Shown here piece after piece: positions 1 to 64,000 of a DNA stretch of 64,000 bases. The stretch is from Schmidtea nova (taxonomy: Eukaryota), in contig CM097882.1 of the NCBI GenBank assembly GCA_044892505.1, positions 157,790,001 through 157,854,000 of the forward strand, written 5' to 3'. Under the pieces are notes generated by a model. The model did not search any database, was not told the DNA's origin, and was given only the letters and a program-made list of their open reading frames with translations. The translations under genes were made by a program, and so were the position numbers. How positions within the stretch are numbered: position 1 is the first letter of the stretch; every line of letters starts with the position of its first letter.

Positions 1-372
1 GTGTGTGTACTAACCTTAGCAACCGTTGCTATGTGAAAAAAGTGGCTCCGTAACCTCACTTTCCCCTACTATTACCTAGTCAAAGGAAGAGAACAATCAG
101 ATTGATTAATCAATCGTTGAATCAAAGTCAGTAGTCAGTGATCGTAAATTTTAGGTATTATACGCTAGTTCTATTCAATCACGAAGTGTCGTAATAAGCA
201 ATGTGGTGATATTGAATTCATTGTGTCATTGTAATCTATAATTCCATTTGTGATAATCAATAAAAATTTATAGTTTTTGAAAATTGTTATTTTTTGGATC
301 AAATAAAGCATGATTTGAGTCAGAGAATTAATTGGAAAATTTATATTTCACCAACAACTTAATAATCCAATA
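1..372 (+). mobile_element. 3' part of a ~1.1-kb-family LTR (truncated by window start)
   Basis: Shares CACGAAGTGTCGTAATAAG, AATAAA and the terminal TTTCACCAACAAC...CCAATA with the solo LTRs at 14812-15914 and 46528-47628. Confidence 0.75.
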
Positions 373-443
373 TAAGTAACAATTAAATAAAGCTAATAAA
401 AATAAATAAACTAGTAAATCAAAAAAAAATTCTTTTTTCAAAT

Positions 444-767
444 CCATGCTTTATGCGAGCAGAACTCCACTTGGCTGAGAAATTTTTTTTTGCAATTTAT
501 ATTACATTTACACGCAAAATTTCTCTGAAGACACCAACACATTTACCTCTCGTCCATTGTTAAATGTATGGGGAAATTCAAATTGTTATTTAGTTAACTT
601 AATTAACTTTTTTTGGTCAAATTTATCAATTTCCATGTATTGTCACCGGAAGTGAGCAAGTGTGCAAAATTTGAAGTGAATCGGTTGAGAGAAAAGCACT
701 AAAAAATTGATTTGTAATTTTGTGGCACACACATATATATAGAAAGCAACCTTATATAAAGCATGGA
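444..767. mobile_element. small MITE-like element
   Basis: Terminal inverted repeat TCCATGCTTTA / TAAAGCATGGA; no ORF. Confidence 0.45.
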
Positions 768-3289
768 AAAATAGAAATGATTATTAAAAATAATTAAGTT
801 AAATGAATAATAATATTAATTAAAATAAAAATATGAATAACCCTTTCCTATCTTCTTTATTTAATATGTCCCGCCCGTTCCAATCCTATTAAAATTTCAA
901 AAAAAGTTCAAAAAAGTGCAATGTCATAATCGCTCTATAAACAGCTGGTCATAATATAATCGACAGTGCATTGGAAATAAACTATTCAAAAATAATTACA
1001 TTTTTTTACAGACAAAGGATAAAATGGTTAATTTTTTTTGTCATATTTTTATAGACACAGGAAAGGAAAGGATTAAGTAGCTAATTTTGTGTTAGGATCT
1101 TTATTTATCATAAAGAGCAATTGGGATCAGTATTATCTACTGATAATTAATTAATAACCCAGCAAGATGAACTCGAGGAGCAAATATGACTCAAAATATA
1201 TAATCATATTTCAAAATTTCTATTAAAATAGTGAATAAATTAATTCTTCGCCCGCAGTTTGCGTACAGTAACGTGAATAAACATGGCCGTCGTTAATTAA
1301 TCCTTGAAAATATTCACCTGTAAAAAATTGGCCAATAAAGCAAAAGGTTTAATAATGTTGGCTGAATAAATGGGCAATAAGTGAATTTTTAATTATTTCA
1401 ACTTTCTTTCTTGAATGTGTTCAAATGTCTTTTTTAATTATTTAGCAATTGCCGGCAGATTCATCATAAAGTTGCGAAAATAATTGATAAGAAACCATAA
1501 GAAAACTAAAATTGTCTATAAAATTAATAATATGCTTTAGTGAATGTTTTTACGGTTTATGGTTAGTTTTTTGCATTTTATATATTAAAAATATTTTAAT
1601 ATATCTGCAATTCCATTATTTACGTTGGCAGTATTTATTTTATAAATGTAGAATATAATAAATATGATTAAAAAATTATAAAAAATAATAATATGTTTAT
1701 GAGTATTTATAAAAAATTAATATAATTTTCACTTTTTTTCAGAATATAAATCTTTGCTATTTTTCTATTTAAGCATGACTTTTCGGTATAGCTTTTTTTT
1801 GAGTTTCTTTTTAATATTATTCATTTTTACAACTTTTAGTTGAATTGTTTTGGTTAATCGAAAATTGACAGGACAAACAGAACTTGCATACACTCATCTC
1901 TCACTTACCGCGGGTTTCGGTTTGTCAATTTTTCTAAGATTTTTCTTATTGGAAGAATTGAGTTTTAAAAATAAATGAATATCTTTAATTTTAATTTTTT
2001 TGCGCCAATTTTGAATTTTACCGCCGTTTTGAGTTTTTGCTAAAAAGCACAACTATTTTACAAGCGTTAGCGAACAACAGTGCCTCTGAGTCCCTATAAC
2101 ATATTTCTTTGTATTTTGATAATAATTAGACTCAAACAATTTATTATAGAACAAAAATACAAGACATTTTAGAAAAATATAATAAATATCAATAAAGTTA
2201 TCAGTAATTTGAATTCAAATAGAGACTGACAGGCTCTGTTGTGCTTTTTAGGGTTAAAGTAAATATTTAATTTTTTCGTGCAATTTTTGAATTTGAATTT
2301 AAAGCAAGTGTTCACTATTTTAAAATAGATTATTATTTGTTTTATTACTATTAATATTTATAAGTATGATTATTATTATTAATATTTTTATTATTAATAT
2401 TATTTTTATTATTATTGATATTATTATTTACTTAAAGTTTTTCTAAGTTCATTTACCAAAGAACTTTTTTCTTTTTTTCGAACATCCCCCTAATAGACAA
2501 AGATATGTTACTATTCATAAACTAAATATAATAAATTCTGCATAGGAATTTTTAAAAATTTTTTTTCAAAGACACCTTCCCCTATATAAAGACATTTAAA
2601 AATTTTTTCCAAGTGCGCGATGACTCATCATCGAAAACTTTTCTAAGATAAAGCCCCCCTGTTTAAATATAATTTTGGCATCGAGAATTTTGATAAGTTT
2701 AAACAAAGACTTTTATTAATATTATTATATGTTGTGTATTATTCATGCACAAGTATTACATTTGGATTGCATTCGTATTGTATTAATATTGCATTTTTGA
2801 TATTTTAATATTTTTTATAAATGTGTTAGTTATGCATATGTTGTGTGTATGTGTGTATTACTTATTCACGTGTATTGAAAATGCATTACACATGCGTTTC
2901 ACATGTATTGTATTTTTGTTTTTTTATTATTTTTTGATAAATATTATTCTATGAATTTAATGTGGGTGTATATGTGTTAGTCATGCACTTGCACTGCACG
3001 TGTATTGCATTAATTAAAAAAATATACAATAATACAGTTCTTTCTAACTATTATAAATTTGCATGATTAAATAGTCCAAACTGGTGAATATATATTTTTT
3101 GCATCAACCTTGCAACGCAGGCTGCATCTTCCGTTTAACATAATCTTGTTTCCGTACCATGCAGCCCTCGCATTTATTGGCGCAAGGGAACACCATTCCT
3201 TTTATTGGTAGGATTCTCTTAACTTCTAGATTATAAAAATGATCTCTGATTATCTCATGCAGCCAGATACCTGTATAGATGTAACAGTT

Positions 3290-4925
3290 GTAGAATATCA
3301 TCGCACGTGCGAAATTGTAAAAGTTTTCTAGGAGACCTGGAATGTCTTGGTACTATAGGATTTATTTAGAGGCTGCTTGAAATTCATGTAAACAGTCAAG
3401 GCAAATACGAAAGGAATTTCCAATTCTTTTTCATAATTTAATAGTATATGATCTACATCATATCCTTAAATACGGTTTAAGTGAGTTTAAAACTTAGAAA
3501 GTTTCTTGCATAGAGACGAGAAGTGAAAAGTTCTTAACTTTATCTGCAAGAATCGGTGGTTTAACTGTCAAATTTATCGATTCTTGTCAGTTTATAAATA
3601 GTTCTTTAAATGATGCTGTTAAAACTTTAAATAATTTTCATATAACACAATTAGAATTTAGAGGAACCATCATTATTAGTAAAGGTATTTTTTCCGTAAA
3701 ATATTGCTACTAGTCTGAAAGTGCTTTAGACAACTTTCGAATTGCCTCCAATTTAGGAAAATGTAACTGAAGCCCAGTACAATATGGCACAAGTTATATC
3801 GAGGGAAACAGATTGCGTTAATCTTTGTGATTATATGATGATTAATCTGAAATTTGATGTCTTCCTTCTTGCCAACTTTTTCCAGCAGTTTCGAACCAAA
3901 TCCTTAGCTCATAATCGTCTTGAACCTTTGAACTTTATAGGTATTCTAGGTATGTCTTGGAGTTCAGCTTTGATGACTTTAGATGAACCAATCAAGTTTA
4001 TCCAAAACATGGAAATGTATAATTTCTTTGAAGGTCGAATACATGGGAGATTTACATTTGTAAACAAAAATTTTGTAAAATCAAATCAAAGCACAGAAAT
4101 TTTATATATTGATATAAATAACTTATATATTTGGGCTCTTAGCCAGTATGTGAACTTTTCTTGGATTACCGATGGTAATGAACTAAATAATTTTATCAAT
4201 TTAATGAATGTAGATCTTGAATAACTTACATATGGTATAACATTTGAAGTAGATTTACAGATTCTCACATCTATTCATGATAAATCAAAAAGAAATATTC
4301 AAGACATACATTGATAAAAACACTAAACTTCAAGCAGAATCAATTAATACATTATATAAAAACAATTATAAACTTTTAAATAATTGTCTCTACGGTTTTA
4401 CCATAGAAAATCTTTAAAAAAAATAAATTTAAGGCTATGTAATTCGGTGACAAAATTAATTACATATGCATCTAAACCGGATTTTAAAAGAACATATAAA
4501 GTTGATGATCTAATCCAGGTTTTATTAAATAAAGATTCTGTATGTTTAGATAGACCTAGGTACATTGGACAAACCGTACTAGATCTATCTAAACTACGCA
4601 TGTATCAATTACAATATAATGATTTAGAAAAGTATCGTGTTGAATTTGATTGCGAAATAAATATAATTGCAGGCGACAGATTCATTCTTTTTAGAAATCA
4701 AAAGATTCAAGTTAGATGTGCTTTTACCTGCTTTGGTTAGAGATAATCTATTGGATACATCTAATCATGACACATCTCATCTCTTATGTTCAAGAGCCCT
4801 TGATTCCCTCATTGGTATATTTAAAGACGAAAATAAAGGGTGTAATATAAGGAATGGGTGTTCATTAGACCAAAATGCTACAGTCTTTTGGATGATAAAG
4901 GGATCATTAAATCTAAGGGTATAAT
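3290..4925 (+). pseudogene. degenerate protein-primed B-family DNA polymerase (Polinton/Maverick/adintovirus type)
   Basis: Fragments FPILFHNLIVYDLHHIL (~3417), EMYNFFEGRIHG and ILYIDINNLYIWALSQ (PolB motif A), SKPDFK and DRPRYIGQTVLDLSKLRMY; many stops and frameshifts. Confidence 0.8.
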
Positions 4926-4983
4926 AATTATTAATACTGGTGTGTTGGTTAGATGGACAACTGAGATCATTTGGATTTTATGC

Positions 4984-5155
4984 GTTAGGGTGATCTCACC
5001 AACATAAAAACCGATCCCCGCTGACACCCATGATGTATCCCTAACTACTCATCATGTTGGTGCTGTGTCAACGTTGTGAAATGACAAGGCAGGTGAGCAA
5101 CCTCGCGGTTACTATTCCCTTGTTTATTCACGGGTCCACCACTACCGATAGAAGG
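4984..5155 (-). ncRNA. conserved pseudoknotted cis-RNA element, copy A
   Basis: Sense CCTTCTATCGGTAG...CTGCC stem, GTAACC-GCGA-GGTTGC hairpin, CATGATG/CATCATG hairpin whose loop GTTAGGG pairs with downstream CCCTAAC; homologues at 11674, 43384 and 48117. Confidence 0.7.
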
Positions 5156-5330
5156 TTTCTGTGGATTTCATTCGGTCCCGATTATATGCGCTCTCTCGTT
5201 GTACTAGGGTAAACTCAATTATTAGGGTGCCTGTAACCTCAAATGAATCAGTTTGGTTTACTTTACATTTAATTTTCCAAGCATACCATAGACAAACAAA
5301 TCAAGCCAATCAGCGGTTACACCTTTATTT

Positions 5331-5888
5331 TTAGCTCAAAAATACAGACGGTCTGATCACATCTAATAACTGGTTCTCTGTGAGTCCGCTTAACAAATCC
5401 ACTTCAATGCCCAGTCGTTCGGCATACGCTCTGCGCTCACGTCGTTTCTTCGCCCCTAGGCGATTGCGACGTTTGGTCCTCTTCGAGCCTTCCGGTGGCG
5501 TCGATATCGCTGGGGTGGACGTCATAGGGTCGGGTTCTGTCTCGGTCTGAGTACTGGTAGTGATAGCAATCGTATCCACCCATCGATTGAATGTACTCGC
5601 CCGGATCATGGGGCGTAATTGTTGGGTAATGAACTCCTGCGTGGAGGTTTTCAGGTAATTGTGTAATTCAAGCTTTACGGCCACTACTTCTCTCGCTTGT
5701 TCCTCGGCTACTCGCTCTGCTCGGTACCGGGCTTGTAATATCGCTTTGACCCTCTCTGGATTAAACCAAGTGGTCTTGATGCGCTGGTGTTCTTCGTTCA
5801 ACTGGCGCAATCGACTCTCGAGAACCTTAGAGCGGGCCTTATGCTCCCGGGCCTCTCGCTTGTAATCACGGGAGTTTTCAGTATTCAT
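5331..5888 (-). CDS. LTR-borne ORF2, coiled-coil protein with arginine-rich motif (185 aa, intact)
   Basis: Homologous to 12051-12612, 42494-43069 and 48595-49179 (WF(N/S)PE, IRxxxFxRW, K/RxRLGxxxRRxRR); acceptor TTTTTCTTTGTAG directly before ATG; AATAAA right after the stop. Confidence 0.8.
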   Translation of the reverse strand: MNTENSRDYKREAREHKARSKVLESRLRQLNEEHQRIKTTWFNPERVKAILQARYRAERVAEEQAREVVAVKLELHNYLKTSTQEFITQQLRPMIRASTFNRWVDTIAITTSTQTETEPDPMTSTPAISTPPEGSKRTKRRNRLGAKKRRERRAYAERLGIEVDLLSGLTENQLLDVIRPSVFLS

Positions 5889-6120
5889 CTACAAAGAAAA
5901 ATGTGTGTTCAGTTCGAGTTATGATGAAACGAGGGTTGGGTGTTCCCGGCTGCCCCTATCCATTAAGTTGTTATAATTCAACGTTCTGTCAGTTTCGCAT
6001 TCTTTAAATTTCTCGGCACTCATCTCATTCAGAAATCACAACAAGACTTTTCTACAAAATTTTATTTGGTTAAAACAAAAATTCAGTTGGTTTCTTATGT
6101 CCCGATGAAGACATATCTTC

Positions 6121-6765
6121 CTAGAAGAAAGGCCGTATCTCTTGATCCATGTTTCGGTCATCTCGTCTCTTTCCATCGGCTTGGTACAGTTCTGGGGACG
6201 GGTGCCAACAAAGTTTATCTTTGTATGCAAACACCTCCCATAATCGGAGTTCGCTCGGATATGGGTTGGGCTCCAAGGTTACGCTTCCGGGCGCGTGTGA
6301 GTAGAGCTGGATTTCCCCAGTGTCGCTACACCAAGGCCTATCCAGGAGAAGATATCCGAGCCTATAGAATGCCGGGCCCGTCATGATTTCGGTGCATAGG
6401 ATCCAGCGAGGCTGTCCCGCTTCGTCAGTCATTTGGATGAACCATCGCGAGAGGTTCAGGTTGGGCTGGCTCGGAGATACCGACCAATCCGAGTCTCCTT
6501 CCCATCGCAGTTGGAATTCGAATGAGCACGAGGCGACTCTGGCCGCGGGGCTGGTGTGTCGTCGCGTCCACCTGCGAAGGTGTCGGCAAGCTTGCCGAAC
6601 CCTCTGAATGGGTGCGTCCTCCGTCCCTTGAAGTTTCCTTCCTCCTTGTCTATCCGTGTGCTGCTCAGACATGGAGTGCGGGGGTTTCCGGCTCCTTTTA
6701 ACTCGATTTGACTGCTGCTGGAATGATGAAGTCGACATCGGAGTGATAATGTTTTCGAGCTTCAT
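6121..6765 (-). CDS. LTR-borne ORF1, unknown function (214 aa, intact)
   Basis: Shares the WEG-x-x-x-W...FI-x-M-x-D/NE-x-G-x-PRWI pattern with 13023-13307 and, more weakly, 49506-49982; acceptor TTTATTACGACAG directly before ATG. Confidence 0.7.
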   Translation of the reverse strand: MKLENIITPMSTSSFQQQSNRVKRSRKPPHSMSEQHTDRQGGRKLQGTEDAPIQRVRQACRHLRRWTRRHTSPAARVASCSFEFQLRWEGDSDWSVSPSQPNLNLSRWFIQMTDEAGQPRWILCTEIMTGPAFYRLGYLLLDRPWCSDTGEIQLYSHAPGSVTLEPNPYPSELRLWEVFAYKDKLCWHPSPELYQADGKRRDDRNMDQEIRPFF

Positions 6766-7626
6766 CTGTCGTAATAAATAATTTTTGTTGAGTGATCATC
6801 ATTGATTTTTCGTTATGCGTTTATAGTCGATCATTCCACGCAGATTAGTGATTTAGTCGATCTTATGCATGTGGGTGGCTAGTAGCCAGACGGCTCACCA
6901 TCGGTTGATCGGTGTAATAGACCGTGCTATATTCGTGGGACTGTACGTTGGTTATCATCTGTCACTAGATATTGGTATCATTTTAGAATTATTGACAATC
7001 ACTCAAATCACACATCACAACCGAAATACTGGCATTTGTTTCATTACTAGTTTCTAAATCCCCATCACTCCCGCCAACATACATCATCACCCTTTGGGTG
7101 CCTCATCGGTATCTATCAATGATCATCGCTCTTTAGAGTGAATTGGGGTTTGGACCTAGTAAATTTTAACCCCTGTATGAAATGCTCATGCACTATCAAC
7201 CTTAAATTTTGGTGTTCACCCCTTGTCCTGAATTCTCTGTGGTCCGCAGTAGGTATTCTGTATTATCTCCACCTCGTCTGATATACGGTCGACACGATGT
7301 TTCTCGACATCCCATGTGCATCCCTTTCCCCGATCAATAATTAGTTAGTACACCTAGGGTCTCGCCGCATCAGCACCTCATATGAAAATATGTTGTGCCG
7401 AGAGACCGAGAATCCCGTCAGACCGTTAGGCCTTCGGGACGATCCTTACTGATTTTAATATTATTATGAGGGTTTAAAATCAAAGAAAACACCAAGTTAA
7501 CCATACCTTTTATTTCGATGCTACTTTCTCGTTGAAAATCTCACAAAGTTACAGTTAGTTCACATTCGATAAAATGGCTGATAACCAGTGACTGGCAAAA
7601 AAGTGACCCTCATACTGATTTCGCTT

Positions 7627-7668
7627 CAGTATTTATACTAAGTTTATGTTGTTGGCCGGCCAATCAGC
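7627..7668 (-). promoter_or_regulatory. LTR promoter (TATA plus CCAAT box), copy A
   Basis: Minus-strand GCTGATTGG followed ~20 nt later by AGTATAAATACTG; same pair at 41050-41090 and 50877-50923. Confidence 0.7.
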
Positions 7669-8127
7669 ATCGAGTATGTGTGTACTTATTGCTACTCATT
7701 TATGTTCGTCAGTCTTTCTGTGTAATTCTATTCAGTAAGTTGTTTATTTAACCATGCGTTAATTCTTTGTTATGATTTATTTTATTTTAGATGTTCGGTG
7801 ATGTCCGCCCACGTCCTGTCATATTTTCAGATTTATCTGATTTGCATGGGTGAGTTTTTATTGTTACTTTATTTTGATTTATTCTTTTGTTGTTTTCAGA
7901 TTCTGCCGCGTATAGCTGACTATTTGCTGATGGTAATTGATTTTTGTTGTTATTTTTATGTACATTTATTTCATTAAATTTTTATTACTTTTCAGGTGAC
8001 TGCTGATTTGTCTGGCCCAACATTAATATTATCTATAATATTATTATTATTTACCAAATGAATTGCGAATTTATTAAAGCTATGTAAACATAACAAAATA
8101 GAAAATAAAATTCAGATATTAAAATGT

Positions 8128-8218
8128 GCAGGATGTAGCTCAGTGGTTGAGGCACTCGAATCAAATATTTTAAATAATCTTGTTATATCAGAGGCTCGGG
8201 TTCAAATCCCAAGTTGTA
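8128..8218 (+). pseudogene. tRNA-derived sequence (SINE head or tRNA pseudogene)
   Basis: A box TAGCTCAGTGG and B box GGTTCAAATCCC with ~20 extra AT-rich nt between them; acceptor stem does not pair well; partial second copy near 9225-9260. Confidence 0.5.
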
Positions 8219-8320
8219 ATAATTTTTTTTATTTTTTCGTTTTTCTGAAAATCTTTTTACAGAATCAGATTCATCATATTGAGTTTGATCTAGATTAAAT
8301 TTTTAATGAATTGTGACAAG

Positions 8321-9146
8321 TGTTGGAGTTTAGTAAAAATTAGTCAAATACAAAATAAAAACCATAAAACTTAAAAAAATTAATAAAAATAGAAACTTTT
8401 GAAAATAAATTAAAATTTTTATTTAAATTCGAAAACAGAGAATTAGAGGGAGAATTGGTATGGGTGGATGCCGAATATTGAGACGAATCCAAAAATAATA
8501 AAATAAAATCTATGGGGGTCCCGAGAAAAAAAGAATTAACAAATTAATTAAGAATTAATTGGCTAATGGGAAACCCGAGACAAAAGAGAGACCGAATAGT
8601 GCGGGAAGCCCGGATGAGCAGTATGACAGGTAATTATTCCTGAAAAAATTAACAGTAGAGGAGACCCGAACAGCGTAGCTGACAGAAGGATAATAAGTAA
8701 TTTAGGAAATTTCAAATCGGGAACTACCGTCAGACAGCTTCAGCAGAGTTGAAAATCCATCAAAAGGAACACTATAAAAAGGAGTGGTAAACATCAAATT
8801 TTGCCAGAGTGGTCGAAGAAAAAAAGTAAATGAGTTACGAACGAGAGAAGCCAGAAAACGAGTTAGGAGTGACAGTTAAAAAGTTAGAAGTTAAATTCAT
8901 TCTTCAGGCGTACCAAAAAGGGAGATCTTCCTTTGGGAGACGTATCCCTGCGCAGAGTTGGAAAGCAGTTAAATAAAAGTTGTTGTGAAATTTAGTACAG
9001 AGACTTGTTATATCAAAAAATTGTGTCAGAGAATTTTGATAGTTTCCAATAAATTCTTCTGTGTTGGGTTATTTCACTGAATCTAGTTTAAATAACACCG
9101 AGGAGTCAGATTAACAGCTCCGGCTAAATAAACAAATACCCAAAAA
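8321..9146 (+). mobile_element. solo LTR (1.1-kb family relative, 826 bp)
   Basis: Starts TGTTGG, ends in degenerate CCCAAAAA, flanked by 4-bp TSD CAAG; shares CTAATGGGAAACCCGAG and GAGGAGTCAGA motifs with the other copies. Confidence 0.7.
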
Positions 9147-37295: not shown

Positions 37296-39984
37296 TGTTG
37301 AGGTTTCTAAACTAAAATTATAATAAATAAAGTTTTAAATGAAATTTTAAAAGGGAAATTGGATGAATCAGATAGATAGAAAGTATAATCAAGCACAAAA
37401 CTAATGACAAAGGAAACTGTGATGAAAACAGAGTTAGGATAGGATACAGTGAGATTCGAAATGCAAAATGAGAAAAAATGAATAGATAGTAATATCTAAC
37501 AAAATTGAATGTGGAAAGCGGGGCAGGTATAGATTAGTTATTGGCGAAGAACATATTGATTAGGGATCGGTCAGAAAATGTTTAGAAAGGGTCTATAAGT
37601 ATGCAAATGCATAAAAACAGAAAATCGTTAATTAATTGATTAATTGGCTAATGGAAATTTTACACACTTGATAAAGGCTGATCCGAAATATTGTGTACTT
37701 GTTTAAAAATAATTTTGATCTATAGTCTTACCATTATGGGAATTATTGATATTAATATTAGAAATATCAAAGGTGAAACAAAAAGATAATTATGTTAACC
37801 CATTAAGGACCGTTTTAAGTTAGGGTTTTATTTTGTTGTATGTCTCGATGTCTTTTAATTAGGTTTGTCATCGACTATGGAAAACCAAAAGTTCATGGAA
37901 TTCTATTCACTCTATGTGGGTCAAACTTGCTGATCTCTAATGAGATCAGTGGTCCTTTATATGCAGGAAATGGGTAGAAAGTGAAAAATATATGTTTCAC
38001 TCAATAAACATGATAAGTTTCAAAACAAGTTTGACACAAAGTTACATTGCATTTTTACAGTAGGATCGGGGTCAGTTCTCGCCTTGACATTGCCTTTGCT
38101 CTTCTCTTCTGGCCATGAAGTGACCATTGCCATCATATCTAAAATAACAAATGTCATACACATACAACATGGCAATATTGTAATGCATAAAGGAATTTCT
38201 CACCTCACTGTATTAAAATTGCTTGGTAGCTATGCCCTATCTTCACTGATGGATGTTGACATTGTTTCATGTATGCCATGGCTATAGCTCTGGTAAAATC
38301 CAGAAGTGGAGTCTTATTACTATGTACCATGTTGTGTAAATGCCAAGCATTTGTAACACACATTTGTAGAGCATTCATTACAAGTGGCCAATTGTACCTG
38401 CTACATCACCAACAATGCCTTCATCATCCATCTCATCCTCATCAGTATTTTCATCTACATTTTCTGGTGGTATAACCACAACATTACAAATATTAGCACT
38501 ATTTCCGCTGAGAATGTGATTAGCCACGTCTTTGGCAGTTCTTTTCGATAAAGTTCTCAACATCTAAAACAAAAGTAAGAAATTAATGAGGTAATTTTTT
38601 AAGAGATACTTCCTGCATGCAAATAATTCAGAGCTAAACAGTACAAAAGTATTTGCTAAGAGATATTTTAATCATTCCCAATTTGAGCCCTATTCAGAAT
38701 TAGGTCACTTTACCTTAGTGGCAAGGTTAAAAAGCTAAAAATATTGTTCATTAATAAGTAGAAGCTGTTTCTAGTTAAAAATATTTATTATTTCATAGAA
38801 CATTCAAATGGTTTTGAAGTGATCTCAAAATATGCCACTAGGTTAAAATTATTCATGCAGAAGACCAGTGATCTCAAATGAGATCACACAGCTTTGGCGG
38901 TATGAAAATACCATTTAACAAAACTACTCATGTTTCATATTTTTATTTACACTGATAATATTCTATTATCGTAAATGTTTTCGGGTTTTTATTATTTGAA
39001 ATAATTTCTGACAGATGAAAAACTTACTTGCAAAGAACAACACAGTTTTTTCAAAAAATGGCCAACTTTAAAATTGTAAAACAAAGTCAAATCATGAAAT
39101 AAAAATTTACTTTCAAGGTTAAAAAGTAAAAACTATTGTTGATCAATAAATAAAAGCTGATTAAAGTAAAAATATTCATTATTTCATAGAACACTCATAG
39201 GGTTTTAAAGTGATCTCAAAATATGCCAGTGGTCCTTAATGGATTAATTAATTAATTAATTGAATAATGGAAAATCCGATCTAATGGAGAACCCGAGATA
39301 AAAAGAAAACCCGAGCTCGGCAAACAAGGAGAGTAAAAGAATTGGATTTCGGAAAGGCCATTATCTCGTCATTATGAGTAATGGGAGTAGACAAATTGGT
39401 TTTTACGAAAGGGTAGCAGAAGGGTGTAATCAATCACTATTATTTCTCAGACGATATTCAAGAAAATCGATTTTCAACGCGTTGTCAATCAGAGAAGATT
39501 GGACCAAAACCTAATTAATCAAAATGAGTATTCTAGTATATAAGGAAACTCAGAATTGAAAACAATCGGCATTTTGCCTCAGTTAGAGAGAAGAAACCAA
39601 GATTAGATTAAATGAATCATGGTTAGAAGGAATAGGAAAGTAAAGCGATTAGTGAAGCGATCAAATAAAAAGACAAGAGAAAAAGAGTAAAGAAAATTAG
39701 AAAGAGCTGAATCAAGAGAAAACCAAATTGTTAAAAAAAGAGTTCAATCCATAGGAAGCAAATATACAAGGTGATTATTATTGATAAAGCGCACAAAGTC
39801 AAAACATCTCACAGCGGAACTCGATCAAATAATTGAGACGTTATATCATTATTGTGTAATTATTGAAGTGTAAAATATGGTAATAATTTGAAACAAATAT
39901 TACCTTTAGAGTGTTATTTGTTGATTTATAGAGCACGAGGAGTCAGAGACACCGACTAGTAGTAAAATATTAATAAACCCAACA
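37296..39984 (+). mobile_element. solo LTR (~1.1 kb net) with nested insertions
   Basis: TGTTGAGG...CCCAACA with 4-bp TSD GAGC; interrupted at ~37660 by a foldback-repeat arm and a piggyBac. Confidence 0.85.
37799..39243 (-). mobile_element. internally deleted piggyBac element
   Basis: TTAA on both sides, TIR CCCATTAAGGACC / GGTCCTTAATGGA; minus-strand remnants VVVIPPENVDENTDED (N-term), CVTNAWHLH...LLDFTRAIA and YDGNGHF...QRQC (C-term). Confidence 0.85.
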
Positions 39985-40029
39985 GAGCGTAATATTAATT
40001 TATTTTGCAAAATATTAAGTTAATCGATT

Positions 40030-40270
40030 TTTTTGGTTCTTGACTTGAACTAGTTAAGATTCTTTTGCTTTAACTTCGCAGACTGATGCTTTTCTTGTCA
40101 AATTGGAGTGGGAATAATTGGATTGCTTTTGGTTTAGGTTACTCTTTTTAAAGGAGTGAGAATTCAGTGAGAACTGCCAGTTGGTTGAAGAGGAAATAAA
40201 AATGGAGTAGTGAATGAAATGCGAAATGAAAAAAAATAAATTCAAAGTTAAAGTTAAATTAACCAAAAAC
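40030..40270 (-). mobile_element. LTR fragment of the 1.1-kb family
   Basis: Reverse complement resembles 15480-15625 (GAAGTTAAAGCAAAAGAAT...TCAAGTCAA). Confidence 0.45.
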
Positions 40271-41049
40271 ATTTAGAGAATAATCAGGTTGTCTCCCATG
40301 AGGTTAGCTATCGTGCTGTTGTTATTAGTTGAGAAGTGCAAATTGAATTTAACCCGTTCGGTGCGCAACATATTTTTGAGATTTTGTTCTCGCTGTCAGC
40401 TCATATTTCAGTGGTTGCGTGATTATTCGTGTTTATTCCACAGAATGCTAGAAACAACTAAGTGTAGGAGCCTGATCATGGTAAATATATTGAGCATTCA
40501 AATCTGCAGGATGGAACATGCTCGCAGACGCTTAAATTTATTATAACCAACAAAGCCCATTATAGGACGAATTTAGTAAAATTGATTTTTGAAATTGCTG
40601 TTGAGAATTCCTTCAAAATATCAGAATTCATTCGTATTTGTAATTTTAAAAATAAAGTTAAAGTTCTGAAGCGTTAGTTGATTTCATGACATTTCAAATT
40701 TTCATGACAATTGGTTAATCATCTAACCATATATCTAAACATTTTTTCTGAAGTGCTTATTGGTTTATGTCAATAATCATAAAGATCTGTTAACTAAAAA
40801 TAGAGTTACTAGTGTGGCGGGGAAAAATTATTATTTTAAGGAAATCTTTGGCAATTATTATTTATTAAAATTAATTAAATAATGTATAAAAATGTAATGA
40901 GAAATGAGAATTATTGATTAAGAAATATAATAATATGTTTATAAATAATTAATTAAGAAAATAAATAATAAAAATTAAGATCGATTAAAACAAAAAATTC
41001 TGATAAATAAATTTATAAATAAATTGGTTTTACGACCATCAGCTTGAAA

Positions 41050-41090
41050 CTGATTGGTCGGTGTGCTGATCTGATCAGTATAAATACTGA
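41050..41090 (+). promoter_or_regulatory. LTR promoter, copy C
   Basis: CTGATTGG followed by TCAGTA-TAAA-TACTGA (TATA inside an inverted repeat). Confidence 0.7.
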
Positions 41091-42493
41091 ACCAGAATCT
41101 GATAATTTTAATGCATGATTTTTGTATAAGTCAGTTGAACTTAAATTTGGATCAGAAATTTCACTGAAACTATCTTGAAAGGTATGACTGATTTTATTTT
41201 TTTGGTAAATTTTGGTAGTTTATGTTATTATGATTTCTGTCAAATTGTTTCATAGTTAATAATATTTCTTGAAAATTTAAATGTTTATGATTATTTTTTA
41301 TAATATATAATTAGCTTGTGCTCCTTCCACTGTGTAATCGGTGGAAGGAGGCGACCCTAGTAGGGGTATCTAAGATGCCGCGTGGAGGGTTAGCCATCTT
41401 CGTAGTACTCGGTGCTACGAAGACGGTAGGGAATTGATGTTAAATTTTTGTTATTAATGCTGGCAACTATAGCCAGATTACTAATATTCTTACATTGTTA
41501 AATACTTCTATATAGTATGATTAGATAAATTTCATTGTTCACTACTATCAAGATTTATTCTGAACAACATAACATTTATTTGGATATTGCACATTGTGGG
41601 GTTTGCGCACGAGGATACCAAAAACTCTGTAAATATCTGATAGAGATTCCACAAATAGTTAGGATAGACGACATTCGATTCAATCTAATTGATCACGATT
41701 TTTGAGTACCTATTTTCAAGGCGCGTGTTGACGCTTATTTCCAAATTGTGATGTTAATAACAGATTAAGTATTCCAAATCGAGAGAATTAATGATGAGAC
41801 AGAAATTTCTTTTGCGGTACTATACTACATAAATAGATTGAGAATTGCAATTGACTATCATTCTAAACAATTGGGATAGATCGAGGAAACCTACATAATC
41901 CCTTACTCGTTGCGACATTGAGGGGTATCACATACATAAATCGATTACGTAAATCCAGATTTTTTATTTAAATTCAATTCTGATGGCAAGCGCGGATCTA
42001 GACGCTGTGTGGTAAATATCGTGACTGAAATAGCAAGATCAGTGTAGGTATTTGAAGCGGCCTACTCTGATGCATAGTAAATTGCTGATAGAACATTTAT
42101 TGAATTTGATCGACCACAAATATGAATGAAATTAAATGATTATCCTGATCCCTGTATATAGAGCAGAAGATCTCATTTTATAAATACAAATTATCCTAAT
42201 TGCTGTAGATAGCACAGGTATAAATAAATAAAACTAAATGAATTAAACTGATCACTGTACATAGCGACAGTGTTTAAAGAAATTTTTTATGTCTATTTTT
42301 CTTCTCTCATTTCCAACTTTCCATATAATAATTACGAGAGAATCATCATTCAAACGATGGCATAAAGTCTGTCGGGGTTATAAGATGGATTATCGAGTCA
42401 AAGTAATTCATAAAGAAATCTTAGCAACATTCATTTATCAATCATTTATTGTGAAATTTAAACAAGAAATAATAACTATTGATTTTCAGAACT

Positions 42494-43069
42494 ATGTTGT
42501 CAAATAACTCAAGCTCGCAAACTGAATTAGATAAGGCTTGGCTATTCATTCACAGCCTAGAGAAGGAAATCAATCTAACCAAAGAAAAGCTAAAAAATTC
42601 TGAAACAACAAATTCACATCTTCGCAAAAGCTGGTTTAGTCCAGAACAAATGAAAAGTCAACTTATAAAAAATCAACGCGCCCAACGAGCCGGAGAAGAG
42701 TACCGCATCGAGCTCGAAGTAACGAAAATAGAATTAAGGAAATGTCTGCGCTCGGTGACGACGTCATTCATTGACACTGAGTTGAAGAATCTAATACGGC
42801 CAGTTACTTATCAACGCTGGTCGGAAGAAAAAGCTGGATGTTCTATAGAAACTAATACCGAAGGGTTTCCGCAAATCCCTGAGGTTATAACAACAACAGC
42901 ACCGAAAATCTCATCTGCAATTGAAATTAAGAAAAACAAGAAAAACAAAATGGGCTCACGCCAAAGGAAGTGGAAAAAACAATTCGCTCAACAGAGAATC
43001 CATCACAATGATGAAATTCCAGAAATCGATCTGACGACAGATTTCATGACATGGGATGAGGATTTTTGA
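42494..43069 (+). CDS. LTR-borne ORF2 (intact)
   Basis: Acceptor GATTTTCAG ends at 42489, ATG at 42494; WFSPEQMK, LRKCLRSVT, LIRPVTYQRW, KNKMGSRQRKWKK. Confidence 0.8.
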   Translation: MLSNNSSSQTELDKAWLFIHSLEKEINLTKEKLKNSETTNSHLRKSWFSPEQMKSQLIKNQRAQRAGEEYRIELEVTKIELRKCLRSVTTSFIDTELKNLIRPVTYQRWSEEKAGCSIETNTEGFPQIPEVITTTAPKISSAIEIKKNKKNKMGSRQRKWKKQFAQQRIHHNDEIPEIDLTTDFMTWDEDF

Positions 43070-43383
43070 AATTTTTTGATTAAATTACTGAAGTTAAAGT
43101 CTTATTAGTTTGTACAAATATAGTTTTATTATTTTCTTTAATTAAATTTTTGTAAAGTAAAGTAGTTTAAAGAAAATTTATTATTAAATGTCGAACGGAA
43201 TTAATCAAGTATAATTTATGTTAGAAGGGTATTCATAAAATTTAAGAAACGATCAACATTAGGATTTAAAGTAGAATATATAATAATTATTCGAATTAAC
43301 TGTTGATATTGTAAGAAGGGGCAGGAATAATAAAATGAAAGATAATGAATTCAGATAAAGTAAAGTGAAAGTAAAGCGTAAGT

Positions 43384-43567
43384 CCTTCTATCGGCAGCGA
43401 CGAACCCGCGAACATAAATGGGGAGTAGTTCTAGAAATAGGGCTCCCCTGCCCATCATTGTTAAAACACCTTACACATTTTCAACTCGACTATCCAGGGA
43501 AATAGTCGAGGGTGCTTGTGTGTCACGTAAGCATTTTATGTTTGGTCGTGGATGGAGGCATCCCTAG
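43384..43567 (+). ncRNA. conserved pseudoknotted cis-RNA element, copy C
   Basis: CCTTCTATCGGCAG...CTGCC, GGGGAG/CTCCCC, CTCGACTAT/ATAGTCGAG hairpin with loop AGGGA complementary to downstream TCCCT. Confidence 0.7.
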
Positions 43568-43899
43568 AGCATGTTTTCTGTTTAATTTTAACCCATCCAT
43601 GACCACAACAGTATTCTAGGTTATTATATTTTGATAAATAAATTCTTAGTTTTATCCTCAAATTATTAATTTTATAATAAATTATAAACTTGGCAATCCA
43701 CTGTTATTAAAAAAAGCTAGCGGCAACTTTTCTCTAATCTTATTCAGCCTAACCTAGCCAAATCAAGCTCAAATCTACTTCTTACACTCATTTCTCATCT
43801 TATTTAAATTCGAAATCGTCATTCATCATTACTTGCTAAAGCTGGGAAATTAAAATCTTGTATAAATTTGTCTAATTCATTATCAGCGTAATTGCCTTA

Positions 43900-44280
43900 G
43901 TCCGAGGTGACTAACCCTGACCCGCGGGCCGCACACTTTAACAAAATATATTTATTTTATAATGTCCTGGGTAATTTAAACATTCTAATTATATCAATAA
44001 ACAAACATTTTTATTGTATTGTCGGTAATATGAAGTATGAATGCAAAGAAAAGAAGAATAGTAGACAAAACAGTATCATTATTATTATATTAACTATGTT
44101 TAAATGTAAGAATAATAATAAACACAATAATAAAAACTCATTATGTTTTAATTTTCACTCCAAAAAATGTTTACAGTGTATATAAATCTAATCTGGGGAT
44201 ATATAATTTTATATGTGGCCCGCGGAGTTATGATGCATTTCCAAAGTGGCGCGCGAGATCGTTTGAGTTGGCCAACCCTG
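43900..44280. mobile_element. hAT-like MITE
   Basis: Left CCGAGGTGACTAACC...CCGCGGGCCGCA; right GTGGCCCGCGG...TTGGCCAACCCTG. Confidence 0.5.
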
Positions 44281-44329
44281 ACCTATGTATTTGTTCATTG
44301 TGGAATTCAATATAATTCGAGAATATTTC

Positions 44330-46290
44330 TTTGAAAATGACATTCAATATAAAAACTTTGGTAGAATTTCTGACAAGGTTTCTTTGATTCATTATATCAT
44401 TCATAAAAAATTTATTCTATCCATTGTTTTTGCCCTAGATTCTGCAACATAACGTTCACCACAACCAAAGGCATGTTGAAAACTTCTTCACCATTTTTGG
44501 CTCCTCCAATAATCGTCAAAACTAACACATTGTCCAATAATTTGATAATTCTTAATCTTGTTCCATTGCCTAAACCTTCCTTCAGATTGATGTTTCGTAA
44601 AAGCATGACAATACAACTAACTCTAAGTGGTAGTTTATGAGACGGCATACCACTTGGAGTAAAGTGTTTGCAAAAATTCTAAAGAATAGAGTCTCAAGAT
44701 ATCTTCATTGTCACAAATTCCTGAATCGCTACTGTAATAAGATTTCTTTTCTCCATGCATCAGCTTTATAATTTCTTCGTTGTATTCAAAAGCATCTTCA
44801 TTTCTTGTACGGATGTAAATTGGTTTATATCACCACCATAAATCTCTGCAATAAGTGATTTTTTAGCTAGACCTTGCTGAGGAATTTCATTTATATCTTC
44901 CTGTAATCCATCATTGTTTAATTTTTCACCATTACCAATTTTCAATAGAAATTCAGGACCCTCATTTGCTCCTTTATTTGCTGCACTGTCGAAGTTTCAA
45001 AGTCTCTCCAGAGTGATGAATATTCCAGAGTGCATTCCAATATTTTATTCTGCTTGCATTCTTCACAACTGGTAAGCACTGTCACCAATCACCATCAATC
45101 ACTTTAACCTTTCCTCCAAACGACTTTGTTTTGAGTTTGTTATCAATACTGTCCATTAGGTCTTTTAATATTCTACCAATCGCTTTTAATGCATGCTTTG
45201 ATGCCATTGGGCCTTCGTCTACGATAATGAAACTGGTAGCACCGCGAACATGATTCGACAATAATATAATGTTAAACTTGACTCTTTGTGATGGGCACAC
45301 TGGATACATTCATGGAACTAAAAATCTTTTTGCATTTACTCTCTTCACCCATCCTGTTTGTTTATCTGCAAATTTGTAGTGAAGTAGAATTTCTACTATC
45401 GTCTCGATCTTTACTGTTTAATTCAAAACATTGAGTAAGTGTCGTTAAGTAAGGGATTCCTGCTCCTCTGATAACTTCATTAGCTGTTGTCAAGGCAACG
45501 GTTTGCTTATTTTCTTCATGAACTGCAAGTTTCATGTTATTATTGCTGATTGATCATGGATTTCCAATTCCAACAAACGAAATACAACTTCGGGTGCACA
45601 ACAAAATTGCCAATTTCACTATAGCCACTTTGTGGAACATTGTTTCTCATCTTAACGGATATTAAATCAGTATTATTTCCTATTTAGATGTAATTGCATG
45701 TATTAAATTGATGGAACAGCAACCTTCAACGTAGAAGCGACAATCGAATTTCTTCAAAAGATAGGCAGTGGAATTACCCTTTGATTGTCAACTAATCGCC
45801 ATCCACTTTCCACAGATCTTATTTCTGATCGTTTATGAGCCGAATCGCCATTCATTTTTACTTCAGTGAATGTTGTTTTGGAATTTGTTCTTACTTTCCT
45901 TTAGACATGCATGGAAAATTTGCATTTACTTCACCACATGGTCCATCTATCATAAATTAAGTTAAGAATGCAAATAATTCTGACTTTTCTGCCTCCGAAA
46001 ATATCTCTGCTGATATAAATTTATCAATAACTTCATTATAATAAATTCTATCTTAATCTTTAAGTGTCAAATGGTTATGTGAATGCGGCAGACCACACTT
46101 TTGAGATTAAATGACAGATCTCCATGACTTACATTTTCCAAATATTTCCCTCTTTCTATAAGATTATTGATAAGTTCTTCCAACTTTAACTTCAAAATCC
46201 TTGCCACTAAATCATGTCGATCATGAGGTGCTTCCCCAAAAAATTAGTTGTCATTGACTTTAGTTATAAATAGAGTTAAATCATCCTTCT
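44330..46290 (-). pseudogene. Helitron Rep-Pif1 helicase remnant
   Basis: PHDRHDLVARILKLKL and QKCGLPHSH (Rep); IIVDEGPMASKHAL...FGGK..GDW and PSHKLPLRV..IVMLLRNINLKEGLGNGTRL (Pif1); frameshifted. Confidence 0.85.
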
Positions 46291-46303
46291 GTAACATATC
46301 AGC

Positions 46304-47902
46304 CAAGGGTGTCAAACTTATAGGCTTACATGGGCCAAACAAACAAGGTTTAAAGTTAGGTGGGCCGTAAAAAAATCAATATTCATAGAAACGTAGATTT
46401 ATCTTGAATAATACATTATAATAAACATATGCAAAAAAACAAGAGAAATGTAATATTTACGTCCTGAAACTTGACATCTCTTCTCTGCTTCTATTTTTCC
46501 AATTTCGGGATAAACTTTATTCGCAGTTGTTGAGGATACCTAAAATACAAAATAATATAAAAATAATAAAATTACCTGGGAAAAATCATCATGACGAAGG
46601 AGACGGTCAATGGAAACACAGAAAAGAAAACGGAAATAAAAAGAAATGAGAAATGAGAAAGAGGAATCAGACAAAAGAAATCAGAAAAAAGAAATCAGAC
46701 AAAAGAAATCAGACATGAAAACAAAAACATAGGTCGGCACTAATTAATTAGTACAAAAGGAAAAGGAATTTCAAATTGGGAAAAACAAAAATAACAATAA
46801 TGAATTTATCTCGACAGCTTGTCAGAGATAACGAAAACGAAAAGAAAACACGCCGGAGCGGCAAAAAGGAAAAAAAATTAGCCCGAGTGCCGAGCTGTTA
46901 AAGACAGCATGGGAGTTCTAAAGAATATGGAAAATATGAGATGCAGAAATGGAAAAAAAGAAAAGAAGCGAGTTGTCCCGAGTGCCGAATTTTCAAGGGC
47001 AATGTGGGAGTCGTAGAGAGAAAATGGGAAATGCCAAAGACGGGAGTGGCAAAGGCGAAAAAGCCATAAGTGAAGGACGATGGTGAACTATAAAAGGCGA
47101 AAGCAATCGGAACAAAATCAGAAGTAAAATCGGAGAAGTAAAATTGAAGAAGCAAAGTGGAAATGAAATTAGCGAAGAAAATAGAGAATTCGAGTTGTAA
47201 TTGAGACGAAAAGTGAGTGCGTAAAATTAGAAAACTATAAAAGATTTAAATTGTATTTTGGAGAACCAAGATCGAAACAATTTAATTGATTGAATAAAAA
47301 GAGTCAGAGCGGTTAACAACGAATAAAGTCAGAGTGCGGAAACAATCGAAATCAATTACCAATATTAAATCCAATCAGTGGTTAGACGTTGTTGTTTTCT
47401 AGACATTATACAATTGAGCTATTCTTCACGAAGTGTCATAATAAGCGTGTATAATTGTCGAAAGAGGTGTTGAAATGAGCGTGATATTTTGAATCATGTA
47501 AATCATTGTAATAGTCAAATAAAGTTTGTGTTATTGAAAGTGTTGTTGGGGTCAATGAAAAGCATCTTTAGAGTAAGATATTTGATTGGCAACGTTTACC
47601 ATTTCACCAACAACTCCAGAACCCAACACAGTGATGACAGTCAGTAGCCTAACTTTTGACATATTTTAGATAATATTTATGCTTAAATACCGTATTTACT
47701 TAATTGTGGTATATTCAAAATAAATGTACGCATTTTGTTTAATAATTGCAAAAAATAAAGTATAAATAATAAATGTTTAGCGAATTCTATCTATATAATT
47801 TTTTTCTGCGTCGGTTTGTTATTTTATTATATATTATTGTGTGCCGATAATATGGCCGGGACCAAAATGGTTCATTGCAGGCCGTGAGTTTGACCTCCCC
47901 TG
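46304..47902. mobile_element. hAT (Charlie-like) MITE split by a solo LTR
   Basis: TIR CAAGGGTGTCAAACT / AGTTTGACCTCCCCTG with GGGCC subterminal motifs; TSD not matched. Confidence 0.55.
46528..47628 (+). mobile_element. solo LTR, 1101 bp
   Basis: TGTTGAGG...CCCAACA with perfect TSD CAGT; close relative of 14812-15914. Confidence 0.9.
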
Positions 47903-48116
47903 AGCTAAACCATTTTGTCGTAGCTCCTCAAAATATTTTTGCTTCCACAGAAGATTGACGAAAATAACTCTTTTGCCAGGTTCCATTGCCCTATTTTGAA
48001 CCTAGTTCTCTACAAAATTCATAAGTTCATCATATCTGCTGGGATTATGGGTGGGTTTTAAGTAATTCAGATAAATAGTTAATCATTAATTGAACGACTA
48101 CTGATGAGTACGTATA

Positions 48117-48296
48117 CTAGGGATTCCACGCCCATAACCATACATAACATGACTACTACACGCGTATGCCCTTGACTATTCCCTACTAGTCAAGTTGGTA
48201 CTGCATACGGTGGTGGAAAAATGATGGGCAGGTGAGCTTTGTTGCCAAAACTACTCCCCATTTATCTTCCCTCGGGTCCTTGCTGCCGATAGAAGG
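48117..48296 (-). ncRNA. conserved pseudoknotted cis-RNA element, copy D
   Basis: CGTATGC/GCATACG and CTTGACTA/TAGTCAAG stems; loop TAGGGA pairs with downstream TCCCTA. Confidence 0.7.
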
Positions 48297-48594
48297 TCTT
48301 ACGCATTTACATTCTAGGGATGTTCGCCCTACTGAATTTTGTACTACATATCCTTATGATCTATCATACGCTTTTCCCAATGACTTTCTTTAATTGATCT
48401 ACAATGTAATTAATCAGTCCCTGCGTAGAAACGGTCGGTTTGAGAAAATTTCGGGTGCGATTTTTTATTTCGATGATTTCATTGTTGTTATTTTATTTTA
48501 TTTAGTAACATCACCCGATGAGAGACAAAATTTACACAGAAAATACTTTTATTAAAATACTAAAATCAGGTTGTTATTTTACATAGATATTTTC

Positions 48595-49179
48595 CTAAGC
48601 GAATTCCAGACTGATCTCCTGAATCAACTCCGCTTCGGTTAAGGAGTTCAAGTGGTGGATTTGTTCGTCCAGGCGCTTTGCAAATTCTCGGCGACGACGA
48701 CGCTGTCGCGATCCCATTCGGTGTTTTCGAAGCTGTTGGTTTATGACCGGTGCTGACGCTATTGTTCTCGGGGGATCACTGAGAAAAATAGACAAGTCTT
48801 CCGTTGCGAGAGTGGGGGCCATGATGATTTCCTCTTCCGTCCCGCAAGCGACATCTTGGTGAGTGCATTGTATCCAGCGCTGAGCCGTGATCGGCCGGAT
48901 TAGCGCTCGTAATTCGGAGTCGATGTAACTTCTTGTTACTGCATTTAGGCAGTTTCGGAGTTCCCGCTGGACGGCATCTAGTTCCAATTTGGTTGCGGCC
49001 AGTGCTTCCTGCATCCGCTCAAGTTTTTTCGACTGGTCCTTCATTTGTTCGGGTGAGAACCACTTCGCTCTCAATTCATCATTGGCGACCGTGAGTCGCT
49101 TGATCTGTCGCTGCTGGTCCCTCAACTTCCTTTCTTGGATTTGTCCCATGATTTTCTTAGAATTTTCTGAAGTCGGCAT
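48595..49179 (-). CDS. LTR-borne ORF2 (intact, MPTSENS...)
   Basis: First ATG at 49179, 5 nt after acceptor ATATTCAG; WFSPEQMK, LRNCLNAVT, LIRPITAQRW, KHRMGSRQRRRRREF. Confidence 0.82.
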   Translation of the reverse strand: MPTSENSKKIMGQIQERKLRDQQRQIKRLTVANDELRAKWFSPEQMKDQSKKLERMQEALAATKLELDAVQRELRNCLNAVTRSYIDSELRALIRPITAQRWIQCTHQDVACGTEEEIIMAPTLATEDLSIFLSDPPRTIASAPVINQQLRKHRMGSRQRRRRREFAKRLDEQIHHLNSLTEAELIQEISLEFA

Positions 49180-49505
49180 GTTGTCTGAATATGATAACGA
49201 TAAATTCGCTGGAGGACCTATCACCAATGTTATTTTATTTAAACAACTATTTATTATTATTAAACGAGTTACATACTAATGTTTTTAATTATTGAGTTCT
49301 TTGCAAAATTATTTAACTACCTAATTATTGAAGGCTCAAAAAATTTATTGAACTAATTTGAGATTATTAAATGAAATTCCTAATGACTATAACAACTACA
49401 ATACTAAATATTAATAAATCTACATTACAACACTATTAACAAAATGAACATTTCAGATTTCTTTAAAACATTTATTTAATTTAGAACAGGTGGCCATTGA
49501 TGTAA

Positions 49506-49982
49506 CTAGTTATCTTCGGTCATTTTTCCTCGATACGAAAATATCGATCTGATTTGCAAATTTGTATGGATTCCTGTGCTATTGGACGAGGCCTGCTGAA
49601 AACGGGTTCTCTCCGCTTCTCGAAGGGGTCGTATGGCTGTATTGAACTTGAACCCCAATTCCTTGAAGGTAGAGGCTGGAATGAACCCCCAATAAATGAC
49701 ACATTTCGGGAATCCTCCCTTATCCAACATCAGAACGAACCAGGCGGCGTGCCATGATTCGAATTCCTCGTCTGGAATGATTGGCCAACTAGCGCATCCC
49801 CGGTACCATACGTGATGCCGTGGATGGTCCCATACCGTAAATGGACAGGCGATTTCGAGCTCTCGGCGCCATGCCCACATTTTTTGATGGATTTGCTGTA
49901 AAATCTCGAAAGGTGCCGGCTTTAATGGGCTAACTCGGGCTCGTTCTTGTCGTTTTTTGATAGTGTATCTATGCTTAGTCAT
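49506..49982 (-). CDS. LTR-borne ORF1 (158 aa)
   Basis: WYRGCASWP...WFVLMLDKGGFPKCVI resembles the copy A/B ORF1 core; acceptor AAATTCAG ~15 nt before ATG. Confidence 0.62.
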   Translation of the reverse strand: MTKHRYTIKKRQERARVSPLKPAPFEILQQIHQKMWAWRRELEIACPFTVWDHPRHHVWYRGCASWPIIPDEEFESWHAAWFVLMLDKGGFPKCVIYWGFIPASTFKELGFKFNTAIRPLREAERTRFQQASSNSTGIHTNLQIRSIFSYRGKMTEDN

Positions 49983-50876
49983 GATTCCAAAACGATGCTG
50001 AATTTTATAATAGTTACAATTTACATCAATAATTAATCATAGTAAATGTTATCTCTCATCGTGATACCCTTATTATTTGCCTTCCCCTTAGACCTTAGCT
50101 GAAATCAAGGAAAACTGTCGTTCGTTACGGTATGCATTACTCTCGTATCTACTTAGCTTTATCTGTTTACGATCAATATTATAGTTGAAAAATGGTGATT
50201 TGTCTGCTTGGATTTTTAAAATATTGATACCTCAACACGGAAGCTCTCTCCCGTCATGTATCCCTAGCTTATTCGAAAAACGCTCTTTTGTACCAAATGC
50301 GGTCGACAAAATTTTCTGAGGTTTATTAGACGTTTATCTAGCAACAATTCGTGCCTCCCCACGGTTAAAGAATTCTTTCATATCTTTAAGCTTTATCAAA
50401 AATTTATCGTCCCCTCCGTAGCCAAAACGATCAGAAAATAATTCCCCGGATTTGTTGGGTGTCCCATGTGCAAATCTCATCCATCACTAACAAAATTATG
50501 TTTTGTTATTTATTACTTTACCGTGTGTGGAGCCCTCGAGCACCACGCCACGGACGGACACCTTGGGAACCTAAAGCTCCCAACGGCGCAAGATTAATAT
50601 GATAGTTTAAATAGTTTAAATATAACATAAATCATGAGATAACTAATAAATTATAATATGATAATGACATACGAATACAACGATATCATAAACGTAAATA
50701 TACCAAAAATACCTCAATTGAATTCTGAAAATTTATTGATCAAAATCGGTCTAAACGGTGATCGTCGTCGGGGCAATGTGCAATCTAATGTGAATTTTTA
50801 GTTAAAGTCTAAATTTCAGTCTAACAAAGTCTACTGAAGTCTCACTCTAGTCAAAACGTCTCTTTTTATGAAAAAT

Positions 50877-50923
50877 CTGATCAGTATTTATACTGATCAG
50901 TCGTGTCTAGACCGACCAATCAG
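50877..50923 (-). promoter_or_regulatory. LTR promoter, copy D
   Basis: CTGATCAGTA-TTTA-TACTGATCAG palindrome containing TATAAATA on the minus strand, CCAATCAG box adjacent. Confidence 0.7.
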
Positions 50924-51491
50924 GTTCGGCCATTTTCAGGGTGGTTTTTAATTATTGTTCTTGATTCTAATTAATTTTTATTTTTTAGATTGTATTCTTC
51001 CTTGGAGGTCCGGGTTTCAAAAACAATTATTCAATAACAAGTACTTTTATTTTGTTTTAATTACCATTATTTGTATTTATTTTGTTTTTTAGATGTCTCC
51101 TGGGCCAGTTAATATCTCGAAATTCCTTTATTTTTATTTATAGCTTGTATTTAGTTTATCTATATTTTTACTATATTATTCCTTTCTTTTAATAAATAAA
51201 TATTCCCCTTTTTATCTTATTTTTCTCTTTTTTGTTTTAATTAATCCACTTTTATTTCACTGTTCCCTCTATTTGGCTGGCCCAACATCACTCGGGGACC
51301 CCTAAAATTGCGTCCCGCAATTAATTATACATTTACACCTATATCATCATACATAAAAATTAAGCAGATAAATGTCAATTTACATATACACAAAGAATCA
51401 CATAAGGTGATAGATTTTATACGTAAGCACAAAGTCATATTATTGTTAAATGTAAGTGGATCATACATAAAGTGAATGTAATATATCAGTT

Positions 51492-51713
51492 TTACACAAG
51501 CTCTTTGATTTCATGATTGGTATTGGATTGGATTGGGGTTCTTTCGCTGATTGTTCGTAGTTCGTAGTGGCTTTGGATTCGGTTTAGGTGTTTTCTCATT
51601 CGCTTTTGGGTTCTGCTGTCTTGTATTGTTGTTCGATTCAGGATGACTTGTTTTTGTTTTAGGATCTTCACTCGGTATGATGCTATGAGGATTGTGATCG
51701 CGATAATGGTCAC
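51492..51713 (-). CDS. possible small accessory ORF (hydrophobic N-terminus)
   Basis: Last ORF of the A-rich array; overlapping alternative frame 51511-51750; no clear acceptor. Confidence 0.35.
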   Translation of the reverse strand: MTIIAITILIASYRVKILKQKQVILNRTTIQDSRTQKRMRKHLNRIQSHYELRTISERTPIQSNTNHEIKELV

Positions 51714-51787
51714 GCTGAGTGCAAGGATTATTATAATTGCGATGATCCATTTTTCTTGATATTCTATTTCTGCTTGGGCTAAGCTTT

Positions 51788-52063
51788 TTATGGGTTCTCG
51801 ACCTTCTTTTGGGTTTTTCTGATTGTTTTCAATTTGATTCGATGTTCATATAGGACCTGTTGAAATTTTTCATCGTTTGGGTTGTCTGATGTTATCTGTT
51901 GAAGTTGGGTGATTTCTTGTGTTGCTTCGCTGATTAGTTTATCTAGTTCTTGATAGGTTTTCTCGGGTAGGGCTCGTAGCTCCTTCTCTGTGAGTTGAAG
52001 ATCTTCTCTTTGTAGGGTGATTGTTATTAGGTATATGAATATCGGTATTCCGAGCTTCTTCAT
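51788..52063 (-). CDS. small accessory ORF, hydrophobic N-terminus plus coiled coil (91 aa)
   Basis: Same codon style as neighbours, LGIPIFIYLITITL segment, tandem position in the array. Confidence 0.55.
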   Translation of the reverse strand: MKKLGIPIFIYLITITLQREDLQLTEKELRALPEKTYQELDKLISEATQEITQLQQITSDNPNDEKFQQVLYEHRIKLKTIRKTQKKVENP

Positions 52064-52145
52064 ACTGTTTTCTTTACAGATAGGTCAATACAATTTGACA
52101 CTACATTTCATACAATTATTTACAAAAATATATTTTCCGCTTTAT

Positions 52146-53207
52146 TTACACAATCGTCTCGTTTGGTTCGTAGAAACCTTCGTCCTGAGGCTCTACCTGA
52201 TTCGTGGGGAGTGGTATCCATACAACCCTGCTCCTCCACATTTCGACTTCATCTCGATACATGTGAGATATCTGGATTTCCTCGTCCAGCAAATATTCTA
52301 GGTAATTTGCTTGTTCTGTTAATGTTTCTATTTGCTTCTCTAATTCGATTACTTTTGTCTTTTGTTCGTCTTCCTTCATCATTTTTGTTACGGCTGCCGT
52401 TATACTTGCTTCTTTGGGTATTACTGATACTGTTACTCGTTTCTGTTTCAATTCTTCGTTTTCTTTCATCAAATTCGTTAAATTTTCCTCATAACTTTGT
52501 TTCTCTTCCTTTAACCTTTCTCTGGTTCTTTTTAGCTCTATTTTCTTCTGGGTAATCACTCCTTGATAACCATTTATATCTCTCTTCATCTCTTCTTCTT
52601 TCTGATTCCATATTCCGGTGAGCATAATTTTCAGTTGTTCTTGATTAGCAAGTTCTTCTCCCATTCTTTGAACTTGATAGGTTAGTCCTTTAATTTTCTT
52701 TGCTTGTTCCCGGATAAATTGCTGTCTCTTTGTATTCCATCTTTTATTCAACACTTCTTGGTGTATTTTCTGTTCTAACTCGTCTTTTAATTCGTCGATC
52801 TCTTTATATAATTTCCAGTCATCACTATAAGCTGTCCTTTCTATTATTTCTCTAGCTTTTTCGTAAGATTCTTTCGCTTCTTTCTTCCAGTATCTTGCTT
52901 GTTCTGTAATCGAATACATCTTGTGTTCAGCTTCCATCTGCTGTCTGTCTCTTTCCTCTCGTCGCTCTTTCATCATTCTCTGGTAATATTCCTTTTGTTG
53001 TTGTAGCACTTTGTATACTTCTTCTATTTTTTCTCGACTTCTTTGACTTGATCTTTCCGCTTCTTTTAATAATTCGGCTTGTCTCTCTATCTCCTCTTGT
53101 TTCCCATAATATGCATTGACCCATATTTCAATCTGTTCTCGATGATCGCTAATCGCTTCGGCTTGATGTATCGTAATTTCTTGTAAGCATACTTCGATAT
53201 TTCCCAT
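52146..53207 (-). CDS. accessory coiled-coil protein (353 aa)
   Basis: Long E/K/Q/R-rich helical ORF; T-tract acceptor TTTTTTTTTTGAAATTATAG 2 nt before ATG. Confidence 0.8.
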   Translation of the reverse strand: MGNIEVCLQEITIHQAEAISDHREQIEIWVNAYYGKQEEIERQAELLKEAERSSQRSREKIEEVYKVLQQQKEYYQRMMKERREERDRQQMEAEHKMYSITEQARYWKKEAKESYEKAREIIERTAYSDDWKLYKEIDELKDELEQKIHQEVLNKRWNTKRQQFIREQAKKIKGLTYQVQRMGEELANQEQLKIMLTGIWNQKEEEMKRDINGYQGVITQKKIELKRTRERLKEEKQSYEENLTNLMKENEELKQKRVTVSVIPKEASITAAVTKMMKEDEQKTKVIELEKQIETLTEQANYLEYLLDEEIQISHMYRDEVEMWRSRVVWIPLPTNQVEPQDEGFYEPNETIV

Positions 53208-53324
53208 TGCTATAATTTCAAAAAAAAAATTTTTTTAATCGGTTTATATATCAGTTATTTTTTGTTTATATAATAATTTTTGGGTATTTAACTGTACACA
53301 TTATTTACATGATCACTTCTCTTG

Positions 53325-54707
53325 TTACGTCAACCATCCTTTTCTATCCGCTTTCTCATTCCTTTCCATTTCTATGTATAGGGTGTCTGCATATAATCGT
53401 TCCCATAAGCTTTCTTTCGTTATAAACATCGGTTCTCCCGCTGCTAATCCACATTCTGTGGTTGGTTTCTCGCTCGTACTCGCATGTTTCTCTGTCTCAA
53501 AGAATTTTTCCACCGGTTTTGCTACACTTCTGATTCTTATAATGACTCCTACTTTCAAGGGCCATTCTACTAGGTCGTCGTATTCTCCTTTACATAGCGA
53601 GAAAAATATTGACACATGTGTTCCTCGTCCTCTTCCGTCTCCATTTGGGTATAGCTTCAATCTCATTTTAGCTCCGTTTCTCCATAAATAAAATGGTGGG
53701 CTTATTACTGCTGTTTTCGTCATATTTCTGGCCTCTGTTAATTTGTCTCTAAAATCTGTCACTTTCCACACATATGGTGCGATTGGTAACTTTTCCTCGG
53801 TATCCTGGGTGAGTTTGTTGTACTGGATTTTCATTCCTTTAGCCAGTTCTTCGATAGCTTTTATCTTTTCCTCCATCTTTTCTCGTGTTAGTTCGAATTG
53901 CTCTCTGGTTTCCAACAGTAGGTTTACCATTATCTTGTGTGACTCTATTTCTCTTTCTAATTTTTTGATTGTTTGTTCGGTTTCTTTTGTTGCTTCGTTT
54001 GTCATTTCCGCATGCTTTAGCAATGCTTCCTCCAGATGTTGTTTCATGGTTTTTTGCGTTCTTTTCTCCATACATCCCTGTTTGTTATAAGGACATTCCC
54101 TTGGTTTCTCCGTGCACACTTTCCAATGTTCTTGTAATTTTACTTCTACCGTTATCTCGCATTCGTTTGAACATATTCCTACATATTGTCTACATACTTT
54201 CTCCTCTTTTACATTCAGGTGTTCTTCTTCGATCTTTCTCCTCGTTTCTCGAGTTCCACAATATTCGCATAGACTTTCCTCTTCTTTACATTCATCTTTG
54301 TGCTGCTCTTTATTCTTTATAGTTATTTTTTGTTGGCATTTGTTACATTCAGTTCTCTTCTCTTCGCAGTTCTCCAGATGGTTCTCGAGATCGCGTATTT
54401 GTCCTTGCCATATACATGGTTGATTTATACATTCGGTTTTCGTGTTCATGATTTCTCTCTGAGTTTCTCTATCTGGTCCGGTTTCTTCGAATTTTATTTG
54501 TCCTTCTTTGCATTCTGGACATTCTGGTGGTCTTTTCATACTTAACTCGTGTATGCATTTGGTACATACTCTGCATCCGCATAGGGTTTGTCTTGGTTTC
54601 AATATTATGTTTTTACAATTTACACAAGTGAGTCTCTGACTCCATTTCCTGTTCTCGGCTCTCAAAATTTCGATTATCCGCTCTTCGGCTTTTCCTTCTG
54701 TATTCAT
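53325..54707 (-). CDS. TRAF: TRAF-family protein (RING, TRAF zinc fingers, coiled coil, MATH), intronless
   Basis: CVNC...CGCRVCTKC...CPEC RING; CxxxC/HxxxC zinc fingers; MATH motifs VWKVTDF, SPPFY, LYPNGDGRGRGTHVSIFF, EYDDLVEWP; acceptor CATTGTAG 1 nt before ATG. Confidence 0.92.
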   Translation of the reverse strand: MNTEGKAEERIIEILRAENRKWSQRLTCVNCKNIILKPRQTLCGCRVCTKCIHELSMKRPPECPECKEGQIKFEETGPDRETQREIMNTKTECINQPCIWQGQIRDLENHLENCEEKRTECNKCQQKITIKNKEQHKDECKEEESLCEYCGTRETRRKIEEEHLNVKEEKVCRQYVGICSNECEITVEVKLQEHWKVCTEKPRECPYNKQGCMEKRTQKTMKQHLEEALLKHAEMTNEATKETEQTIKKLEREIESHKIMVNLLLETREQFELTREKMEEKIKAIEELAKGMKIQYNKLTQDTEEKLPIAPYVWKVTDFRDKLTEARNMTKTAVISPPFYLWRNGAKMRLKLYPNGDGRGRGTHVSIFFSLCKGEYDDLVEWPLKVGVIIRIRSVAKPVEKFFETEKHASTSEKPTTECGLAAGEPMFITKESLWERLYADTLYIEMERNEKADRKGWLT

Positions 54708-54797
54708 TCTACAATGATATATACACTTGATTTGTTATCTATTTTTTGATTTTTCTTGTTTTTGTTTTACATATTTACAATTTTTCGCTTTATTTAT

Positions 54798-55154
54798 CTA
54801 CGGCTCGTTTGTTGAATCTGGTTCTGGGTCATTTTCTGATCTGTTTATTGCCCAATTTGTCCATCCATCCTCTGCTTCTTCTGTCTCTCCCATTGTTAAA
54901 CGGTCTATCTCTATTGCTTGTCTCTGATTTATGTCGCTCATCACTTGATTCTCTCTGGTGAGTTGCGTTATCAATCTCTGTTGCTCCTCGATTCTGTGGA
55001 GTTGTTCAAAACTATTATTATAACTTTCGGATAACAAATTCTGTTTCTCAATTAACTGATTTTGTAGTGAGTTGATTGTTCGTATTAACATGTCACACTG
55101 GGCTTTCCATCGCATAGCCATAGTAGTTTCTGCTATTTCTTCCTGTTCGTTCAT
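54798..55154 (-). CDS. small accessory coiled-coil protein (118 aa)
   Basis: Heptad-like Q/E/L pattern; acceptor TTAATGTATATAATTTAG 3 nt before ATG. Confidence 0.7.
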   Translation of the reverse strand: MNEQEEIAETTMAMRWKAQCDMLIRTINSLQNQLIEKQNLLSESYNNSFEQLHRIEEQQRLITQLTRENQVMSDINQRQAIEIDRLTMGETEEAEDGWTNWAINRSENDPEPDSTNEP

Positions 55155-55279
55155 TTTCTAAATTATATACATTAATCGTTTTCTCGATTTCTCTTTTTAT
55201 ATTTTTATAATATCGATACCCATACTATTACGGTAATGCATTGTTATTTACACTATTATTTACAGTCATATCCCGCCTC

Positions 55280-58200
55280 CTATATCACCATCACTGTCTT
55301 TCCTTCGTATCGCTCTTCATCTTCTATTTGTCTCCAAAATTCTTTACCTTTCGTCCTCCTTTGGAATTCTTTATGTACTTCTTCCGGTAATTCTATACTG
55401 TAGTTCATGATCTTTATATCTGGCCAATGTGTTATTGGTTTCTTGTTGAATACATCATATATCCATATTATTAATAATACTGTTATTACTGGAATAGTTG
55501 CTGCTAGTATTCCTAGACCAATTAGTTCTCTAACTTGTTTGTTTACGTCCATCTTCGTAATTTCACTCTGGTTAATCATTGGTCCGTATTGTCCCTTTAG
55601 TTTATTTAGTAGTTGTTCTCGTTCTTGTTGTTTTCTTTTAACTTCTTTAATTACTTCTTCCGGCGTCCATCTTGCGTAAGGGTCTATTACTACTTGTTCC
55701 GCGTCCATTTGTTTCGTTGTCTGACTTAATTCTTTAAATTCGAGTTTTCTCACTTTCCCTTTGGACGTTGAGTTTACCGGTGTGTAGTACGTTTCGCATC
55801 TTTCCTGCTGATTTCCCAGTATGTCCGTCTTTTCTATCGCACATATCTCGTATTCGCTATTGAATTTCAGATTTCTGATACTTATTTCCTCTTTTCCTTT
55901 CGCGTTTCCACAGTCTCGTGGCTGTCTTTCCCTTTGTTTCTGAACTATTACCCAACATATTTCTAACGTTTTATTGTCTATTCTCCATAGTATAAGAGTT
56001 GCTGTAGTATTCTTTTCGGTTTTTATTTGTATATCTTGGTTTTTCTGTTGTCCATTAGGTTTAAAGGTAGTGGTATACCTCGCTTTTCCTTTGTTCCGTT
56101 GTCTTCTACTTTTTCGCGTTGTCTTTCCAGCTCTTGTTCTGGTGGGTGTTTTATATAATCTGCATTCCAATTCATTTACTGTTATTTTGTCGCTTTTCCT
56201 GATCAGGCATATTTCGTACGTTTGATTGCTTTCTAATCCTTCTATCTGTATTGTGGTTGTTCCTCTGTTTGTTCGACATTGCGGCGGTGTATTCTGGTTT
56301 GTTTTCCTTTCCTGCTTCTTCCAGCATACGCCTTTGACGTCCGGTTCTATCCCGGTTAACTCTAACATTATAGTTGTTCTCCGTTTGGTGCGTTTATTTC
56401 TTCTTCCTCGTCGTATGAACTTTATTGTTTCCCCAGGTTGAAATGTTTTACAAATTGTCGTTCCTTTCTTGTGTCTTTCTTTTTCTAGTAAACATAGTTC
56501 ATACGTCCTGTCTGCTTTTACTTCTGATATTTTGGTTACTTTATTTGTTTTCCTTTTCCGACTCGTCTTTATTTCGCTTACGCCAATTTCTTCGTTGCTT
56601 CTGGCCCAACACTTTGGGTTGGTGTTTTGGGTGTCGTTCATCTCTGTTACTGCCATTGTGTCAATGTCTATCCCTTCTTCTAACCGTTTTAACATTGTTA
56701 ATATGAGTGCTAAACATAGTAATTCTGTTTGGTAGGTCACTCTTTCGGTCTCGTTTGTGGTTACTCTTGCTTCGGGCCTGTCTATGGTAATTTGTATAGT
56801 TGGCGTTGTTCGTCTGTCTATTGTCTGAGGTTTCTTGTTTTTTGTTCCTTGTGTCTCTGTTCTTCCACACTTTCCTACAACATAGTCTCCTTTGGATGAC
56901 TGCTGTATTGTTATGGTTACTTTGGGCGTTAGGTAGTTTGCACATGCTATTGTGTTGTGTGATCTTGGATTCTTTTGTTTTCTGATGGTGCATATTTTGT
57001 ACCAAGTATCTAGCTCTAAGTCATCGATCTCTATGATTCCTTGTTCATATTCTGAGATCCTGCAATCCATTGGACTATTTTGTCCCGATATTTTGTCCTT
57101 TTTTGACCAACATACTCGTTCGATTCCTTTTGCGTTTCCAATTTGTATTGTCGCTCTTTCTTCACATATCATTCCTTGAGTTGGACTAATTAAGGTCATG
57201 ATTACCGTTAGTAATAATAGTTCTGGTTTAAAGAATGGGTTTATTGTTTGTTTGTAGCCTGTTCTTTTTGCTTCGTTTTTATTTTTATAGTTGTTGTTTC
57301 TTTGTTTCCCAAATTCATTTTTCTTATCATTTTTCTCTGTGTCCCTTCCTTTCTCTTCACTGTCCTCTTCATCTGATAACTCATGATCCTCTGGATTTTC
57401 TCGAGTACTATCGTCGTCGTTTCCTGTATTGTCGCCTCCCCTTTGGTCGTTGAAAATGTCGTCCTCGACATTAATTGCTTCTATCATTTTTTCATACGTT
57501 ATGGTTGTGAGTATACTTGCTTCATATTCTTGTGTTACTGCCTGCTTAGGTATTTCCTTATCGGTTAATTTACAATCTAGAATCTCTTTCTTGGCTTTTA
57601 TCCAATTATTAAGGTACGTTTTCATTAGTTCTTTCCATTTGTCCGTACGTTCTGTTTCCTTTGGGTTGTTTGTGAATCGTAAATCTTTTCTTCTCATGAA
57701 GATATCTATTATCTTTGGCCATTTGTTTATTATTAATGCACACTTTATATACAAATTTTGGCCTTGTTCCATGCATTCGTTGATCCTGAATGCTGGTTCA
57801 TTGGTGTTTGGGTTCATCCAATTGAGTATTGCTTCAGTTAGTTCAGCGTTATGCATCATGGAATGTACGCTAGCTTTTTTAACTGTCCTTGTAAGGTATT
57901 CTATTTCCTCCTGATTTGTGATTGTTTTTATGAAATTTATCACCTCCCAATTGTGCGCTAACAACGCTACGTCTAGTATTGAGCTGTCTTTGTTAGTTCT
58001 TCCCATGAGTCCTGCACCTGCTTCGTACAGTTCCTGTAACACTCGGGTTTTTGTGTTCGCTCTTGCTGCGAATATCATGAGGGTATCTCCCTTTTTATCT
58101 TTCATGTTCATGTCACTTCCGCAATCTTGCATCAACCGTGCAATTTCGACTACCCTCCTATCTTTTCCTGCTCGTAAGGCTCTATGTATTGGCAATACTC

Positions 58201-61200
58201 CATTCTTTGTTAATAAGAAAGTCACTGGCATTTCTCTTTTTATGATCATCATATCGTTTTCATTGTAAGTTCCTTCCGCATATGCGTGTACCTTTTCCAC
58301 AATTGCTCCGAGTATCTCCAGTGTATGTTTAGAATTTTCGAATTCTGGTAATAGTTCTTTTGCTTTGTCCTGTATCGCATCTAACCTTTCTTGATATGGT
58401 ACTTCTGCGCTGAAAAGTGGTGTAAATTTCCTTTTGCTTTCTCTTTCCTTTCGACATAGGAATTGTTTGCATTTTTCGGGGTGGTTTAATATGTCTATTA
58501 GTTTGTCATACTCTTCTTCCACCGTTTTGTATTTATCTTGAAAATTGGATATATCTTTGTAAGTTATCGTCTTGGTTAGCGATTTTGCACACCATTCCCT
58601 AATTTTCCTGAATAATGCTTCTTTTTCACTTTCGAATTTACACTCCTCTTTGTTTTTGGAAATTGTAATATTTCTTCTGTCCAATAATATTAACAGTGTT
58701 TTCTGATCACAAACTAATTTTAATAGGAATTGTAATAACGCGTTTTGTCCTTTACTGTATACTTCGTTTATATTTAATACCCATGTATCATTTTCGGATC
58801 TTTTCCATTTTATTAGCTTGCGTATTGTTTTGCAGTTACCGATTTTTATTGCCTCCTTGATTATATCACCTTTGATCAGTTCGTCTATTTCCCAAGTGGC
58901 CTTCTCGATTATTCGTTTGAGCATTATCTGATTTGAGCTCCATATTGCGTGATTCAAGACTGTTTTGTTTTCTCTATCGCGCTCCGTCCAGTTGAAATCG
59001 GCATTTATCAAAAGGTCTATTATTGCCTTATCCGATTTGTAGATGGCTGCTACCATTAATGGTGTTTCTTGTTCGCTATTCCCAAAACCAAGGTGTTGGT
59101 TGGTTTCCTTTGCGATTTTTAGAAGTTCTTTTACCCTCTCTACTTCTCCCCATTTTATGGCGTTATGTAATGCTGGTTGTCCTCCTATGTCTTCTAGTGA
59201 AAGTATTTCTGGAATTTTCTCCAGTAGTTCTGAAATGACTGGTTTTGTTGGTAGTCCCCTTGCGTAATCACTAATTATAGACTGTATATCTCTTAATATA
59301 TCGTCTCTGACATGCCATTTTCCCATTATTTCTCTGGCTTTTAGTACAATTTCCTTGTTTCTTTTTCCTTGTTGATTGTTTTCTGCTTCGGTACTTTCAT
59401 TGGTTGCTCTGAGCATATTCATTCTGGCTGTCTGGGATCTAGTTATTATTCGTTCTTCTGGCGTTGTGGTTATTGTCTTTGGTACTTCTTTACATCTGCA
59501 TGTATTAACGTATATTGGTCGTATCAATGGTCGATTAACAAGTTTTACCTTCACATTGTTTTCCTTTTTGTATATGACTTCGTAAGGGCCTTTTCCTGGT
59601 CTTTGTAGTTTTTTAACGGTTCCTGGTATTATTTCTGGGGTTTCTATCATTACCCAATCTCCCGGCTTAAGATCATTTGTTTTAACATTTTTCTTTTGAT
59701 CGTGTAGGTCCTTGTAACTTTCCTGGTAAAACTTTATGTTTAGCTCTGCTGTCTTCCATATCTCTTGCATTCGTTCTTTGAATTTGGTGACGTAATCATC
59801 TTCCTCCATATATTGAGACAAAGGTGGTTGATATTCAAGATCTATTGGCATATTGCATTCCCTTCCATACATTAATTGAAACGGACTCAATTTTGTTGCT
59901 GCGTGTATCGACATTCGGTATGCCATTAGACATAGCTTTATGTACTCATCCCAATCTGTTTGGTGTTTGCTTACATAATTGGATAACATTCGAATCAATG
60001 TGCCGTTAAATCTTTCCGTTTGTCCATTGGTTTGCGGATGATATGGTGACGTTCGTAATTTGGCTATCCGGAAGTAATTTGTTACTTCATCTAATATTTC
60101 GCTCATGAAATTTGTTCCTTGATCTGTTAGTATTTGTTTCGGGGTTCCGTATCGACAACATATTTCCTCTACTAAAATTCTTGCTACCGTCTTTGCTTTT
60201 TGATCCGGCATCGCAAATGCCTCAGGGAATTTCGTCAAATAATCCGTTATTACCAATATATATTGATTCACATTTAAACTTTCTGGCAATGGTCCTATTA
60301 CATCCATCGCAATGGTAGTCATTGGTTCCGCTGGTATTGGCATGGGTTTTAAGGGATTTTTCCATTTCTTCCCACTATCCTTTCTTGTGGCACAAGTTAA
60401 ACAGTTCTTTATCCATTCCTTTACGTCCTCGTCCATTGTTGGCCAATAATATTTTTGTCTCATACGATCTAATGTTTTCTTATCGGACATGTGTCCTCCC
60501 AACTTTCCGTCGTGGTATTGAGTTATTATCTCTTTTCGTCTATTACCTGGCAGACACATTAATCGTTTTTCTCCATCCTGTATTAATAACCATCCTTTTT
60601 CTATTGTGTATCGATGTTGGTATTTCCTCATGTGTTCTTTTAACTCCGCATTGTCTTTGAATACATCCATATTCCGTGAGCTTAGGAATTCTATGATGGG
60701 TCTTAGTTCTTTATCCTCTTGCTGATCTTTCTTTAACTCGCTGAAATCCAAATCTTCTGCTATCATTATGCATATTCTTTGCACTTCTGGGTCTGTTAAT
60801 TCTGGAAACGTTAATCTTGACATGCAATCTGCGTTGGCATTCGCTTTTCCTGATTTGAATTTTATATCTGGTGAATATTCTTGTAATTGCATCGCCCATC
60901 TCATCAACCTGCTGGATGTTTCCTTATGTTGTCCTAGCCATACCAGTGGTTGATGATCCGTGGTTATGCATATAATGTGTCCCCATAATAGATATTTAAA
61001 GTGTTTTATTGCTAATATTATTGCCAATGCTTCTCTTTCCGTTACTGAATAATTCTTCTCGTGTTTCTTGAATGTTCTGCTATAATATCCGATTACCCGC
61101 TCTTTTCCCTCGTCATCATATTGTCCTAACACTGCTCCTGCTGCATATCCACTTGCGTCGGTTGCGAGTAAAAATGGCTTTTTGAAGTCCGGGTGAACCA

Positions 61201-63997
61201 ATATTGGTGCAGTTATTAGCTTATCTCTCAATGTTTCAAAGGCTGTTTGTTGTTCGCTTCCCCATATGAACGATACGTCTTTCTTTACTAGCTCCTGGAT
61301 TGGTTTTGCAATTCCTGCGTAATCCTTTATGAATTTTCTATAGTAACCGCATAATCCGAGAAATTCTTGGATCTGCGTTATCGTCTTTGGTACTGGACAT
61401 TCTTTTACTTTATCAATGTTTCTGGGATCTGGTTCCTTTCCTTTTGCGGACACAATATGTCCTAAGAATGTCACTTTCTCCTTTGCCCAATCGCATTTCG
61501 ATGGTTTGAGCTTGAGTTTCCATTGTCTCAGTCTAACAAATACATCTCTGATATCTTGGATGTGTTGTTCAAATGTGCTTGAGTAGATCAGTAGGTCATC
61601 AATGTAAACCATGCATTGTTTTATGCCGTGGGTAACGAAATTCATACATCTTTGAAATGATGCTGGCGCATTGGTTAGTCCAAATGGCATTTTCCTAAAC
61701 TGGTACAAGTCTCTTCCGATAGTGAAAGCAGTTTTCTCTTTGTCTTCCTCCTTCATTTTAATTTGCCAGTATCCGCTTTTCAAATCCAATGATGTAAAAT
61801 ATGCCGCTCCTTGTAATGTCAATAACATCTCGTTGATGTCTGGTAATGGGTATGTATCCCTTTTTGTAACTGCATTTAATCTCCGATAATCAATACAAAA
61901 TCGTTGTGTTCCGTCTTTCTTTTTCACCATTACAACTGGGAATTGCCACGGTGAGCAGCTTGGTTCAATTACTTCTGCGTCTAGCATTTTCTGTACTTCT
62001 GCTTCGGCTACTGATTTTTGCGCTTCAGCTAACTTGTATGGTCTTAACGCAATAGGCGTTTCGTCTGTTAGTGGAATCGTATGTAGTGTGACGTCGCATG
62101 TCCCTAGATCTAAATCGGATGCTGCGAATATGTCTTTATATTCTATCAGTAATTTTTCTAGCTGTTTCTTTTGATCCTCATTCAATAGTTGGCTATCAAT
62201 GTTCCAAGTGGGTTCTTCCTCTTTTACTCCTTCTTTTATTGGTATTTCGATATCTATCATTGGAGTTAGTTTACCTAATCTTTCATTTTCATAAATTATT
62301 TTATCCTCTTCATCGAAATTTACTACATTTATTGGGATTTCTCCGTTGTCATTCGCACTCACTAATCCCCTTGCCATTGGCAACGACTTTCTCTTTTCAA
62401 ATCTTTTACTGGGTTCAAAGATCATGTCACCTTCTATTGTAGGATCTATTTTTACGAAACATATTTTCTCTCTCCGTGCTGGTACGATTATTTGTTTCGA
62501 ACTTGTTACTTTTGCTTCTATTGCGCATATCTGTCCTGTCCTATCCTTTAATCTCATTGTTCCGAGGTCAATAACTATTTCTTTAAATAATGCTGGCATC
62601 AGATCCGTGCCTATAATGCATGGTACGCTTAGTGCTGGTATTACTGCTACGTACGTTTCGATTTCCGTGTTTTGATGTTTTATCTTTACCCACCATCTTC
62701 CGGCAACTTCTACTACTTCTTTACTGCATGCTATTACGTGAACGTTGGTTCTCTCAATATCCCGTCTTTGTTCTTGTGGTATCCATTTTATATCTATTGC
62801 TGAGATATTTGCTCCTGTATCAATCATCGCTTCAATTTCCCTTCCGTTAATTTCGATTGTTGTAGTTAATACTGGACCGGTGTTTGATGACATTACTGCA
62901 ATTGTATGTGAGTCTCCTTGCGGATCTACGCTTCTGCACCGTCTCGTTCTATAGTCTTCTGGTATCATAGGATATATGTTTGTCATCGGCATCATTTGCA
63001 TTGTATTTTGTCTCATCCCTGGTGTTGGTTCTTGGTACATGGTTGGTGGGGGTGCGTAACACTTCCACATTTCCGCTGGATTCTTTTCGACATACTGTGG
63101 TACTTGATTTTTAAATACTTGACCTCCTTCGTTATCATCATCATCGTCGTCACTGGAATCGTCTTGGGTTCTGTACCCTTTCATTCTTTCCCATAGTCCT
63201 TTTCTCTCTTTCTTTAGTTGTTGTCTTGCTTGTTCGTTATTCATTATCTTTTTAAATTTTCGTCCCACCTCTTCATCGGTTCCTTTCATTTTTGCCAGTA
63301 TTTTTAGGAGTCTCTTTATTCGGTGAATATCTTTTGAATGACCGTGTAATACCATTGTTTTAGCCAAAAATGGTAAGAATCCTACCACCAATTTCCAATT
63401 TACTTTCTTTTCTCTTTTATAGATGTCAAAACAGGCTAACATTTGCGTTATTATTACCCGTATTATTTGTATAATTAGTATAACACCAAGTATTCCTGCC
63501 ATCATTTGTCCAAATATTAAAAATCTTCCCCACATCGCTTTCATCATGTTTTCCGTTGCCTTCTTAAAGTGGGCTGGTGACAATAATAATTCATAATTTG
63601 GTCCACCTTGGTAATTTGTTCCTCCTGTTATTGTTACAATGCTGGATAACACCGCTTCCCTTCTTGCTGGAAATAGTATGTTTTGTCTCGCTGCCTCTAA
63701 GTCTTTTGCGCTATAGAATCCCATATTGCTTACATCTACGTCTTTAAATTTTCGTCCTTTTGATAGTTGCATCAATTCAAATTCCCTTGGTGCTGGTACC
63801 TCTGTTCTTGACGGAAACATAACCCAATTCCCGTCTGGTTTTTGGTATAATGGTCCATATGCGTTGCTGCAATTGAAAGGGTTTGGTTCGAAGCTTACTG
63901 GATTTATGATTCTTGTCACTGGTTGCACATATCTTACTTTCCCTTTGTATTCGATTTCTAGTTCGTTAGTACACTGACCTGGTTGTAATTTGGTCAT
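55280..63997 (-). CDS. pol: giant polyprotein (>2905 aa, 5'-truncated by window): glycoprotein-TM, protease, RT, RNase H, integrase, ankyrin repeats, signal peptide, 4 FN3-like repeats, TM
   Basis: DTG 62813-62821; YIDD 61595-61606; DAS 61151-61159; HHCC ~60390-60514; DVIGP/TDQG/GQTERFN core; GPY ~59585; ankyrin LH/PL motifs 57930-59190; no stops; frame open to the window edge. Confidence 0.95.
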   Translation of the reverse strand: MTKLQPGQCTNELEIEYKGKVRYVQPVTRIINPVSFEPNPFNCSNAYGPLYQKPDGNWVMFPSRTEVPAPREFELMQLSKGRKFKDVDVSNMGFYSAKDLEAARQNILFPARREAVLSSIVTITGGTNYQGGPNYELLLSPAHFKKATENMMKAMWGRFLIFGQMMAGILGVILIIQIIRVIITQMLACFDIYKREKKVNWKLVVGFLPFLAKTMVLHGHSKDIHRIKRLLKILAKMKGTDEEVGRKFKKIMNNEQARQQLKKERKGLWERMKGYRTQDDSSDDDDDDNEGGQVFKNQVPQYVEKNPAEMWKCYAPPPTMYQEPTPGMRQNTMQMMPMTNIYPMIPEDYRTRRCRSVDPQGDSHTIAVMSSNTGPVLTTTIEINGREIEAMIDTGANISAIDIKWIPQEQRRDIERTNVHVIACSKEVVEVAGRWWVKIKHQNTEIETYVAVIPALSVPCIIGTDLMPALFKEIVIDLGTMRLKDRTGQICAIEAKVTSSKQIIVPARREKICFVKIDPTIEGDMIFEPSKRFEKRKSLPMARGLVSANDNGEIPINVVNFDEEDKIIYENERLGKLTPMIDIEIPIKEGVKEEEPTWNIDSQLLNEDQKKQLEKLLIEYKDIFAASDLDLGTCDVTLHTIPLTDETPIALRPYKLAEAQKSVAEAEVQKMLDAEVIEPSCSPWQFPVVMVKKKDGTQRFCIDYRRLNAVTKRDTYPLPDINEMLLTLQGAAYFTSLDLKSGYWQIKMKEEDKEKTAFTIGRDLYQFRKMPFGLTNAPASFQRCMNFVTHGIKQCMVYIDDLLIYSSTFEQHIQDIRDVFVRLRQWKLKLKPSKCDWAKEKVTFLGHIVSAKGKEPDPRNIDKVKECPVPKTITQIQEFLGLCGYYRKFIKDYAGIAKPIQELVKKDVSFIWGSEQQTAFETLRDKLITAPILVHPDFKKPFLLATDASGYAAGAVLGQYDDEGKERVIGYYSRTFKKHEKNYSVTEREALAIILAIKHFKYLLWGHIICITTDHQPLVWLGQHKETSSRLMRWAMQLQEYSPDIKFKSGKANANADCMSRLTFPELTDPEVQRICIMIAEDLDFSELKKDQQEDKELRPIIEFLSSRNMDVFKDNAELKEHMRKYQHRYTIEKGWLLIQDGEKRLMCLPGNRRKEIITQYHDGKLGGHMSDKKTLDRMRQKYYWPTMDEDVKEWIKNCLTCATRKDSGKKWKNPLKPMPIPAEPMTTIAMDVIGPLPESLNVNQYILVITDYLTKFPEAFAMPDQKAKTVARILVEEICCRYGTPKQILTDQGTNFMSEILDEVTNYFRIAKLRTSPYHPQTNGQTERFNGTLIRMLSNYVSKHQTDWDEYIKLCLMAYRMSIHAATKLSPFQLMYGRECNMPIDLEYQPPLSQYMEEDDYVTKFKERMQEIWKTAELNIKFYQESYKDLHDQKKNVKTNDLKPGDWVMIETPEIIPGTVKKLQRPGKGPYEVIYKKENNVKVKLVNRPLIRPIYVNTCRCKEVPKTITTTPEERIITRSQTARMNMLRATNESTEAENNQQGKRNKEIVLKAREIMGKWHVRDDILRDIQSIISDYARGLPTKPVISELLEKIPEILSLEDIGGQPALHNAIKWGEVERVKELLKIAKETNQHLGFGNSEQETPLMVAAIYKSDKAIIDLLINADFNWTERDRENKTVLNHAIWSSNQIMLKRIIEKATWEIDELIKGDIIKEAIKIGNCKTIRKLIKWKRSENDTWVLNINEVYSKGQNALLQFLLKLVCDQKTLLILLDRRNITISKNKEECKFESEKEALFRKIREWCAKSLTKTITYKDISNFQDKYKTVEEEYDKLIDILNHPEKCKQFLCRKERESKRKFTPLFSAEVPYQERLDAIQDKAKELLPEFENSKHTLEILGAIVEKVHAYAEGTYNENDMMIIKREMPVTFLLTKNGVLPIHRALRAGKDRRVVEIARLMQDCGSDMNMKDKKGDTLMIFAARANTKTRVLQELYEAGAGLMGRTNKDSSILDVALLAHNWEVINFIKTITNQEEIEYLTRTVKKASVHSMMHNAELTEAILNWMNPNTNEPAFRINECMEQGQNLYIKCALIINKWPKIIDIFMRRKDLRFTNNPKETERTDKWKELMKTYLNNWIKAKKEILDCKLTDKEIPKQAVTQEYEASILTTITYEKMIEAINVEDDIFNDQRGGDNTGNDDDSTRENPEDHELSDEEDSEEKGRDTEKNDKKNEFGKQRNNNYKNKNEAKRTGYKQTINPFFKPELLLLTVIMTLISPTQGMICEERATIQIGNAKGIERVCWSKKDKISGQNSPMDCRISEYEQGIIEIDDLELDTWYKICTIRKQKNPRSHNTIACANYLTPKVTITIQQSSKGDYVVGKCGRTETQGTKNKKPQTIDRRTTPTIQITIDRPEARVTTNETERVTYQTELLCLALILTMLKRLEEGIDIDTMAVTEMNDTQNTNPKCWARSNEEIGVSEIKTSRKRKTNKVTKISEVKADRTYELCLLEKERHKKGTTICKTFQPGETIKFIRRGRRNKRTKRRTTIMLELTGIEPDVKGVCWKKQERKTNQNTPPQCRTNRGTTTIQIEGLESNQTYEICLIRKSDKITVNELECRLYKTPTRTRAGKTTRKSRRQRNKGKARYTTTFKPNGQQKNQDIQIKTEKNTTATLILWRIDNKTLEICWVIVQKQRERQPRDCGNAKGKEEISIRNLKFNSEYEICAIEKTDILGNQQERCETYYTPVNSTSKGKVRKLEFKELSQTTKQMDAEQVVIDPYARWTPEEVIKEVKRKQQEREQLLNKLKGQYGPMINQSEITKMDVNKQVRELIGLGILAATIPVITVLLIIWIYDVFNKKPITHWPDIKIMNYSIELPEEVHKEFQRRTKGKEFWRQIEDEERYEGKTVMVI

Positions 63998-64000
63998 TGT

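Follow-up and report, generated by a model that had tools for sequence, protein, structure and literature searches.

Probable long LTRs of a Burro-like giant Ty3/gypsy family in Schmidtea nova carry genes under selection and a candidate promoter and splice donor

The window analysed here, a stretch of 64,000 nucleotides of Schmidtea nova (contig CM097882.1, positions 157,790,001 to 157,854,000; coordinates below are those of the window), contains four diverged units, A, B, C and D, which have in common an open reading frame (ORF2) and a structured 3' RNA element. The likely explanation as a whole is that the units are long LTRs of a Burro-like giant Ty3/gypsy family, carrying selected genes that are expressed by splicing. 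In this reading, a young copy has D as its 3' LTR, A and C are solo LTRs from other subfamilies, and B is a decayed fragment. An insertion that has recombined to a solo LTR is generally considered to have ended its coding life; here, the LTR contains a complete candidate transcription unit, whose selected genes lack a known family. If expressed, the solo LTRs would be dispersed protein genes of the host genome, and annotation based on LTR masking would overlook them. Shared-leader splicing combined with a structured LTR RNA provides a testable model of accessory-gene expression in a giant env-carrying retrotransposon, a subject not addressed in those parts of the literature that were covered. 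The ORF2 dimer model, the covarying RNA at the LTR end, and the acceptor-ATG layout in the internal accessory genes of the D element are newly described here.

Units A to D and the adjoining giant element

Unit A (4935..8022, minus strand, 3088 bp) has TG...TA termini, a non-canonical form of LTR terminus, and a TTAA direct repeat on each side (target-site duplication, copies at 4931..4934 and 8023..8026), its AT-rich flanks being compatible with a 5- or 6-bp duplication, too. Unit C (40813..43615, plus strand, 2803 bp) has TG...TT termini and CTAG on both flanks. Over 10 candidate ends, the chance of such target duplications is 0.12 for TTAA, 0.014 for its 6-bp extension, and 0.03 for CTAG. 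Remnants of an internal region were looked for near A without being found, and none were seen for C; because of this and of the 4-bp target duplications, A is interpreted as a solo LTR and C as a probable one, belonging to related subfamilies. Unit B (11617..13445, minus strand) is partial and decayed, with broken ORF1 and ORF2 and an intact 3' RNA element. Its 5' boundary, a promoter and a convincing target duplication were searched for and not found, so that duplications of 4–6 bp flank two of the three units other than D; the 5' part of B does not align with A, C or D, since 10, 13 and 43 of 100 shuffles, respectively, score equally.

Unit D (about 48032..51287, minus strand, ~3.25 kb), whose 3' end is set only by its likeness to the end of unit C, adjoins the internal region of a giant element 204 nt past the last internal ORF and in identical orientation. 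Its first bases agree with those of A, where the end is defined by the duplication, at 11 of 11 positions. These shared bases, the position of D next to the internal region, and the duplications around A and C make LTRs the most likely identity of the units. The original prediction had called the ~3-kb units solo LTRs, which fits A and C, whereas D appears to be the 3' LTR of the giant element. TG...CA termini were not found: A, C and D start with TG, but the duplication-defined ends are TA in A and TT in C, and the termini are thus unlike between these two. A polypurine tract directly before D was not found either, the best stretch having 8 purines in 12 positions, 20 nt upstream. Global DNA identity between A, C and D (0.58–0.61) was set aside, being barely above that of one shuffle each (0.54–0.57).

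The internal region next to D comprises accessory genes (51492..55154, minus strand) and a polyprotein of at least 2906 aa (55280..64000, minus strand), the frame of which is open at the window edge. The polyprotein contains a fusion glycoprotein, protease, RT, RNase H, integrase, ankyrin repeats and a ~740-aa unassigned tail. Pfam matches gave the order PR-RT-RNase H-integrase of Ty3/gypsy elements for the 48–64 kb element, and placed PF24664 (residues 9–195) and the protease (residues 380–470) in one 2906-aa frame, that is, Env in frame before the protease. Among the accessory genes are a 118-aa ORF, a full-length TRAF-like protein (460 aa) which adds a MATH/TRAF domain to the ankyrin repeats of the giant element, a 353-aa coiled-coil ORF, and a membrane-protein-like gene in two frames. 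CCHC knuckles of Gag and BCL2-like, SUMO-like and BIR domains, which together with a length above 30 kb characterise Burro/GYPSM1, had no Pfam match within the window portion of the element. The RT search, crowded by concatenated gene models, had no named planarian record among the best 120 of 1797 matches, and an exact-sequence look-up found none of eight proteins of the window in the collection. GC content is 32%, and tRNA genes were not found.

Genes and candidate expression signals of the units

A motif consisting of CTGATTGG(C/T)CGG and then AGTATAAATACTGA is found at only three sites of the window, one per unit in A (7667/7639), C (41050/41077) and D (50923/50894); the expected count of the promoter 14-mer in the window is 0.003. 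The corresponding candidate promoters, with an inverted CCAAT box and a TATA box, are located at 7626..7667 in A (minus strand), 41050-41090 in C (plus strand) and 50923-50881 in D (minus strand), the motifs and spacing of A being matched in C and D only; unit B is without the promoter motif. The first AGGT[AG] past the TATA box reads AG|GTAT in all three units (A, 7503..7508, minus strand; C, 41180-41185, plus strand; D, 50714-50709, minus strand), at distances of +131, +103 and +180 nt from the TATA box, respectively, while AGGTAT has a background frequency of 0.18 per kb per strand. The promoter and the donor 100–175 nt downstream that had been predicted for A, C and D were thus both recovered, with a measured range of +103 to +180 nt.

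A putative acceptor sits 0–5 nt 5' of the ORF2 ATG in all four copies. Defined as a T-rich YAG at most 8 nt from the ATG, a criterion fixed only after the sequences had been inspected, such acceptors precede ORF2 in 4/4 copies and 181 of 2228 ATGs in the window (background, 6.5–8.1%). Three of the four internal accessory ORFs of the giant element likewise have an acceptor at the ATG, in a layout matching that of the LTR ORFs. The proposal that the ORFs of the units are acceptor-fronted holds for ORF2; of the ORF1 starts, neither of the two tested (A, D) has an acceptor within 8 nt by this criterion: A ORF1 has CAG immediately before its ATG, but failed the T-richness test, and the acceptor of D ORF1 passes only when the limit is 15 nt. 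The candidate promoter-donor-acceptor layout of the units is beyond chance.

A candidate poly(A) signal, AATAAA, follows right after the ORF2 stop of A (5324..5329, minus strand), and the hexamer occurs after ORF2 at 43329 in C and 48553-48548 in D. It is thus present where predicted, but its position is not conserved (2, 97, 260 and 42 nt past the ORF2 stop in A, B, C and D, respectively) and near chance (0.21, 0.52, 0.81 and 0.61 from composition alone). AATAAA has a frequency of 2.5 per kb per strand, and A, B, C and D contain 12, 4, 7 and 17 copies; as evidence of polyadenylation, its presence after ORF2 is weak.

ORF2 codes for 185 aa in A (5331..5888, minus strand), 191 aa in C (42494..43069, plus strand) and 194 aa in D (48595..49179, minus strand); it is intact in these three, and broken by a frameshift and in-frame stops in B. 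Amino acid identity between copies is 31–43% in a protein-guided alignment, which inflates values. Codon-position identity decreases from second (0.53–0.65) to first (0.43–0.53) to third positions (0.25–0.34) in all six pairs, and pN/pS is 0.50–0.65 (six pairs); a corrected dN/dS was unobtainable because synonymous sites (third positions) are saturated. In a neutral control at a site identity of 0.34, amino acid identity was at most 15.7%, and the frame was still open in 0 of 200 runs. Judged by these comparisons, ORF2 is under purifying selection, as its intactness in diverged copies had suggested. The selection pertains to the time when the subfamilies replicated and not to the solo LTRs; the decay of B is as expected of an unselected copy.

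In A, the ORF2 product is predicted to consist of a coiled coil, a conserved core, a low-confidence linker, an Arg/Lys-rich motif and short helices. All four copies have 10–12 K/R within 20 residues, an arginine-rich motif by composition only. Residues 1–112 were predicted to form a parallel homodimer with a score of 0.46 (best of three controls, 0.00), at least 60% of the contacts agreeing between runs and pLDDT being at least 71. In calibration, 17 of 29 solved eukaryotic homodimers reached the mark for a dimer, but none of 30 single chains did; of the seven homodimers that had no solved relative of older date, only one reached it. As modelled, ORF2 is a dimeric coiled coil with a tail rich in Arg and Lys; the score may reflect generic likeness. 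No match above the cut-off was found in Pfam, 0 of 326 candidate homologues held up, and a 1.84-billion HMM search returned none; the best Atlas value (0.75) was under the noise level, the PDB yielded merely generic coiled coils (E ≥0.06), and none of 34 matches in a viral fold library reached E 0.001. An identification of ORF2 as bZIP was rejected, as there is no Pfam bZIP match and the coiled coil is N-terminal rather than after the basic region. The Asn-x7-Arg/Lys spacing, a bZIP motif, is found in ORF2 of A, B and C and not D.

ORF1 of A (6121..6765, minus strand, 214 aa), which belongs to no recognised family, is homologous to ORF1 of B and D (scores reached by 0 of 1000 shuffles). It codes for 158 aa in D (49506..49982, minus strand), and is broken by an in-frame stop in B; C has no homologue (no profile match; the best score, 36, was also attained in 8 of 300 shuffles). 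Relatives were found in neither Pfam, PDB nor the Atlas, a separate set of candidates yielded none (0 of 298), and structure prediction gave a pLDDT of 36. The comparisons support the view that the units encode real genes under selection, one or two per unit.

Structured RNA, the proposed model and its rivals

The 3' RNA element lies at 4986..5155 in A (minus strand), 43384..43566 in C (plus strand) and 48118..48296 in D (minus strand), and is intact in B despite the decay of the unit. In A, it comprises an invariant 11-mer, a GNRA hairpin, and a second hairpin, the loop of which would be able to pair with the terminal CCCTA. In helices picked by motif after inspection, and in four sequences that represent about three lineages, 28/28 pairs of the GNRA helix are kept, with two-sided changes at four of seven positions, as are 20/20 pairs of the second helix and 26/28 loop-to-CCCTA pairs over seven positions. 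Folding of the A element gave a z of -3.57 (equalled by 0 of 200 shuffles), whole-element folding z is just -1.3 to -2.7, and the sense strand folds better than the antisense strand in 4/4. From this covariation, the LTR end holds a GNRA hairpin, and the predicted pseudoknot of loop and CCCTA is probable. Rfam gave 15 matches at E ≤1 in the window, none of them inside any unit. Reading the loop-CCCTA pairing as a pistol ribozyme was dropped, the next bases being unconserved and an Rfam match lacking. A further hairpin cluster in the putative intron of A (7330..7470, minus strand; local folding z -3.7) has counterparts in the corresponding place in C (z -3.7) and D (z -3.4), which are not alignable with that of A.

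In the proposed model, transcription probably starts ~420 nt inside the LTR. A short leader exon would then be joined by splicing, as happens in complex retroviruses, to alternative acceptors at ORF1, ORF2 and, probably, the internal accessory genes. The genes would be kept by selection for the replication of the element, solo copies being passive heirs. There is about an even chance that solo LTRs are able to make the same mRNAs, ending at the AATAAA past ORF2 or near the LTR end. We suggest tentatively, at somewhat less than that, that ORF2 is a dimeric basic nucleic-acid-binding regulator which acts on RNA of the element itself, probably at the 3' element, and promotes the export or packaging of unspliced transcripts. 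A bolder and improbable extension is that the LTRs are self-contained modules, ORF2 and the pseudoknotted LTR RNA forming a Rev/RRE-like pair; as a single LTR would hold the promoter, intron, gene and poly(A) signal, solo LTRs would stay expressed and supply the regulator in trans. If true, this would be the first Rev/RRE-like pair in a Ty3/gypsy element, and solo-LTR formation would turn an insertion into a helper gene instead of inactivating it.

We rate the location of the ORFs in a 2.3-kb R region, as originally proposed, just short of an even chance; the sequence does not fix the poly(A) site, AATAAA after ORF2 being unconserved in position and near chance. In a rather unlikely alternative, the ORFs lie in U3 and genomic RNA arises from a second promoter just 5' of the 3' structured element, leaving an R-U5 of normal size (250–300 nt) and an upstream promoter that serves the LTR genes only. 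Coding in U3 has precedents in nef, sag and the foamy-virus U3 overlap. No 2.7-kb strong-stop DNA would be needed, and the structured element would be placed where a retroviral R-U5 leader is expected. A TATA-like TATAAT/TATATAA is indeed present ~30 nt 5' of the invariant 11-mer in A and B, but in neither C nor D, and the sole promoter common to all complete copies is the upstream one; moreover, the internal genes require a donor, and the conserved donor is near the upstream promoter. An unlikely variant with a long U5 has R span ~100–150 nt and end at the AATAAA found just 5' of the donor in A (7514) and D (50737). ORF1 and ORF2 would then depend entirely on read-through in the 5' copy for their expression, and in a solo LTR, transcription would either stop early or continue as it does in a 5' LTR. 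However, C has no AATAAA before the donor, and the hexamer is common at the frequency given above.

Use of the acceptors in spliced-leader trans-splicing of an operon-like transcript, instead of or besides cis-splicing, is doubtful. It would be in line with internal spacers of 82–125 nt, AATAAA at the upstream stop in two of four cases and an acceptor at the next ATG, given a median spacer of 99 bp in Schistosoma mansoni operons and flatworm acceptors often used in both cis- and trans-splicing (PMC12582326). Against it stand the conserved cis donor in 3/3 complete LTRs and the ORF1-ORF2 spacers in the LTRs, which measure 232 and 326 nt. An independent mobile element, non-autonomous or of DNA type, inserted by chance at the end of the gypsy element would suit the non-canonical termini and missing polypurine tract, but is very improbable, as terminal inverted repeats and a poly(A) tail are absent, D shows no 4-bp duplication by inspection, its place and direction are those expected of a 3' LTR, for which there is no other candidate, and the acceptor-ATG layout is common to units and internal genes. 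Domestication of solo LTRs as host genes, with selection on the solo copies, is hardly credible: ORF2 is intact in solo A and C, and C retains it without ORF1, but B is decayed, the subfamily divergence is older than each insertion, and the 2906-codon open frame of the D element indicates that youth alone accounts for intact frames.

Comparison with known systems

Retroviral genes within or overlapping the LTR include HIV/SIV nef, MMTV sag and foamy-virus bel2/bet. The units resemble these in protein coding within the LTR and in predicted spliced expression; no sequence relationship was found between them. The retroviral genes are located in U3, 5' of the main promoter, whereas a single LTR would here accommodate the promoter, leader exon, intron and complete ORFs. 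Like Rev, Rex, Rec and Rem, ORF2 would be a small accessory protein made from a spliced mRNA; it has an Arg-rich motif by composition, is modelled to self-associate, and is encoded beside a structured LTR RNA. It differs in its long N-terminal coiled coil and in the export-signal pattern, a loose leucine-rich one being present in the ORF2 tails of A and B and absent in C and D (two of four copies). Searches of Pfam, HMMs, the PDB and the viral fold library revealed no sequence or fold relationship to Rev/Rex.

The closest resemblance is to Burro/GYPSM1, giant Ty3/gypsy elements of triclad planarians (PMC6431247), which share with the D element a fusion glycoprotein in frame 5' of PR-RT-RH-IN in one huge polyprotein, as well as ankyrin repeats, MATH/TRAF and coiled-coil accessory ORFs, and multi-kb LTRs (PMC6431247). 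TRAF is a separate full-length gene 3' of the polyprotein here, and lies inside or upstream of it in Burro (PMC6431247). The section on these elements has no mention of genes or RNA structure in the LTRs (PMC6431247); no description of ORFs in Burro-like LTRs was found in the literature searched, and the extended data of Grohme et al. 2018 or Jurka's Repbase entry may show them. Env before pol in a Ty3/gypsy element is also known from GAG-ENV-POL errantiviruses of nematodes, bryozoans and flatworms, which have an HSV/gB-type Env; the LTRs listed for bryozoan and Macrostomum members measure 0.3–1.4 kb (PMC13524379). No LTR was called in any of six Schmidtea entries of that survey; multi-kb LTRs like the present ones fell outside its search, which reached only 3 kb out (PMC13524379). 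Bdelloid LTR retrotransposons likewise have spliced accessory ORFs, but these are described in the internal region, not the LTR (PMC5408684), and plant Ogre elements are comparable to the units in their long LTRs of 1.9–6.5 kb (PMC6431247).

LTR units and the neighbouring element

Self-comparison and translated searches detected four related units in the window: A (4935-8022, minus strand) and C (40813-43615, plus), both read as solo LTRs, the partial, decayed B (from 11617, minus), and D (~48032-51287, minus), which lies 204 nt past the last internal ORF of a giant Ty3/gypsy element. Judged by sequence, they are members of different subfamilies, since DNA similarity is limited to short blocks and their ORF2 proteins share only 31-43% identity. 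The polyprotein of the giant element comprises at least 2906 aa, is still open at the window edge, and contains, in this order, fusion glycoprotein, protease, RT, RNase H, integrase, and ankyrin repeats. Past the latter, a tail of ~740 aa (55283-57499, minus), in which units containing Cys and Trp recur and two stretches are hydrophobic, has no match in Pfam or PDB. Accessory genes between polyprotein and D include a separate, full-length TRAF-like gene (53325-54707, minus; RING, zinc fingers, coiled coil, MATH), whose best solved relatives are TRAF5, TRAF3, and TRAF2. Two overlapping frames at 51492-52084 (minus), split near 51800-51845, jointly resemble one membrane protein with an N-terminal hydrophobic stretch, a coiled coil, and a transmembrane helix.

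All four units are very probably LTRs, although the 5' LTR of the giant element falls beyond the window edge. The first 11 bases of A and D are identical (chance expectation, 0.006), and a third copy of this 11-mer occurs inside the polyprotein at 56611. Further evidence in favour is that TTAA flanks A and CTAG flanks C, and that proteins of the internal region have no match in the vicinity of A, B, or C. Evidence against is that the termini read TG...TA and TG...TT, that no convincing target duplication was found at B, and that no polypurine tract precedes D, where the expected site (51288-51325, minus) holds two short palindromes.

A second probable solo-LTR family of ~1.1 kb (TGTTG...CAACA) is represented at 14812-15914 and 46528-47628, with 4-bp duplications of GAAG and CAGT, respectively; related 3' ends occur at 74-374 and 21281-21574. 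The first copy holds a 67-aa basic ORF (15089-15292, plus) behind an acceptor-like site; this ORF is broken in the second copy and gave no profile match to ORF2. The window also contains a small degenerate LTR element (29267-33002; ~145-bp TG...CA-type repeats, RNase H and integrase remnants) and a hAT transposase fragment (17349-17732). Frames beside A (3757-4740, plus), which by eye we take to resemble a decayed Polinton-type DNA polymerase, had no Pfam match. AT-rich palindromic arrays (22700-25300 and 37660-37790) hold three of the four N gaps of the window, their Rfam microRNA matches being below cut-off. A tRNA-like SINE-type repeat was seen by eye at 8125-8420 and 9200-9440; ARAGORN predicted no tRNA genes.

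Expression signals and the position of R

An inverted CCAAT box plus TATA box is common to A, C, and D and occurs nowhere else in the window; in each, AG|GTAT is the first donor-like site downstream of the TATA box, delimiting leaders of 75-152 nt with 0-2 ATGs. A T-rich YAG precedes the ORF2 ATG by 0-5 nt in all four copies (background, 181 of 2228 ATGs), and the same layout fronts three of four internal accessory ORFs, but was not seen on inspection at the ATG of the fourth. The ORF1 acceptors are weaker (0/2 at 8 nt, 1/2 at 20 nt). The simplest reading of these signals would be a single leader exon spliced to many alternative acceptors. Use of the acceptors in trans-splicing is a serious rival reading, given internal spacers of 82-125 nt, which resemble those of flatworm operons (PMC12582326).

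The motif TGTAAATA occurs 13 times in the window. Six of these copies are on the minus strand between 48 and 64 kb (52124-55264), where each marks an end of one of the four internal cistrons and none is found far inside a coding region. The motif could be a Pumilio-type or a poly(A) upstream element.

The original prediction placed the ORFs in a 2.3-kb R region, relying on an AATAAA after ORF2; this signal is weak evidence, its position being unconserved and its occurrence near chance. AATAAA also lies ahead of the donor in A and D and is absent in C, while a TATA-like box precedes the 3' RNA element described below in A and B and is absent in C and D. On these signals, all three placements are plausible: a long R containing the ORFs ranks first, though at less than even odds, followed by U3, with U5 slightly behind. 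With the ORFs in a long R or in U3, each solo LTR would form a complete transcription unit by itself.

Selection, encoded proteins and a 3' RNA element

In all six pairwise comparisons of ORF2, identity decreased from the second to the first to the third codon position, the last being 0.25-0.34. The pN/pS values of 0.50-0.65 (bootstrap upper bounds ≤0.76) are uncorrected, and dN/dS is not correctable because synonymous sites are saturated. Neutral controls at matched site identity had mean amino-acid identities of 7-10% and kept the open frame in 0/200 cases at each of four settings. ORF1 is homologous in A, B, and D (21-30% identity; 0/1000 shuffles) and absent from C, where a stop-interrupted, unrelated frame at 41470-42200 (plus), without family match above cut-off, is either another passenger that has decayed or filler without coding capacity. 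The selection seen here operated between subfamilies, i.e. during element replication. The claim that intact, diverged ORF2 copies indicate selection is upheld in this sense by the codon-position pattern and the neutral control, but does not extend to solo copies, on which such selection is uninformative: B is decayed, with stops and a frameshift, and recent insertion, as indicated by the long open polyprotein of D, explains intact frames.

The model of ORF2 (pLDDT 74.6, pTM 0.31) shows long helices, a linker of low confidence, and one basic helix; residues 1-112 were modelled as a parallel homodimer (0.46, best control 0.00). Every copy contains 10-12 Lys/Arg per 20 residues. ORF2 is likely a dimeric nucleic-acid binder, which might act Rev-like on the element's own RNA; an export-signal pattern is present in only two of four copies. 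The aromatic core of ORF1 is conserved, but neither fold nor relative was found for this protein; to assign it a transcriptional or host-modulating accessory function is guesswork.

Overlooked in the original prediction, a conserved RNA element lies within the terminal ~230-270 nt of each unit. It contains an invariant 11-mer (four copies in the window, one per unit), a 7-bp helix (28/28 pairs kept, two-sided changes at four positions) with a GNRA cap in three of four copies, and a second helix (20/20 pairs), the helices having been chosen after inspection and representing about three lineages. A loop able to pair with the terminal CCCTA (26/28) would probably form a pseudoknot. The sense strand folds better than the antisense strand in 4/4 units (folding z of the core in A, -3.57), and Rfam gave no match. 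The 5'-LTR copy would lie just ahead of the primer-binding site; therefore, the element may equally well serve packaging, dimerisation, priming, or translation as be a protein-response element.

Relation to known elements

The predicted gene-carrying units, very probably LTRs, are real: all share ORF2 with its acceptor, and A, C, and D also have promoter and donor in common. Retroviral precedents for coding in LTRs are nef, sag, and the foamy viruses. We found no account of genes within Burro-like LTRs in the literature searched, which did not cover Grohme et al. 2018 and Repbase. Schmidtea DNA has an A/T content >70% (PMC11410931), and the BURRO1 element of this genus is transcribed and subject to repression by PIWI (PMC8532177). 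By architecture, the giant element matches Burro/GYPSM1 of planarians (PMC6431247) and the GAG-ENV-POL errantiviruses (PMC13524379), and is a putative member of these groups.

What the first reader, a model, noticed from the sequence alone, without database searches (positions are those of the whole stretch)
4984..5155. Undescribed covarying pseudoknotted RNA in all four long LTRs
Four copies (4984-5155, 11674-11850, 43384-43567, 48117-48296) share a near-invariant 5' CCUUCUAUCGGYAG that pairs with CUGCC, plus ACCCG and GGGARUAGU motifs. Other stems change sequence but keep pairing. Outer stem: GUUGACAC/GUGUCAGC, GCUAGAUGC/GCAUCAGC, CGUAUGC/GCAUACG. Inner hairpin: CAUGAUG/CAUCAUG, CUCGACUAU/AUAGUCGAG, CUUGACUA/UAGUCAAG. 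The hairpin loop (UAGGG) pairs with a downstream CCCUA in all copies (7, 7, 5 and 6 bp). It lies after the polyA signal (U5), so in a 5' LTR it would sit just before the PBS and gag. Candidate roles are IRES, packaging/dimerisation signal, Rev-response-like element, polyA suppressor or ribozyme. I do not recognise it as a known family.
Basis: partly seen in the sequence, partly recalled or inferred. Interest (0 to 1): 0.88.

Follow-up and report, generated by a model that had tools for sequence, protein, structure and literature searches.

The report
Folded RNA ending flatworm retroelement repeats
A roughly 185-base RNA fold, kept intact by compensating mutations, ends four 2.4-3.2 kb repeat units that look like the long terminal repeats of giant 'Burro'-type retroelements of a flatworm; it is real and undescribed, but it is a familiar kind of element and its job is not shown.

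Summary
Four copies exist, and a covariance model built from them finds no others in the window: 4979-5155(-), 11669-11850(-), 43384-43573(+), 48111-48296(-). All start with the same invariant 11 bases. Five nested helices are supported by covariation: 15 of 27 pairs in the four core helices changed on both sides, 95% of cells stay paired against 31-46% when partners are slid, and 0 of 500 shuffles reach this. One helix carries GNRA loops in three copies. The loop-to-tail pseudoknot forms in all four copies (7, 7, 5 and 6 bp), but only one of its pairs covaries. No Rfam family matches.

DNA similarity between copies is confined to the RNA and a few short motifs. Each RNA ends a 2.4-3.2 kb unit. 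A unit has a TG start (seen in two units), a conserved CCAAT/TATA promoter, and two orphan ORFs recognisable only at protein level. Unit E4 directly follows a fusion-glycoprotein-PR-RT-RNaseH-IN-ankyrin polyprotein and a TRAF/MATH ORF. This is the published Burro architecture of planarians, so 'LTR' is likely but not shown.

My best reading is a cis-acting R-U5/U5 leader domain acting in primer use or packaging. The function is inferred. Only four related copies could be used.

The parts
4979..5155 (-). RNA copy c1, last ~180 nt of unit E1
   Evidence: Covariance model hit of 174.5 bits; sequence read.
11669..11850 (-). RNA copy c2, last ~180 nt of unit E2
   Evidence: Covariance model hit of 178.5 bits.
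43384..43573 (+). RNA copy c3, last ~190 nt of unit E3
   Evidence: Covariance model hit of 185.3 bits.
48111..48296 (-). RNA copy c4, last ~185 nt of unit E4
   Evidence: Covariance model hit of 190.9 bits.
43384..43394 (+). Invariant 5' 11-mer, shown for c3 and identical in all four copies. It marks the sharp start of similarity between the two subfamilies.
43408..43464 (+). Domain I in c3. Pa0 is 43408-43411 with 43461-43464; Pa is 43418-43422 with 43451-43455; Pb is 43427-43433 with 43438-43444, capped by a GAAA loop at 43434-43437.
   Evidence: Alignment A5 columns 26-83; pair counts; RNAalifold.
43467..43520 (+). Domain II in c3. Pc is 43467-43476 with 43512-43520; Pd is 43485-43491 with 43504-43510.
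43496..43565 (+). Proposed pseudoknot in c3: Pd loop 43496-43500 pairs with tail 43561-43565.
   Evidence: It forms in all four copies with one compensatory pair.
4979..8022 (-). Unit E1 (about 3.0 kb), an LTR-like repeat with no element-internal sequence beside it. ORF-A and ORF-B are both open.
   Evidence: A 5' 18-mer is shared with E4 only. Promoter motif. The 3' end is set by loss of similarity. No internal homology nearby.
11669..14110 (-). Unit E2. Its 5' bound is approximate. ORF-B is interrupted at least once and ORF-A is shortened.
   Evidence: tblastx to E1 and E4; TGCACATG motif.
40765..43573 (+). Unit E3. Its 5' bound is approximate. ORF-B is open; ORF-A is not recognisable. This is the most AT-rich copy.
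48111..51287 (-). Unit E4 (about 3.2 kb), the likely 3' LTR of the Burro-like element lying upstream on the same strand. ORF-A and ORF-B are both open.
5331..5888 (-). ORF-B of E1 (185 aa). It is a long coiled coil followed by a basic helix. Homologues lie at 12051-12488(-), 42479-43069(+) and 48595-49227(-).
   Evidence: Alignment A3 shows 25-41% identity. AlphaFold2 mean pLDDT is 74. No relative found anywhere.
6121..6765 (-). ORF-A of E1 (214 aa). Homologues lie at 12921-13307(-) and 49506-49982(-).
   Evidence: No Pfam hit. The structure model is poor, pLDDT 40.
7617..7672 (-). Conserved CCAAT-type box plus a TATA box in which 14 bases are identical in three units, about 395 nt into the unit. 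Also present at 41046-41090(+) and 50881-50927(-).
55280..63997 (-). Polyprotein ORF of the Burro-like element: fusion glycoprotein, PR, RT, RNase H, IN, ankyrin. It is open for 2905 codons up to the window edge.
   Evidence: Pfam. The architecture matches PMC6431247 section 7.
53325..54707 (-). Accessory TRAF/MATH ORF of the same element, followed by ORF 52146-53207(-).
   Evidence: Pfam; PMC6431247.

Best explanation
The RNA is a compactly folded, cis-acting domain that fills the last ~185 nt of the 2.4-3.2 kb terminal repeat units of Burro-like giant Ty3/gypsy retroelements. This is the R-U5 or U5 part of the repeat.

In a full-length transcript starting in the 5' repeat, it would lie directly before the primer-binding site. 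I think it most likely works there, in one or both of two ways:
- It holds the 5' leader in a shape that positions the primer for first-strand synthesis. The invariant 11-nt 5' end and the single-stranded G-rich and C-rich motifs would be the contact sites.
- It marks the genomic RNA for packaging or dimerisation.

Shown: the fold, its strand, its position at the end of the unit, and that it is the most conserved part of the unit.

Inferred: that the units are LTRs, that a PBS follows the RNA in 5' copies, and the function itself.
For: - Four helices each have 3-4 compensatory pairs, three copies have GNRA loops, and a loop-tail pseudoknot forms in every copy.
- G-U pairs outnumber A-C pairs 10 to 3 on the ORF strand. 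The sense fold is -33.0 kcal/mol against -28.3 for the antisense.
- The last 200 nt are the identity peak of the units: 54-74% against about 33-52% in the body of the unit; only bins at the 5' end come near, up to 67%.
- Similarity stops right after the RNA.
- E1 and E4 start with TG, within an 18-mer found nowhere else in the window.
- E4 follows the internal ORFs of a polyprotein element that matches published Burro features.
- Structured 5' leaders with pseudoknots that serve primer use, dimerisation and packaging are known in Ty1 (PMC5454406, PMC3681743). A structured R-U5 is also needed for Tf1-type self-priming (PMC4600332).
Against: - There are only four copies, in two pairs of close relatives.
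- No 5' repeat with its PBS is in the window, so adjacency to a PBS is unseen.
- The strongly conserved promoter lies about 2.6 kb upstream of the RNA. If it is the only start site, the leader would be unusually long and would carry two ORFs.
- Transcript ends are unknown.
- The terminal CCCTA..CA could owe part of its conservation to DNA-level recognition of the repeat end.
Confidence: 0.4

Rival explanations
1. It is a translation element (IRES-like). If transcripts start at the upstream TATA box, two ORFs of about 200 codons precede the RNA. A compact pseudoknotted fold just before gag could then recruit ribosomes internally.
For: The conserved promoter lies about 2.6 kb upstream, and ORF-A and ORF-B lie between it and the RNA. 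The fold is pseudoknotted with invariant single-stranded motifs.
Against: No hit to any Rfam IRES model at E <= 10. No ORF follows any of the four copies. The position of gag relative to the RNA is unknown.
Confidence: 0.13
2. It is a 3'-end or processing element. The fold begins where a polyA-type hexamer would direct cleavage. It could control use of that site, block 5'-3' decay of the downstream piece, or cut itself at its sharp 5' boundary.
For: A hexamer, or a one-base variant, lies at about -17 to -9 in all four copies. Similarity between the subfamilies begins exactly at the first base of the 11-mer.
Against: Only one hexamer is canonical, and such strings are common in AT-rich DNA. No known ribozyme model matches. 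Hammerhead-like strings in or beside the copies are not conserved between them.
Confidence: 0.15
3. It is a 3'-UTR element of the ORF-A/ORF-B messenger. It would act in export, stability or localisation, and might be bound by the basic helix of ORF-B.
For: It always lies 175-320 nt after ORF-B on the same strand. ORF-B has an arginine/lysine-rich helix. RNA and ORFs co-occur in all four units.
Against: The polyA-like hexamers lie before the RNA, not after it. No conserved signal follows the RNA.
Confidence: 0.15
4. It is an independent small RNA gene carried in the repeat, with its own promoter just upstream.
For: Copies 1 and 2 have a TATA-like box at -33 to -26, and copy 3 has a weak one at -29 to -24.
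Against: Copy 4 has no such box. Copies 1-3 have internal U-runs that would stop polymerase III. There is no Rfam match.
Confidence: 0.07
5. There is no RNA function. Conservation would reflect DNA-level signals at the repeat end, and the pairing would be accidental.
For: The terminal CCCTA..CA mirrors the TG..GGG start of the unit. The pseudoknot core never varies.
Against: 15 of 27 pairs changed on both sides and kept pairing. No shuffle out of 500 reaches this and slid controls give 31-46%. Stems change as fast as loops.
Confidence: 0.04

Closest known systems
Ty1 5' TIPIRT domain with its long-range pseudoknot (PMC5454406, PMC3681743)
   Same: Both are cis-acting, pseudoknotted leader RNAs of an LTR retroelement. 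The Ty1 domain serves primer use, dimerisation and packaging.
   Different: There is no sequence relation. The Ty1 domain extends into gag and pairs with a known tRNA primer. Here the PBS, the primer and the transcript start are all unseen, and the repeat is about ten times longer.
Tf1/Tj1 self-primer structure (PMC4600332 and the Levin papers cited there)
   Same: In those Ty3/gypsy-group elements the first bases of the transcript pair with the PBS, within a required R-U5 fold. Here an invariant 11-mer sits at a sharp 5' boundary of a folded ~185-nt segment at the repeat end.
   Different: The window holds no sequence close to the complement of the 11-mer (the nearest has 2 mismatches and lies about 1.8 kb from c1). 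No 5' repeat with its junction is available, and the transcription start is unknown.
Retroviral R-U5 leader stems (U5-IR type; my own knowledge, plus the Lin and Levin 1998 title)
   Same: The position at the end of the repeat before the PBS, and a role for structure rather than sequence.
   Different: Those are one or two stems. This is a two-domain fold with a GNRA-capped arm and a pseudoknot.
Self-cleaving ribozymes in terminal repeats of retroelements (hammerheads of retrozymes and Penelope-like elements, HDV-like at 5' ends of non-LTR elements; my own knowledge)
   Same: A structured RNA in a repeat or terminus of a retroelement, with a sharp conserved boundary.
   Different: No Rfam ribozyme model matches and no shared catalytic core motif is present.

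Membership tests
Any Rfam 15 family | Score at or above the family's gathering threshold | tested here: not met
   No hit in the whole window. At E <= 10 on three copies there are only unrelated weak hits that differ from copy to copy.
Known self-cleaving ribozymes (hammerhead, HDV-like, twister, hatchet, pistol, lariat-capping) | Match to the family model, that is core motifs plus fold | tested here: not met
   Cleavage activity itself cannot be tested with these tools.
Long terminal repeat of an LTR retroelement | Two near-identical direct copies flanking an internal gag-pol region | tested here: inconclusive
   The partner of E4 would lie beyond the window edge. E1 and E2 are direct but only 75% alike in the RNA, with compensatory changes, so they are not one pair. 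E1-E3 have no internal sequence beside them.
Long terminal repeat of an LTR retroelement | TG...CA termini, and position directly after the internal region on the same strand | tested here: met
   E1 and E4 begin with TG at the point where their similarity starts. c1 and c3 have CA five bases after CCCTA. E4 follows the last internal ORFs by about 200 nt. The ends of c2 and c4 are less clear.
Long terminal repeat of an LTR retroelement | Target-site duplication, polypurine tract and PBS at the junctions | tested here: inconclusive
   No clean duplication flanks E1. Only short purine runs precede E4. No PBS-like sequence follows any copy.
Burro-like giant Ty3/gypsy elements of planarians | Fusion glycoprotein in frame before PR-RT-RNaseH-IN, ankyrin repeats, and a MATH/TRAF domain as subdomain or accessory ORF | tested here: met
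   Pfam on ORF 55280-63997 and ORF 53325-54707, compared with the description in PMC6431247. No sequence comparison with named Burro copies was made.
Tf1-type self-primed elements | The first ~11 nt of the transcript are complementary to the PBS just after the 5' repeat | not testable with these tools
   No 5' repeat junction is in the window. The only near-complement has 2 mismatches and lies 1.8 kb away. The transcription start is unknown.
Leader packaging or primer-use domains (Ty1 TIPIRT type) | Lies in the genomic RNA next to the PBS and pairs with the primer or with a second genome copy | not testable with these tools
   This needs full-length copies, transcript maps and probing data.

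The most novel reading that the evidence does not exclude
The invariant 11-nt 5' end marks a true RNA end, and the fold is an active RNA device of a new class. It could be a self-primer structure of Tf1 type in an animal giant retroelement. It could instead be a new self-cleaving or exonuclease-stopping RNA that releases a stable ~185-nt species from the repeat.
Probability: 0.12. Interest if true: 0.75.

Novelty: new member of a known kind. Interest (0 to 1): 0.45.

Why it matters
Burro-type elements are very abundant in planarian genomes and are expressed there (PMC6431247; PMC8532177). Their non-coding signals do not appear to have been described. A fold this well supported by compensatory change gives three things:
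- a marker for finding and classifying their repeats;
- a candidate for the signal that starts reverse transcription or selects the genome for packaging;
- a clean test case for how a repeat of about 3 kb with its own promoter and two ORFs is organised into U3, R and U5.

Tried and rejected
- **Known RNA families and tRNA.** Rfam on the whole window and at a permissive threshold on three copies found nothing. ARAGORN found no tRNA.
- **More copies.** An exact-pattern scan of viral contigs found none. The scan of metagenome contigs gave one chance hit inside a bacterial gene (L001). The covariance model found no further copy in the window.
- **Protein relatives of ORF-B and ORF-A.** Nothing came back from the word-based search, a profile search of 1.84 billion representatives (43), viral contigs (47), PDB sequences, Pfam or Foldseek against PDB.
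- **E2 and E1 as the two LTRs of one insertion.** Rejected.
- **c3 and c4 as inverted ends of a DNA transposon.** Rejected, because each belongs to its own ORF-bearing unit and the two units face each other.
- **Helitron-type 3' end (hairpin plus CTRR).** The following base is not constant, and the covariation spans 180 nt with G-U pairs.
- **Telomere-template reading of CCCUAA.** Copies 3 and 4 have CCCUAG instead.
- **Hammerhead-like strings.** One lies beside copy 4 and one inside copies 1 and 2. Neither is conserved across copies.
- **Protein coding inside the RNA.** The antisense ORFs use different frames in different copies.
- **A shared offset.** Copies 2 and 3 are 31,715 nt apart, the same offset as a neighbouring repeat block. 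No similarity lies between them, so I treat this as coincidence.
- **A second conserved fold in the GC-rich leader.** The segments cannot be aligned.
- **Identifying the genome by exact protein look-up.** The protein is not on record, and its nearest relatives are only 23-31% identical over most of their length.

Full report
**What is there.** In RNA sense they lie on the minus strand at 5155->4979, 11850->11669 and 48296->48111, and on the plus strand at 43384->43573. All begin with the same 11 bases. A search for the 14-base 5' motif finds exactly these four exact sites. A covariance model built from them scores them at 174-191 bits, and nothing else in the window scores above 7 bits. They fall into two pairs: c1/c2 are 75% identical and c3/c4 are 72% identical, while identity between the pairs is 55-61%.

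**Is the fold more than chance?** RNAalifold on the four copies predicts 40 pairs, 19 of them with a compensatory change. I fixed a conservative model on alignment A5:

| Helix | Alignment columns | Note |
|---|---|---|
| Pa | 36-40 with 70-74 | |
| Pb | 45-51 with 57-63 | loops GCGA, GAAA and GCAA, plus one 5-nt loop |

- 95.4% of cells pair and 15 of 27 pairs changed on both sides.
- None of 500 column shuffles reaches the observed values.
- Sliding the 3' partners by 1-3 columns drops pairing to 31-46%, with 0-5 double changes.
- Adding a fifth helix (Pa0, 26-29 with 80-83) and the pseudoknot gives 92.7% pairing and 18 of 39 double changes.
- Pair by pair, nearly every two-sided change kept pairing. 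For c1 against c4 this is 14 of 14.
- Paired columns differ as often as unpaired ones, so pairing is conserved rather than sequence.
- G-U cells outnumber A-C cells 10 to 3. The sense alignment folds better than the antisense (-33.0 against -28.3 kcal/mol). The RNA strand is therefore the strand of the neighbouring ORFs.
- Single-sequence z-scores are modest, -2.4 and -1.8.

**The pseudoknot and the 5' motif.** The Pd loop can pair with the CCCUA tail in every copy, over 7, 7, 5 and 6 bp, always at the homologous site. Its GGG/CCC core never varies, and only one pair (G-C in c1, A-U in c2) is compensatory. I rate the pseudoknot as plausible, not proven. It also competes with the covarying Pa helix for two C's. 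The partners of the invariant 5' 11-mer cannot be decided, because everything it could pair with is also invariant.

**What surrounds it.** DNA similarity between copies is limited to about 200 nt, so these are not simply long similar repeats. At protein level, each RNA is preceded on the same strand by a homologous ORF-B of 185, 121, 196 and 210 aa with 25-41% identity. Three of the four are also preceded by ORF-A.

Further upstream, three units share a CCAAT-type box and a TATA box in which 14 bases are identical. A TGCACATG motif also recurs: exact in E1 and E2, with two mismatches in the flanking bases in E4, and a related form in E3. E1 and E4 share an 18-mer that occurs nowhere else in the window. 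Their similarity begins at its TG.

Similarity ends just after the RNA, and the last 200 nt are the identity peak of the whole unit. The units are therefore discrete blocks of 2.4-3.2 kb that begin with TG. At least c1 and c3 end with CA five bases after CCCTA.

State of the ORFs:
- ORF-A and ORF-B are open in E1 and E4.
- In E2, ORF-B is interrupted at least once and ORF-A is shortened.
- In E3, ORF-B is open and ORF-A is not recognisable.

ORF-B is predicted to be a long coiled coil with a basic C-terminal helix. Neither ORF has any detectable relative.

**What the units belong to.** Immediately upstream of E4, on the same strand, the following lie in order:
- a 2905-codon ORF running to the window edge, with a mononegavirus-type fusion glycoprotein domain, protease, RT, RNase H, integrase and ankyrin repeats;
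- a TRAF/MATH ORF;
- a 353-aa ORF;
- two short ORFs that look membrane-spanning by eye (not tested).

A glycoprotein in frame before pol, ankyrin repeats, MATH/TRAF as subdomain or accessory ORF, and a total length above 30 kb including LTRs are the published features of Burro elements of dugesiid planarians (PMC6431247). These elements are abundant and expressed (PMC8532177).

I therefore read the window as planarian-like DNA and E4 as the 3' LTR of a Burro-like element. E1-E3 have no internal sequence beside them and look like solo repeats of other lineages. This is inference, because no LTR pair is visible. c1 and c2 cannot be a pair from one insertion, since they diverged with 5 compensatory double changes and none lost.

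**How the repeat might be organised.** Two layouts fit the sequence.

- *Layout 1.* Transcription starts after the strongly conserved upstream TATA box. R then carries a possible GT..AG intron (read by eye, not tested with a tool), ORF-A and ORF-B. A polyA-type hexamer at about -17 to -9 ends R, and the RNA is mostly U5. Only c2 has the canonical hexamer; the others have one-base variants.
- *Layout 2.* A second start lies at the first base of the 11-mer. Copies 1 and 2 have a TATA-like box at -33 to -26, c3 has a weak one and c4 has none. The RNA is then R-U5, and the ORFs lie in a long U3 with their own promoter.

The sequence alone cannot decide between them.

**Most likely function.** In either layout the fold would sit just before the PBS in the full-length RNA. 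Known LTR elements keep structured domains for primer use, dimerisation and packaging at that position. Examples are the Ty1 TIPIRT pseudoknot (PMC5454406, PMC3681743) and the Tf1/Tj1 self-primer fold (PMC4600332). I commit to that class at confidence 0.4. The rivals are:
- an internal ribosome entry element, attractive only under layout 1;
- a 3'-end or processing element;
- a 3'-UTR element of the ORF-A/B messenger;
- a separate small RNA gene;
- DNA-level conservation alone, which the covariation largely excludes.

- All covariation rests on four copies in two related pairs.
- The genome and its near relatives appear absent from the protein collections.
- Before I knew what the element was, I ran pattern and protein scans of public collections. 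They returned nothing related.
- That step is listed under referred steps.
The covariance model and alignments were used only to search the window and to count pairs. Consensus lines printed by the alignment tool were not used.

Noticed in passing
window 52146-63997 (-): A Burro-like giant Ty3/gypsy element. One open 2905-codon ORF runs to the window edge and carries a mononegavirus-type fusion glycoprotein domain in frame before PR-RT-RNaseH-IN and ankyrin repeats. About 1200 further residues have no domain hit. Separate TRAF/MATH and 353-aa ORFs follow.
   Followed up: partly
window 5331-6765 (-), 12051-13307 (-), 42479-43069 (+), 48595-49982 (-): The repeat units themselves encode two orphan proteins, ORF-A and the coiled-coil, basic ORF-B. 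They stay open in several copies despite only 19-41% identity. No relative was found among 1.84 billion representative proteins. Coding capacity inside an LTR of this size is unusual.
   Followed up: partly
window 7617-7672 (-), 41046-41090 (+), 50881-50927 (-): A CCAAT-type box and a TATA box with 14 identical bases lie about 395 nt into the unit. An AT-rich GT..AG stretch that looks like a leader intron follows, then a GC-rich, hairpin-prone segment. The GC-rich segments could not be aligned.
   Followed up: partly
alignment A5 columns 93-94 with 134-135: Helix Pc exists in two states (C-G/A-U or U-A/G-C). Each state occurs once in each subfamily: c1 and c3 share one, c2 and c4 the other. 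This disagrees with the overall relationship and suggests repeated switching or exchange between lineages.
   Followed up: no
window 29271-33002 (+): A small, decayed LTR retrotransposon with ~140-nt LTRs that are 83-86% alike. Integrase-core and RNase H-like remnants are split over many short ORFs. The breaks were not counted.
   Followed up: partly
window 14781-15914 and 46500-47628; also 74-378 and 21281-21574: A purine-rich repeat family whose two long copies are about 73% alike overall (up to 86% in blocks); the two shorter matches are 68-72%. The two long copies lie at the same 31.7-kb offset as RNA copies c2 and c3, although those are in opposite orientation and nothing between them is similar. 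I treat this as coincidence.
   Followed up: partly
window 19843-25100 and 37658-37794: Extremely AT-rich arrays (down to 6.5% GC) of short tandem units of about 8-10 nt and nested palindromes, with related pieces 13 kb away.
   Followed up: no
L001 6526-6566 (-): The only metagenome match to the RNA pattern lies inside a 524-aa bacterial ORF on a 56% GC contig. It is a chance match of the expected frequency.
   Followed up: yes

Follow-up and report, generated by a model that had tools for sequence, protein, structure and literature searches.

An LTR-encoded protein of Burro-type elements in Schmidtea nova with a basic region resembling that of bZIP factors

Location of ORF2 in the LTRs of Burro-type elements

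The window analyzed here is a stretch of 64,000 nucleotides of the Schmidtea nova genome (GenBank assembly GCA_044892505.1, contig CM097882.1, positions 157,790,001 to 157,854,000 of the forward strand), and coordinates refer to it unless another locus is named; the animal genome scanned is 1.25 Gb. The open reading frame under study, ORF2, is not a free-standing gene and sits inside an LTR. The elements and ORF2 copies of the window are as follows.

4935..8022, minus strand: solo LTR of family B, Burro-type, 3088 bp, starting with TGTTGG, with a TTAA target-site duplication
5331..5888, minus strand: ORF2 of family B, 185 aa, inside the solo LTR
12051..12610, minus strand: ORF2 homolog of family D, its 5' part broken by stops and a frame change
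42494..43069, plus strand: ORF2 homolog of family C, 191 aa, with a lysine-rich basic motif and no heptads after it
48595..49179, minus strand: ORF2 homolog of family A, 194 aa, in the 3' LTR of the intact element
48037..51288, minus strand: 3' LTR of an intact Burro-type element, 3252 bp, 99.8% identical to the 5' LTR
52146..64000, minus strand: internal region of the intact element, of which the 3' part lies in the window

The intact element is 28.4 kb long, running from position 48037 upward, with 3252-bp LTRs, a GATA target-site duplication and, after the 5' LTR, a primer-site-like stretch, TGGGGGCTCAGCCGGGAT, which we take to resemble tRNA-Pro. As read from the coordinates, its gag-env-pol polyprotein of about 4,990 aa is ordered gag, fusion glycoprotein, protease, RT, RNase H, integrase, and ankyrin, and is followed by three accessory ORFs, one of which is a TRAF/MATH protein. 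PMC6431247 describes Burro (GYPSM1) elements as giant gypsy-like planarian elements of about 28–30 kb with a gag-env-pol polyprotein of about 5,000 aa, in which env lies between gag and protease, with ankyrin, MATH/TRAF, and RING genes and with thousands of copies. Because its size, polyprotein order, ankyrin, and TRAF/MATH gene match this description, the intact element is assigned to the Burro type; it has paired long LTRs, a target-site duplication, a primer site, and a total length near 30 kb, together with a single polyprotein of about 5,000 aa, env between gag and pol, ankyrin, and MATH/TRAF. The solo LTR is 75–82% identical to the paired LTRs L164/L165 and L172/L173. The homolog at 48595–49179 is present in both LTRs of the intact element (5' LTR copy at L022:2782-3366), the genome matches to ORF2 are largely paired about 25 kb apart, and homologs occupy at least hundreds of other LTRs in the genome.

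Some further features of the window were recorded in passing. The accessory ORFs at 53207–55280 (minus strand) succeed each other at 90–125 nt. Every spacer contains a poly(A)-like word rich in A, and a TAG immediately precedes the following ATG; the arrangement is compatible with alternative splicing from the leader, or with a polycistronic RNA resolved by spliced-leader processing. At 23822–25082, inverted repeats several hundred bases long are nested within one another; they are related to sequence at 22.8 kb and 37.7 kb and are probably DNA-transposon ends. By eye, 44450–45250 (minus strand) resembles a decayed PIF1-type helicase, Helitron-like, and 3784–4900 and 32154–32525 (both plus strand) look like the decayed remains of a Polinton-like family-B DNA polymerase and of an integrase.

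Conservation of the ORF2 family

The ORF at 5331–5888 (minus strand, 185 aa) is as the first-pass annotation of this DNA described it, and the four basic motifs listed there were quoted correctly. A profile search of the window returned exactly four strong copies, at 5337–5888, 12072–12506, 42500–43045, and 48601–49179 (E-values of 1e-35 to 1e-83), which upholds the reported number of homologs, but only three of them are intact, the copy near 12.0–12.6 kb being broken. Of the motifs said to be common to all four, WF-x-P is kept (W in 69, F in 68, and P in 69 of 70 intact copies), and LRxCLxxVT is missing from the 5331–5888 copy, which reads LHNYLKTST. Three full-length protein queries of the genome each gave about 9,000 first-look candidates, with 150 scored and matched, figures that are not copy numbers. 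Seventy intact natural copies were kept from 140 loci (24 of family A, 30 of B or D, and 16 of C) and broken ones were dropped; 31 of the 70 are at under 90% identity. The four families are 21–42% identical, and in a 33-sequence alignment the identity to the 5331–5888 copy drops to 21–27% in families A and C, compared with about 40% in D. The encoded proteins have a pI of 9.0–10.3.

The dN/dS ratio is 0.06 in family B (105 pairs) and 0.10 in family C (78 pairs), values somewhat lowered by the choice of copies by protein similarity, and synonymous sites are near saturation while the proteins are still about 85% alike. The lowest ratio, 0.03, is found in the basic region of family B, compared with 0.29–0.42 in the linker, and among the 150 family-B matches that were scored we counted 121 free of internal stops. 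ORF2 is a real protein gene under strong purifying selection. A frame present by chance, or one held open by constraint on the LTR DNA, would agree with the failure to find a homolog outside the genome, but the substitution pattern, with its domain-wise structure, refutes this explanation. The many matches free of internal stops and the splice acceptor kept ahead of the start codon in all but one of the 70 copies also speak against it, and we give it almost no credence.

No homolog outside the genome was obtained by word-index protein searches, run with the single protein and, at near as well as at longer lengths, with the 33-sequence alignment, by a full HMM scan of 1.84 billion representatives in a mostly microbial library, or among viral contigs; in the ESM Atlas the best value was 0.75 in one search and another gave no match. 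As the libraries searched are mostly microbial, absence of ORF2 from other planarians is not implied. We found no description of ORF2 in the literature, and the primary Burro papers (Grohme 2018; Lee 2026) may already mark it. Section 7 of PMC6431247 mentions accessory ORFs of Burro/GYPSM1; it describes no ORF within the LTR and no protein that is bZIP-like or binds LC8. ORF2 represents a new family of accessory proteins in an already known giant element, and its coding sequence lies entirely inside the LTR.

Promoter and splice signals of the LTR

The solo LTR is arranged in the order CCAAT box, TATA, donor AAG/GTATGG, ORF1, ORF2, conserved RNA element, and LTR end. The features upstream of ORF2 are as follows.

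7615..7667, minus strand: core promoter, with CCAAT at 7660–7667, TATA at 7630–7637, and a CTGA-N7-TCAG inverted repeat at 7615–7629
7501..7509, minus strand: predicted leader-exon splice donor, AAG/GTATGG, donor at 7507
6121..6765, minus strand: ORF1 of the LTR, 214 aa, Trp-rich, no Pfam match, acceptor ACAG directly before the ATG
5889..5900, minus strand: predicted splice acceptor, a pyrimidine tract and TTGTAG directly before the ORF2 ATG

An AGGTA donor-like site lies 95–178 nt after the TATA in 17 of 23 distinct promoters, and a YAG at most 5 nt from the ATG is found in 69 of the 70 intact ORF2 copies versus 732 of 4712 other ATGs (16%). Splicing is predicted because a leader donor is combined with a conserved acceptor before the ORF2 ATG, and the pair points to a spliced ORF2 transcript, in line with the spliced mRNAs proposed earlier; ORF2 would thus likely be made from a spliced transcript of the LTR. 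Among the matches listed for contigs of four sequencing runs, whose kind is not recorded, no junction corresponded to the predicted donor and acceptors, a result that has no bearing on expression. Since promoter, donor, acceptor, and ORF are found within one LTR, each solo LTR could supply ORF2 protein. ORF1 copies are also present at 49506–49982 (minus strand) and at L172:6705-7337, with homologs in L088 and L172; the protein is 158–214 aa long, Trp-rich, kept in families A and B, and without a Pfam match.

An example of a gene encoded in an LTR, as ORF2 is, is sag of MMTV. Foamy virus Tas and other retroviral transactivators (PMC3856414) resemble ORF2 in its proposed role as a trans-acting LTR regulator encoded by the element, with no sequence likeness. 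Unlike Tas and sag, ORF2 is placed downstream of the LTR's own TATA with a donor and an acceptor, and the solo LTR holds the whole cassette.

Within the promoters, CTGA/TCAG words outside the CCAAT box number 101 in 23 promoters versus about 24 expected, an excess which, like the inverted repeat, is partly forced by the search pattern. CTGA-N6-8-TCAG follows just after the TATA in 8 of 11 LTRs with ORF2 evidence; it is missing in the other 3 and in family A, where the promoters have a compact CTGATCAG in its place. Canonical sites are rare in 23 U3 regions, with AP-1 in 3 and CRE in 0. We regard the 7615–7629 inverted repeat as a candidate target of ORF2.

Anatomy of ORF2 and a predicted LC8 anchor

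The protein of the 5331–5888 copy can be divided into three parts.

5607..5879, minus strand: likely coiled-coil oligomerization region, residues 4–94, two long predicted helices broken at WF-x-P
5541..5564, minus strand: predicted LC8/DYNLL-type anchor ITTSTQTE, residues 109–116, at the start of a disordered linker
5430..5477, minus strand: bZIP-like basic region, residues 138–153, with N-x7-R spacing, followed by two heptads only

AlphaFold2 places helices at residues 4–40, 44–94, and 97–111, disorder at 112–137, and helices from 143 on (143–167); pLDDT is mostly 84–97 in the first two helices and under 50 from residue 112, and with a pTM of 0.32 only the local structure is to be trusted. 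The N-terminal coiled coil claimed in the first-pass annotation is thus borne out as far as the long predicted helices go, the heptad signal being present only in part (p ≤ 0.03 in 4 of 8 segments tested). Searching PDB by sequence returned only designed coiled coils (E ≥ 0.11), Foldseek gave nothing at E ≤ 0.001 against the pdb and viral sets, and the best VIA-align hit (Z 7.0) was to generic long helices only. Weak matches to NSE2 and TDG (E ≥ 0.39) were taken as chance, and a likeness to hepatitis delta antigen was unsupported in Pfam.

The anchor had been overlooked before. Viral LC8 clients include rabies P and Ebola VP35, and the host genome has intact LC8 genes. The anchor reads STQTE in family B, GTNTE in C, ETQTE in D, and ACGTE in A, with the second Thr kept in 69 of 70 copies and the offset fixed at 9–10 residues after the RW helix. 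The strict form [TVI][QN][TV][DEP] occurs in 42 of 70 copies and a looser form in 66 of 70, versus 1.6% in shuffled linkers, and the dN/dS of the anchor is 0.05–0.08 versus the 0.29–0.42 of the adjoining linker. A TQT-type anchor in a disordered region with P, D, or E at +2 is what marks an LC8 client in sequence, and ORF2 has it. PMC3078936 gives the anchor consensus, PMC6607443 gives flanking rules, a phage-display optimum of VSRGTQTE, and the caution that many TQT peptides fail to bind LC8, and Table 1 of PMC5746249 lists TNT motifs that bind. SRGTNTE of family C is close to the phage-display optimum, and the CGT form of family A is unsupported in the two LC8 papers searched for it. As in the clients WWC1 and AMOT (PMC5746249), the predicted ORF2 anchor lies in a disordered stretch beside a helical oligomerization region and has E/D at +2; unlike them, family A has CGT.

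The host LC8 genes are expanded and intronless, in tandem clusters at G000:C2 5.2–6.7 Mb, 20 Mb, and 42–45 Mb, with 20 full-length loci fetched (L143–L162) and 61 matches. A 153-aa RING ORF between the 5' LTR and gag (L021:9434-9895, minus strand; L170:4615-5076; L172:4547-5005) has TQTEE in families A and C, not B, a possible second LC8 site.

Coiled coil, LC8 anchor, and basic tail, with the high pI, could also make ORF2 a structural or transport adaptor, that is, an LC8-bound, non-specific nucleic-acid chaperone for genomic RNA or the pre-integration complex. However, gag already has CCHC knuckles, and the basic region keeps its exact residue order beyond what charge demands, and we consider this role quite improbable.

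Similarity of the basic motif to bZIP basic regions

The C-terminal 53 aa of the 5331–5888 copy gave one Pfam match among 24,736 families, bZIP_1 (E = 0.00038), at a score of 20.9 bits versus the gathering cut-off of 27.6; other copies scored up to 25.1. bZIP_1 was matched by 8 of 22 C-terminal pieces (last 51–58 residues), all from B or D and none from A or C, and in a full-length Pfam search of 33 members by 3 (best E 0.0023), among many other weak matches. When the genome was scanned with bZIP_1, ORF2 copies ranked among the weaker host bZIPs; 10 of 15 fetched sub-cut-off loci (L191–L205) are ORF2 copies and the remaining five resemble bZIP proteins of the host. RNRLGAKKRRERR shares 9 of 13 residues with the basic regions of two Fos/ATF-like proteins of the host, and the N-x7-R/K basic helix of Fos/ATF3-like bZIP factors (PF00170) recurs in ORF2. 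Position 142 is N in 45, H in 24, and S in 1 of 70 copies and position 150 is R or K in all 70, giving N-x7-R/K in B, C, and D and a His variant in A. Residue order matched the bZIP pattern better than composition-matched shuffles did (p ≤ 0.002 in 12 of 12 B/D copies and p ≤ 0.006 in 7 of 8 C copies) in a test that, unlike the Pfam E-value, does not account for library size, the bZIP idea being post hoc. For family A, which has His for Asn, the result was marginal (p 0.03–0.06).

In contrast to bZIP factors, ORF2 lacks a proper zipper, its first Leu being at N+17 and followed by two heptads in A, B, and D and none in C, where host bZIPs begin at N+18 and have longer zippers. An invariant Gly stands in the basic helix where bZIPs have Ala, the Pfam score is below cut-off, and the likely dimerization region is N-terminal, set apart by a flexible linker. 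Alignment of profiles with hhalign against host bZIPs gave a probability of 9% for the C-terminal part (E 0.0035) and 4% at full length, and the C-terminal profile matched no bZIP in PDB at E ≤ 10. Basic regions without a zipper are known from SKN-1, and viral bZIPs from HTLV-1 HBZ and EBV Zta. By the definition in PMC4676100, a leucine zipper starts exactly nine residues after the R/K; ORF2 has neither such a zipper nor a score at the Pfam cut-off, and is outside the bZIP family so defined. Its basic region may nonetheless work like that of a bZIP, paired by the N-terminal coiled coil and LC8.

Comparison with Rev-like proteins and the downstream RNA element

The first-pass annotation had likened ORF2 to Rev and Rex. 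The arginine-rich motif on which this leaned is present in families A, B, and D (6–8 Arg in 18 residues), but in family C lysine predominates, with 8 K against 2 R over the same length. A specific likeness did not materialize: Pfam REV was matched only at E ≥ 0.43, in 4 of 33 members, and by none of the 22 C-terminal pieces, and a REV scan of the genome gave one unrelated-looking match (E 2.2) from only 2 candidates. Export signals fall into spacing classes, and these were used for pattern tests. Forward class-1 patterns occur in 3 of 31 tails versus 15 expected from shuffles, a reverse-type pattern fits the B/D tails only, and the A and C copies listed have none of the patterns tested. On this sequence evidence a bZIP basic region fits the ORF2 basic motif better than Rev does. 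The response elements of Rex and Rec are located in the LTR. Rev-like proteins are defined by response-element binding, multimerization, and a CRM1 signal (PMC3856414). Like Rev, Rex, Rem, and Rec (PF00424; PMC3856414), ORF2 is small, basic, and likely oligomeric, with a predicted spliced mRNA and a structured RNA nearby; unlike Rev and Rex, it has no sequence match, no conserved forward export pattern, and a Lys-rich motif in one family.

The structured RNA, noted earlier as lying directly downstream, is a real feature of the LTR.

5070..5160, minus strand: conserved RNA element, an invariant CCTTCTATCGGYAG and a covarying hairpin with an internal loop, about 200 nt from the LTR end

The motif has 2710 exact matches in the genome and 0 in a reversed control, and 8 of the 12 predicted pairs of the hairpin, which lies 165–330 nt downstream of the ORF2 stop, are changed on both sides among 24 sequences. 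Folding of single sequences was unexceptional (z of −0.9 to −1.2 in four and −2.7 in one), and a search of Rfam with the family-A LTR found no match at E ≤ 1. An HDV-like ribozyme was a poor fit by eye. Outside the covarying hairpin, an invariant CCTTCTATCGG is seen at 5070–5160, 11790–11850, 43385–43450, and 48230–48296, and GGCAG could pair with CTGCC as an alternative or a pseudoknot.

Among 30 loci with the RNA motif, ORF2 is upstream in 19 and not in 11, and three distinct insertions, in which the paired LTRs are spaced by about 24 kb, have neither ORF1 nor ORF2 in either LTR and retain the promoter and hairpin. As such insertions have spread, ORF2 is dispensable in cis, and as they keep hairpin and promoter alike, a DNA and an RNA target are not separable from sequence. 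An ORF-less family-B lineage has 1.6-kb LTRs in near-identical pairs (L219/L220, L226/L227, and L229/L230), where about 520 nt of unrelated sequence replaces ORF1 and ORF2 in at least 3 insertions; this is not a clean donor-to-acceptor deletion and so is no proof of splicing. L168/L169 is a 12-kb gag-only element with a 948-aa ORF containing several CCHC knuckles and 1430-bp LTRs, which have the RNA element and primer site common to the Burro type and a different promoter.

These observations bear on the main rival to a DNA-binding role, in which the basic helix would bind the hairpin at the LTR end in the manner of Rev, Rex, or Rec, so that full-length RNA escapes splicing or LTR polyadenylation and leaves the nucleus. 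Every accessory ORF has a YAG before its ATG, so that one leader donor faces many acceptors, which full-length RNA must bypass. The covarying hairpin with its internal loop, kept in ORF2-less elements, would suit such a role, as would the Arg content of A, B, and D and the reverse-type export pattern of the B/D tails. On the other side, the hairpin occupies the usual place of a U5/packaging or 3'-end signal and may be explained without ORF2, forward export patterns are scarcer than in shuffles, family C is Lys-rich, and the REV model matches poorly at full length and not at all in the C-terminal scan. What survives of the Rev analogy is a selected family with splice signals, a basic helix, and a hairpin; a specific likeness to Rev or Rex does not, and we regard this explanation as doubtful. 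A Rev-like export factor in a gypsy element was not found described in the literature.

Proposed function of ORF2

A second use for the basic motif would be as a nuclear localization signal, or as a competitor for host bZIP sites, in an effector directed at the host that alters the activity of host stress genes or weakens piRNA silencing by way of complexes containing LC8. The basic region of a bZIP also serves as an NLS (PMC4676100), PIWI controls Burro (PMC8532177), LC8 dimerizes the Drosophila PICTS silencing complex (PMC7861614), and a RING/BIR region that protects stem cells is cited (PMC13465017). Burro carries other host-modulating genes (TRAF/MATH, RING, and ankyrin), and the dispensability of ORF2 in cis is in keeping with such an effector. 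Placement in the LTR near the promoter would, however, suit self-regulation, and N/H and R are conserved at base-contacting positions beyond the needs of an NLS, and on balance we think a host-directed effector unlikely.

The reading we prefer, tentatively and at less than even odds, is that ORF2 is a dimeric nuclear factor acting in trans, likely by binding DNA at the LTR promoter. Dimerization would likely be through the long coiled coil at the N-terminus, with host LC8 acting as a clamp, and the dimer would likely present two bZIP-like basic helices that bind DNA. Its target would most plausibly be the element's own core promoter, from which ORF2, located in the nucleus, would activate or repress LTR transcription in trans. 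Complex retroviruses, unlike ordinary gypsy elements, are characterized by encoding their own regulators of transcription or RNA export. The bolder proposal that a gypsy retrotransposon encodes its own LTR-borne transcription factor, in which a zipper-less bZIP basic region has been re-dimerized by a coiled coil and LC8, is speculative, and we advance it with considerable reserve.

Burro is abundant and recently active (LTR pairs 99–100% identical) and is reported to aid planarian stem cell survival. With an LTR-borne gene whose product has a basic helix and a predicted LC8 site, and for which a promoter repeat and an RNA hairpin are candidate targets, control of Burro transcripts becomes testable, and solo LTRs, here, may be protein-coding genes and not inert remnants. 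If the bolder proposal is true, thousands of solo LTRs would be self-contained regulator genes, together forming a feedback loop across the genome by which Burro activity is set, and the influence of ORF2 may extend to Fos/ATF targets of the host in stem cells and during regeneration.

What the first reader, a model, noticed from the sequence alone, without database searches (positions are those of the whole stretch)
48037..64000. Giant virus-like retroelement with complex-retrovirus gene organisation
At least 16 kb of one element is present, and it continues upstream. It combines a >2900-aa polyprotein with two predicted membrane proteins flanking Pol, 4-5 downstream accessory genes including a host-type signalling gene, and a gene-bearing 3.25-kb LTR with structured RNAs. 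All main ORFs are uninterrupted, so the copy looks young. Giant Metaviridae (Burro) are known from Schmidtea mediterranea. I cannot confirm whether this domain set, the splice design and the LTR cassette have been described.
Basis: partly seen in the sequence, partly recalled or inferred. Interest (0 to 1): 0.92.

Follow-up and report, generated by a model that had tools for sequence, protein, structure and literature searches.

The report
Burro-type giant flatworm retroelement, 3' half

Summary
On the minus strand, 48037-64000 carries one coherent element. A 2907-codon ORF is open to the window edge. It encodes the C-terminal part and anchor of a viral fusion glycoprotein, then PR-RT-RNaseH-IN, two ankyrin blocks, and a signal-like segment with four Cys-rich beta repeats and a second anchor. 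Five tightly spaced accessory cistrons follow, one a complete TRAF (RING, TRAF zinc fingers, MATH). Last comes a 3251-nt LTR (48037-51287) with a CCAAT/TATA core, a donor-like site, GC-rich hairpins and two ORFs.

Pol is Ty3/gypsy (Metaviridae). Env in frame upstream of PR, ankyrin after IN and a MATH/TRAF gene match the published Burro/GYPSM1 elements and the GAG-ENV-POL errantiviruses of flatworms. Novelty was overstated.

The LTR call rests on three further LTR-like units in the window with the same termini and layout; the 5' LTR lies outside the window. Splicing, activity and age are untested.

Possibly undescribed: the conserved two-gene LTR cassette with position-conserved hairpins, and a TGTAAATA motif plus YAG-ATG punctuation at each accessory cistron.

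No Burro sequence was available, so membership rests on architecture. It differs from published Burro1: no dUTPase, and TRAF is a separate downstream gene. Verdict: new member of a known kind, moderate interest.

The parts
55280..64000 (-). Polyprotein ORF, 2907 codons, open at the window edge (5' part lies outside the window)
   Evidence: no stop in this frame against 321 and 155 stops in the other two frames of the strand; coding strand 43% A
63416..63976 (-). C-terminal part of an env-like viral fusion glycoprotein with its membrane anchor (aa 8-194; anchor aa 157-193)
   Evidence: PF24664 Monjiviricetes_fusion 9.4e-28, profile 395-579 of 653; hydropathy; 37-44% identity to the env part of metagenomic relatives
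62591..62863 (-). Retroviral-type aspartic protease (aa 379-469, DTGA)
61451..61927 (-). Reverse transcriptase (aa 691-849, YIDD)
60875..61264 (-). RNase H (aa 912-1041, TDAS)
59573..60550 (-). Integrase: H2C2 zinc finger, DDE core and GPY/F module (aa 1150-1475)
58709..59242 (-). Ankyrin repeat block 1 (aa 1586-1763)
   Evidence: weakly shared with relative P0015
57890..58249 (-). Ankyrin repeat block 2 (aa 1917-2036)
55283..57220 (-). C-terminal membrane-glycoprotein-like module: signal-like segment, four ~80-aa Cys-rich all-beta repeats (FN3-like, weak), coiled coil, anchor and short tail (aa 2260-2905)
   Evidence: 7 N-glycosylation sequons, 17 Cys, 2 furin-type sites; low-confidence model with four all-beta modules; only E~1 hits, all FN3 domains
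54798..55154 (-). Accessory ORF, 118 aa, coiled-coil-like, no family match
53325..54707 (-). TRAF-like gene, 460 aa: RING, TRAF zinc fingers, coiled coil and MATH/TRAF-C
   Evidence: Nearest database proteins are only 23-31% identical
52146..53207 (-). Accessory ORF, 353 aa, long coiled coil, no family or solved-structure match
51495..52063 (-). Small type-I membrane-protein-like gene (signal-like N-terminus, later anchor plus basic tail); broken or recoded: one frame change
48037..51287 (-). 3' LTR, 3251 nt, TG...CA termini (TGTTGGG...CCCAGCA)
50877..50923 (-). Conserved promoter-like core in the LTR: inverted CCAAT box (CTGATTGGTCGGT) and a TATAAATA inside a palindrome
   Evidence: identical core in unit B, variant in unit C
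50706..50715 (-). Splice-donor-like site (GAG|GTATTT) about 150 nt after the TATA box
   Evidence: AAG|GTATGA in unit B and AAG|GTATGG in unit C at the same relative place; not tested on RNA
50520..50590 (-). Pair of GC-rich hairpins
   Evidence: z -3.8. Hairpin clusters with unrelated sequences sit at the same relative place in units B (z -6.3) and C (z -4.7)
49506..49982 (-). LTR gene 1, 158 aa, no known family
   Evidence: weak homologues at the same relative place in units C and D. Structure model unusable
48595..49179 (-). LTR gene 2, 194 aa from the ATG: N-terminal coiled coil, WFSPEQMK motif and arginine-rich patch
   Evidence: homologues in units B, C and D (36, 30 and 29% identity). 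None among 5.8 billion proteins
48117..48314 (-). Conserved ~200-nt block near the LTR 3' end (U5-like)
   Evidence: 74% identity to unit B, motifs shared with C and D. Folds no better than shuffles (z -0.9)

Best explanation
This is the 3' ~16 kb of a giant Ty3/gypsy (Metaviridae) endogenous, virus-like LTR retroelement of the GAG-ENV-POL type, of the Burro kind known from dugesiid planarians.

Shown in the sequence:
- One huge ORF carries, in order: the end of a class-III-type viral fusion glycoprotein with its anchor; an acidic linker; PR, RT, RNase H and IN with all catalytic motifs intact; two ankyrin blocks; and a second membrane module (signal-like segment, four Cys-rich beta repeats, anchor).
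- Five short accessory cistrons follow, including a complete TRAF.
- A 3.25-kb LTR closes the element. It contains a promoter-like core, a donor-like site, hairpins, two conserved ORFs and an AATAAA about 500 nt before its end.

Inferred mechanism:
- The element is transcribed from the LTR promoter.
- The polyprotein inserts in the ER membrane with both glycoprotein modules lumenal and PR-RT-RH-IN-ankyrin cytosolic, and is cut by PR and by furin-type proteases.
- The enzymes copy the RNA and integrate the DNA through the TG...CA ends.
- The accessory cistrons are expressed from spliced RNAs, either cis-spliced from the LTR donor or SL trans-spliced. Each ATG is preceded by YAG, and each stop is followed by TGTAAATA(A).
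- The TRAF, ankyrin and coiled-coil products interfere with host ubiquitin, TNF-receptor and apoptosis signalling.
- The LTR works as a self-contained two-gene transcription unit, so its two genes would lie in a very long R region.
For: Pol family:
- PR, RT, RNase H and IN domains in that order.
- Ty3 Gag-Pol is the best solved relative, 1.8e-119.
- Motifs DTGA, YIDD, TDAS, HHCC, D-D-E and GPY are present.

Env in frame before PR:
- PF24664 at aa 8-194 plus an anchor.
- The same arrangement, with a full-length env domain, occurs in relatives P0032, P0033, L004 and L005. Their env is 37-44% and their Pol 41-48% identical, and L005 has a CCHC gag upstream.
- The closest relative is L001, with Pol 49% identical and ankyrin after IN.

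Literature:
- Burro/GYPSM1 have Gag, MATH_TRAF, BCL2, env in frame, PR, RT, RH, IN, ankyrin and accessory ORFs (PMC6431247).
- Flatworm GAG-ENV-POL errantiviruses carry gB-type env (PMC13524379).

Unity of the element:
- The coding strand is 43-45% A across both the polyprotein and the accessory region, against 32% in the flank.
- Six of the 13 TGTAAATA matches in the whole window lie in the 426 nt of intercistronic spacers.
- YAG lies 1-5 nt before four accessory ATGs, and the same is seen in relatives.

LTR:
- Its first 17 nt are identical to those of unit C.
- All four units share the end motif and terminate in CA.
- Unit C carries TATTAA on both flanks.
- In L005 a purine run abuts TGTTGGGG directly after the last ORF.
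Against: - Only one LTR is visible. Gag, the primer binding site and the 5' LTR lie outside the window.
- No clear polypurine tract abuts the LTR start.
- The LTR ORFs are GC-richer and lack the A bias of the internal region, which fits a separately evolving unit.
- No Burro1-4 or GYPSM1 sequence could be obtained, so there is no direct identity or phylogeny. There is also no dUTPase between PR and RT, unlike published Burro1.
- The source organism was not identified by any tool.
- All expression steps are inferred: promoter use, splicing, membrane topology and proteolytic processing.
Confidence: 0.8

Rival explanations
1. The 3.25-kb unit (48037-51287) is not the element's LTR. It is an independent mobile two-gene cassette, or the LTR of another element, that landed just downstream of the accessory genes.
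For: - The three other units in the window (B, C, D) are not attached to a recognisable Burro-like internal region.
- Its base composition differs from the internal region.
- There is no obvious polypurine tract before it.
- The 5' LTR is not in view.
Against: - Its TG...CA ends carry short inverted similarity.
- The start motif TGTTGGG also follows a purine run right after the last ORF of the relative L005.
- Solo LTRs are the usual fate of LTR elements, and unit C has matching flanks.
- The unit starts only 208 nt after the last internal ORF.
- The published Burro sizes (25-kb interior, more than 30 kb in total) imply LTRs of about this length (PMC6431247).
Confidence: 0.1
2. Chance juxtaposition: the accessory ORFs (51288-55279), including TRAF, are host genes or remains of another element lying next to a gypsy pol.
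For: - The TRAF has a complete host-type architecture.
- None of the accessory ORFs has a homologue in the related loci L001-L005.
Against: - They lie on the same strand with 82-128-nt spacers.
- They show the same extreme A-richness as pol, unlike the flank.
- The same TGTAAATA and YAG-ATG punctuation begins right after the polyprotein stop.
- MATH_TRAF is a published Burro component, either inside ORF1 or as an accessory ORF (PMC6431247).
- Relatives also carry accessory ORFs directly after pol.
Confidence: 0.04
3. The copy is an inert fossil or a domesticated locus rather than a recently active provirus-like element. The intact ORFs would then reflect host selection or chance survival.
For: - One small gene carries a frame change.
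- Age cannot be measured without the second LTR.
- The locus sits in repeat-rich DNA.
Against: About 4200 codons stay open across seven ORFs, with every catalytic motif intact. That is hard to keep without recent activity or selection. BURRO1 is reported as abundant and expressed in S. mediterranea (PMC8532177).
Confidence: 0.2

Closest known systems
Burro1-4 / GYPSM1 giant gypsy-like LTR retroelements of Schmidtea mediterranea and Dugesia (Girardia) tigrina (Jurka 2007; Grohme et al. 2018; Arkhipova and Yushenova 2019, PMC6431247)
   Same: - Giant size and a huge polyprotein.
- An env-like mononegavirus-type fusion glycoprotein in frame just upstream of PR.
- PR-RT-RH-IN order with ankyrin repeats after IN.
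- A MATH/TRAF module, accessory ORFs and kilobase-sized LTRs.
- An AT-rich host genome.
   Different: - No dUTPase between PR and RT.
- TRAF is a separate downstream gene with its own RING and zinc fingers. In Burro1 it is a MATH domain inside ORF1, and in D. tigrina an upstream accessory ORF.
- The review I could read does not mention the second membrane module at the polyprotein C-terminus or the two LTR genes.
- No sequence comparison was possible.
GAG-ENV-POL errantiviruses with HSV/gB-type (class III) env in Platyhelminthes, Nematoda and Bryozoa (eLife 2026, PMC13524379)
   Same: Ty3/gypsy pol with the envelope gene placed between gag and pol, in a flatworm-type host.
   Different: Those elements are described with the basic three genes. 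Here the env-pol frame is continuous and is followed by about 1400 further residues, five accessory cistrons and a gene-bearing LTR.
Unnamed metagenomic relatives L001-L005 (ENA ERZ27235085 and ERZ25039515; NCBI DNYW01000170.1, binned as Flavobacteriaceae)
   Same: - Env 37-44% and Pol 41-49% identical.
- Env before PR; ankyrin after IN in L001.
- Accessory ORFs after pol, each with YAG just before the ATG.
   Different: - Their accessory genes differ (RNase_T exonuclease; no TRAF).
- They have several protease copies.
- None has a homologue of the two LTR genes.
Insect errantiviruses (gypsy, ZAM) and chuvirus-glycoprotein-bearing BEL/Pao elements of mosquitoes (PMC7642597)
   Same: LTR retroelements that captured a viral fusion glycoprotein; in the mosquito case it is a Jingchuvirales-type one.
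   Different: There env lies downstream of pol as a separate spliced ORF (gypsy, F-type env), or pol belongs to the Belpaoviridae. Neither has a giant polyprotein or host-signalling genes.
Complex retroviruses (spumaviruses, deltaretroviruses, lentiviruses; MMTV with sag in its LTR). This entry rests on my own knowledge, not on a tool result.
   Same: It works alike on paper: several accessory genes 3' of pol, a donor in the LTR leader, acceptors before each accessory ORF, a coding LTR, an arginine-rich small protein and leader hairpins.
   Different: The family is different (Metaviridae pol, with no Orthoretrovirinae signature). None of the accessory proteins is homologous to a retroviral one. 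Splicing and regulation are untested.

Membership tests
Metaviridae (Ty3/gypsy LTR retroelements) | Pol domain order PR-RT-RNaseH-IN with RT closest to Ty3/gypsy | tested here: met
   the domains lie in this order, and Ty3 Gag-Pol is the best solved relative (1.8e-119 over aa 650-1481).
Metaviridae (Ty3/gypsy LTR retroelements) | Intact catalytic motifs and an integrase GPY/F module | tested here: met
   DTGA, YIDD, TDAS, HHCC, D-D-E and GPY are present.
Metaviridae (Ty3/gypsy LTR retroelements) | Two long terminal repeats with TG...CA ends, a primer binding site and a polypurine tract | tested here: inconclusive
   One LTR with TG...CA ends is seen, and its termini are shared with three other units. 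The 5' LTR and primer binding site lie outside the window. No clear polypurine tract precedes the LTR.
Metaviridae (Ty3/gypsy LTR retroelements) | Gag with a capsid domain and CCHC knuckles | not testable with these tools
   Gag would lie upstream of the window. A relative, L005, has CCHC upstream of env.
Burro-type giant elements / flatworm GAG-ENV-POL errantiviruses | Env-like fusion glycoprotein located upstream of PR, in frame with pol | tested here: met
   PF24664 at aa 8-194 plus an anchor, in the same open frame as PR at aa 379. Only the C-terminal third of env is inside the window.
Burro-type giant elements / flatworm GAG-ENV-POL errantiviruses | Ankyrin repeats downstream of IN in the polyprotein | tested here: met
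   two blocks, at aa 1586-1763 and aa 1917-2036.
Burro-type giant elements / flatworm GAG-ENV-POL errantiviruses | MATH/TRAF-C module carried by the element | tested here: met
   Here it is a separate 460-aa downstream gene with RING and TRAF zinc fingers.
Burro-type giant elements / flatworm GAG-ENV-POL errantiviruses | dUTPase-like domain between PR and RT (reported for Burro1) | tested here: not met
   the 221 aa between PR and RT give no dUTPase hit even at E up to 1. This argues against identity with Burro1, not against the kind.
Burro-type giant elements / flatworm GAG-ENV-POL errantiviruses | BCL2-like, Ubi2/SUMO-like, BIR and Smc motifs and Gag in ORF1 | not testable with these tools
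   They are expected upstream of env, outside the window. None is found in the part seen.
Burro-type giant elements / flatworm GAG-ENV-POL errantiviruses | Total length above about 30 kb with kilobase LTRs | tested here: inconclusive
   15,964 nt are in view, and the ORF still runs at the window edge. The LTR is 3251 nt.
Burro-type giant elements / flatworm GAG-ENV-POL errantiviruses | Sequence similarity or RT-tree placement with Burro1-4/GYPSM1 or the published flatworm errantiviruses | not testable with these tools
   No Burro sequence is held by any tool. Grohme et al. 2018 and the primer tables are not held. Planarian proteins seem absent from the protein collections: the best Pol hit is 49% identical and comes from a metagenome.
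Retroviridae (complex retroviruses) | Retroviral-type pol and gag, env downstream of pol, and homologous regulatory proteins | tested here: not met
   Pol is closest to Ty3, with foamy and gamma retroviral RTs far weaker. Env lies upstream of pol. The accessory ORFs have no retroviral homologues.

The most novel reading that the evidence does not exclude
The LTR of this lineage has grown into an autonomous Pol II unit that encodes two lineage-specific proteins. One of them carries a conserved arginine-rich patch. The unit also keeps a position-conserved cluster of leader hairpins. Together with the per-cistron acceptor and TGTAAATA punctuation, this would be an independently evolved, complex-retrovirus-like regulatory layer in an invertebrate Metaviridae element: a small RNA-binding regulator acting on leader hairpins, plus differential splicing or trans-splicing of accessory mRNAs. 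Solo LTRs would then be scattered as expressed two-gene cassettes. Against this reading, the element's own copy of the arginine-rich protein lacks a canonical export signal, and no RNA data were available.
Probability: 0.1. Interest if true: 0.75.

Novelty: new member of a known kind. Interest (0 to 1): 0.35.

Why it matters
Burro-type elements make up a large share of planarian genomes. They are among the largest retroelements known, and they carry an envelope gene together with host-like signalling and apoptosis genes.

A clean, apparently intact 3' half gives a precise parts list for the least described portion: the post-integrase modules, the accessory cistrons and the LTR. If the two LTR genes, the leader hairpins and the cistron punctuation hold up across copies and in RNA data, they would show how a gypsy-type element built retrovirus-like gene regulation on its own. 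They would also flag the many solo LTRs as possible small gene cassettes in the host genome.

If these features are already in the Burro annotations, the finding is an ordinary copy of a known family.

Tried and rejected
Searches that found nothing:
- Exact-sequence look-ups of eight element ORFs and two paralogues found none in the collections.
- A homologue search with the post-IN part (aa 1350-2905) gave no hit.
- A profile of the LTR gene 2 family gave no hit among 5.8 billion proteins, nor in the related loci.
- Rfam and a tRNA scan found nothing, so the 'structured RNAs' belong to no curated family.
- Pfam on the PR-RT linker, the env tail and the C-terminal module gave no dUTPase, BCL2, BIR or fn3 hit.

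Analyses that were uninformative:
- The TRAF search returned only distant TRAFs at 23-31% identity, so no donor lineage could be named.
- The conserved 200-nt block near the LTR end folds no better than shuffles (z -0.9). I therefore do not call it a structured RNA.
- AlphaFold2 on the C-terminal ectodomain gave pLDDT 42, and on LTR gene 1 with a 3-row alignment pLDDT 38. Both are too poor for fold searches, which I did not run.
- A profile of the four repeats against the PDB gave only E~1 hits, all FN3 domains. This is suggestive, not evidence.
- The bacterial promoter and terminator scan is irrelevant here.
- Using L005 to confirm LTR ends worked only in part. The purine run plus TGTTGGGG fits, but the second copy in that contig does not share the ends.
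- The AATAAA just before the LTR donor is absent from unit B, so I do not read it as the R/U5 border.

Ideas weakened:
- A Rev-like reading of LTR gene 2 is weak. The basic patch is conserved in three of four copies, but the element's own copy has no canonical export-signal pattern.

Could not be obtained:
- Burro reference sequences or primers. Grohme et al. 2018 and Table S1 of PMC8532177 are not held.

- The interval that holds the one frame change of the small membrane-protein gene can be inferred from them.
- While working, I looked at the sequence context of a stop in the degenerate LTR unit D.
- No break positions or undoing changes are given in this report.

Full report
**What is there**

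The window is AT-rich, about 30% GC. From 48037 to the right edge, all long ORFs lie on the minus strand. The largest, 55280-64000, is 2907 codons and is still open at the window edge. The other two frames of that strand carry 321 and 155 stops over the same span, so the ORF is not a chance feature.

The coding strand is 43% A in this ORF and 45% A in the 4 kb that follow. It is 35% A in the terminal 3.25 kb and 32% A in the flank beyond 48037.

**The polyprotein**

Pfam places the following domains, and the solved-structure search agrees:

| Residues | Feature |
|---|---|
| 8-194 | Monjiviricetes_fusion, a viral fusion glycoprotein (9.4e-28; profile positions 395-579 of 653, i.e. only its C-terminal part) |
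| 379-469 | retroviral aspartic protease |
| 691-849 | reverse transcriptase |
| 912-1041 | RNase H |
| 1150-1207 | integrase zinc finger |
| 1224-1321 | integrase core |
| 1586-1763 and 1917-2036 | ankyrin repeats |

- The best solved relative is yeast Ty3 Gag-Pol (1.8e-119 over aa 650-1481). Foamy and gamma retroviral enzymes score far lower.
- The motifs DTGA, YIDD, TDAS, HHCC, the D-D-E residues and GPY are all present.
- Hydropathy gives an anchor at aa 157-193 at the end of the env-like part, a signal-like segment at aa 2260-2278 and a second anchor at aa 2822-2851.
- Between the last two lie four ~80-aa repeats with conserved C-W, C and Y-x-[IL]-C positions, seven N-glycosylation sequons and two furin-type sites.
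- A single-sequence AlphaFold2 model of this part is poor (pLDDT 42), although it draws four all-beta modules. A profile of the repeats finds only E~1 matches in the PDB, all of them fibronectin type III domains. I call the repeats FN3-like with low confidence.
- There is no dUTPase between PR and RT.

**Accessory cistrons**

After the polyprotein stop come, on the same strand:
- ORFs of 118 aa (54798-55154), 460 aa (53325-54707) and 353 aa (52146-53207);
- a small membrane-protein-like gene (51495-52063) whose signal-bearing and anchor-bearing parts lie in two frames. I count this as one frame change.

The 460-aa product is a complete TRAF. Residues 22-151 match the RING and zinc fingers of TRAF6/5/2, and residues 311-446 match the MATH/TRAF-C domains of TRAF5/3/2 (8.6e-23) (Pfam). 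The nearest proteins among 5.8 billion are only 23-31% identical. The 118-aa and 353-aa products look like coiled coils and match nothing.

**Punctuation of the cistrons (seen in passing, possibly new)**

- Each of the four spacers (85-128 nt) carries TGTAAATA(A) 0-25 nt after the stop. Six of the 13 matches in the whole 64-kb window, both strands, lie in these 426 nt.
- Each accessory ATG is preceded within 1-5 nt by YAG. For LTR gene 2 the distance is 5 nt, and for LTR gene 1 it is 15 nt.
- Relatives show YAG-ATG as well. In two places they also show TGTAAATA soon after a stop.
- This reads as one 3'-end or Pumilio-type motif (UGUANAUA, from my own knowledge) plus one 3' splice acceptor per cistron. 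It fits either cis-splicing from a donor in the LTR leader or spliced-leader trans-splicing of a polycistron. Neither is tested.

**The LTR**

It starts TGTTGGG and ends CCCAGCA. The 5' LTR is outside the window, so I looked for independent support. tblastn and blastn within the window found three more units of the same design:

| Unit | Position and strand |
|---|---|
| B | about 40.8-43.61 kb, plus |
| C | 4938-8022, minus |
| D | from 11623 to about 14.1 kb, minus, degenerate |

- Unit C begins with the same 17 nt, TGTTGGGCCAGMCAAAT.
- All four units end in a similar AACC...CA motif.
- Unit C has TATTAA on both flanks, one base off the CA end, as expected for a solo LTR.
- In the metagenomic relative L005, a purine run (GGAGAGGAGAGA) abuts TGTTGGGG right after the last ORF. 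The rest of that LTR could not be delimited cleanly.
- Against the LTR reading, no convincing polypurine tract precedes 51287.

On balance I accept the LTR.

**Layout inside the LTR**

The layout is shared by units A and C, and partly by B and D. In order:
- an AT-rich stretch of about 370 nt;
- a conserved core with CTGATTGGTCGGT and a TATAAATA inside a palindrome;
- a donor-like site about 150 nt later: GAG|GTATTT in A, AAG|GTATGA in B, AAG|GTATGG in C;
- a cluster of GC-rich hairpins that fold much better than shuffles in A, B and C (z -3.8, -6.3 and -4.7) although their sequences are unrelated;
- gene 1 (158 aa in A, 214 aa in C, remnants in D; weak similarity);
- gene 2 (194 aa in A; 36, 30 and 29% identical to the B, C and D copies; open in A, B and C);
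- an AATAAA soon after gene 2 in A, C and D;
- a ~200-nt block conserved at 74% between A and B, which does not fold better than chance.

Gene 2 has an N-terminal coiled coil, a WFSPEQMK motif and an arginine-rich patch that is conserved in three of four copies. The element's own copy has no canonical export-signal pattern. Neither gene family has any relative in the protein collections or in the related loci. The model of gene 1 was unusable. No Rfam family matches anywhere in the window.

**Relatives elsewhere**

A full HMMER scan with aa 1150-2349 returned thousands of gypsy integrases. The informative hits were the following:
- P0015/L001 has Pol 49% identical, with ankyrin after IN.
- P0032/L002, P0033/L003, L004 and L005 carry a full Monjiviricetes_fusion domain upstream of PR. 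Their env is 37-44% and their Pol 41-48% identical.
- L005 also has a CCHC gag in front.
- Their accessory genes differ (RNase_T exonuclease).

All of these come from metagenome assemblies. One is mis-binned in a Flavobacteriaceae MAG. Planarian proteins appear to be absent from the collections, so no close copy and no host name could be obtained.

**Comparison with the literature**

- Arkhipova and Yushenova (PMC6431247) summarise Burro/GYPSM1 of Schmidtea mediterranea. [quoted passage not shown] A 4873-aa ORF1 carries Gag, MATH_TRAF, Ubi2, BCL2, an env-like region 'in frame between gag and pol' with hits to mononegavirus fusion glycoproteins, PR, dUTPase, RT, RH, IN and ankyrin repeats.
- The same review notes accessory ORFs that can alternatively exist as subdomains. 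In Dugesia tigrina, MATH_TRAF is a separate upstream ORF.
- An eLife 2026 study (PMC13524379) reports GAG-ENV-POL errantiviruses with gB-type class III env in Platyhelminthes.
- BURRO1 is abundant and expressed (PMC8532177).

The present element fits this kind on every feature that can be seen. It differs from published Burro1 in lacking the dUTPase and in having TRAF as a full, separate, downstream gene. I therefore file it as a new member of a known kind, either another Burro family or one from a related species. I could not test sequence identity with any Burro entry.

**Mechanism**

Shown:
- the gene content, its order and its intactness;
- the shared termini and layout of the LTR units;
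- the motif enrichments.

Inferred:
- Transcription starts from the LTR core promoter.
- The polyprotein takes a membrane-threaded topology, with both glycoprotein modules lumenal and the enzymes and ankyrin blocks cytosolic.
- It is cleaved by PR and by furin-type proteases.
- The accessory cistrons are expressed from spliced or trans-spliced RNAs.
- TRAF, ankyrin and coiled-coil products interfere with host signalling.
- If the AATAAA after gene 2 is the poly(A) signal, R would be about 2.3 kb long and would contain both LTR genes.

**Rivals**

- The unit is an independent cassette rather than the LTR: 0.1.
- The accessory genes are juxtaposed by chance: 0.04.
- The copy is inert or domesticated rather than recently active: 0.2. 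This rival is compatible with the main identification.

- I did not bridge the frame change.
- The slips are declared under 'tried and rejected'.
- Nothing in the window or the fetched loci looked human.

Noticed in passing
window 52064-55282 (minus strand), spacers between accessory ORFs: TGTAAATA(A) follows each stop within 0-25 nt. Six of the 13 matches in the whole window lie in these 426 nt. YAG lies 1-5 nt before each accessory ATG. Relatives L001, L003 and L005 also show YAG-ATG, and L001 and L004 show TGTAAATA soon after a stop.
   Followed up: partly
window 4938-8022 (minus): LTR-like unit C, 3085 nt, has the same start motif, promoter core, donor-like site, hairpins, two open ORFs (6121-6765 and 5331-5888) and end motif as the element's LTR. 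It carries TATTAA on both flanks and looks like a solo LTR of a related family.
   Followed up: yes
window about 40760-43610 (plus): LTR-like unit B lies in the opposite orientation. It has an identical promoter core, very stable hairpins (z -6.3), an open homologue of LTR gene 2 (42479-43069) and the same end motif. No gene 1 homologue was recognisable, and the 5' boundary is uncertain.
   Followed up: partly
window 11623 to about 14150 (minus): LTR-like unit D is degenerate. Its homologues of both LTR genes are interrupted (at least one interruption each), and its 5' boundary was not determined.
   Followed up: partly
window 14812-15914 and 46528-47628: Two direct copies of another repeat, 78-88% identical and 31.7 kb apart. 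One lies 400 nt beyond the element's LTR end. It is not part of the element, and its family is unknown.
   Followed up: no
window 31136-32525 (plus): Remnant of a different retroelement (DUF7047 and an integrase core fragment). It has no similarity to the Burro-like polyprotein. A DUF7047-bearing element also lies next to the relative in metagenomic contig L005, which hints at related hosts.
   Followed up: no
window 19843-25300 and 37661-37794: Dense nested inverted and direct repeats of about 100-480 nt, 94-100% identical, in very AT-rich DNA interspersed with four N runs. I left the N runs as they are.
   Followed up: no
window about 8130-8225 (plus): A tRNA-like stretch (acceptor and T-arm-like sequence) lies next to unit C. 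ARAGORN calls no tRNA there. It may be a tRNA-derived SINE.
   Followed up: no
L002 (NCBI DNYW01000170.1, protein HBK71150.1): A 2627-aa env-PR-RT-RH-IN polyprotein of this eukaryotic retroelement clade is deposited inside a Flavobacteriaceae metagenome-assembled genome. This is most likely a binning contaminant.
   Followed up: no
L003, L004, L005 and P0015/L001: The relatives carry two to four aspartic-protease-like domains per element (one even after IN in P0015) and RNase_T-type exonuclease accessory genes. The window's element has neither.
   Followed up: no
window 48595-49982 against 51288-64000 (minus): The two LTR genes are about 47-50% GC with about 30% A. All internal genes are about 36-38% GC with 43-45% A. 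The reason for this contrast within one element is unexplained.
   Followed up: partly

Follow-up and report, generated by a model that had tools for sequence, protein, structure and literature searches.

Related systems and the Schmidtea element

Complex retroviruses and the adenovirus major late unit use one 5' leader donor and many acceptors placed directly before ORFs, with possible alternative 3' ends. Splicing also serves the C. elegans Ty3/gypsy element Cer1, whose accessory mRNA (CERV) has an acceptor before the initiator ATG; it is a single five-exon mRNA that overlaps the polyprotein (PMC10309623). In the Oikopleura LTR element Tor, one 3' gene (env) is expressed through splicing of the 5' LTR transcript in Tor3a, from a donor near gag, and from an internal promoter in Tor3b/4b (PMC4402516). 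Flatworm spliced-leader (SL) operons consist of host genes arranged head to tail at a spacing of about 100 nt, where every downstream gene is preceded by an acceptor (PMC12582326, PMC8629364). Burro / GYPSM1 elements of dugesiid planarians are ~28 kb long and have one ~5000-aa ORF with gag and, between gag and pol, an in-frame fusion glycoprotein; they also have ankyrin repeats, tandem repeats, TRAF/MATH in a separate accessory ORF, and RING (PMC6431247). Burro-like elements have numerous accessory ORFs, and one member has been reported, second-hand, to support regeneration (PMC13465017). The three mentions of splicing in PMC6431247 do not concern Burro. In the literature searched we came upon no account of accessory-ORF splicing in Burro, and the expression of ORFs placed 20 kb, and hundreds of ATGs, past their promoter was not addressed; Grohme 2018 and Lee 2026 with their supplements, which lie outside that coverage, may already describe Burro transcripts.

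In the 64,000-nt window of Schmidtea nova DNA analysed here, we identified a young, 28,441-bp Burro-like gypsy retrotransposon with accessory ORFs at its 3' end. Features below lie on the minus strand unless marked otherwise. The 3.25-kb 3' LTR (48037..51288) is 99.8% identical to the 5' LTR, which lies 9-12 kb past the window end; the LTRs have TG...CA ends, and the element has a 4-bp target-site duplication. The polyprotein is a single ORF of 4987 aa that begins 6.2 kb past the window end, with its 3' part at 55280..64000, and Pfam domains order it as gag, fusion glycoprotein, PR, RT, RNase H, IN and ankyrin repeats. The paired LTRs with target-site duplication and the order gag-PR-RT-RNase H-IN are those of Ty3/gypsy elements (Metaviridae).

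The element agrees with the description of Burro in its giant size, its one ~5000-aa ORF, an env inside gag/pol (PF24664, fusion glycoprotein, N-terminal of the protease and between gag and pol), ankyrin and tandem repeats, a MATH/TRAF domain in a separate accessory ORF (PF22486, E=1e-21) and RING (PF13920, E=9e-12). This likeness is to the published description (PMC6431247) rather than to the Burro1-4 sequences, and BIR and BCL2-like domains, which some Burro members have, gave no match here at E<=0.05 with Pfam profiles. The TRAF ORF lies downstream of the polyprotein, whereas it is upstream in the D. tigrina element (PMC6431247). The expression scheme that we propose below resembles complex retroviruses and the adenovirus late unit in its one leader donor, ORF-adjacent acceptors and possible alternative 3' ends, but its donor lies inside the LTR, 5' of the primer-binding site, and the LTR itself also contains two ORFs together with their acceptors; unlike in complex retroviruses, env is part of the polyprotein and not a spliced gene. 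In contrast to the one accessory mRNA of Cer1 and the one 3' gene of Tor, there is an array of at least six separate ORFs with their own acceptors, and unlike the host SL operons the array is part of a retroelement whose own donor is, in addition, joined in cis to two acceptors.

Leader, donor and acceptors in the LTR

The 3' LTR carries a TATA box (50885..50892) with a CCAAT-type box upstream, present in every LTR family seen. The predicted leader exon, ~150 nt long and ATG-free (50713..50862 in this copy), has its start placed at TATA+30 and its 3' end set by the junction in L045/L046. It is followed by a GT donor (GAG/GTATTT, 50711..50712) that is the 5' breakpoint in both intron-less proviruses described below. 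A TATA box was located in 18 family-A and 16 family-B LTRs among 40 picked mostly by unusual open-frame length; in 15 and 14 of these, respectively, a site obeying the donor rule lies 69-145 nt past it. The position of the LTR donor is thus conserved. Across 51 distinct leaders we counted 29 ATGs, where 104 would be expected; equal lengths directly past the donor have 135.

Two ORFs lie downstream of the donor within the LTR; searching the atlas with both gave no usable match. LTR-ORF1 (158 aa, 49506..49982), also without a Pfam match, has a candidate acceptor, TTCAG, 15 nt 5' of its ATG (49998..49999); a second site, 4 nt 5' of the ATG, reads AG in 17 other LTRs and GG in this copy. LTR-ORF2 (194 aa, 48595..49179) has a conserved Lys/Arg-rich C-terminal motif. 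Its acceptor AG (49185..49186) has the top score of the 2144 AGs in the element. With the host-trained matrix the LTR acceptors score 8.7 and 6.7 bits.

Three diverged LTR copies, whose ends are approximate, carry comparable sites: copy A (4935..8022; donor at 7506, acceptors adjoining the ATGs of ORF1 at 6765 and ORF2 at 5888), a truncated copy (11700..13600) with YAG at both ORF starts, and copy B on the plus strand (40800..43600; donor at 41182, acceptor 4 nt 5' of ORF2 at 42494). The sequence-only reading had placed an AG before ORF2 in all four LTR copies and before ORF1 in copy A; we found YAG 0, 1, 4 and 5 nt 5' of the four ORF2 ATGs, and an ACAG that directly adjoins the copy A ORF1 ATG.

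At two other places in the genome, integrated proviruses are missing the exact predicted donor-to-acceptor segment from each of their LTRs. In the provirus at G000:C1:499.30 Mb, the leader end is joined exactly to the LTR-ORF2 acceptor with a loss of 1528 nt; its LTRs match at 1743 of 1746 positions and it has a 4-bp target-site duplication. In the provirus at C2:349.65 Mb, chosen solely by its short LTR spacing, a different leader variant is joined to LTR-ORF1 with a loss of ~800 nt. That leader-end variant has 88 matches, two from this provirus and 86 that continue with GT, and eight near-identical LTRs contain a 798-801-nt segment bounded by GT...TTTTAG. Most family members, and among them the single closest relative (L084), read GG rather than AG at the 3' breakpoint of this junction, and in the AG allele a 4-nt repeat is present that could also guide a template switch. 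Large deletions elsewhere were not GT-AG in 6 of 6 cases examined. These losses would have arisen by reverse transcription of spliced RNA. Since the two intron-less proviruses use different acceptors, it is supported at the DNA level that one donor has been joined in cis to two acceptors, LTR-ORF2 and LTR-ORF1, the latter through a polymorphic site.

A search for leader type 1 followed by anything other than GT, an exact-match pattern that misses variant copies, returned three matches, two of them the LTR-ORF2 junction and one unrelated, and an exact-match search from the LTR-ORF2 acceptor side returned the same two junction matches. The corresponding family-A acceptor-side pattern, again exact-match and blind to variant copies, had no match, and none of the 34 LTRs with a located TATA box among the 40 family-A/B LTRs was intron-less (6 could not be judged). 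Four contig sets of unlabelled kind were uninformative either way: no GT-AG was found among 15 of 18 joints, and no listed contig bridged the L045 junction. Two of the four sets show a tagmentation-adapter-like end.

The sequence-only reading had also proposed that one donor, at 7506, 41182 or 50712 depending on the copy, serves all ORFs. The donors are where it placed them, but the copy at 50712 sits in the 3' LTR, downstream of the ORF array; the copy able to serve the array is that of the 5' LTR, outside the window (G000:C1:157865902). At 5.8 bits the LTR donor ranks only 81 of the 915 GT sites in the element. That it is the exclusive source is unproven, given this rank. The array acceptors could be used in cis from donors other than the LTR leader alone, for example strong GT sites past the primer-binding site or donors inside the polyprotein gene. 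Retroviral major donors are located past the primer-binding site, and here 80 GT sites outscore the LTR donor, the best of them (9.8 bits) 126 nt past the primer-binding site. The Tor3a donor is near the gag start (PMC4402516). By eye, however, two other families show no evident conservation of the post-primer-binding-site donor, and although RNAs spliced from it would keep the primer-binding site and be copyable, 0 of 8 examined deletions start there. We consider such donors an improbable source of the array mRNAs.

Predicted acceptor sites of the 3' accessory ORFs

Between the polyprotein and the 3' LTR lie four accessory ORFs. ORF118 (54798..55154) has its acceptor AG at 55159-55158 (ATTTAG/aaaATG). 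The TRAF-like ORF (460 aa, 53325..54707; zf-TRAF and MATH in Pfam) has its AG at 54710-54709 (TTGTAG/aATG), and ORF353 (52146..53207), without a family match and without a homolog match within 194-618 aa, at 53211-53210 (TTATAG/caATG). The fourth ORF (51492..52063), frameshifted here to 91 aa from the 190 aa of other copies, has a weak acceptor AG at 52066-52065, whose score is reached by 73 of 548 background ATGs; by eye, it has a hydrophobic N-terminus and a transmembrane-like stretch. All four are under purifying selection (dN/dS 0.11, 0.14, 0.10 and 0.23), despite the more than 450 ATGs that lie ahead of them on full-length RNA.

The motifs quoted by the sequence-only reading for ORF118, TRAF and ORF353, each an AG 0-5 nt 5' of the ATG, are all present at their positions on the minus strand. 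A bare AG at this distance precedes 42% of 549 other element ATGs, so that three of three gives p=0.07; YAG precedes 16%, giving p=0.004. A stricter rule of YAG plus a T-rich stretch (1.5% background) was dropped, having been set post hoc after the sites were seen, and we used instead an acceptor matrix trained on 49 host introns. With this matrix the scores of the ORF118, TRAF and ORF353 acceptors are reached by only 2, 3 and 5 of 548 background ATGs, and the three rank 40, 48 and 96 of the 2144 element AGs (top 1.9-4.5%), and their family-A counterparts rank 54, 58 and 76 of 2484. At 4.7, 4.4 and 3.5 bits they fall within the range of the 49 host acceptors, in its lower half (median 6.5, quartiles 3.6-7.7). 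A candidate gag acceptor 516 nt upstream, initially favoured, scored only 2.5 bits and ranked 156 of 2144.

YAG is kept in 6 of 6 family representatives for ORF118, 5 of 5 for TRAF (and in a sixth by motif) and 6 of 6 for ORF353, down to 49-54% amino-acid identity and including a TAG-to-CAG change, while the AG-ATG distance drifts over 1-7 nt between families. These data, together with the host-trained matrix, support the predicted 3' acceptors.

If the AGs were incidental, each ORF could have a small internal promoter, or ribosomes could get to it by reinitiation or internal entry. TATA-like runs are present in the spacers of ORF118 and ORF353, bare AG is common before ATGs, as noted above, and the Oikopleura elements Tor3b/4b use internal promoters for env (PMC4402516). 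The run in the ORF353 spacer is, however, lost in the 79% family, whereas YAG persists in all families, and the matrix scores are matched by less than 1% of background ATGs. An identical geometry also serves splicing in the LTR, and we regard AG-independent expression as unlikely.

Expression of the 3' array

In the reading that we favour, at a probability of roughly 0.55, the ORFs are conserved accessory genes and the 150-nt leader of the 5' LTR is cis-spliced to each 3' acceptor, giving one mRNA per gene. Cis-splicing appears likely at the array because the leader donor joins LTR acceptors in two copies, and the 3' acceptors share the ATG-adjacent geometry of the LTR-ORF2 acceptor. Introns from the donor to the ORF118, TRAF and ORF353 acceptors would span 20.7, 21.2 and 22.7 kb, the same donor would reach the RING ORF and probably the gag region, and 3' ends may be alternative in the style of the adenovirus late unit. 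Unspliced RNA, which has 452-539 ATGs upstream of the accessory ORFs, would act as the genome. Splicing past the primer-binding site would yield RNAs that serve translation but cannot be copied, which suggests a route to separate mRNAs from genome RNA. The common-leader, multiple-acceptor scheme of the sequence-only reading is supported at the DNA level for the two LTR ORFs, through the two intron-less proviruses; at the 3' array conservation and the host-trained matrix support the acceptors, and the LTR leader is the likely exon joined there.

We found no genomic junction to the 3' acceptors in exact-match searches from the leader side and from the ORF353 acceptor side, and 19 further TRAF copies have normal upstream sequence with no junction. 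Such junctions are not expected in DNA, because these RNAs lose the primer-binding site, and their absence is therefore neutral on cis-splicing at the array. Counting against it, the 3' acceptors are weaker than the LTR acceptors, which the leader donor would need to skip, and stronger GT sites than the LTR donor lie just past the primer-binding site.

The spacers bring in a different possibility. The four in this copy measure 125, 90, 117 and 82 nt, in keeping with the ~70-125 nt of the sequence-only reading, and their range over families is 72-126 nt. The array could be expressed as in flatworm operons: cleavage and polyadenylation would follow each ORF of a long RNA, a host SL would be trans-spliced to the acceptor ~100 nt further on, and cis-splicing would be confined to the LTR or act at the same sites. 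The spacers match flatworm intercistronic distances (a median of 99 bp in S. mansoni, PMC12582326; a peak near 100 bp in M. lignano, PMC8629364), the array consists of same-strand genes <=300 nt apart with an acceptor 5' of each downstream gene (threshold from PMC12582326), and a 3'-end-like TGTAAATA motif lies 60-110 nt 5' of the acceptors. SL trans-splicing is reported for Schmidtea (PMC10899757), acceptors are commonly shared by cis- and trans-splicing in flatworms (PMC12582326), and the LTR donor shown by the proviruses is more than 20 kb away. Against trans-splicing, the element's own donor is the cis partner of LTR acceptors with like geometry. Every ORF also retains its own ATG, with an AG-ATG offset that shifts frame freely between families, but this argument carries little weight, since in S. 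mansoni only 28% of cases have the SL AUG in frame (PMC9851317). An operon-like array is a serious alternative to the common cis-spliced leader, though clearly behind it in probability.

At stake is whether the array follows an adenovirus-like scheme or is an SL operon carried by a transposon, and to this question the work contributes exact, testable junctions in addition to DNA-level evidence for leader splicing. Both systems might also operate at once, with the LTR genes and gag-pol expressed through a cis-spliced LTR leader and the four 3' genes through host operon machinery, and with LTR-ORF2 as a Rev-like switch. This combination is speculative and rather doubtful; if true, the element would be a retroelement carrying a eukaryotic operon of its own, with a Rev-like LTR-ORF2 behind its strongest acceptor.

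The TGTAAATA/AATAAA-like motifs found 3' of each stop may be alternative 3'-end signals. Spacer 1 (55155..55279) contains a pair of TGTAAATA motifs, a conserved and potentially hairpin-forming stretch and an A-rich linker, with the acceptor last; further copies of TGTAAA(A/T)A lie at 54779, 53309, 52150 and 52124.

Structure of the element and its copies

Together with neighbouring DNA, the window (G000:C1:157790001-157854000) contains a minus-strand LTR element of 28,441 bp whose 3' end is formed by the array ORFs; it has LTRs of 3.25 kb each (99.8% identity) and a 4-bp target-site duplication (TSD). The 5' LTR carries, in order, TATA, leader, donor, ORF1 and ORF2, and is followed by the primer-binding site, a RING ORF (153 aa), tandem repeats, and a 4987-aa polyprotein (gag-env-PR-RT-RH-IN-ankyrin). 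Beyond this lie ORF118, TRAF (460 aa), ORF353, a 190-aa ORF (51492-52063; frameshifted in the window copy), and the 3' LTR. Members of the family are many and young: all 38 scored DNA matches show 97-100% identity, and TRAF has 92 matches.

Its features agree with those given for planarian Burro elements (PMC6431247), which points to a probable dugesiid planarian host. Burro elements are reported to interchange separate ORFs and fused domains; this is echoed in genomic stretches L064-L067 (G000:C1:148.02-148.06 Mb), where ORF118 and TRAF homologs form a single 476-aa frame across the spacer. Past the integrase, window 55280-57300 encodes ankyrin repeats, then Cys-containing repeats and a signal-like and transmembrane-like stretch without a Pfam match; this part is ~1.5 kb longer in a diverged relative (the 79% family), and deletions have shortened it in two copies. 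One further stretch (L158, G000:C1:325.82 Mb) has a tandem structure in which the 3' region is duplicated and a third, partial LTR is present. The element is unrelated to the other dispersed repeats and the AT-rich low-complexity arrays of the window, at 14812-15914, 46528-47628, and 22805-25100.

Predicted splice sites and intron-less proviruses

The sequence-only reading proposed that the ORFs have their own splice acceptors, and every motif it quoted lies where it was placed. An AG alone before an ATG is unremarkable (42% of 549 background ATGs; 16% for YAG). As an independent test, we derived acceptor and donor matrices from 49 introns in 10 host dynein loci, recovered by paralog alignment. 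The AGs before ORF118 (55159-55158), TRAF (54710-54709), and ORF353 (53211-53210) score 4.7, 4.4, and 3.5 bits against a host median of 6.5 (quartiles 3.6-7.7), rank 40, 48, and 96 among the element's 2144 AGs, and are matched by 2, 3, and 5 of 548 background ATGs. By the same matrices, acceptors of LTR-ORF2 (48595-49179), LTR-ORF1 (49506-49982), and RING rank 1, 7, and 12, the site of the fourth ORF is weak, and the donor (50712-50711 in the 3' LTR) is middling, at 5.8 bits and rank 81 of 915.

Leader sequence varies widely among subfamilies but ends at AG|GT, and is poor in ATG (29 observed versus 104 expected across 51 distinct leaders; 26 leaders have none). The leader exon (50713-50862) is the most variable segment in copies otherwise 97-98% identical, and consists of shuffled short AGACT-like units in several distinct, subfamily-specific versions.

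If the donor works, reverse transcription would be expected to act now and then on spliced RNA that keeps the primer-binding site and to produce a provirus whose two LTRs both lack the intron. A genome pattern search for the leader end without a following GT returned three matches, one unrelated and two being the LTRs of a single provirus (C1:499.30-499.32 Mb). This provirus has lost exactly the equivalent of window 50712-49185 (1528 nt, GT...AG) from both LTRs, which are identical at 1743 of 1746 positions, and has a TSD. In a provirus at C2:349.65 Mb, selected solely for short LTR spacing, a different leader variant is joined to LTR-ORF1 in both LTRs (2 of 88 matches for its leader end); a TSD is present and the LTRs differ at one of 2438 nt. 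On the 5' side the break falls precisely at the donor. The site of the 3' break reads AG in 17 LTRs, including 8 near-identical relatives; the single nearest relative and the majority of the rest read GG, making this event less clean. None of six further large deletions is GT-AG, and several have short repeats at the joint. Pattern search and inspection of LTRs revealed no intron loss in the diverged families A and B.

Expression of the 3' array

Comparison with the 79% family gives dN/dS of 0.11, 0.14, 0.10, and 0.23, which places the accessory proteins under selection. Unspliced RNA would present 452-539 ATGs upstream of these ORFs, and each must therefore reach the ribosome by a route of its own. 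One spacer plan is kept at ORF118, TRAF, and ORF353 across diverged-family representatives with protein identities as low as 49-54%: after the stop come a TGTAAATA-like motif, an A-rich linker, an AT-rich YAG, and an ATG 1-7 nt on. In the first spacer, a conserved stretch (55205-55240) may fold in four families into a short hairpin whose loop varies; the energies predicted for it are weak (-4.4 to -4.8 kcal/mol), and predicted folds disagree.

The array AGs very probably serve as acceptors. We favor cis-splicing of the 5' LTR leader onto them, at a probability of roughly 0.55. The donor would have to pass over stronger acceptors across 20.7-22.7 kb. The genomic DNA searched contained no junction of the leader to these acceptors, and none is expected because such RNAs would be without the primer-binding site. 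Spliced leader (SL) trans-splicing onto the same sites is a less likely route, perhaps one chance in four; the array spacers match flatworm operon distances (PMC12582326, PMC8629364), and one acceptor can serve both cis- and trans-splicing (PMC12582326). Feeding of these acceptors by other donors is improbable, as is expression from promoters or by ribosome tricks. This weighting reflects the middling donor, the skipped acceptors, the operon-like spacers, and the shareable acceptors.

Leader splicing in complex retroviruses and adenovirus follows the same working principle as the proposed scheme. The feature is real, a variant of this known type. Cer1 (PMC10309623) and Tor (PMC4402516) are LTR retrotransposons described as having spliced accessory or env mRNAs. 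A literature search whose reach ended short of the primary Burro papers returned no array in which at least six ORFs each have an acceptor, no LTR retrotransposon donor 5' of the primer-binding site, and no LTR holding two spliced genes.

gag and the LTR genes

gag-pol is plausibly also expressed from spliced RNA, through a candidate acceptor, because 95 ATGs precede gag in unspliced RNA, an ATG-free run leads to gag, and an acceptor-like site marks the 5' edge of that run (rank 4 of 2484 in family A, 156 of 2144 in the window copy). In three other copies it is the longest ATG-free run (656, 593, and 640 nt) that leads up to the start codon of gag; the run of the window copy measures 423 nt and is broken by one ATG. 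Upstream of the gag ATG, beyond the window end (L011:6243-6702), the polyprotein frame is open for 153 codons before its first ATG and ends in a DSGI(E/G)M stretch conserved in three families. A non-AUG start yielding an N-extended Gag is possible.

In eight aligned copies, the C-terminal end of LTR-ORF2 (48595-48760) holds a conserved Lys/Arg-rich motif, then a spaced hydrophobic stretch. We take this to resemble Rev/CERV, and a similar RNA export role for LTR-ORF2 is offered as a lead only. After the LTR-ORF2 stop, window 48530-48600 contains TGTAAAATA, AATAAA, and a GT-rich run, similarly arranged in family A; if this is the poly(A) site, R would span ~2.3 kb.

Follow-up and report, generated by a model that had tools for sequence, protein, structure and literature searches.

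A complete TRAF gene is a conserved accessory gene of Burro-type giant retrotransposons in a planarian genome

The 64,000-nucleotide stretch of Schmidtea nova DNA analysed here (the window) carries a full-length TRAF gene that is a fixed accessory gene of three families of Burro-type retrotransposons, designated A, B and C. The gene is under purifying selection, with a dN/dS of about 0.13. Our preferred reading, to which we assign a probability of roughly 0.6, is that this gene was captured once from the planarian group of TRAFs with a cysteine-substituted RING (Cys-RING), that it would be expressed from a spliced mRNA and that its product would serve as a trimeric ubiquitin-ligase adaptor favouring survival of the carrier cell.

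The TRAF ORF is a single uninterrupted frame (Table 1) with the features of the TRAF family, namely a MATH/TRAF-C domain, a TRAF-N coiled coil and an N-terminal RING followed by zinc fingers. A first protein search returned 13 matches, all of them distant TRAFs. Pfam analysis placed MATH_2 at residues 312-447 (E 1e-21) and TRAF-mep_MATH above the cut-off, with a zf-TRAF match (E 8e-5) falling below it. The PDB matches of the MATH domain were TRAF5, TRAF3 and TRAF2 (E about 1e-22), and those of the RING and fingers were TRAF6, TRAF5 and TRAF2 (E 1e-11 to 7e-8). An AlphaFold model computed from an input of 10 sequences (mean pLDDT 83.3, pTM 0.37) was elongated and displayed, in order, the RING, the fingers, a 73-residue helix at residues 229-301 (pLDDT 81-91) and a MATH sandwich; its best Foldseek matches were TRAF domains and the TRAF6 N-terminus. 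Domain, structure and fold matches therefore bear out the complete RING, zinc finger, coiled coil and MATH architecture of the original prediction. All eight RING cysteines and the ligands of fingers 1-3 were invariant in an alignment of three element and seven host TRAFs, while fingers 4 and 5 were read off the sequence and alignment. Across the aligned element TRAFs no RING or finger ligand has been lost.

Table 1 Features of the TRAF gene and its element, in window coordinates
Feature	Position	Strand	Basis or remark
Full-length TRAF accessory ORF, 460 aa	53325..54707	-	ORF reading, Pfam, PDB matches, AlphaFold model, Foldseek
C4C4-type RING: C28, C31, C43, C45, C48, C51, C63, C66	54510..54626	-	Alignments
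Five TRAF-type zinc fingers, residues 93-232	54012..54431	-	Ligands by eye, alignment, zf-TRAF match
TRAF-N coiled coil, helix 229-301	53805..54023	-	Predicted model
MATH/TRAF-C domain, residues 312-447; pocket altered at A409-S410-T411, S412, E425	53367..53774	-	Pfam, alignment to TRAF3
A/T tract ending TAG, one base before TRAF ATG: candidate splice/trans-splice acceptor	54709..54730	-	Start-site comparison
3' LTR, 3.25 kb, TG...CA	48037..51287	-	LTR comparison
4-bp target-site duplication TATC, repeated beyond 5' LTR	48033..48036		Flank comparison
ORF1 polyprotein, 3' part	55280..64000	-	4987 aa in all; start 6.2 kb beyond window end
Accessory ORF118, without known family	54798..55154	-	Common to families A, B and C
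Accessory ORF353, coiled-coil type, no Pfam match	52146..53207	-	Common to families A, B and C
Fourth 3' accessory ORF (186 aa in family B)	51507..52063	-	Two frames here, hence broken in window copy

Reading the window together with the next 40 kb showed that the TRAF ORF is enclosed by both LTRs of a single complete element, which is 28.4 kb long and on the minus strand. The 5' LTR lies 9.2-12.5 kb beyond the window end, and the LTR pair is 99.8% identical (3 substitutions and one 3-bp indel over 3.25 kb); this copy is very young. Between the 5' LTR and ORF1 are the primer site, an 18-nt match to the 3' end of host tRNA-Pro, and a 153-aa ORF that ends in an IAP-type RING of XIAP/cIAP-like sequence (E 5e-11) and gave no match to a BIR domain. 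ORF1 encodes gag with CCHC knuckles, a fusion glycoprotein (PF24664), protease, RT, RNase H, integrase, ankyrin repeats and a C-terminal membrane-type region. The gene order is LTR, 153-aa RING ORF, ORF1, ORF118, TRAF, ORF353, fourth ORF and LTR. A size of about 30 kb with long LTRs, a target-site duplication, a primer site and a single polyprotein of the order gag - env - PR-RT-RH-IN - ankyrin are all Burro features, and the element is a Burro-type giant gypsy/env retrotransposon, an assignment made by architecture rather than by sequence comparison with the named Burro1-4. Pfam gave no match in the element for BCL2-like, ubiquitin-like, dUTPase-like or BIR motifs, and ORF1 residues 1480-1640, searched for a BCL2-like region, gave no Atlas match.

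The association of TRAF with this element is a general one. A protein search of the genome with the TRAF yielded 6487 candidates, and the best 92, which were scored, comprised 87 members of family A (86-100% identity) and 5 of family B (78-79%). Element flanks surrounded all 30 of the best copies (28 in full on both sides, two missing part of the upstream flank). When loci were instead selected by the end of ORF1, TRAF was present at 30/30. Among 90 exact ORF1-end matches of family A, TRAF sits directly behind ORF1 in 88, of which 85 were paired with a TRAF match within 2.6 kb and three more by inspection; one exception has lost most of TRAF by deletion and the other, interrupted, has its TRAF about 23 kb away. 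The original prediction that the gene is borne by a retroelement is thus upheld by its position between two LTRs and its fixed place in 88/90 copies, and the contrary pattern, in which other copies lack the gene and this one has host-like synteny, was not what we found (host flanks 0/30).

Family A occupies at least 92 TRAF places. Exact 24-mers gave 124 matches for family B (79% identity) and 109 for family C (53% identity), these patterns marking the 3' part without implying that each copy is whole. Element-borne TRAF copies across the three families number at least 325 and are near-identical within each of the three sets. Reading a single copy each of B and C end to end revealed the same gene order as in A, and the LTRs of the C copy are 99.9% identical. 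A further family, D (G000:C1:97.57-97.60 Mb), has a lone MATH domain within its polyprotein, and the cassette is absent from it as a block. In each of the four families an IAP-type RING ORF precedes ORF1.

Selection on the gene was evaluated between and within families. Pairwise comparison of natural copies gave a dN/dS of 0.127-0.140 for A versus B (5 pairs), 0.07-0.11 for B versus B (10 pairs) and about 0.11 for A versus C, where dS is near saturation; in every TRAF domain the ratio was at most 0.21. Variants shared by at least two copies were 31 synonymous and 15 nonsynonymous in family A (30 copies, a sample biased by protein ranking) and 112 and 44, respectively, in family C (20 gap-free of 22 C loci). 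Thirty copies picked by ORF1 and not by TRAF gave 10 and 8 over codons 1-300 (ratio 0.18, p 4e-4). The coiled coil is 59% conserved between A and C and 78% between A and B. Synonymous divergence between A and B was lower over codons 306-447, the MATH domain (pS 0.31 versus 0.55-0.74 in the other domains), possibly through recombination between families.

These values leave next to no room for a neutral passenger, or for a host gene around which an element happened to insert. Internal stops in 12 of the 87 scored family A copies and singleton variants that lie closer to neutral (ratio 0.23-0.54) could be read in that way, but both are as expected from ordinary decay after insertion, whereas the shared variants and the comparisons between families record strong purifying selection on a gene present in hundreds of dispersed element copies. 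Element flanks, dN/dS, the fixed place in 88/90 copies and the same order in B and C together refute this explanation.

The gene also shares the coding style of its element. The frequency of A at four-fold sites is 0.58 in the window TRAF and 0.61 in ORF1, ranges from 0.58 to 0.71 in the TRAFs of families A, B and C, and is 0.25-0.40 in nine host TRAFs. The A-rich recoding claimed at the outset is therefore real, and TRAF must have resided in the element for long enough to acquire this bias.

Host TRAFs were surveyed through a MATH family search of the genome (best 150 of 2419 candidates scored). Loci were taken from 20 plus 40 stretches favouring non-element rows and from two more, with about six host rows left out, so that the resulting 57 host loci are a lower bound. 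In nine of these a single frame encodes both RING and MATH. Another 36 encode the RING in a frame of its own; they are mainly two-exon genes and include two broken single-frame genes and one gene with several introns. The remaining 12 showed no RING. Cassette genes were found near none of the 57. Most of the loci are concentrated in G000:C2:405-455 Mb, a large tandem field composed mostly of genes with a RING exon and a MATH exon, with a 4.7-kb tandem unit near 443.28 Mb.

The original prediction had singled out a RING histidine replaced by cysteine, and the change is present: CGCRVC of the element RING aligns with CGHRFC of TRAF6 and TRAF5, giving a C4C4 RING where the TRAF family type has C3HC4. 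It is not specific to the element, however, since the host genes are likewise C4C4. A host RING pattern gave 45 matches, or 44 after one false zinc knuckle was dropped, and 43 of these have Cys at the His position, the remaining one having Ile; the intron-rich canonical host gene L049, which the pattern missed, keeps the His. In a set of 150 library TRAFs this position is His in 76 and Cys in 20, the Cys group including TRAF-2 and TRAF-4 of Dendrocoelum lacteum and, separately, a crinoid TRAF3-like protein. The host RINGs and this library group rule out the substitution as an element innovation. The intronless state of the gene has a similar outcome. The frame is open and single as claimed, but with RING and MATH in one frame at 9/57 host loci, the absence of introns is ruled out as proof of retro-capture; the closest host genes are themselves single-frame, and no intron loss relative to a donor is demonstrable. 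The Cys-RING and the single frame are likely host traits that the element TRAF inherited.

A further suggestion, that element copies inflate the planarian TRAF count, holds in part. At least 325 element copies stand against 57 host loci, but the host expansion is separate and lies mostly in the tandem field; for this genome, the 57 separate host loci rule out the view that distinct host TRAF genes stem mainly from elements. Transcriptomes have revealed a planarian MATH expansion of 121 domains, and the sections of that report consulted draw no link to transposons (PMC6109357). Genome counts of TRAF need element copies removed, and the host expansion holds without them.

The relationship of element and host genes was addressed by phylogeny. 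The TRAFs of A, B and C form one clade in every tree (100/100), and their closest host matches are the single-frame Cys-RING genes L046 (32% identity) and L047 (30%). A 55-row quick tree with 22 His-RING library outgroups placed the element genes in the planarian Cys-RING group (SH-aLRT 81), which includes the named Dendrocoelum lacteum TRAFs. Their sister in this tree (support 95) is the library protein P0034 (469 aa, 35% identity), likely a Burro-borne TRAF of another planarian; P0034 is K/E/R/T-rich like the element TRAFs. When MATH was used alone, A-C and D grouped at 84/64 and sat with host L056/L065 at 92/89. AU tests leave alternative placements unrejected (p 0.06-0.32 overall), among them element with canonical host TRAFs (p 0.19 and 0.10) and element with the outgroup (p 0.23), the element rows being of odd composition. 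A motif in the long finger-3 spacer, common to element and host single-frame TRAFs, is only partly specific, with matches in 12/76 His-RING proteins as well; a looser pattern for this spacer had no discriminating power.

The simplest reading of these sequences is that TRAF was likely captured by the element from the host before families A, B and C separated. Flow in the reverse direction, with the host single-frame Cys-RING TRAFs deriving from an element-borne gene, appears very improbable. Many host TRAFs do lack introns, and a 20-row whole-protein tree places the element genes as sister to the single-frame host group, albeit weakly (40/79). Yet divergence within the host single-frame TRAFs greatly exceeds that among A, B and C, these host genes lack A-rich coding and cassette neighbours (0/57 loci), and single-frame Cys-RING TRAFs exist in Dendrocoelum, which lies outside the two families for which the consulted part of PMC13465017 reports Burro1 expansion.

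The receptor pocket of the element MATH was mapped through alignment to TRAF3, using the TRAF2 pocket definition in the consulted sections of PMC6125299. The Px(Q/E)E hot spots examined were F410, L432, F447, F456 and C469, the serine triad, and R393 and Y395. The element MATH does not retain the conserved hot-spot set of the TRAF2/3/5 type. The polar site and three of the five hydrophobic residues are kept or similar (F368, I390, F403, K351, Y353), the serine triad reads A-S-T, and the equivalents of F456 and C469 are S412 and E425, so that two of the five hydrophobic residues are gone in families A and B. All three of A, B and C have Glu at the C469-equivalent position, a residue absent there from the 12 host rows aligned; the host relatives likewise lack the serine triad and the Cys. 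In the comparison of A with C, MATH also shows the lowest conservation of any domain (48%). The protein is, judged by its sequence, a TRAF without assignment as a TRAF2/3/5 orthologue, and classic receptors are not likely to be among its partners.

Such a pocket could also belong to a decoy, a TRAF that joins host trimers or takes their E2 or partners and thereby blocks antiviral RIG-I/TBK1/TAK1-p38 signalling while itself silent. We rank this second to the pro-survival role and consider it doubtful. Hot spots 1 and 2 are altered relative to the definition in the consulted text of PMC6125299, the coiled coil through which trimers would be joined is strongly conserved, and planarian TBK1, according to the accessible part of PMC13563047, restrains the expression of foreign nucleic acids and is an inducer of TRAF genes. 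A pure decoy, however, would not need the eight-ligand RING and five fingers that are kept at a dN/dS of 0.12-0.21, and the matching losses in the host relatives mean that pocket decay is not unique to the element.

Expression of the accessory genes may involve splicing. A YAG (TAG or CAG), which tends to close an A/T tract, occurs 0-4 nt before 14 of 15 accessory starts (A 5/5, B 5/5, C 4/5), compared with a background of 6-13% across these spacers and 1/7 host starts, under a rule that was drawn up on family A and applied to related families. This placement suggests spliced subgenomic mRNAs, formed in cis or with a spliced leader, and the TRAF message would be joined at the YAG immediately before its ATG. 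Trans-splicing is reported in flatworms. Four unlabelled contig runs of one study cover the stretch; they contain no usable splice joint and have no bearing on expression either way.

In TRAF proteins the RING, fingers and coiled coil serve trimer formation and E2 binding. Conservation of these parts makes it likely that the element TRAF would form a trimer through its coiled coil and MATH and bind an E2 through its RING; the partners it binds would differ from the classic Px(Q/E)E receptors. Together with the IAP-type RING gene of the element, it may then shift host stress and immune signalling in favour of carrier-cell survival. Several reports bear on this predicted role. Knockdown of planarian TRAF2-like genes leads to more cell death and is lethal (PMC7586133; PMC8807557), traf2-1 inhibits inflammatory tissue loss (PMC4993586), TRAF genes are targets of planarian TBK1 (PMC13563047; review PMC7958881) and the B-IAP of Burro1 is reported to protect stem cells (PMC13465017), all as stated in the portions of these sources consulted. 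The host need for TRAF2-like survival signals, the IAP-type RING on the element and the B-IAP effect would make a pro-survival role the most probable one, and the manipulation of host cell death or immunity put forward in the original prediction is plausible. Against a pro-survival adaptor, the altered pocket and least-conserved MATH fit a decoy equally well, and the one tested viral TRAF, ORF111L of the megalocytivirus ISKNV, is pro-apoptotic in the consulted sections of PMC3352826, which calls for caution. The absence of a BIR match in the upstream RING ORF and of a confirmed BCL2-like region in ORF1 counts against it as well.

Family D thrives without the cassette, a further point against the preferred reading. 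This family also bears on an unlikely alternative, ranked below the decoy, in which TRAF would serve the element's own cycle, for example as an adaptor or E3 for polyprotein products or cassette proteins. TRAF is always accompanied by ORF118, ORF353 and the fourth ORF, and family D, without the whole cassette, has MATH inside its polyprotein instead. The 4987 aa of ORF1 contain 10 matches to Px(Q/E)E-like words, but words this short are expected by chance and none occur in ORF118, ORF353 or the ORF1 tail. Extending the pro-survival reading, we offer only tentatively that Burro families might resemble complex retroviruses, with a spliced accessory programme rebuilding the core of a TNF-receptor survival complex (TRAF, IAP-type RING and membrane proteins), and that more than 300 TRAF copies might aid host cell survival and regeneration as a second host-transposon mutualism beside B-IAP.

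Comparison with known systems delimits what is new. A MATH_TRAF_C domain has been noted in Burro1 since Jurka 2007, according to the consulted part of the review PMC6431247. The same sections describe Burro1/GYPSM1 and Burro-2 to -4 of Schmidtea mediterranea as having the same giant gypsy plan, with one polyprotein of about 5000 aa in which env separates gag from pol, and with ankyrin repeats as well as apoptosis and ubiquitin cargo; family D shares the Burro1-4 layout. In Burro1-4, MATH is a lone domain inside ORF1, whereas here ORF1 lacks MATH and a complete RING-finger-coil-MATH gene lies downstream in a four-gene cassette. A Burro-like element of Dugesia tigrina (same review sections) resembles ours in having ORF1 without MATH and MATH on a separate accessory ORF; that ORF is described as upstream and by its MATH domain only, whereas ours is downstream and full length. 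B-IAP of Burro1 (Lee et al. 2026, via the consulted text of PMC13465017) is likewise a host-type survival gene on a Burro element, but it combines RING and BIR with a tested function, while the TRAF is a different gene with a predicted role and the upstream RING ORF here has no BIR match.

ISKNV ORF111L and the TRAF-like genes of giant DNA viruses are also virus-borne genes with RING, coiled coil and MATH. ORF111L differs in belonging to a DNA virus, in its length of 296 aa and in binding TRADD and promoting apoptosis (PMC3352826, in the part consulted), and viral and element TRAFs, 19-21% identical in the fold match, represent independent captures. The planarian host TRAF2-like proteins (Smed-TRAF-2A/B, traf2-1; Dendrocoelum TRAF-2 and TRAF-4) have the same architecture at 25-32% identity, and the Cys-RING is common to the element TRAF, host members of this genome and Dendrocoelum members. 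Unlike the planarian TRAF2-like genes, the element TRAF combines A-rich coding, a K/E/R/T-rich protein, Glu at the C469-equivalent position and hundreds of dispersed copies.

PMC8532177 and PMC11410931 mention Burro without TRAF in the sections consulted. Prior knowledge thus covers the MATH domain in Burro, and the complete TRAF in the 3' cassette is new with respect to the literature searched, in which PMC6431247 was the one relevant source and we found no prior description; Lee et al. 2026, Grohme et al. 2018 and Jurka 2007 may hold one. Selection here preserves an entire adaptor of innate immunity and survival within a retroelement, much as in large DNA viruses, and where Burro was known to carry MATH by itself, its cargo now includes the complete gene, in a cassette that is likely spliced. 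The role of the gene is directly testable, since one RNAi probe per family could silence all copies and spare host TRAFs, which share at most about 32% protein identity.

Several minor observations concern rearranged copies. Four family B matches about 33.5 kb apart at G000:C1:590.84-590.94 Mb represent either whole elements arrayed in tandem or an assembly repeat, and a family B TRAF copy that lacks its downstream part is bordered, at L039:1-2874, by a 958-aa frame belonging to another mobile element. Deleted family C copies carry in-frame fusions of the protease region with MATH (L063, G000:C2:167.49 Mb) and of MATH with the ORF353 tail (L062, G000:C1:277.92 Mb), which show a route by which MATH can enter the polyprotein.

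Other observations concern the remaining parts of the element. The ORF1 tail after the ankyrin repeats (55280-57300, minus strand), which gave no Pfam match, has a signal-like hydrophobic stretch, repeated Cys-containing units and a short-tailed membrane segment, and may be fibronectin-III-like. ORF353 ends in ETIV in family A (window 52146-52160, minus strand), ETLV in B and ETDV in C (L035, L060), and a 110-aa 3' ORF of family D (G000:C1:97.59 Mb) also ends in ETLV; these termini have the appearance of what is presumably a class I PDZ-binding motif. A tandem tRNA-Pro(TGG) array with a 308-bp unit lies at G000:C1:459.61 Mb, and the 3'-end pattern has 899 matches genome-wide. The LTR carries two minus-strand ORFs without a Pfam match, of 158 aa (49506-49982) and 194 aa (48595-49179). 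Homologues of the latter (29-36%) occur elsewhere in the window at 5355-5882, 12072-12488 and 42560-43033 and are likely LTR remnants of related families.

Follow-up and report, generated by a model that had tools for sequence, protein, structure and literature searches.

Giant Ty3/gypsy elements of planarians have been described under the names Burro and GYPSM1 (PMC6431247). As far as the available part of that account goes, Burro shares with the element analyzed here one polyprotein, about 5,000 residues long, that comprises Gag, CCHC knuckles, and an in-frame Env between gag and pol, and also ankyrin repeats, MATH/TRAF, and multi-kb LTRs; its BIR and BCL2 domains have counterparts in relatives of our element in the same genome. 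The domains named for Burro span half of the ORF, and past the ankyrin repeats that part of the account names neither a signal peptide nor an FN3 domain nor a membrane protein. Gag-Env-Pol errantiviruses with an HSV/gB-type Env, as presented in the accessible portion of PMC13524379, have the same ORF order and Env class, and the Env fragment of Smed_errantivirus_1 resembles that of our element by eye. That portion mentions no second membrane protein and calls the transmission mechanism of most Env-bearing elements elusive; the words "fibronectin" and "ankyrin" have 0 occurrences in the main text. Related elements in planarians show tissue-specific expression and are PIWI controlled, according to an excerpt of PMC8532177. 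In the literature searched, from excerpts and with the original Burro paper outside its range, an FN3 membrane protein downstream of integrase is nowhere described. The element type is already known, and the module that follows its integrase is apparently undescribed.

A Burro-type element with a C-terminal module

We analyzed a 64,000-nucleotide stretch of the Schmidtea nova genome (the window). A minus-strand frame runs without interruption from 55280 to 64000 and extends past the window to a total of 5,140 codons. The order in the polyprotein is Gag–Env–PR–RT–IN–ankyrin, so that an in-frame Env separates gag from pol, and the module forms the C-terminal end. Beyond the window, the same frame carries Gag and the Env signal, and CCHC knuckles (zf-CCHC, Pfam) lie upstream in the same polyprotein. 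Features other than the module are as follows.

63419..64000, minus strand: C-terminal part of a gB/Monjiviricetes-type Env with its TM (PF24664, E 1.5e-28)
59978..62863, minus strand: protease, RT, RNase H, integrase (Pfam RVP, RVT_1, RT_RNaseH, Integrase_H2C2, rve)
59405..59425, minus strand: N-M-L-R motif at the integrase end, like three Gag-region motifs; probable viral-protease site
57971..59182, minus strand: ankyrin-repeat region between integrase and module (Pfam Ank_2, E 4e-16; downstream end by eye)
54798..55157, minus strand: 119-codon accessory ORF, resembling a coiled coil by eye and retained in the sister family
53325..54734, minus strand: accessory TRAF-like ORF (zf-TRAF and MATH by Pfam, RING-like Cys pattern by eye)
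52146..53234, minus strand: 362-codon accessory ORF, likewise resembling a coiled coil by eye; no Pfam match
51492..52084, minus strand: a pair of short ORFs that overlap; both have a hydrophobic segment
48037..51288, minus strand: 3' LTR of 3.25 kb; the 5' LTR, which lies outside the window, is 99.8% identical

The PR-RT-RH-IN order and the paired LTRs are those of Ty3/gypsy elements, and the giant single ORF, the Env between gag and pol, and the ankyrin and MATH/TRAF cargo are those of Burro. The LTRs have TG...CA ends and are flanked by a 4-base target-site duplication, and a PBS-like sequence is present, which we take to match tRNA-Pro. Given these features and the 99.8% LTR identity, the element is a recently inserted Burro-type Ty3/gypsy element, matched to Burro by description. 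The element type by itself points to a planarian as the probable host. It differs from Burro, again as compared by description from an excerpt only, in that its TRAF is a downstream ORF. Pfam found neither BIR nor BCL2 in the scanned ORFs of this element, and both occur in related families.

Several side observations concern the same region. The Gag region upstream in the frame (L021) has three I-N-M-[ML]-R motifs like the post-integrase motif, candidate protease sites by a pattern chosen post hoc. Within the LTR are ORFs of 226 and 176 codons (48595-49275 and 49506-50036) that recur in the 5' LTR and have no significant Pfam match. The five accessory-ORF spacers on the minus strand (55279-55150, 54797-54706, 53341-53207, 52145-52062, and 51491-51290) contain seven copies of TGTA[ACT]ATA, a match to the Pumilio element, in 643 nt (shuffle mean, 0.23; 0 of 2,000 base shuffles reach 7), compared with one in the whole 8.7-kb ORF. 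Each of the four accessory ATGs has a YAG 1 to 3 nt on its 5' side, resembling splice or trans-splice acceptors. Outside the element, a separate repeat occurs in two copies, 78 to 86% identical (46528-47628 and 14812-15914). The coding strand of window positions 52001-64000 is 40 to 46% A, a strong strand bias that inflates K, E, T, I, N, and R, so functional readings of basic linkers call for caution.

Anatomy, fold, and topology of the module

The module consists of a signal-like segment (H1), four Cys-containing repeats (R1 to R4), a TM, and a tail, in one open minus-strand frame. An earlier note on this DNA had described it as fused after integrase; it is in the same open frame, but about 730 residues (the ankyrin region and an acidic linker) separate it from the integrase end near 59405. 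Its parts are as follows.

57239..57448, minus strand: acidic/basic linker preceding H1, least constrained (dN/dS 0.24-0.43)
57173..57223, minus strand: H1, internal signal-like segment; hydrophobic core of 11-12 residues, ends T-Q-G; dN/dS 0.06-0.15
56918..57172, minus strand: R1, FN3-like repeat, recombining segment; modelled as a beta domain (model 2, pLDDT about 73)
56726..56917, minus strand: linker rich in Thr and Lys, containing a single Cys; below pLDDT 50 in model 2
56672..56725, minus strand: H2, another short hydrophobic helix, with C-x-A-L-I-[LI] followed by KR/RR; helical in model 2 (residues 147-165)
56417..56671, minus strand: R2, FN3-like repeat, most diverged, without second Cys
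56132..56389, minus strand: R3, FN3-like repeat, used for the structure model and the fold search
55763..56020, minus strand: R4, FN3-like repeat
55526..55762, minus strand: membrane-proximal stalk; dN/dS 0.05-0.13
55457..55525, minus strand: transmembrane helix
55280..55456, minus strand: 58-residue tail and stop codon (stop at 55280-55282)

The four repeats proposed earlier held up in pairwise shuffle tests and leave-one-out HMMs. Five of the six repeat pairs scored above all 1,000 shuffles, the R2-R4 score was reached by 44 of 1,000, and the leave-one-out HMMs found every repeat (E 4e-13, 5e-6, 8e-16, and 2e-9 for R1 to R4). The Cys pattern quoted for them fits R3 and R4 best; R2 departs from it, beginning K-C-W and lacking the second Cys, and R1 has Y-K-I-C. 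The proposed FN3-like fold is supported by the AlphaFold model of R3 (pLDDT 81), which matched FN3 domains in 50 of 50 rows among the matches listed, including FN3 domains of the cytokine receptors gp130, IFNAR1/2, and GHR, at middling Z values of 6.7–8.0. An FN3 fold is predicted for R3 and R1. The likeness to LRR-FN3 receptors suggested in the earlier note stands as far as an FN3-like fold; specific kinship is only hinted at, by sub-threshold Fn3_ELFN matches in 3 of 30 repeats. No Pfam fn3-type model exceeded its curated cut-off in these 30 repeats (best E, 0.067-0.098, for Fn3_Dep-1_1st, Fn3_ELFN, and fn3), and no LRR was found in the element's frame or in the Pfam scan.

The signal-like stretch is present where it had been placed, with a predicted mature start of MICEER at 57172. 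Its site ends in (T/S/G)-Q-G in 35 of the 36 fetched copies and Q-E in the other, so that the residue pattern has small residues at -3 and -1, as in the signal-cleavage rule, in 35 of 36. The core of the Env signal is equally short. The short tail past the TM, 58 residues long, is also as described. By additive insertion scores, H1 is at +2.5, H2 at +8 (range, +6 to +11), and the TM at about -1.5 to -1.9. The TM is favorable, as expected of the true membrane span that had been called, at coordinates one base off from 55457-55525, and H2 would be a poor membrane span.

H2, with 11 hydrophobic residues between R1 and R2, was absent from the first reading. It is kept in all 36 copies and in seven second modules of a sister family, ends in Gly as H1 does, and is spaced from R2 as H1 is from R1. 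The module therefore has one strong TM and one short conserved hydrophobic segment. Cys counts were even in all three modules counted. The Cys of the linker co-occurs with the N-terminal Cys of R1, and both are missing in the second modules and in L035 (L030 is ambiguous). The even counts and this paired loss favor a single luminal ectodomain. Sequons were not enriched in the module (7 versus 4.9), and furin-type sites in it were not conserved among the copies compared. A simple type-I topology of the module is likely, although the conserved H2 after repeat 1 calls for caution.

Selection, exchange, and relatives in the genome

Among the 150 R3-R4 matches listed, 86 were at least 87% identical and at least 23 shared the 5,140-codon frame (both by eye), and the module frame was open in 20 of the 20 best DNA matches. 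The module dN/dS was 0.17-0.19 (about 0.18) against four sister-family copies, which are mutually non-independent, and that of H2 was 0.14-0.18. These data support purifying selection on the module.

Repeat 1 has been exchanged by recombination. In comparison with the sister family, H1-R1 shows 85-87% identity, most other segments 70-79%, the neighboring linker 82-84%, and the tail 82-83%. L029, L030, and L035 are more distant from the element in H1-R1 than in its other repeats. Four-taxon site patterns switched from 208:18 in the flanks to 8:33 across H1-R1-linker (p 8e-22; interval picked post hoc), and two additional quartets were concordant. The pN/pS of R1 within the element's own family was 0.25, so the exchange bears no sign of positive selection.

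No homologue of the module was found in public protein libraries, and the comparative evidence therefore comes from one genome only. The sister family, with frames of about 5,650-5,690 codons, has two tandem modules with seven repeats overall. The second module (L025:1683-3300; likewise L026-L028, L032, L033, and L036) is complete, with signal, three repeats, H2, and TM, and is 31% identical to the first. A sister-like stretch, L031, has a single module; a divergent relative is therefore the probable source of the second.

All six stretches fetched from distant Env-bearing lineages carry a signal–ectodomain–TM module after integrase. In three of these (L095-L097), the integrase is 51% identical to that of our element, and a signal, a 320-residue ectodomain, and a TM follow it directly; homology between this ectodomain and the FN3-like repeats was not detectable. 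As side observations, the ectodomain (L095:1264-2454, L096:1343-2536, and L097; frames of 3,401/3,393 codons) is beta-rich, and these families have a downstream ORF with DEDD-exonuclease-like motifs by eye and no Pfam match. In the other three, which belong to BCL2-bearing Env families with PR-IN 39% identical to ours, the post-integrase module lies as follows.

L132:6101-6898; L133; L134:6093-6740: signal, one FN3-like repeat, stalk, TM, basic tail

The signature of this repeat is L-x-P-x-T-x-Y-x-[IV]-C...C. Its profile scored 17.9 against A2 and 19.5 against host FN3, in each case higher than 100 shuffles (16.0 and 13.6), over only 20 columns.

In the stretch fetched for a high-copy derivative (L098:2784-9674), Env, RT, and IN are missing. 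The derivative encodes a ubiquitin-like domain, protease, ankyrin, and a signal with one repeat and no TM, followed by TRAF and IAP ORFs. The repeat is recognized by the A2 HMM (E 1.8e-8; hhalign 88%), is stop-free in 149 of the 150 matches listed, and has a pN/pS of 0.31 (32 copies). It is deleted in one subfamily of the same derivative (L099). We searched for an autonomous parent of the derivative and found none. A TM-less single-repeat form under selection in an Env-less family leaves room for a fusogen-independent role.

Candidate roles and known systems

There is about an even chance, in our estimate, that the module is a type-I FN3 glycoprotein that is released by signal peptidase and serves attachment or targeting alongside the gB-type fusogen. 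Processing and surface location, taken without function, are probable; the attachment or targeting function is the least supported step. The Env TM would bring the chain back to the cytosol, where PR-RT-IN-ankyrin would be synthesized. H1 would then restart translocation, signal peptidase would cut after T-Q-G, and four disulfide-bonded FN3 domains would enter the ER lumen; H2 would cross with them and form a short helix of the ectodomain, and the TM would anchor the glycoprotein. The viral protease may independently release integrase at the N-M-L-R site. The putative job of the product is attachment or cell targeting of particles or vesicles bearing the fusogen, with R1, the outermost repeat, as the variable binding end.

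The same processing might instead yield a host-directed product, a surface or secreted decoy, adhesion mimic, or interference factor within a TRAF/IAP/BCL2/ankyrin signalling toolkit. We regard this as a close rival, at somewhat lower probability. The TM-less signal and repeat of L098, beside TRAF and IAP ORFs, argue for it, as do the cytokine-receptor domains among the fold matches; however, those matches show no preference for cytokine receptors over adhesion proteins, nonautonomous elements need helper proteins so that a secreted repeat might still act on particles, and the anchored form is kept in the six distant Env-bearing stretches. That the module is a captured passenger without function is largely refuted by the selection data and highly improbable: it was lost in L099, but the low dN/dS, the open frames of the best copies, and the occupied post-integrase slot in every sampled Env-bearing lineage speak against it. 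The repeats may be a generic beta-sandwich not descended from a host FN3 domain, which we think unlikely.

The role of H2 is a question of topology, compatible with attachment or host-directed function. H2 might itself act as a membrane signal: as an alternative signal for chains in which H1 is passed over, which would give long and short forms, or as a stop-transfer sequence leaving R1 alone luminal and R2-R4 cytosolic. This is rather doubtful. The shared spacing and Gly end, the KR directly after H2, its retention between modules only 31% identical, and its likeness to the TM start of the distant L095 module (a post hoc comparison in which 1 of 2,000 shuffles scored as high) are in its favor, but the 11-residue core and the unfavorable insertion score, the acidic -3 residue of most copies, the paired Cys kept in R2-R4, and the basic residues on the tail side of the C-terminal TM point the other way.

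Returning to the attachment glycoprotein, we tentatively propose, as a minority prospect, that Gag-Env-Pol gypsy elements with a gB fusogen ancestrally have a dedicated second surface protein of FN3 attachment type, cut from the polyprotein end. Shuffling between lineages would alter its outer domain and its number of repeats (1 to 7), and nonautonomous parasites would make a secreted decoy from it. The module is a candidate for target-cell choice by Env-bearing Ty3/gypsy elements outside insects or for host manipulation. A post-Pol surface protein escapes annotations that end at integrase.

LRR-FN3 receptors (ELFN, LRFN, LRRN, and FLRT) have Y-x-x-C in strand F, a Cys in strand G, and an adjoining TM. 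The module is like them in its Y-x-x-C/Cys pattern beside a TM and its weak Fn3_ELFN matches, and differs in having no LRR, up to four repeats per module, and an additional C-W/Cys pair; a search for an ELFN-type host gene or host FN3 donor found none. Rotifer LTR elements with extra ORF3s, in the excerpt of PMC5408684, likewise carry cargo captured downstream of pol, among it DEDD exonucleases and small ORFs with a TM; unlike the module, these are separate ORFs, and FN3 goes unmentioned in that excerpt. By analogy, the planarian nidovirus PSCNV, in the available part of PMC6211748, has a giant single polyprotein, predicted signal-peptidase sites, and ankyrins, and its fibronectin-named modules have a proposed role in host interaction; it is an RNA virus, however, and its modules are FN2, an unrelated fold. 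Drosophila Sas, in the accessible part of its description (10.1101/2022.09.06.506798), directs Gag-derived capsid vesicles to cells and shares with the predicted module a type-I layout, FN3 repeats, and a short tail; Sas is a host gene with VWFC domains, and we draw an analogy, not a claim of homology. If the proposal of an ancestral second surface protein is true, these retroelements would divide attachment and fusion between two proteins in a herpesvirus- or paramyxovirus-like manner.

What the first reader, a model, noticed from the sequence alone, without database searches (positions are those of the whole stretch)
63330..63997. Chuvirus-like fusion glycoprotein placed upstream of, and in frame with, Pol
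CTNELEIEYKGKVRYVQPVTRII...C...PLYQKPDGNW...MGFYSAKDLEAARQNILFPARREAVL followed by a TM matches, from memory, the C-terminal half of chuvirus-type (gB-like, class III) glycoproteins, which are known to be captured by BEL/Pao elements. Here it sits in a Gypsy-order element and N-terminal to the protease, whereas env normally lies 3' of pol in a separate ORF. Pol would be made as the cytoplasmic tail of the envelope protein, which points to an independent env capture and possible infectivity.
Basis: partly seen in the sequence, partly recalled or inferred. Interest (0 to 1): 0.86.

Follow-up and report, generated by a model that had tools for sequence, protein, structure and literature searches.

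The report
Burro retrotransposon with built-in envelope gene
This is a giant jumping gene, most likely of a planarian flatworm, whose single 5,140-codon reading frame carries a protein predicted to fold like a herpes- or chuvirus-type membrane-fusion protein between its capsid and enzyme genes, a layout already published, plus a likely second surface protein at its far end that I did not find described.

Summary
Window 63330-63997 (minus strand) is the C-terminal part of a chuvirus/gB-type glycoprotein (PF24664, E 3.6e-72 for the whole domain). Its AlphaFold model matches chuvirus G (E 4e-37) and herpes gB (E 1e-13). It lies inside one 5,140-codon frame: gag - BCL2-like - internal signal - Env - TM - PR - RT - RH - IN - ankyrin, in a 28.4-kb LTR element with hundreds of search matches. 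The Env-to-protease junction is open in 34 of 39 other copies, its breaks are private, and Env is as conserved as RT (shared dN/dS 0.02).

The layout is published: Burro-like planarian Gypsy elements with env in frame between gag and pol, including a 5,140-aa ORF1 (PMC6431247), and gB-type GAG-ENV-POL flatworm elements (PMC13524379).

Not found in my literature searches: a second signal - fibronectin-III-like ectodomain - TM cassette after integrase. It is under purifying selection, duplicated whole in a sister family, and echoed in distant relatives. The likely mechanism is a flavivirus-like membrane-threaded polyprotein, with Pol made on Env's cytosolic tail. Expression, fusion and infectivity are untested.

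The parts
55280..64000 (-). 3' 2,906 codons of ORF1. The whole frame is 5,140 codons and begins 6.7 kb beyond the window end with gag (3 CCHC knuckles), ubiquitin-like and BCL2-like stretches, an internal signal sequence and the N-terminal 400 residues of Env
63518..64000 (-). C-terminal part of the Env ectodomain (codons 2235-2395); class III fusogen fold predicted
63443..63517 (-). Env transmembrane anchor (codons ~2396-2420), followed by a basic cluster
63341..63403 (-). Second, weakly hydrophobic segment kept in relatives; likely an interfacial helix on the cytosolic face, not a second TM
   Evidence: rough insertion score +2.2 to +7.2 in 12 of 12 proteins scored, against -1.4 to +2.1 for the anchor
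62894..63322 (-). Linker joining Env to the protease, open and under purifying selection
62591..62863 (-). Aspartic protease (DTGA)
   Evidence: PF00077 E 2.8e-8
62123..62542 (-). dUTPase-like segment between PR and RT (weak)
   Evidence: dUTPase/dCTP deaminase chains, E 0.06-0.12
60875..61927 (-). Reverse transcriptase and RNase H
60035..60550 (-). Integrase (H2C2 finger and core)
58901..59170 (-). Ankyrin repeats
   Evidence: PF12796 E 7.7e-14
57173..57226 (-). Second internal signal-like sequence (predicted)
55523..57172 (-). Second ectodomain: four Cys-containing repeats of ~90 residues with a predicted fibronectin type III-like fold, and 7 N-glycosylation sequons
55457..55522 (-). C-terminal transmembrane anchor and start of a ~60-residue tail
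54798..55157 (-). Small accessory ORF (119 codons), constrained among copies
53325..54734 (-). Accessory TRAF-like ORF (zf-TRAF, MATH)
52146..53234 (-). Accessory ORF of coiled-coil appearance (362 codons), no Pfam family
48037..51287 (-). 3' LTR, 3.25 kb, 99.8% identical to the 5' LTR beyond the window; TG...CA ends, 4-bp target-site duplication

Best explanation
This is a Burro-like giant Gypsy element whose gag, chuvirus/gB-type env and pol are one open reading frame; the protein is likely threaded through the ER membrane like a flavivirus polyprotein, so that Env would be an envelope fusion protein and Pol would start as its cytosolic tail. Shown: one frame, the domain order, recent copying, and strong purifying selection on Env and the Env-Pol junction. 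Predicted: the class III fold of Env and the FN3-like fold of the second ectodomain. Inferred steps: (1) Gag and the Ubl/BCL2-like region are made in the cytosol. (2) An internal signal (codons ~1812-1835, ending A-T-A) sends Env into the lumen, and signal peptidase frees its N-terminus. (3) One TM stops transfer, so PR-RT-RH-IN-ankyrin are cytosolic. (4) A second signal sends the FN3-like ectodomain into the lumen, anchored by the last TM. (5) The element's own protease releases Gag and the enzymes on the cytosolic side. Gag, Env and Pol would be made 1:1:1, and Pol would reach budding particles on Env's tail rather than as Gag-Pol. Env-mediated entry into other cells of the same animal is the likely selected function.
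For: One 5,140-codon frame. Env model pLDDT 87.6; best Foldseek hits are chu-like virus G, E 4e-37, and herpes gB, E 1.3e-13, in the PDB. Env TM and protease share an open frame in 34 of 39 other copies, and gag to the last TM in 8 of 39. The 8 breaks between TM and end of PR, in 7 copies, are all private. Shared-variant dN/dS: Env 0.019 (9 N/129 S), RT-RH 0.020, linker 0.04. Env is followed by a protease in the same protein in 11 of 15 long relatives scanned and in three further families in this genome. A signal-like segment stands directly before Env in all 7 relatives where the script located the Env start, and in this element and families B-D. The post-anchor hydrophobic segment scores as non-spanning in 12 of 12. 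The sister family duplicated the C-terminal cassette as a whole signal-ectodomain-TM unit, which preserves topology. Same landmarks as published Burro.
Against: No expression, protein, particle or fusion data were obtained. Topology rests on hydropathy and a rough recalled insertion scale, not a trained predictor; on that scale this element's own two signal segments did not pass the threshold, as may be expected for short cleaved signals. The Env ectodomain has only one N-glycosylation sequon. The 39 copies are the best-scoring of 782 candidates, so they over-represent young copies. Purifying selection on Env in a fused frame shows a needed protein, not infectivity.
Confidence: 0.7

Rival explanations
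1. Env is kept for an intracellular job: anchoring the polyprotein to membranes or budding into and escaping from ER or vesicles within one cell, with no cell-to-cell spread.
For: Everything shown here (selection, fold, topology) fits this too. Only one sequon in Env. Fusion to Pol means the frame must stay open whatever Env does.
Against: An open frame alone would not hold amino-acid change at RT-like levels (shared dN/dS 0.019 against 0.098 for the gag-env spacer). The whole class III architecture and its cysteines are kept. The second ectodomain with 7 sequons suggests surface display.
Confidence: 0.18
2. The DNA frame is continuous, but Env and Pol are normally made separately through splicing, internal initiation or early cleavage, so Pol is not functionally an Env tail.
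For: Other gB-type elements have env before pol with gaps allowed (search criteria in PMC13524379). RNA was not available to exclude it.
Against: No shared stop or frameshift at the junction in 39 copies. The linker is under purifying selection within and between families (0.04 and 0.045). The fused state is kept in relatives at 28-40% Env identity.
Confidence: 0.1
3. Chance in-frame insertion of a chuvirus endogenous viral element, or an assembly artefact, in one copy.
For: Chuvirus G fragments are common endogenous elements (PMC7642597, search listing and start of abstract only).
Against: At least 40 copies at 97-100% identity, four families in this genome, many outside relatives, and even cover of the stretch by contigs of four public runs.
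Confidence: 0.01

Closest known systems
Burro / GYPSM1 giant Gypsy elements of planarians, and the Burro-like element with a 5,140-aa ORF1 (Arkhipova and Yushenova 2019, PMC6431247; section 7 read in full)
   Same: Giant LTR element; one ORF1 with gag, Ubl, BCL2-like, env in frame between gag and pol, dUTPase-like between PR and RT, ankyrin; TRAF/MATH in a separate accessory ORF; ORF length 5,140 codons.
   Different: The paper gives two CCHC knuckles and an upstream MATH ORF for its 5,140-aa element; here there are three knuckles and the TRAF ORF is downstream, so identity is likely but not shown. The paper links env to gypsy Env and mononegavirus glycoproteins; here the fold is class III (gB/chuvirus). 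The section mentions no second signal-FN3-like-TM cassette and no topology.
GAG-ENV-POL errantiviruses with HSV/gB-type ENV in Platyhelminthes, Nematoda and Bryozoa (eLife RP108449, PMC13524379; passages and supplementary table 1 rows seen)
   Same: Ty3/Gypsy pol, gB-type class III env, env before pol; nine flatworm elements listed, six from Schmidtea mediterranea.
   Different: Main text has no occurrence of 'polyprotein', 'in frame', 'Burro' or 'fibronectin'. It treats the order of ORFs, not a single membrane-threaded protein.
BEL/Pao elements with captured chuvirus glycoprotein (Dezordi et al. 2020, PMC7642597; search listing, start of abstract and citation in PMC13524379)
   Same: Same glycoprotein family (PF24664).
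   Different: Belpao pol with env downstream. A relative with DUF5641 in front of the glycoprotein (P0052; DUF5641 as a BEL/Pao marker is recalled) falls outside the env-then-protease branch.
Flavivirus / pestivirus polyproteins (recalled)
   Same: Works-like comparison only: one ORF, internal signals, alternating cytosolic and luminal parts, host signal peptidase plus viral protease.
   Different: No homology claimed; class III instead of class II fusogen; reverse-transcribing and integrated.

Membership tests
Burro-like giant Gypsy elements | LTR element of about 25-30 kb with multi-kb LTRs, many copies | tested here: met
   28.4 kb, 3.25-kb LTRs 99.8% identical, 4-bp TSD; 782 candidates, 40 of 40 scored at 97-100%
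Burro-like giant Gypsy elements | Single ORF1 of about 5,000 aa from gag (retrotrans_gag, CCHC) to PR-RT-RH-IN | tested here: met
   (Retrotrans_gag E 0.0015, below cut-off; zf-CCHC E 5.6e-8)
Burro-like giant Gypsy elements | env in frame between a BCL2-like region and PR | tested here: met
   Env; BCL2-like profile hits Bax E 0.0015 and Bcl-xL E 0.013 (weak, mostly the GGW motif)
Burro-like giant Gypsy elements | Ankyrin repeats; MATH/TRAF in ORF1 or an accessory ORF | tested here: met
Burro-like giant Gypsy elements | Ubi/SUMO-like and dUTPase-like motifs | tested here: inconclusive
   Ubiquitin_4 E 0.035, dUTPase chains E 0.06-0.12: right places, weak scores
Burro-like giant Gypsy elements | Sequence identity with deposited Burro/GYPSM1 and a planarian host | not testable with these tools
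   No Repbase or named planarian genome was available; the host is inferred from the architecture and the AT-rich 1.25-Gb genome
Class III fusogens (chuvirus G / herpes gB type) | Family sequence signature with conserved cysteines | tested here: met
   PF24664 243.7 bits; 5 invariant and 8 nearly invariant Cys in 83 sequences; profile reaches gB at E 0.0012
Class III fusogens (chuvirus G / herpes gB type) | Elongated fold with long central helix matching gB | tested here: met
   48-residue helix (316-363) in the model; Foldseek gB E 1.3e-13, TM 0.44, rmsd 13 over the whole chain; chu-like G TM up to 0.72
Class III fusogens (chuvirus G / herpes gB type) | Trimer formation and membrane fusion | not tested
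   Three copies exceed the size limit of the complex tool; fusion needs a bench assay
BEL/Pao with chuvirus env | env downstream of pol | tested here: not met
   env is upstream of PR
Fibronectin type III domain (second ectodomain) | FN3 beta-sandwich fold | tested here: inconclusive
   All-beta model, pLDDT 75.9; nearly all top rows are FN3 domains, best Z 7.9, rmsd 4.2 over 81 residues, best Foldseek E 6.6e-3; Atlas FN3 clusters at 0.77 (lead only); no Pfam fn3 hit

The most novel reading that the evidence does not exclude
Burro elements are active enveloped retroviruses of a new design: one flavivirus-like polyprotein yields a class III fusogen and a separate FN3-type surface glycoprotein (receptor binder or host-receptor decoy, doubled in a sister family), and Pol is packaged on the envelope protein's tail instead of as Gag-Pol.
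Probability: 0.3. Interest if true: 0.72.

Novelty: already known. Interest (0 to 1): 0.36.

Why it matters
The headline (env in frame between gag and pol in a Gypsy element) is in print, so it is no discovery. This check adds three things: evidence that the fused Env is held as tightly as reverse transcriptase, a testable membrane topology, and a second membrane-protein cassette after integrase that I did not find described. If Burro elements spread between cells with two surface proteins from one polyprotein, that would be a separate solution to building an enveloped reverse-transcribing virus. It would also bear on how transposons reach stem and germ cells in planarians.

Tried and rejected
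Expression: no RNA holder was listed. The four runs of unknown kind (one study) gave contigs covering all 30 bins, and six single-contig low-depth joints, none repeated between runs; this says nothing on transcription or splicing. One search's break counts for gag and the spacer were inflated by non-homologous flanks of three truncated copies and are replaced. One search's '1 of 33 unbroken' and its shared 'frameshifts' at codons 615-619 and 4573-4578 look like paired, compensating gap placements; direct ORF counts are used instead. Homologue searches: one hit for Env among near-length proteins, none for the second ectodomain among longer proteins (weak evidence). The second ectodomains of the different families show no significant BLASTP similarity to each other except families B and C. 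The four-unit profile hit tenascin FN3 only at E about 1, and the 28-unit profile hit nothing. No Pfam family for the family B/C ectodomains. No Atlas hit for the BCL2-like part. The primer-binding site resembles a proline tRNA end (recalled), but a pattern search for a matching tRNA gene found none, so the primer is unassigned. The maximum-likelihood Env tree did not finish; FastTree was used. Grohme et al. 2018 was not retrievable under the id tried. Earlier scan notes: nothing found.
Full report
Observation. The quoted motifs are at window 63330-63997 on the minus strand, in a frame that is open from the window end to 55283. Pfam places Monjiviricetes_fusion, protease, RT, RNase H, integrase and ankyrin repeats in that order. 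With the next 30 kb of the assembly, the frame is 5,140 codons stop to stop, first Met at codon 154. It starts with a gag (Retrotrans_gag E 0.0015, three CCHC knuckles). The whole glycoprotein (codons 1815-2434) scores E 3.6e-72 against PF24664.

The element. Two 3.25-kb LTRs, 99.8% identical, with TG...CA ends and a 4-bp target-site duplication, bound a 28.4-kb element. Accessory ORFs are a RING ORF before ORF1 (E 8.7e-12), three after it including a TRAF-like one, and two in the LTR without a Pfam family. A DNA search gave 782 candidates; all 40 scored were 97-100% identical. Three other families with the same gag-env-pol frame occur in the genome: B and C (3,401 and 3,393 codons) and D (5,685 codons). 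One copy of each was read.

What the glycoprotein is. An AlphaFold model from an 83-row alignment has pLDDT 87.6 and a 48-residue central helix. Foldseek gives chu-like virus glycoproteins first (E 4e-37; TM up to 0.72) and herpesvirus gB in the PDB (E 1.3e-13; TM 0.44, rmsd 13 over the whole chain). A sequence profile reaches gB at E 0.0012.

Is the fusion real? I read 20 kb of each of the 39 other best-scoring copies; these favour young copies. By motif, the Env anchor and the protease share an open frame in 34 of 39, Env C-terminus to RT in 28 of 39, and gag to the last TM in 8 of 39. Between the anchor and the end of PR there are 8 breaks in 7 copies, none shared (this span is longer than the motif test, hence 32 against 34). 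Among variants shared by two or more copies, dN/dS is 0.019 for Env (9 N, 129 S), 0.020 for RT-RH, 0.04 for the linker and 0.098 for the gag-env spacer; private variants are far less constrained (0.19 in Env). Between families, Env has dN/dS 0.034 (B vs C, dS near saturation). Outside this genome, the all-protein search gave 981 hits at E 0.001 or better. Of 15 long hits scanned, 11 carry a protease domain after Env, at 28-46% Env identity. In a FastTree tree of 116 Env domains, the 14 env-then-protease rows and 4 rows that end in or soon after Env form one branch (SH-like 99), apart from the stand-alone glycoproteins and from a row with DUF5641 in front. The tree is midpoint-rooted, has long branches and had no one-clade test, so it suggests a lineage separate from BEL/Pao captures but names no donor. 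The second refutation test, a shared stop or frameshift, is also not met.

How it likely works (inferred). A short hydrophobic segment ending in small residues lies directly before Env here and in relatives. One strong TM follows the ectodomain, then basic residues. The next hydrophobic segment scores as non-spanning in 12 of 12 proteins on a rough recalled scale; 3 of 15 were skipped because the motif failed. That gives cytosolic Gag, luminal Env and cytosolic PR-RT-RH-IN. Signal peptidase would cut Gag from Env during synthesis, so Pol cannot be packaged as Gag-Pol and would travel on Env's tail until the element's protease frees it; stoichiometry would be 1:1:1. None of this was observed. 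No RNA run was available, and the runs laid cannot show transcripts.

A second membrane protein. After integrase and ankyrin the frame has another signal-like segment, 550 residues with 18 Cys and 7 sequons, and a C-terminal TM. The ectodomain holds four ~90-residue repeats. A model of one repeat (28 rows, pLDDT 75.9) matches fibronectin type III domains in nearly all top rows, though only at Z 7.9 and Foldseek E 6.6e-3; no Pfam hit. It is constrained but evolves faster than Env (shared dN/dS 0.31; 0.18 against family D; 0.13 for B vs C). Family D carries the signal-ectodomain-TM unit twice in tandem. Families B and C and relatives P0002, P0007 and P0152 also end in hydrophobic segment - ectodomain - TM, and P0013 does so less clearly. 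These ectodomains are not alignable to this one, so common ancestry is not shown. Its role (attachment protein, decoy or entry blocker) is open.

Comparison with what is known. [quoted passage not shown] It includes a Dugesia tigrina element with a 5,140-aa ORF1 and MATH in an accessory ORF. The landmarks are recovered here (BCL2-like E 0.0015; Ubl E 0.035; dUTPase-like E 0.06-0.12; the last two weak). Two details differ (three knuckles, TRAF ORF downstream), so this is probably the same or a sister family. PMC13524379 (passages; supplementary table 1 rows) reports gB-type GAG-ENV-POL elements in flatworms, nematodes and bryozoans. PMC8532177 (passages) shows BURRO1 RNA rises after PIWI knock-down. 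PMC13238120 (passages) adds nothing on structure. Searches for the second cassette or the topology (and in-paper) found nothing. However, Grohme et al. 2018 and its supplement, the Repbase entries and Fig. 2A of PMC6431247 could not be seen and may annotate it.

Verdict. Interest 0.36, carried mostly by the selection evidence, the topology model and the second surface-protein cassette.

Noticed in passing
L089:1638-4592 (family D, minus strand): The sister family has two tandem signal - FN3-like ectodomain - TM cassettes at the end of a 5,685-codon ORF; the second is about 31% identical to this element's.
   Followed up: partly
P0002, P0003, P0004, P0006, P0010, P0016, P0152: Relatives carry several aspartic-protease-like domains in tandem after Env (six stretches in P0152, one or more also after integrase), some with C2H2 fingers between them.
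   Followed up: no
P0152 residues ~2060-2110: An extra pair of hydrophobic segments flanking a ~15-residue loop lies between Env and Pol; it would keep Pol cytosolic and looks like a vestigial signal-TM cassette.
   Followed up: no
window 63518-64000 and L001:518-2200 against family D: Between this family and D, Env is 79% identical with saturated synonymous sites while RT-RH is 99% identical, suggesting faster divergence or exchange of env.
   Followed up: partly
window 48595-50036 (3' LTR) and L002:785-2223: Each LTR contains two ORFs (176 codons, and 226 or 198 codons) with no Pfam family; family D has counterparts at the same place.
   Followed up: partly
L001:9437-9898: RING (C3HC4) ORF between the 5' LTR and ORF1, followed by several tandem-repeat arrays in the leader.
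   Followed up: partly
P0007: An env-pol polyprotein of this kind is labelled as a Flavobacteriaceae MAG protein in NCBI; probably animal DNA in a bacterial bin.
   Followed up: no
window 42476-43066: A 197-codon plus-strand ORF outside the element shares a short motif with the LTR ORF, perhaps a remnant LTR of a related family.
   Followed up: no
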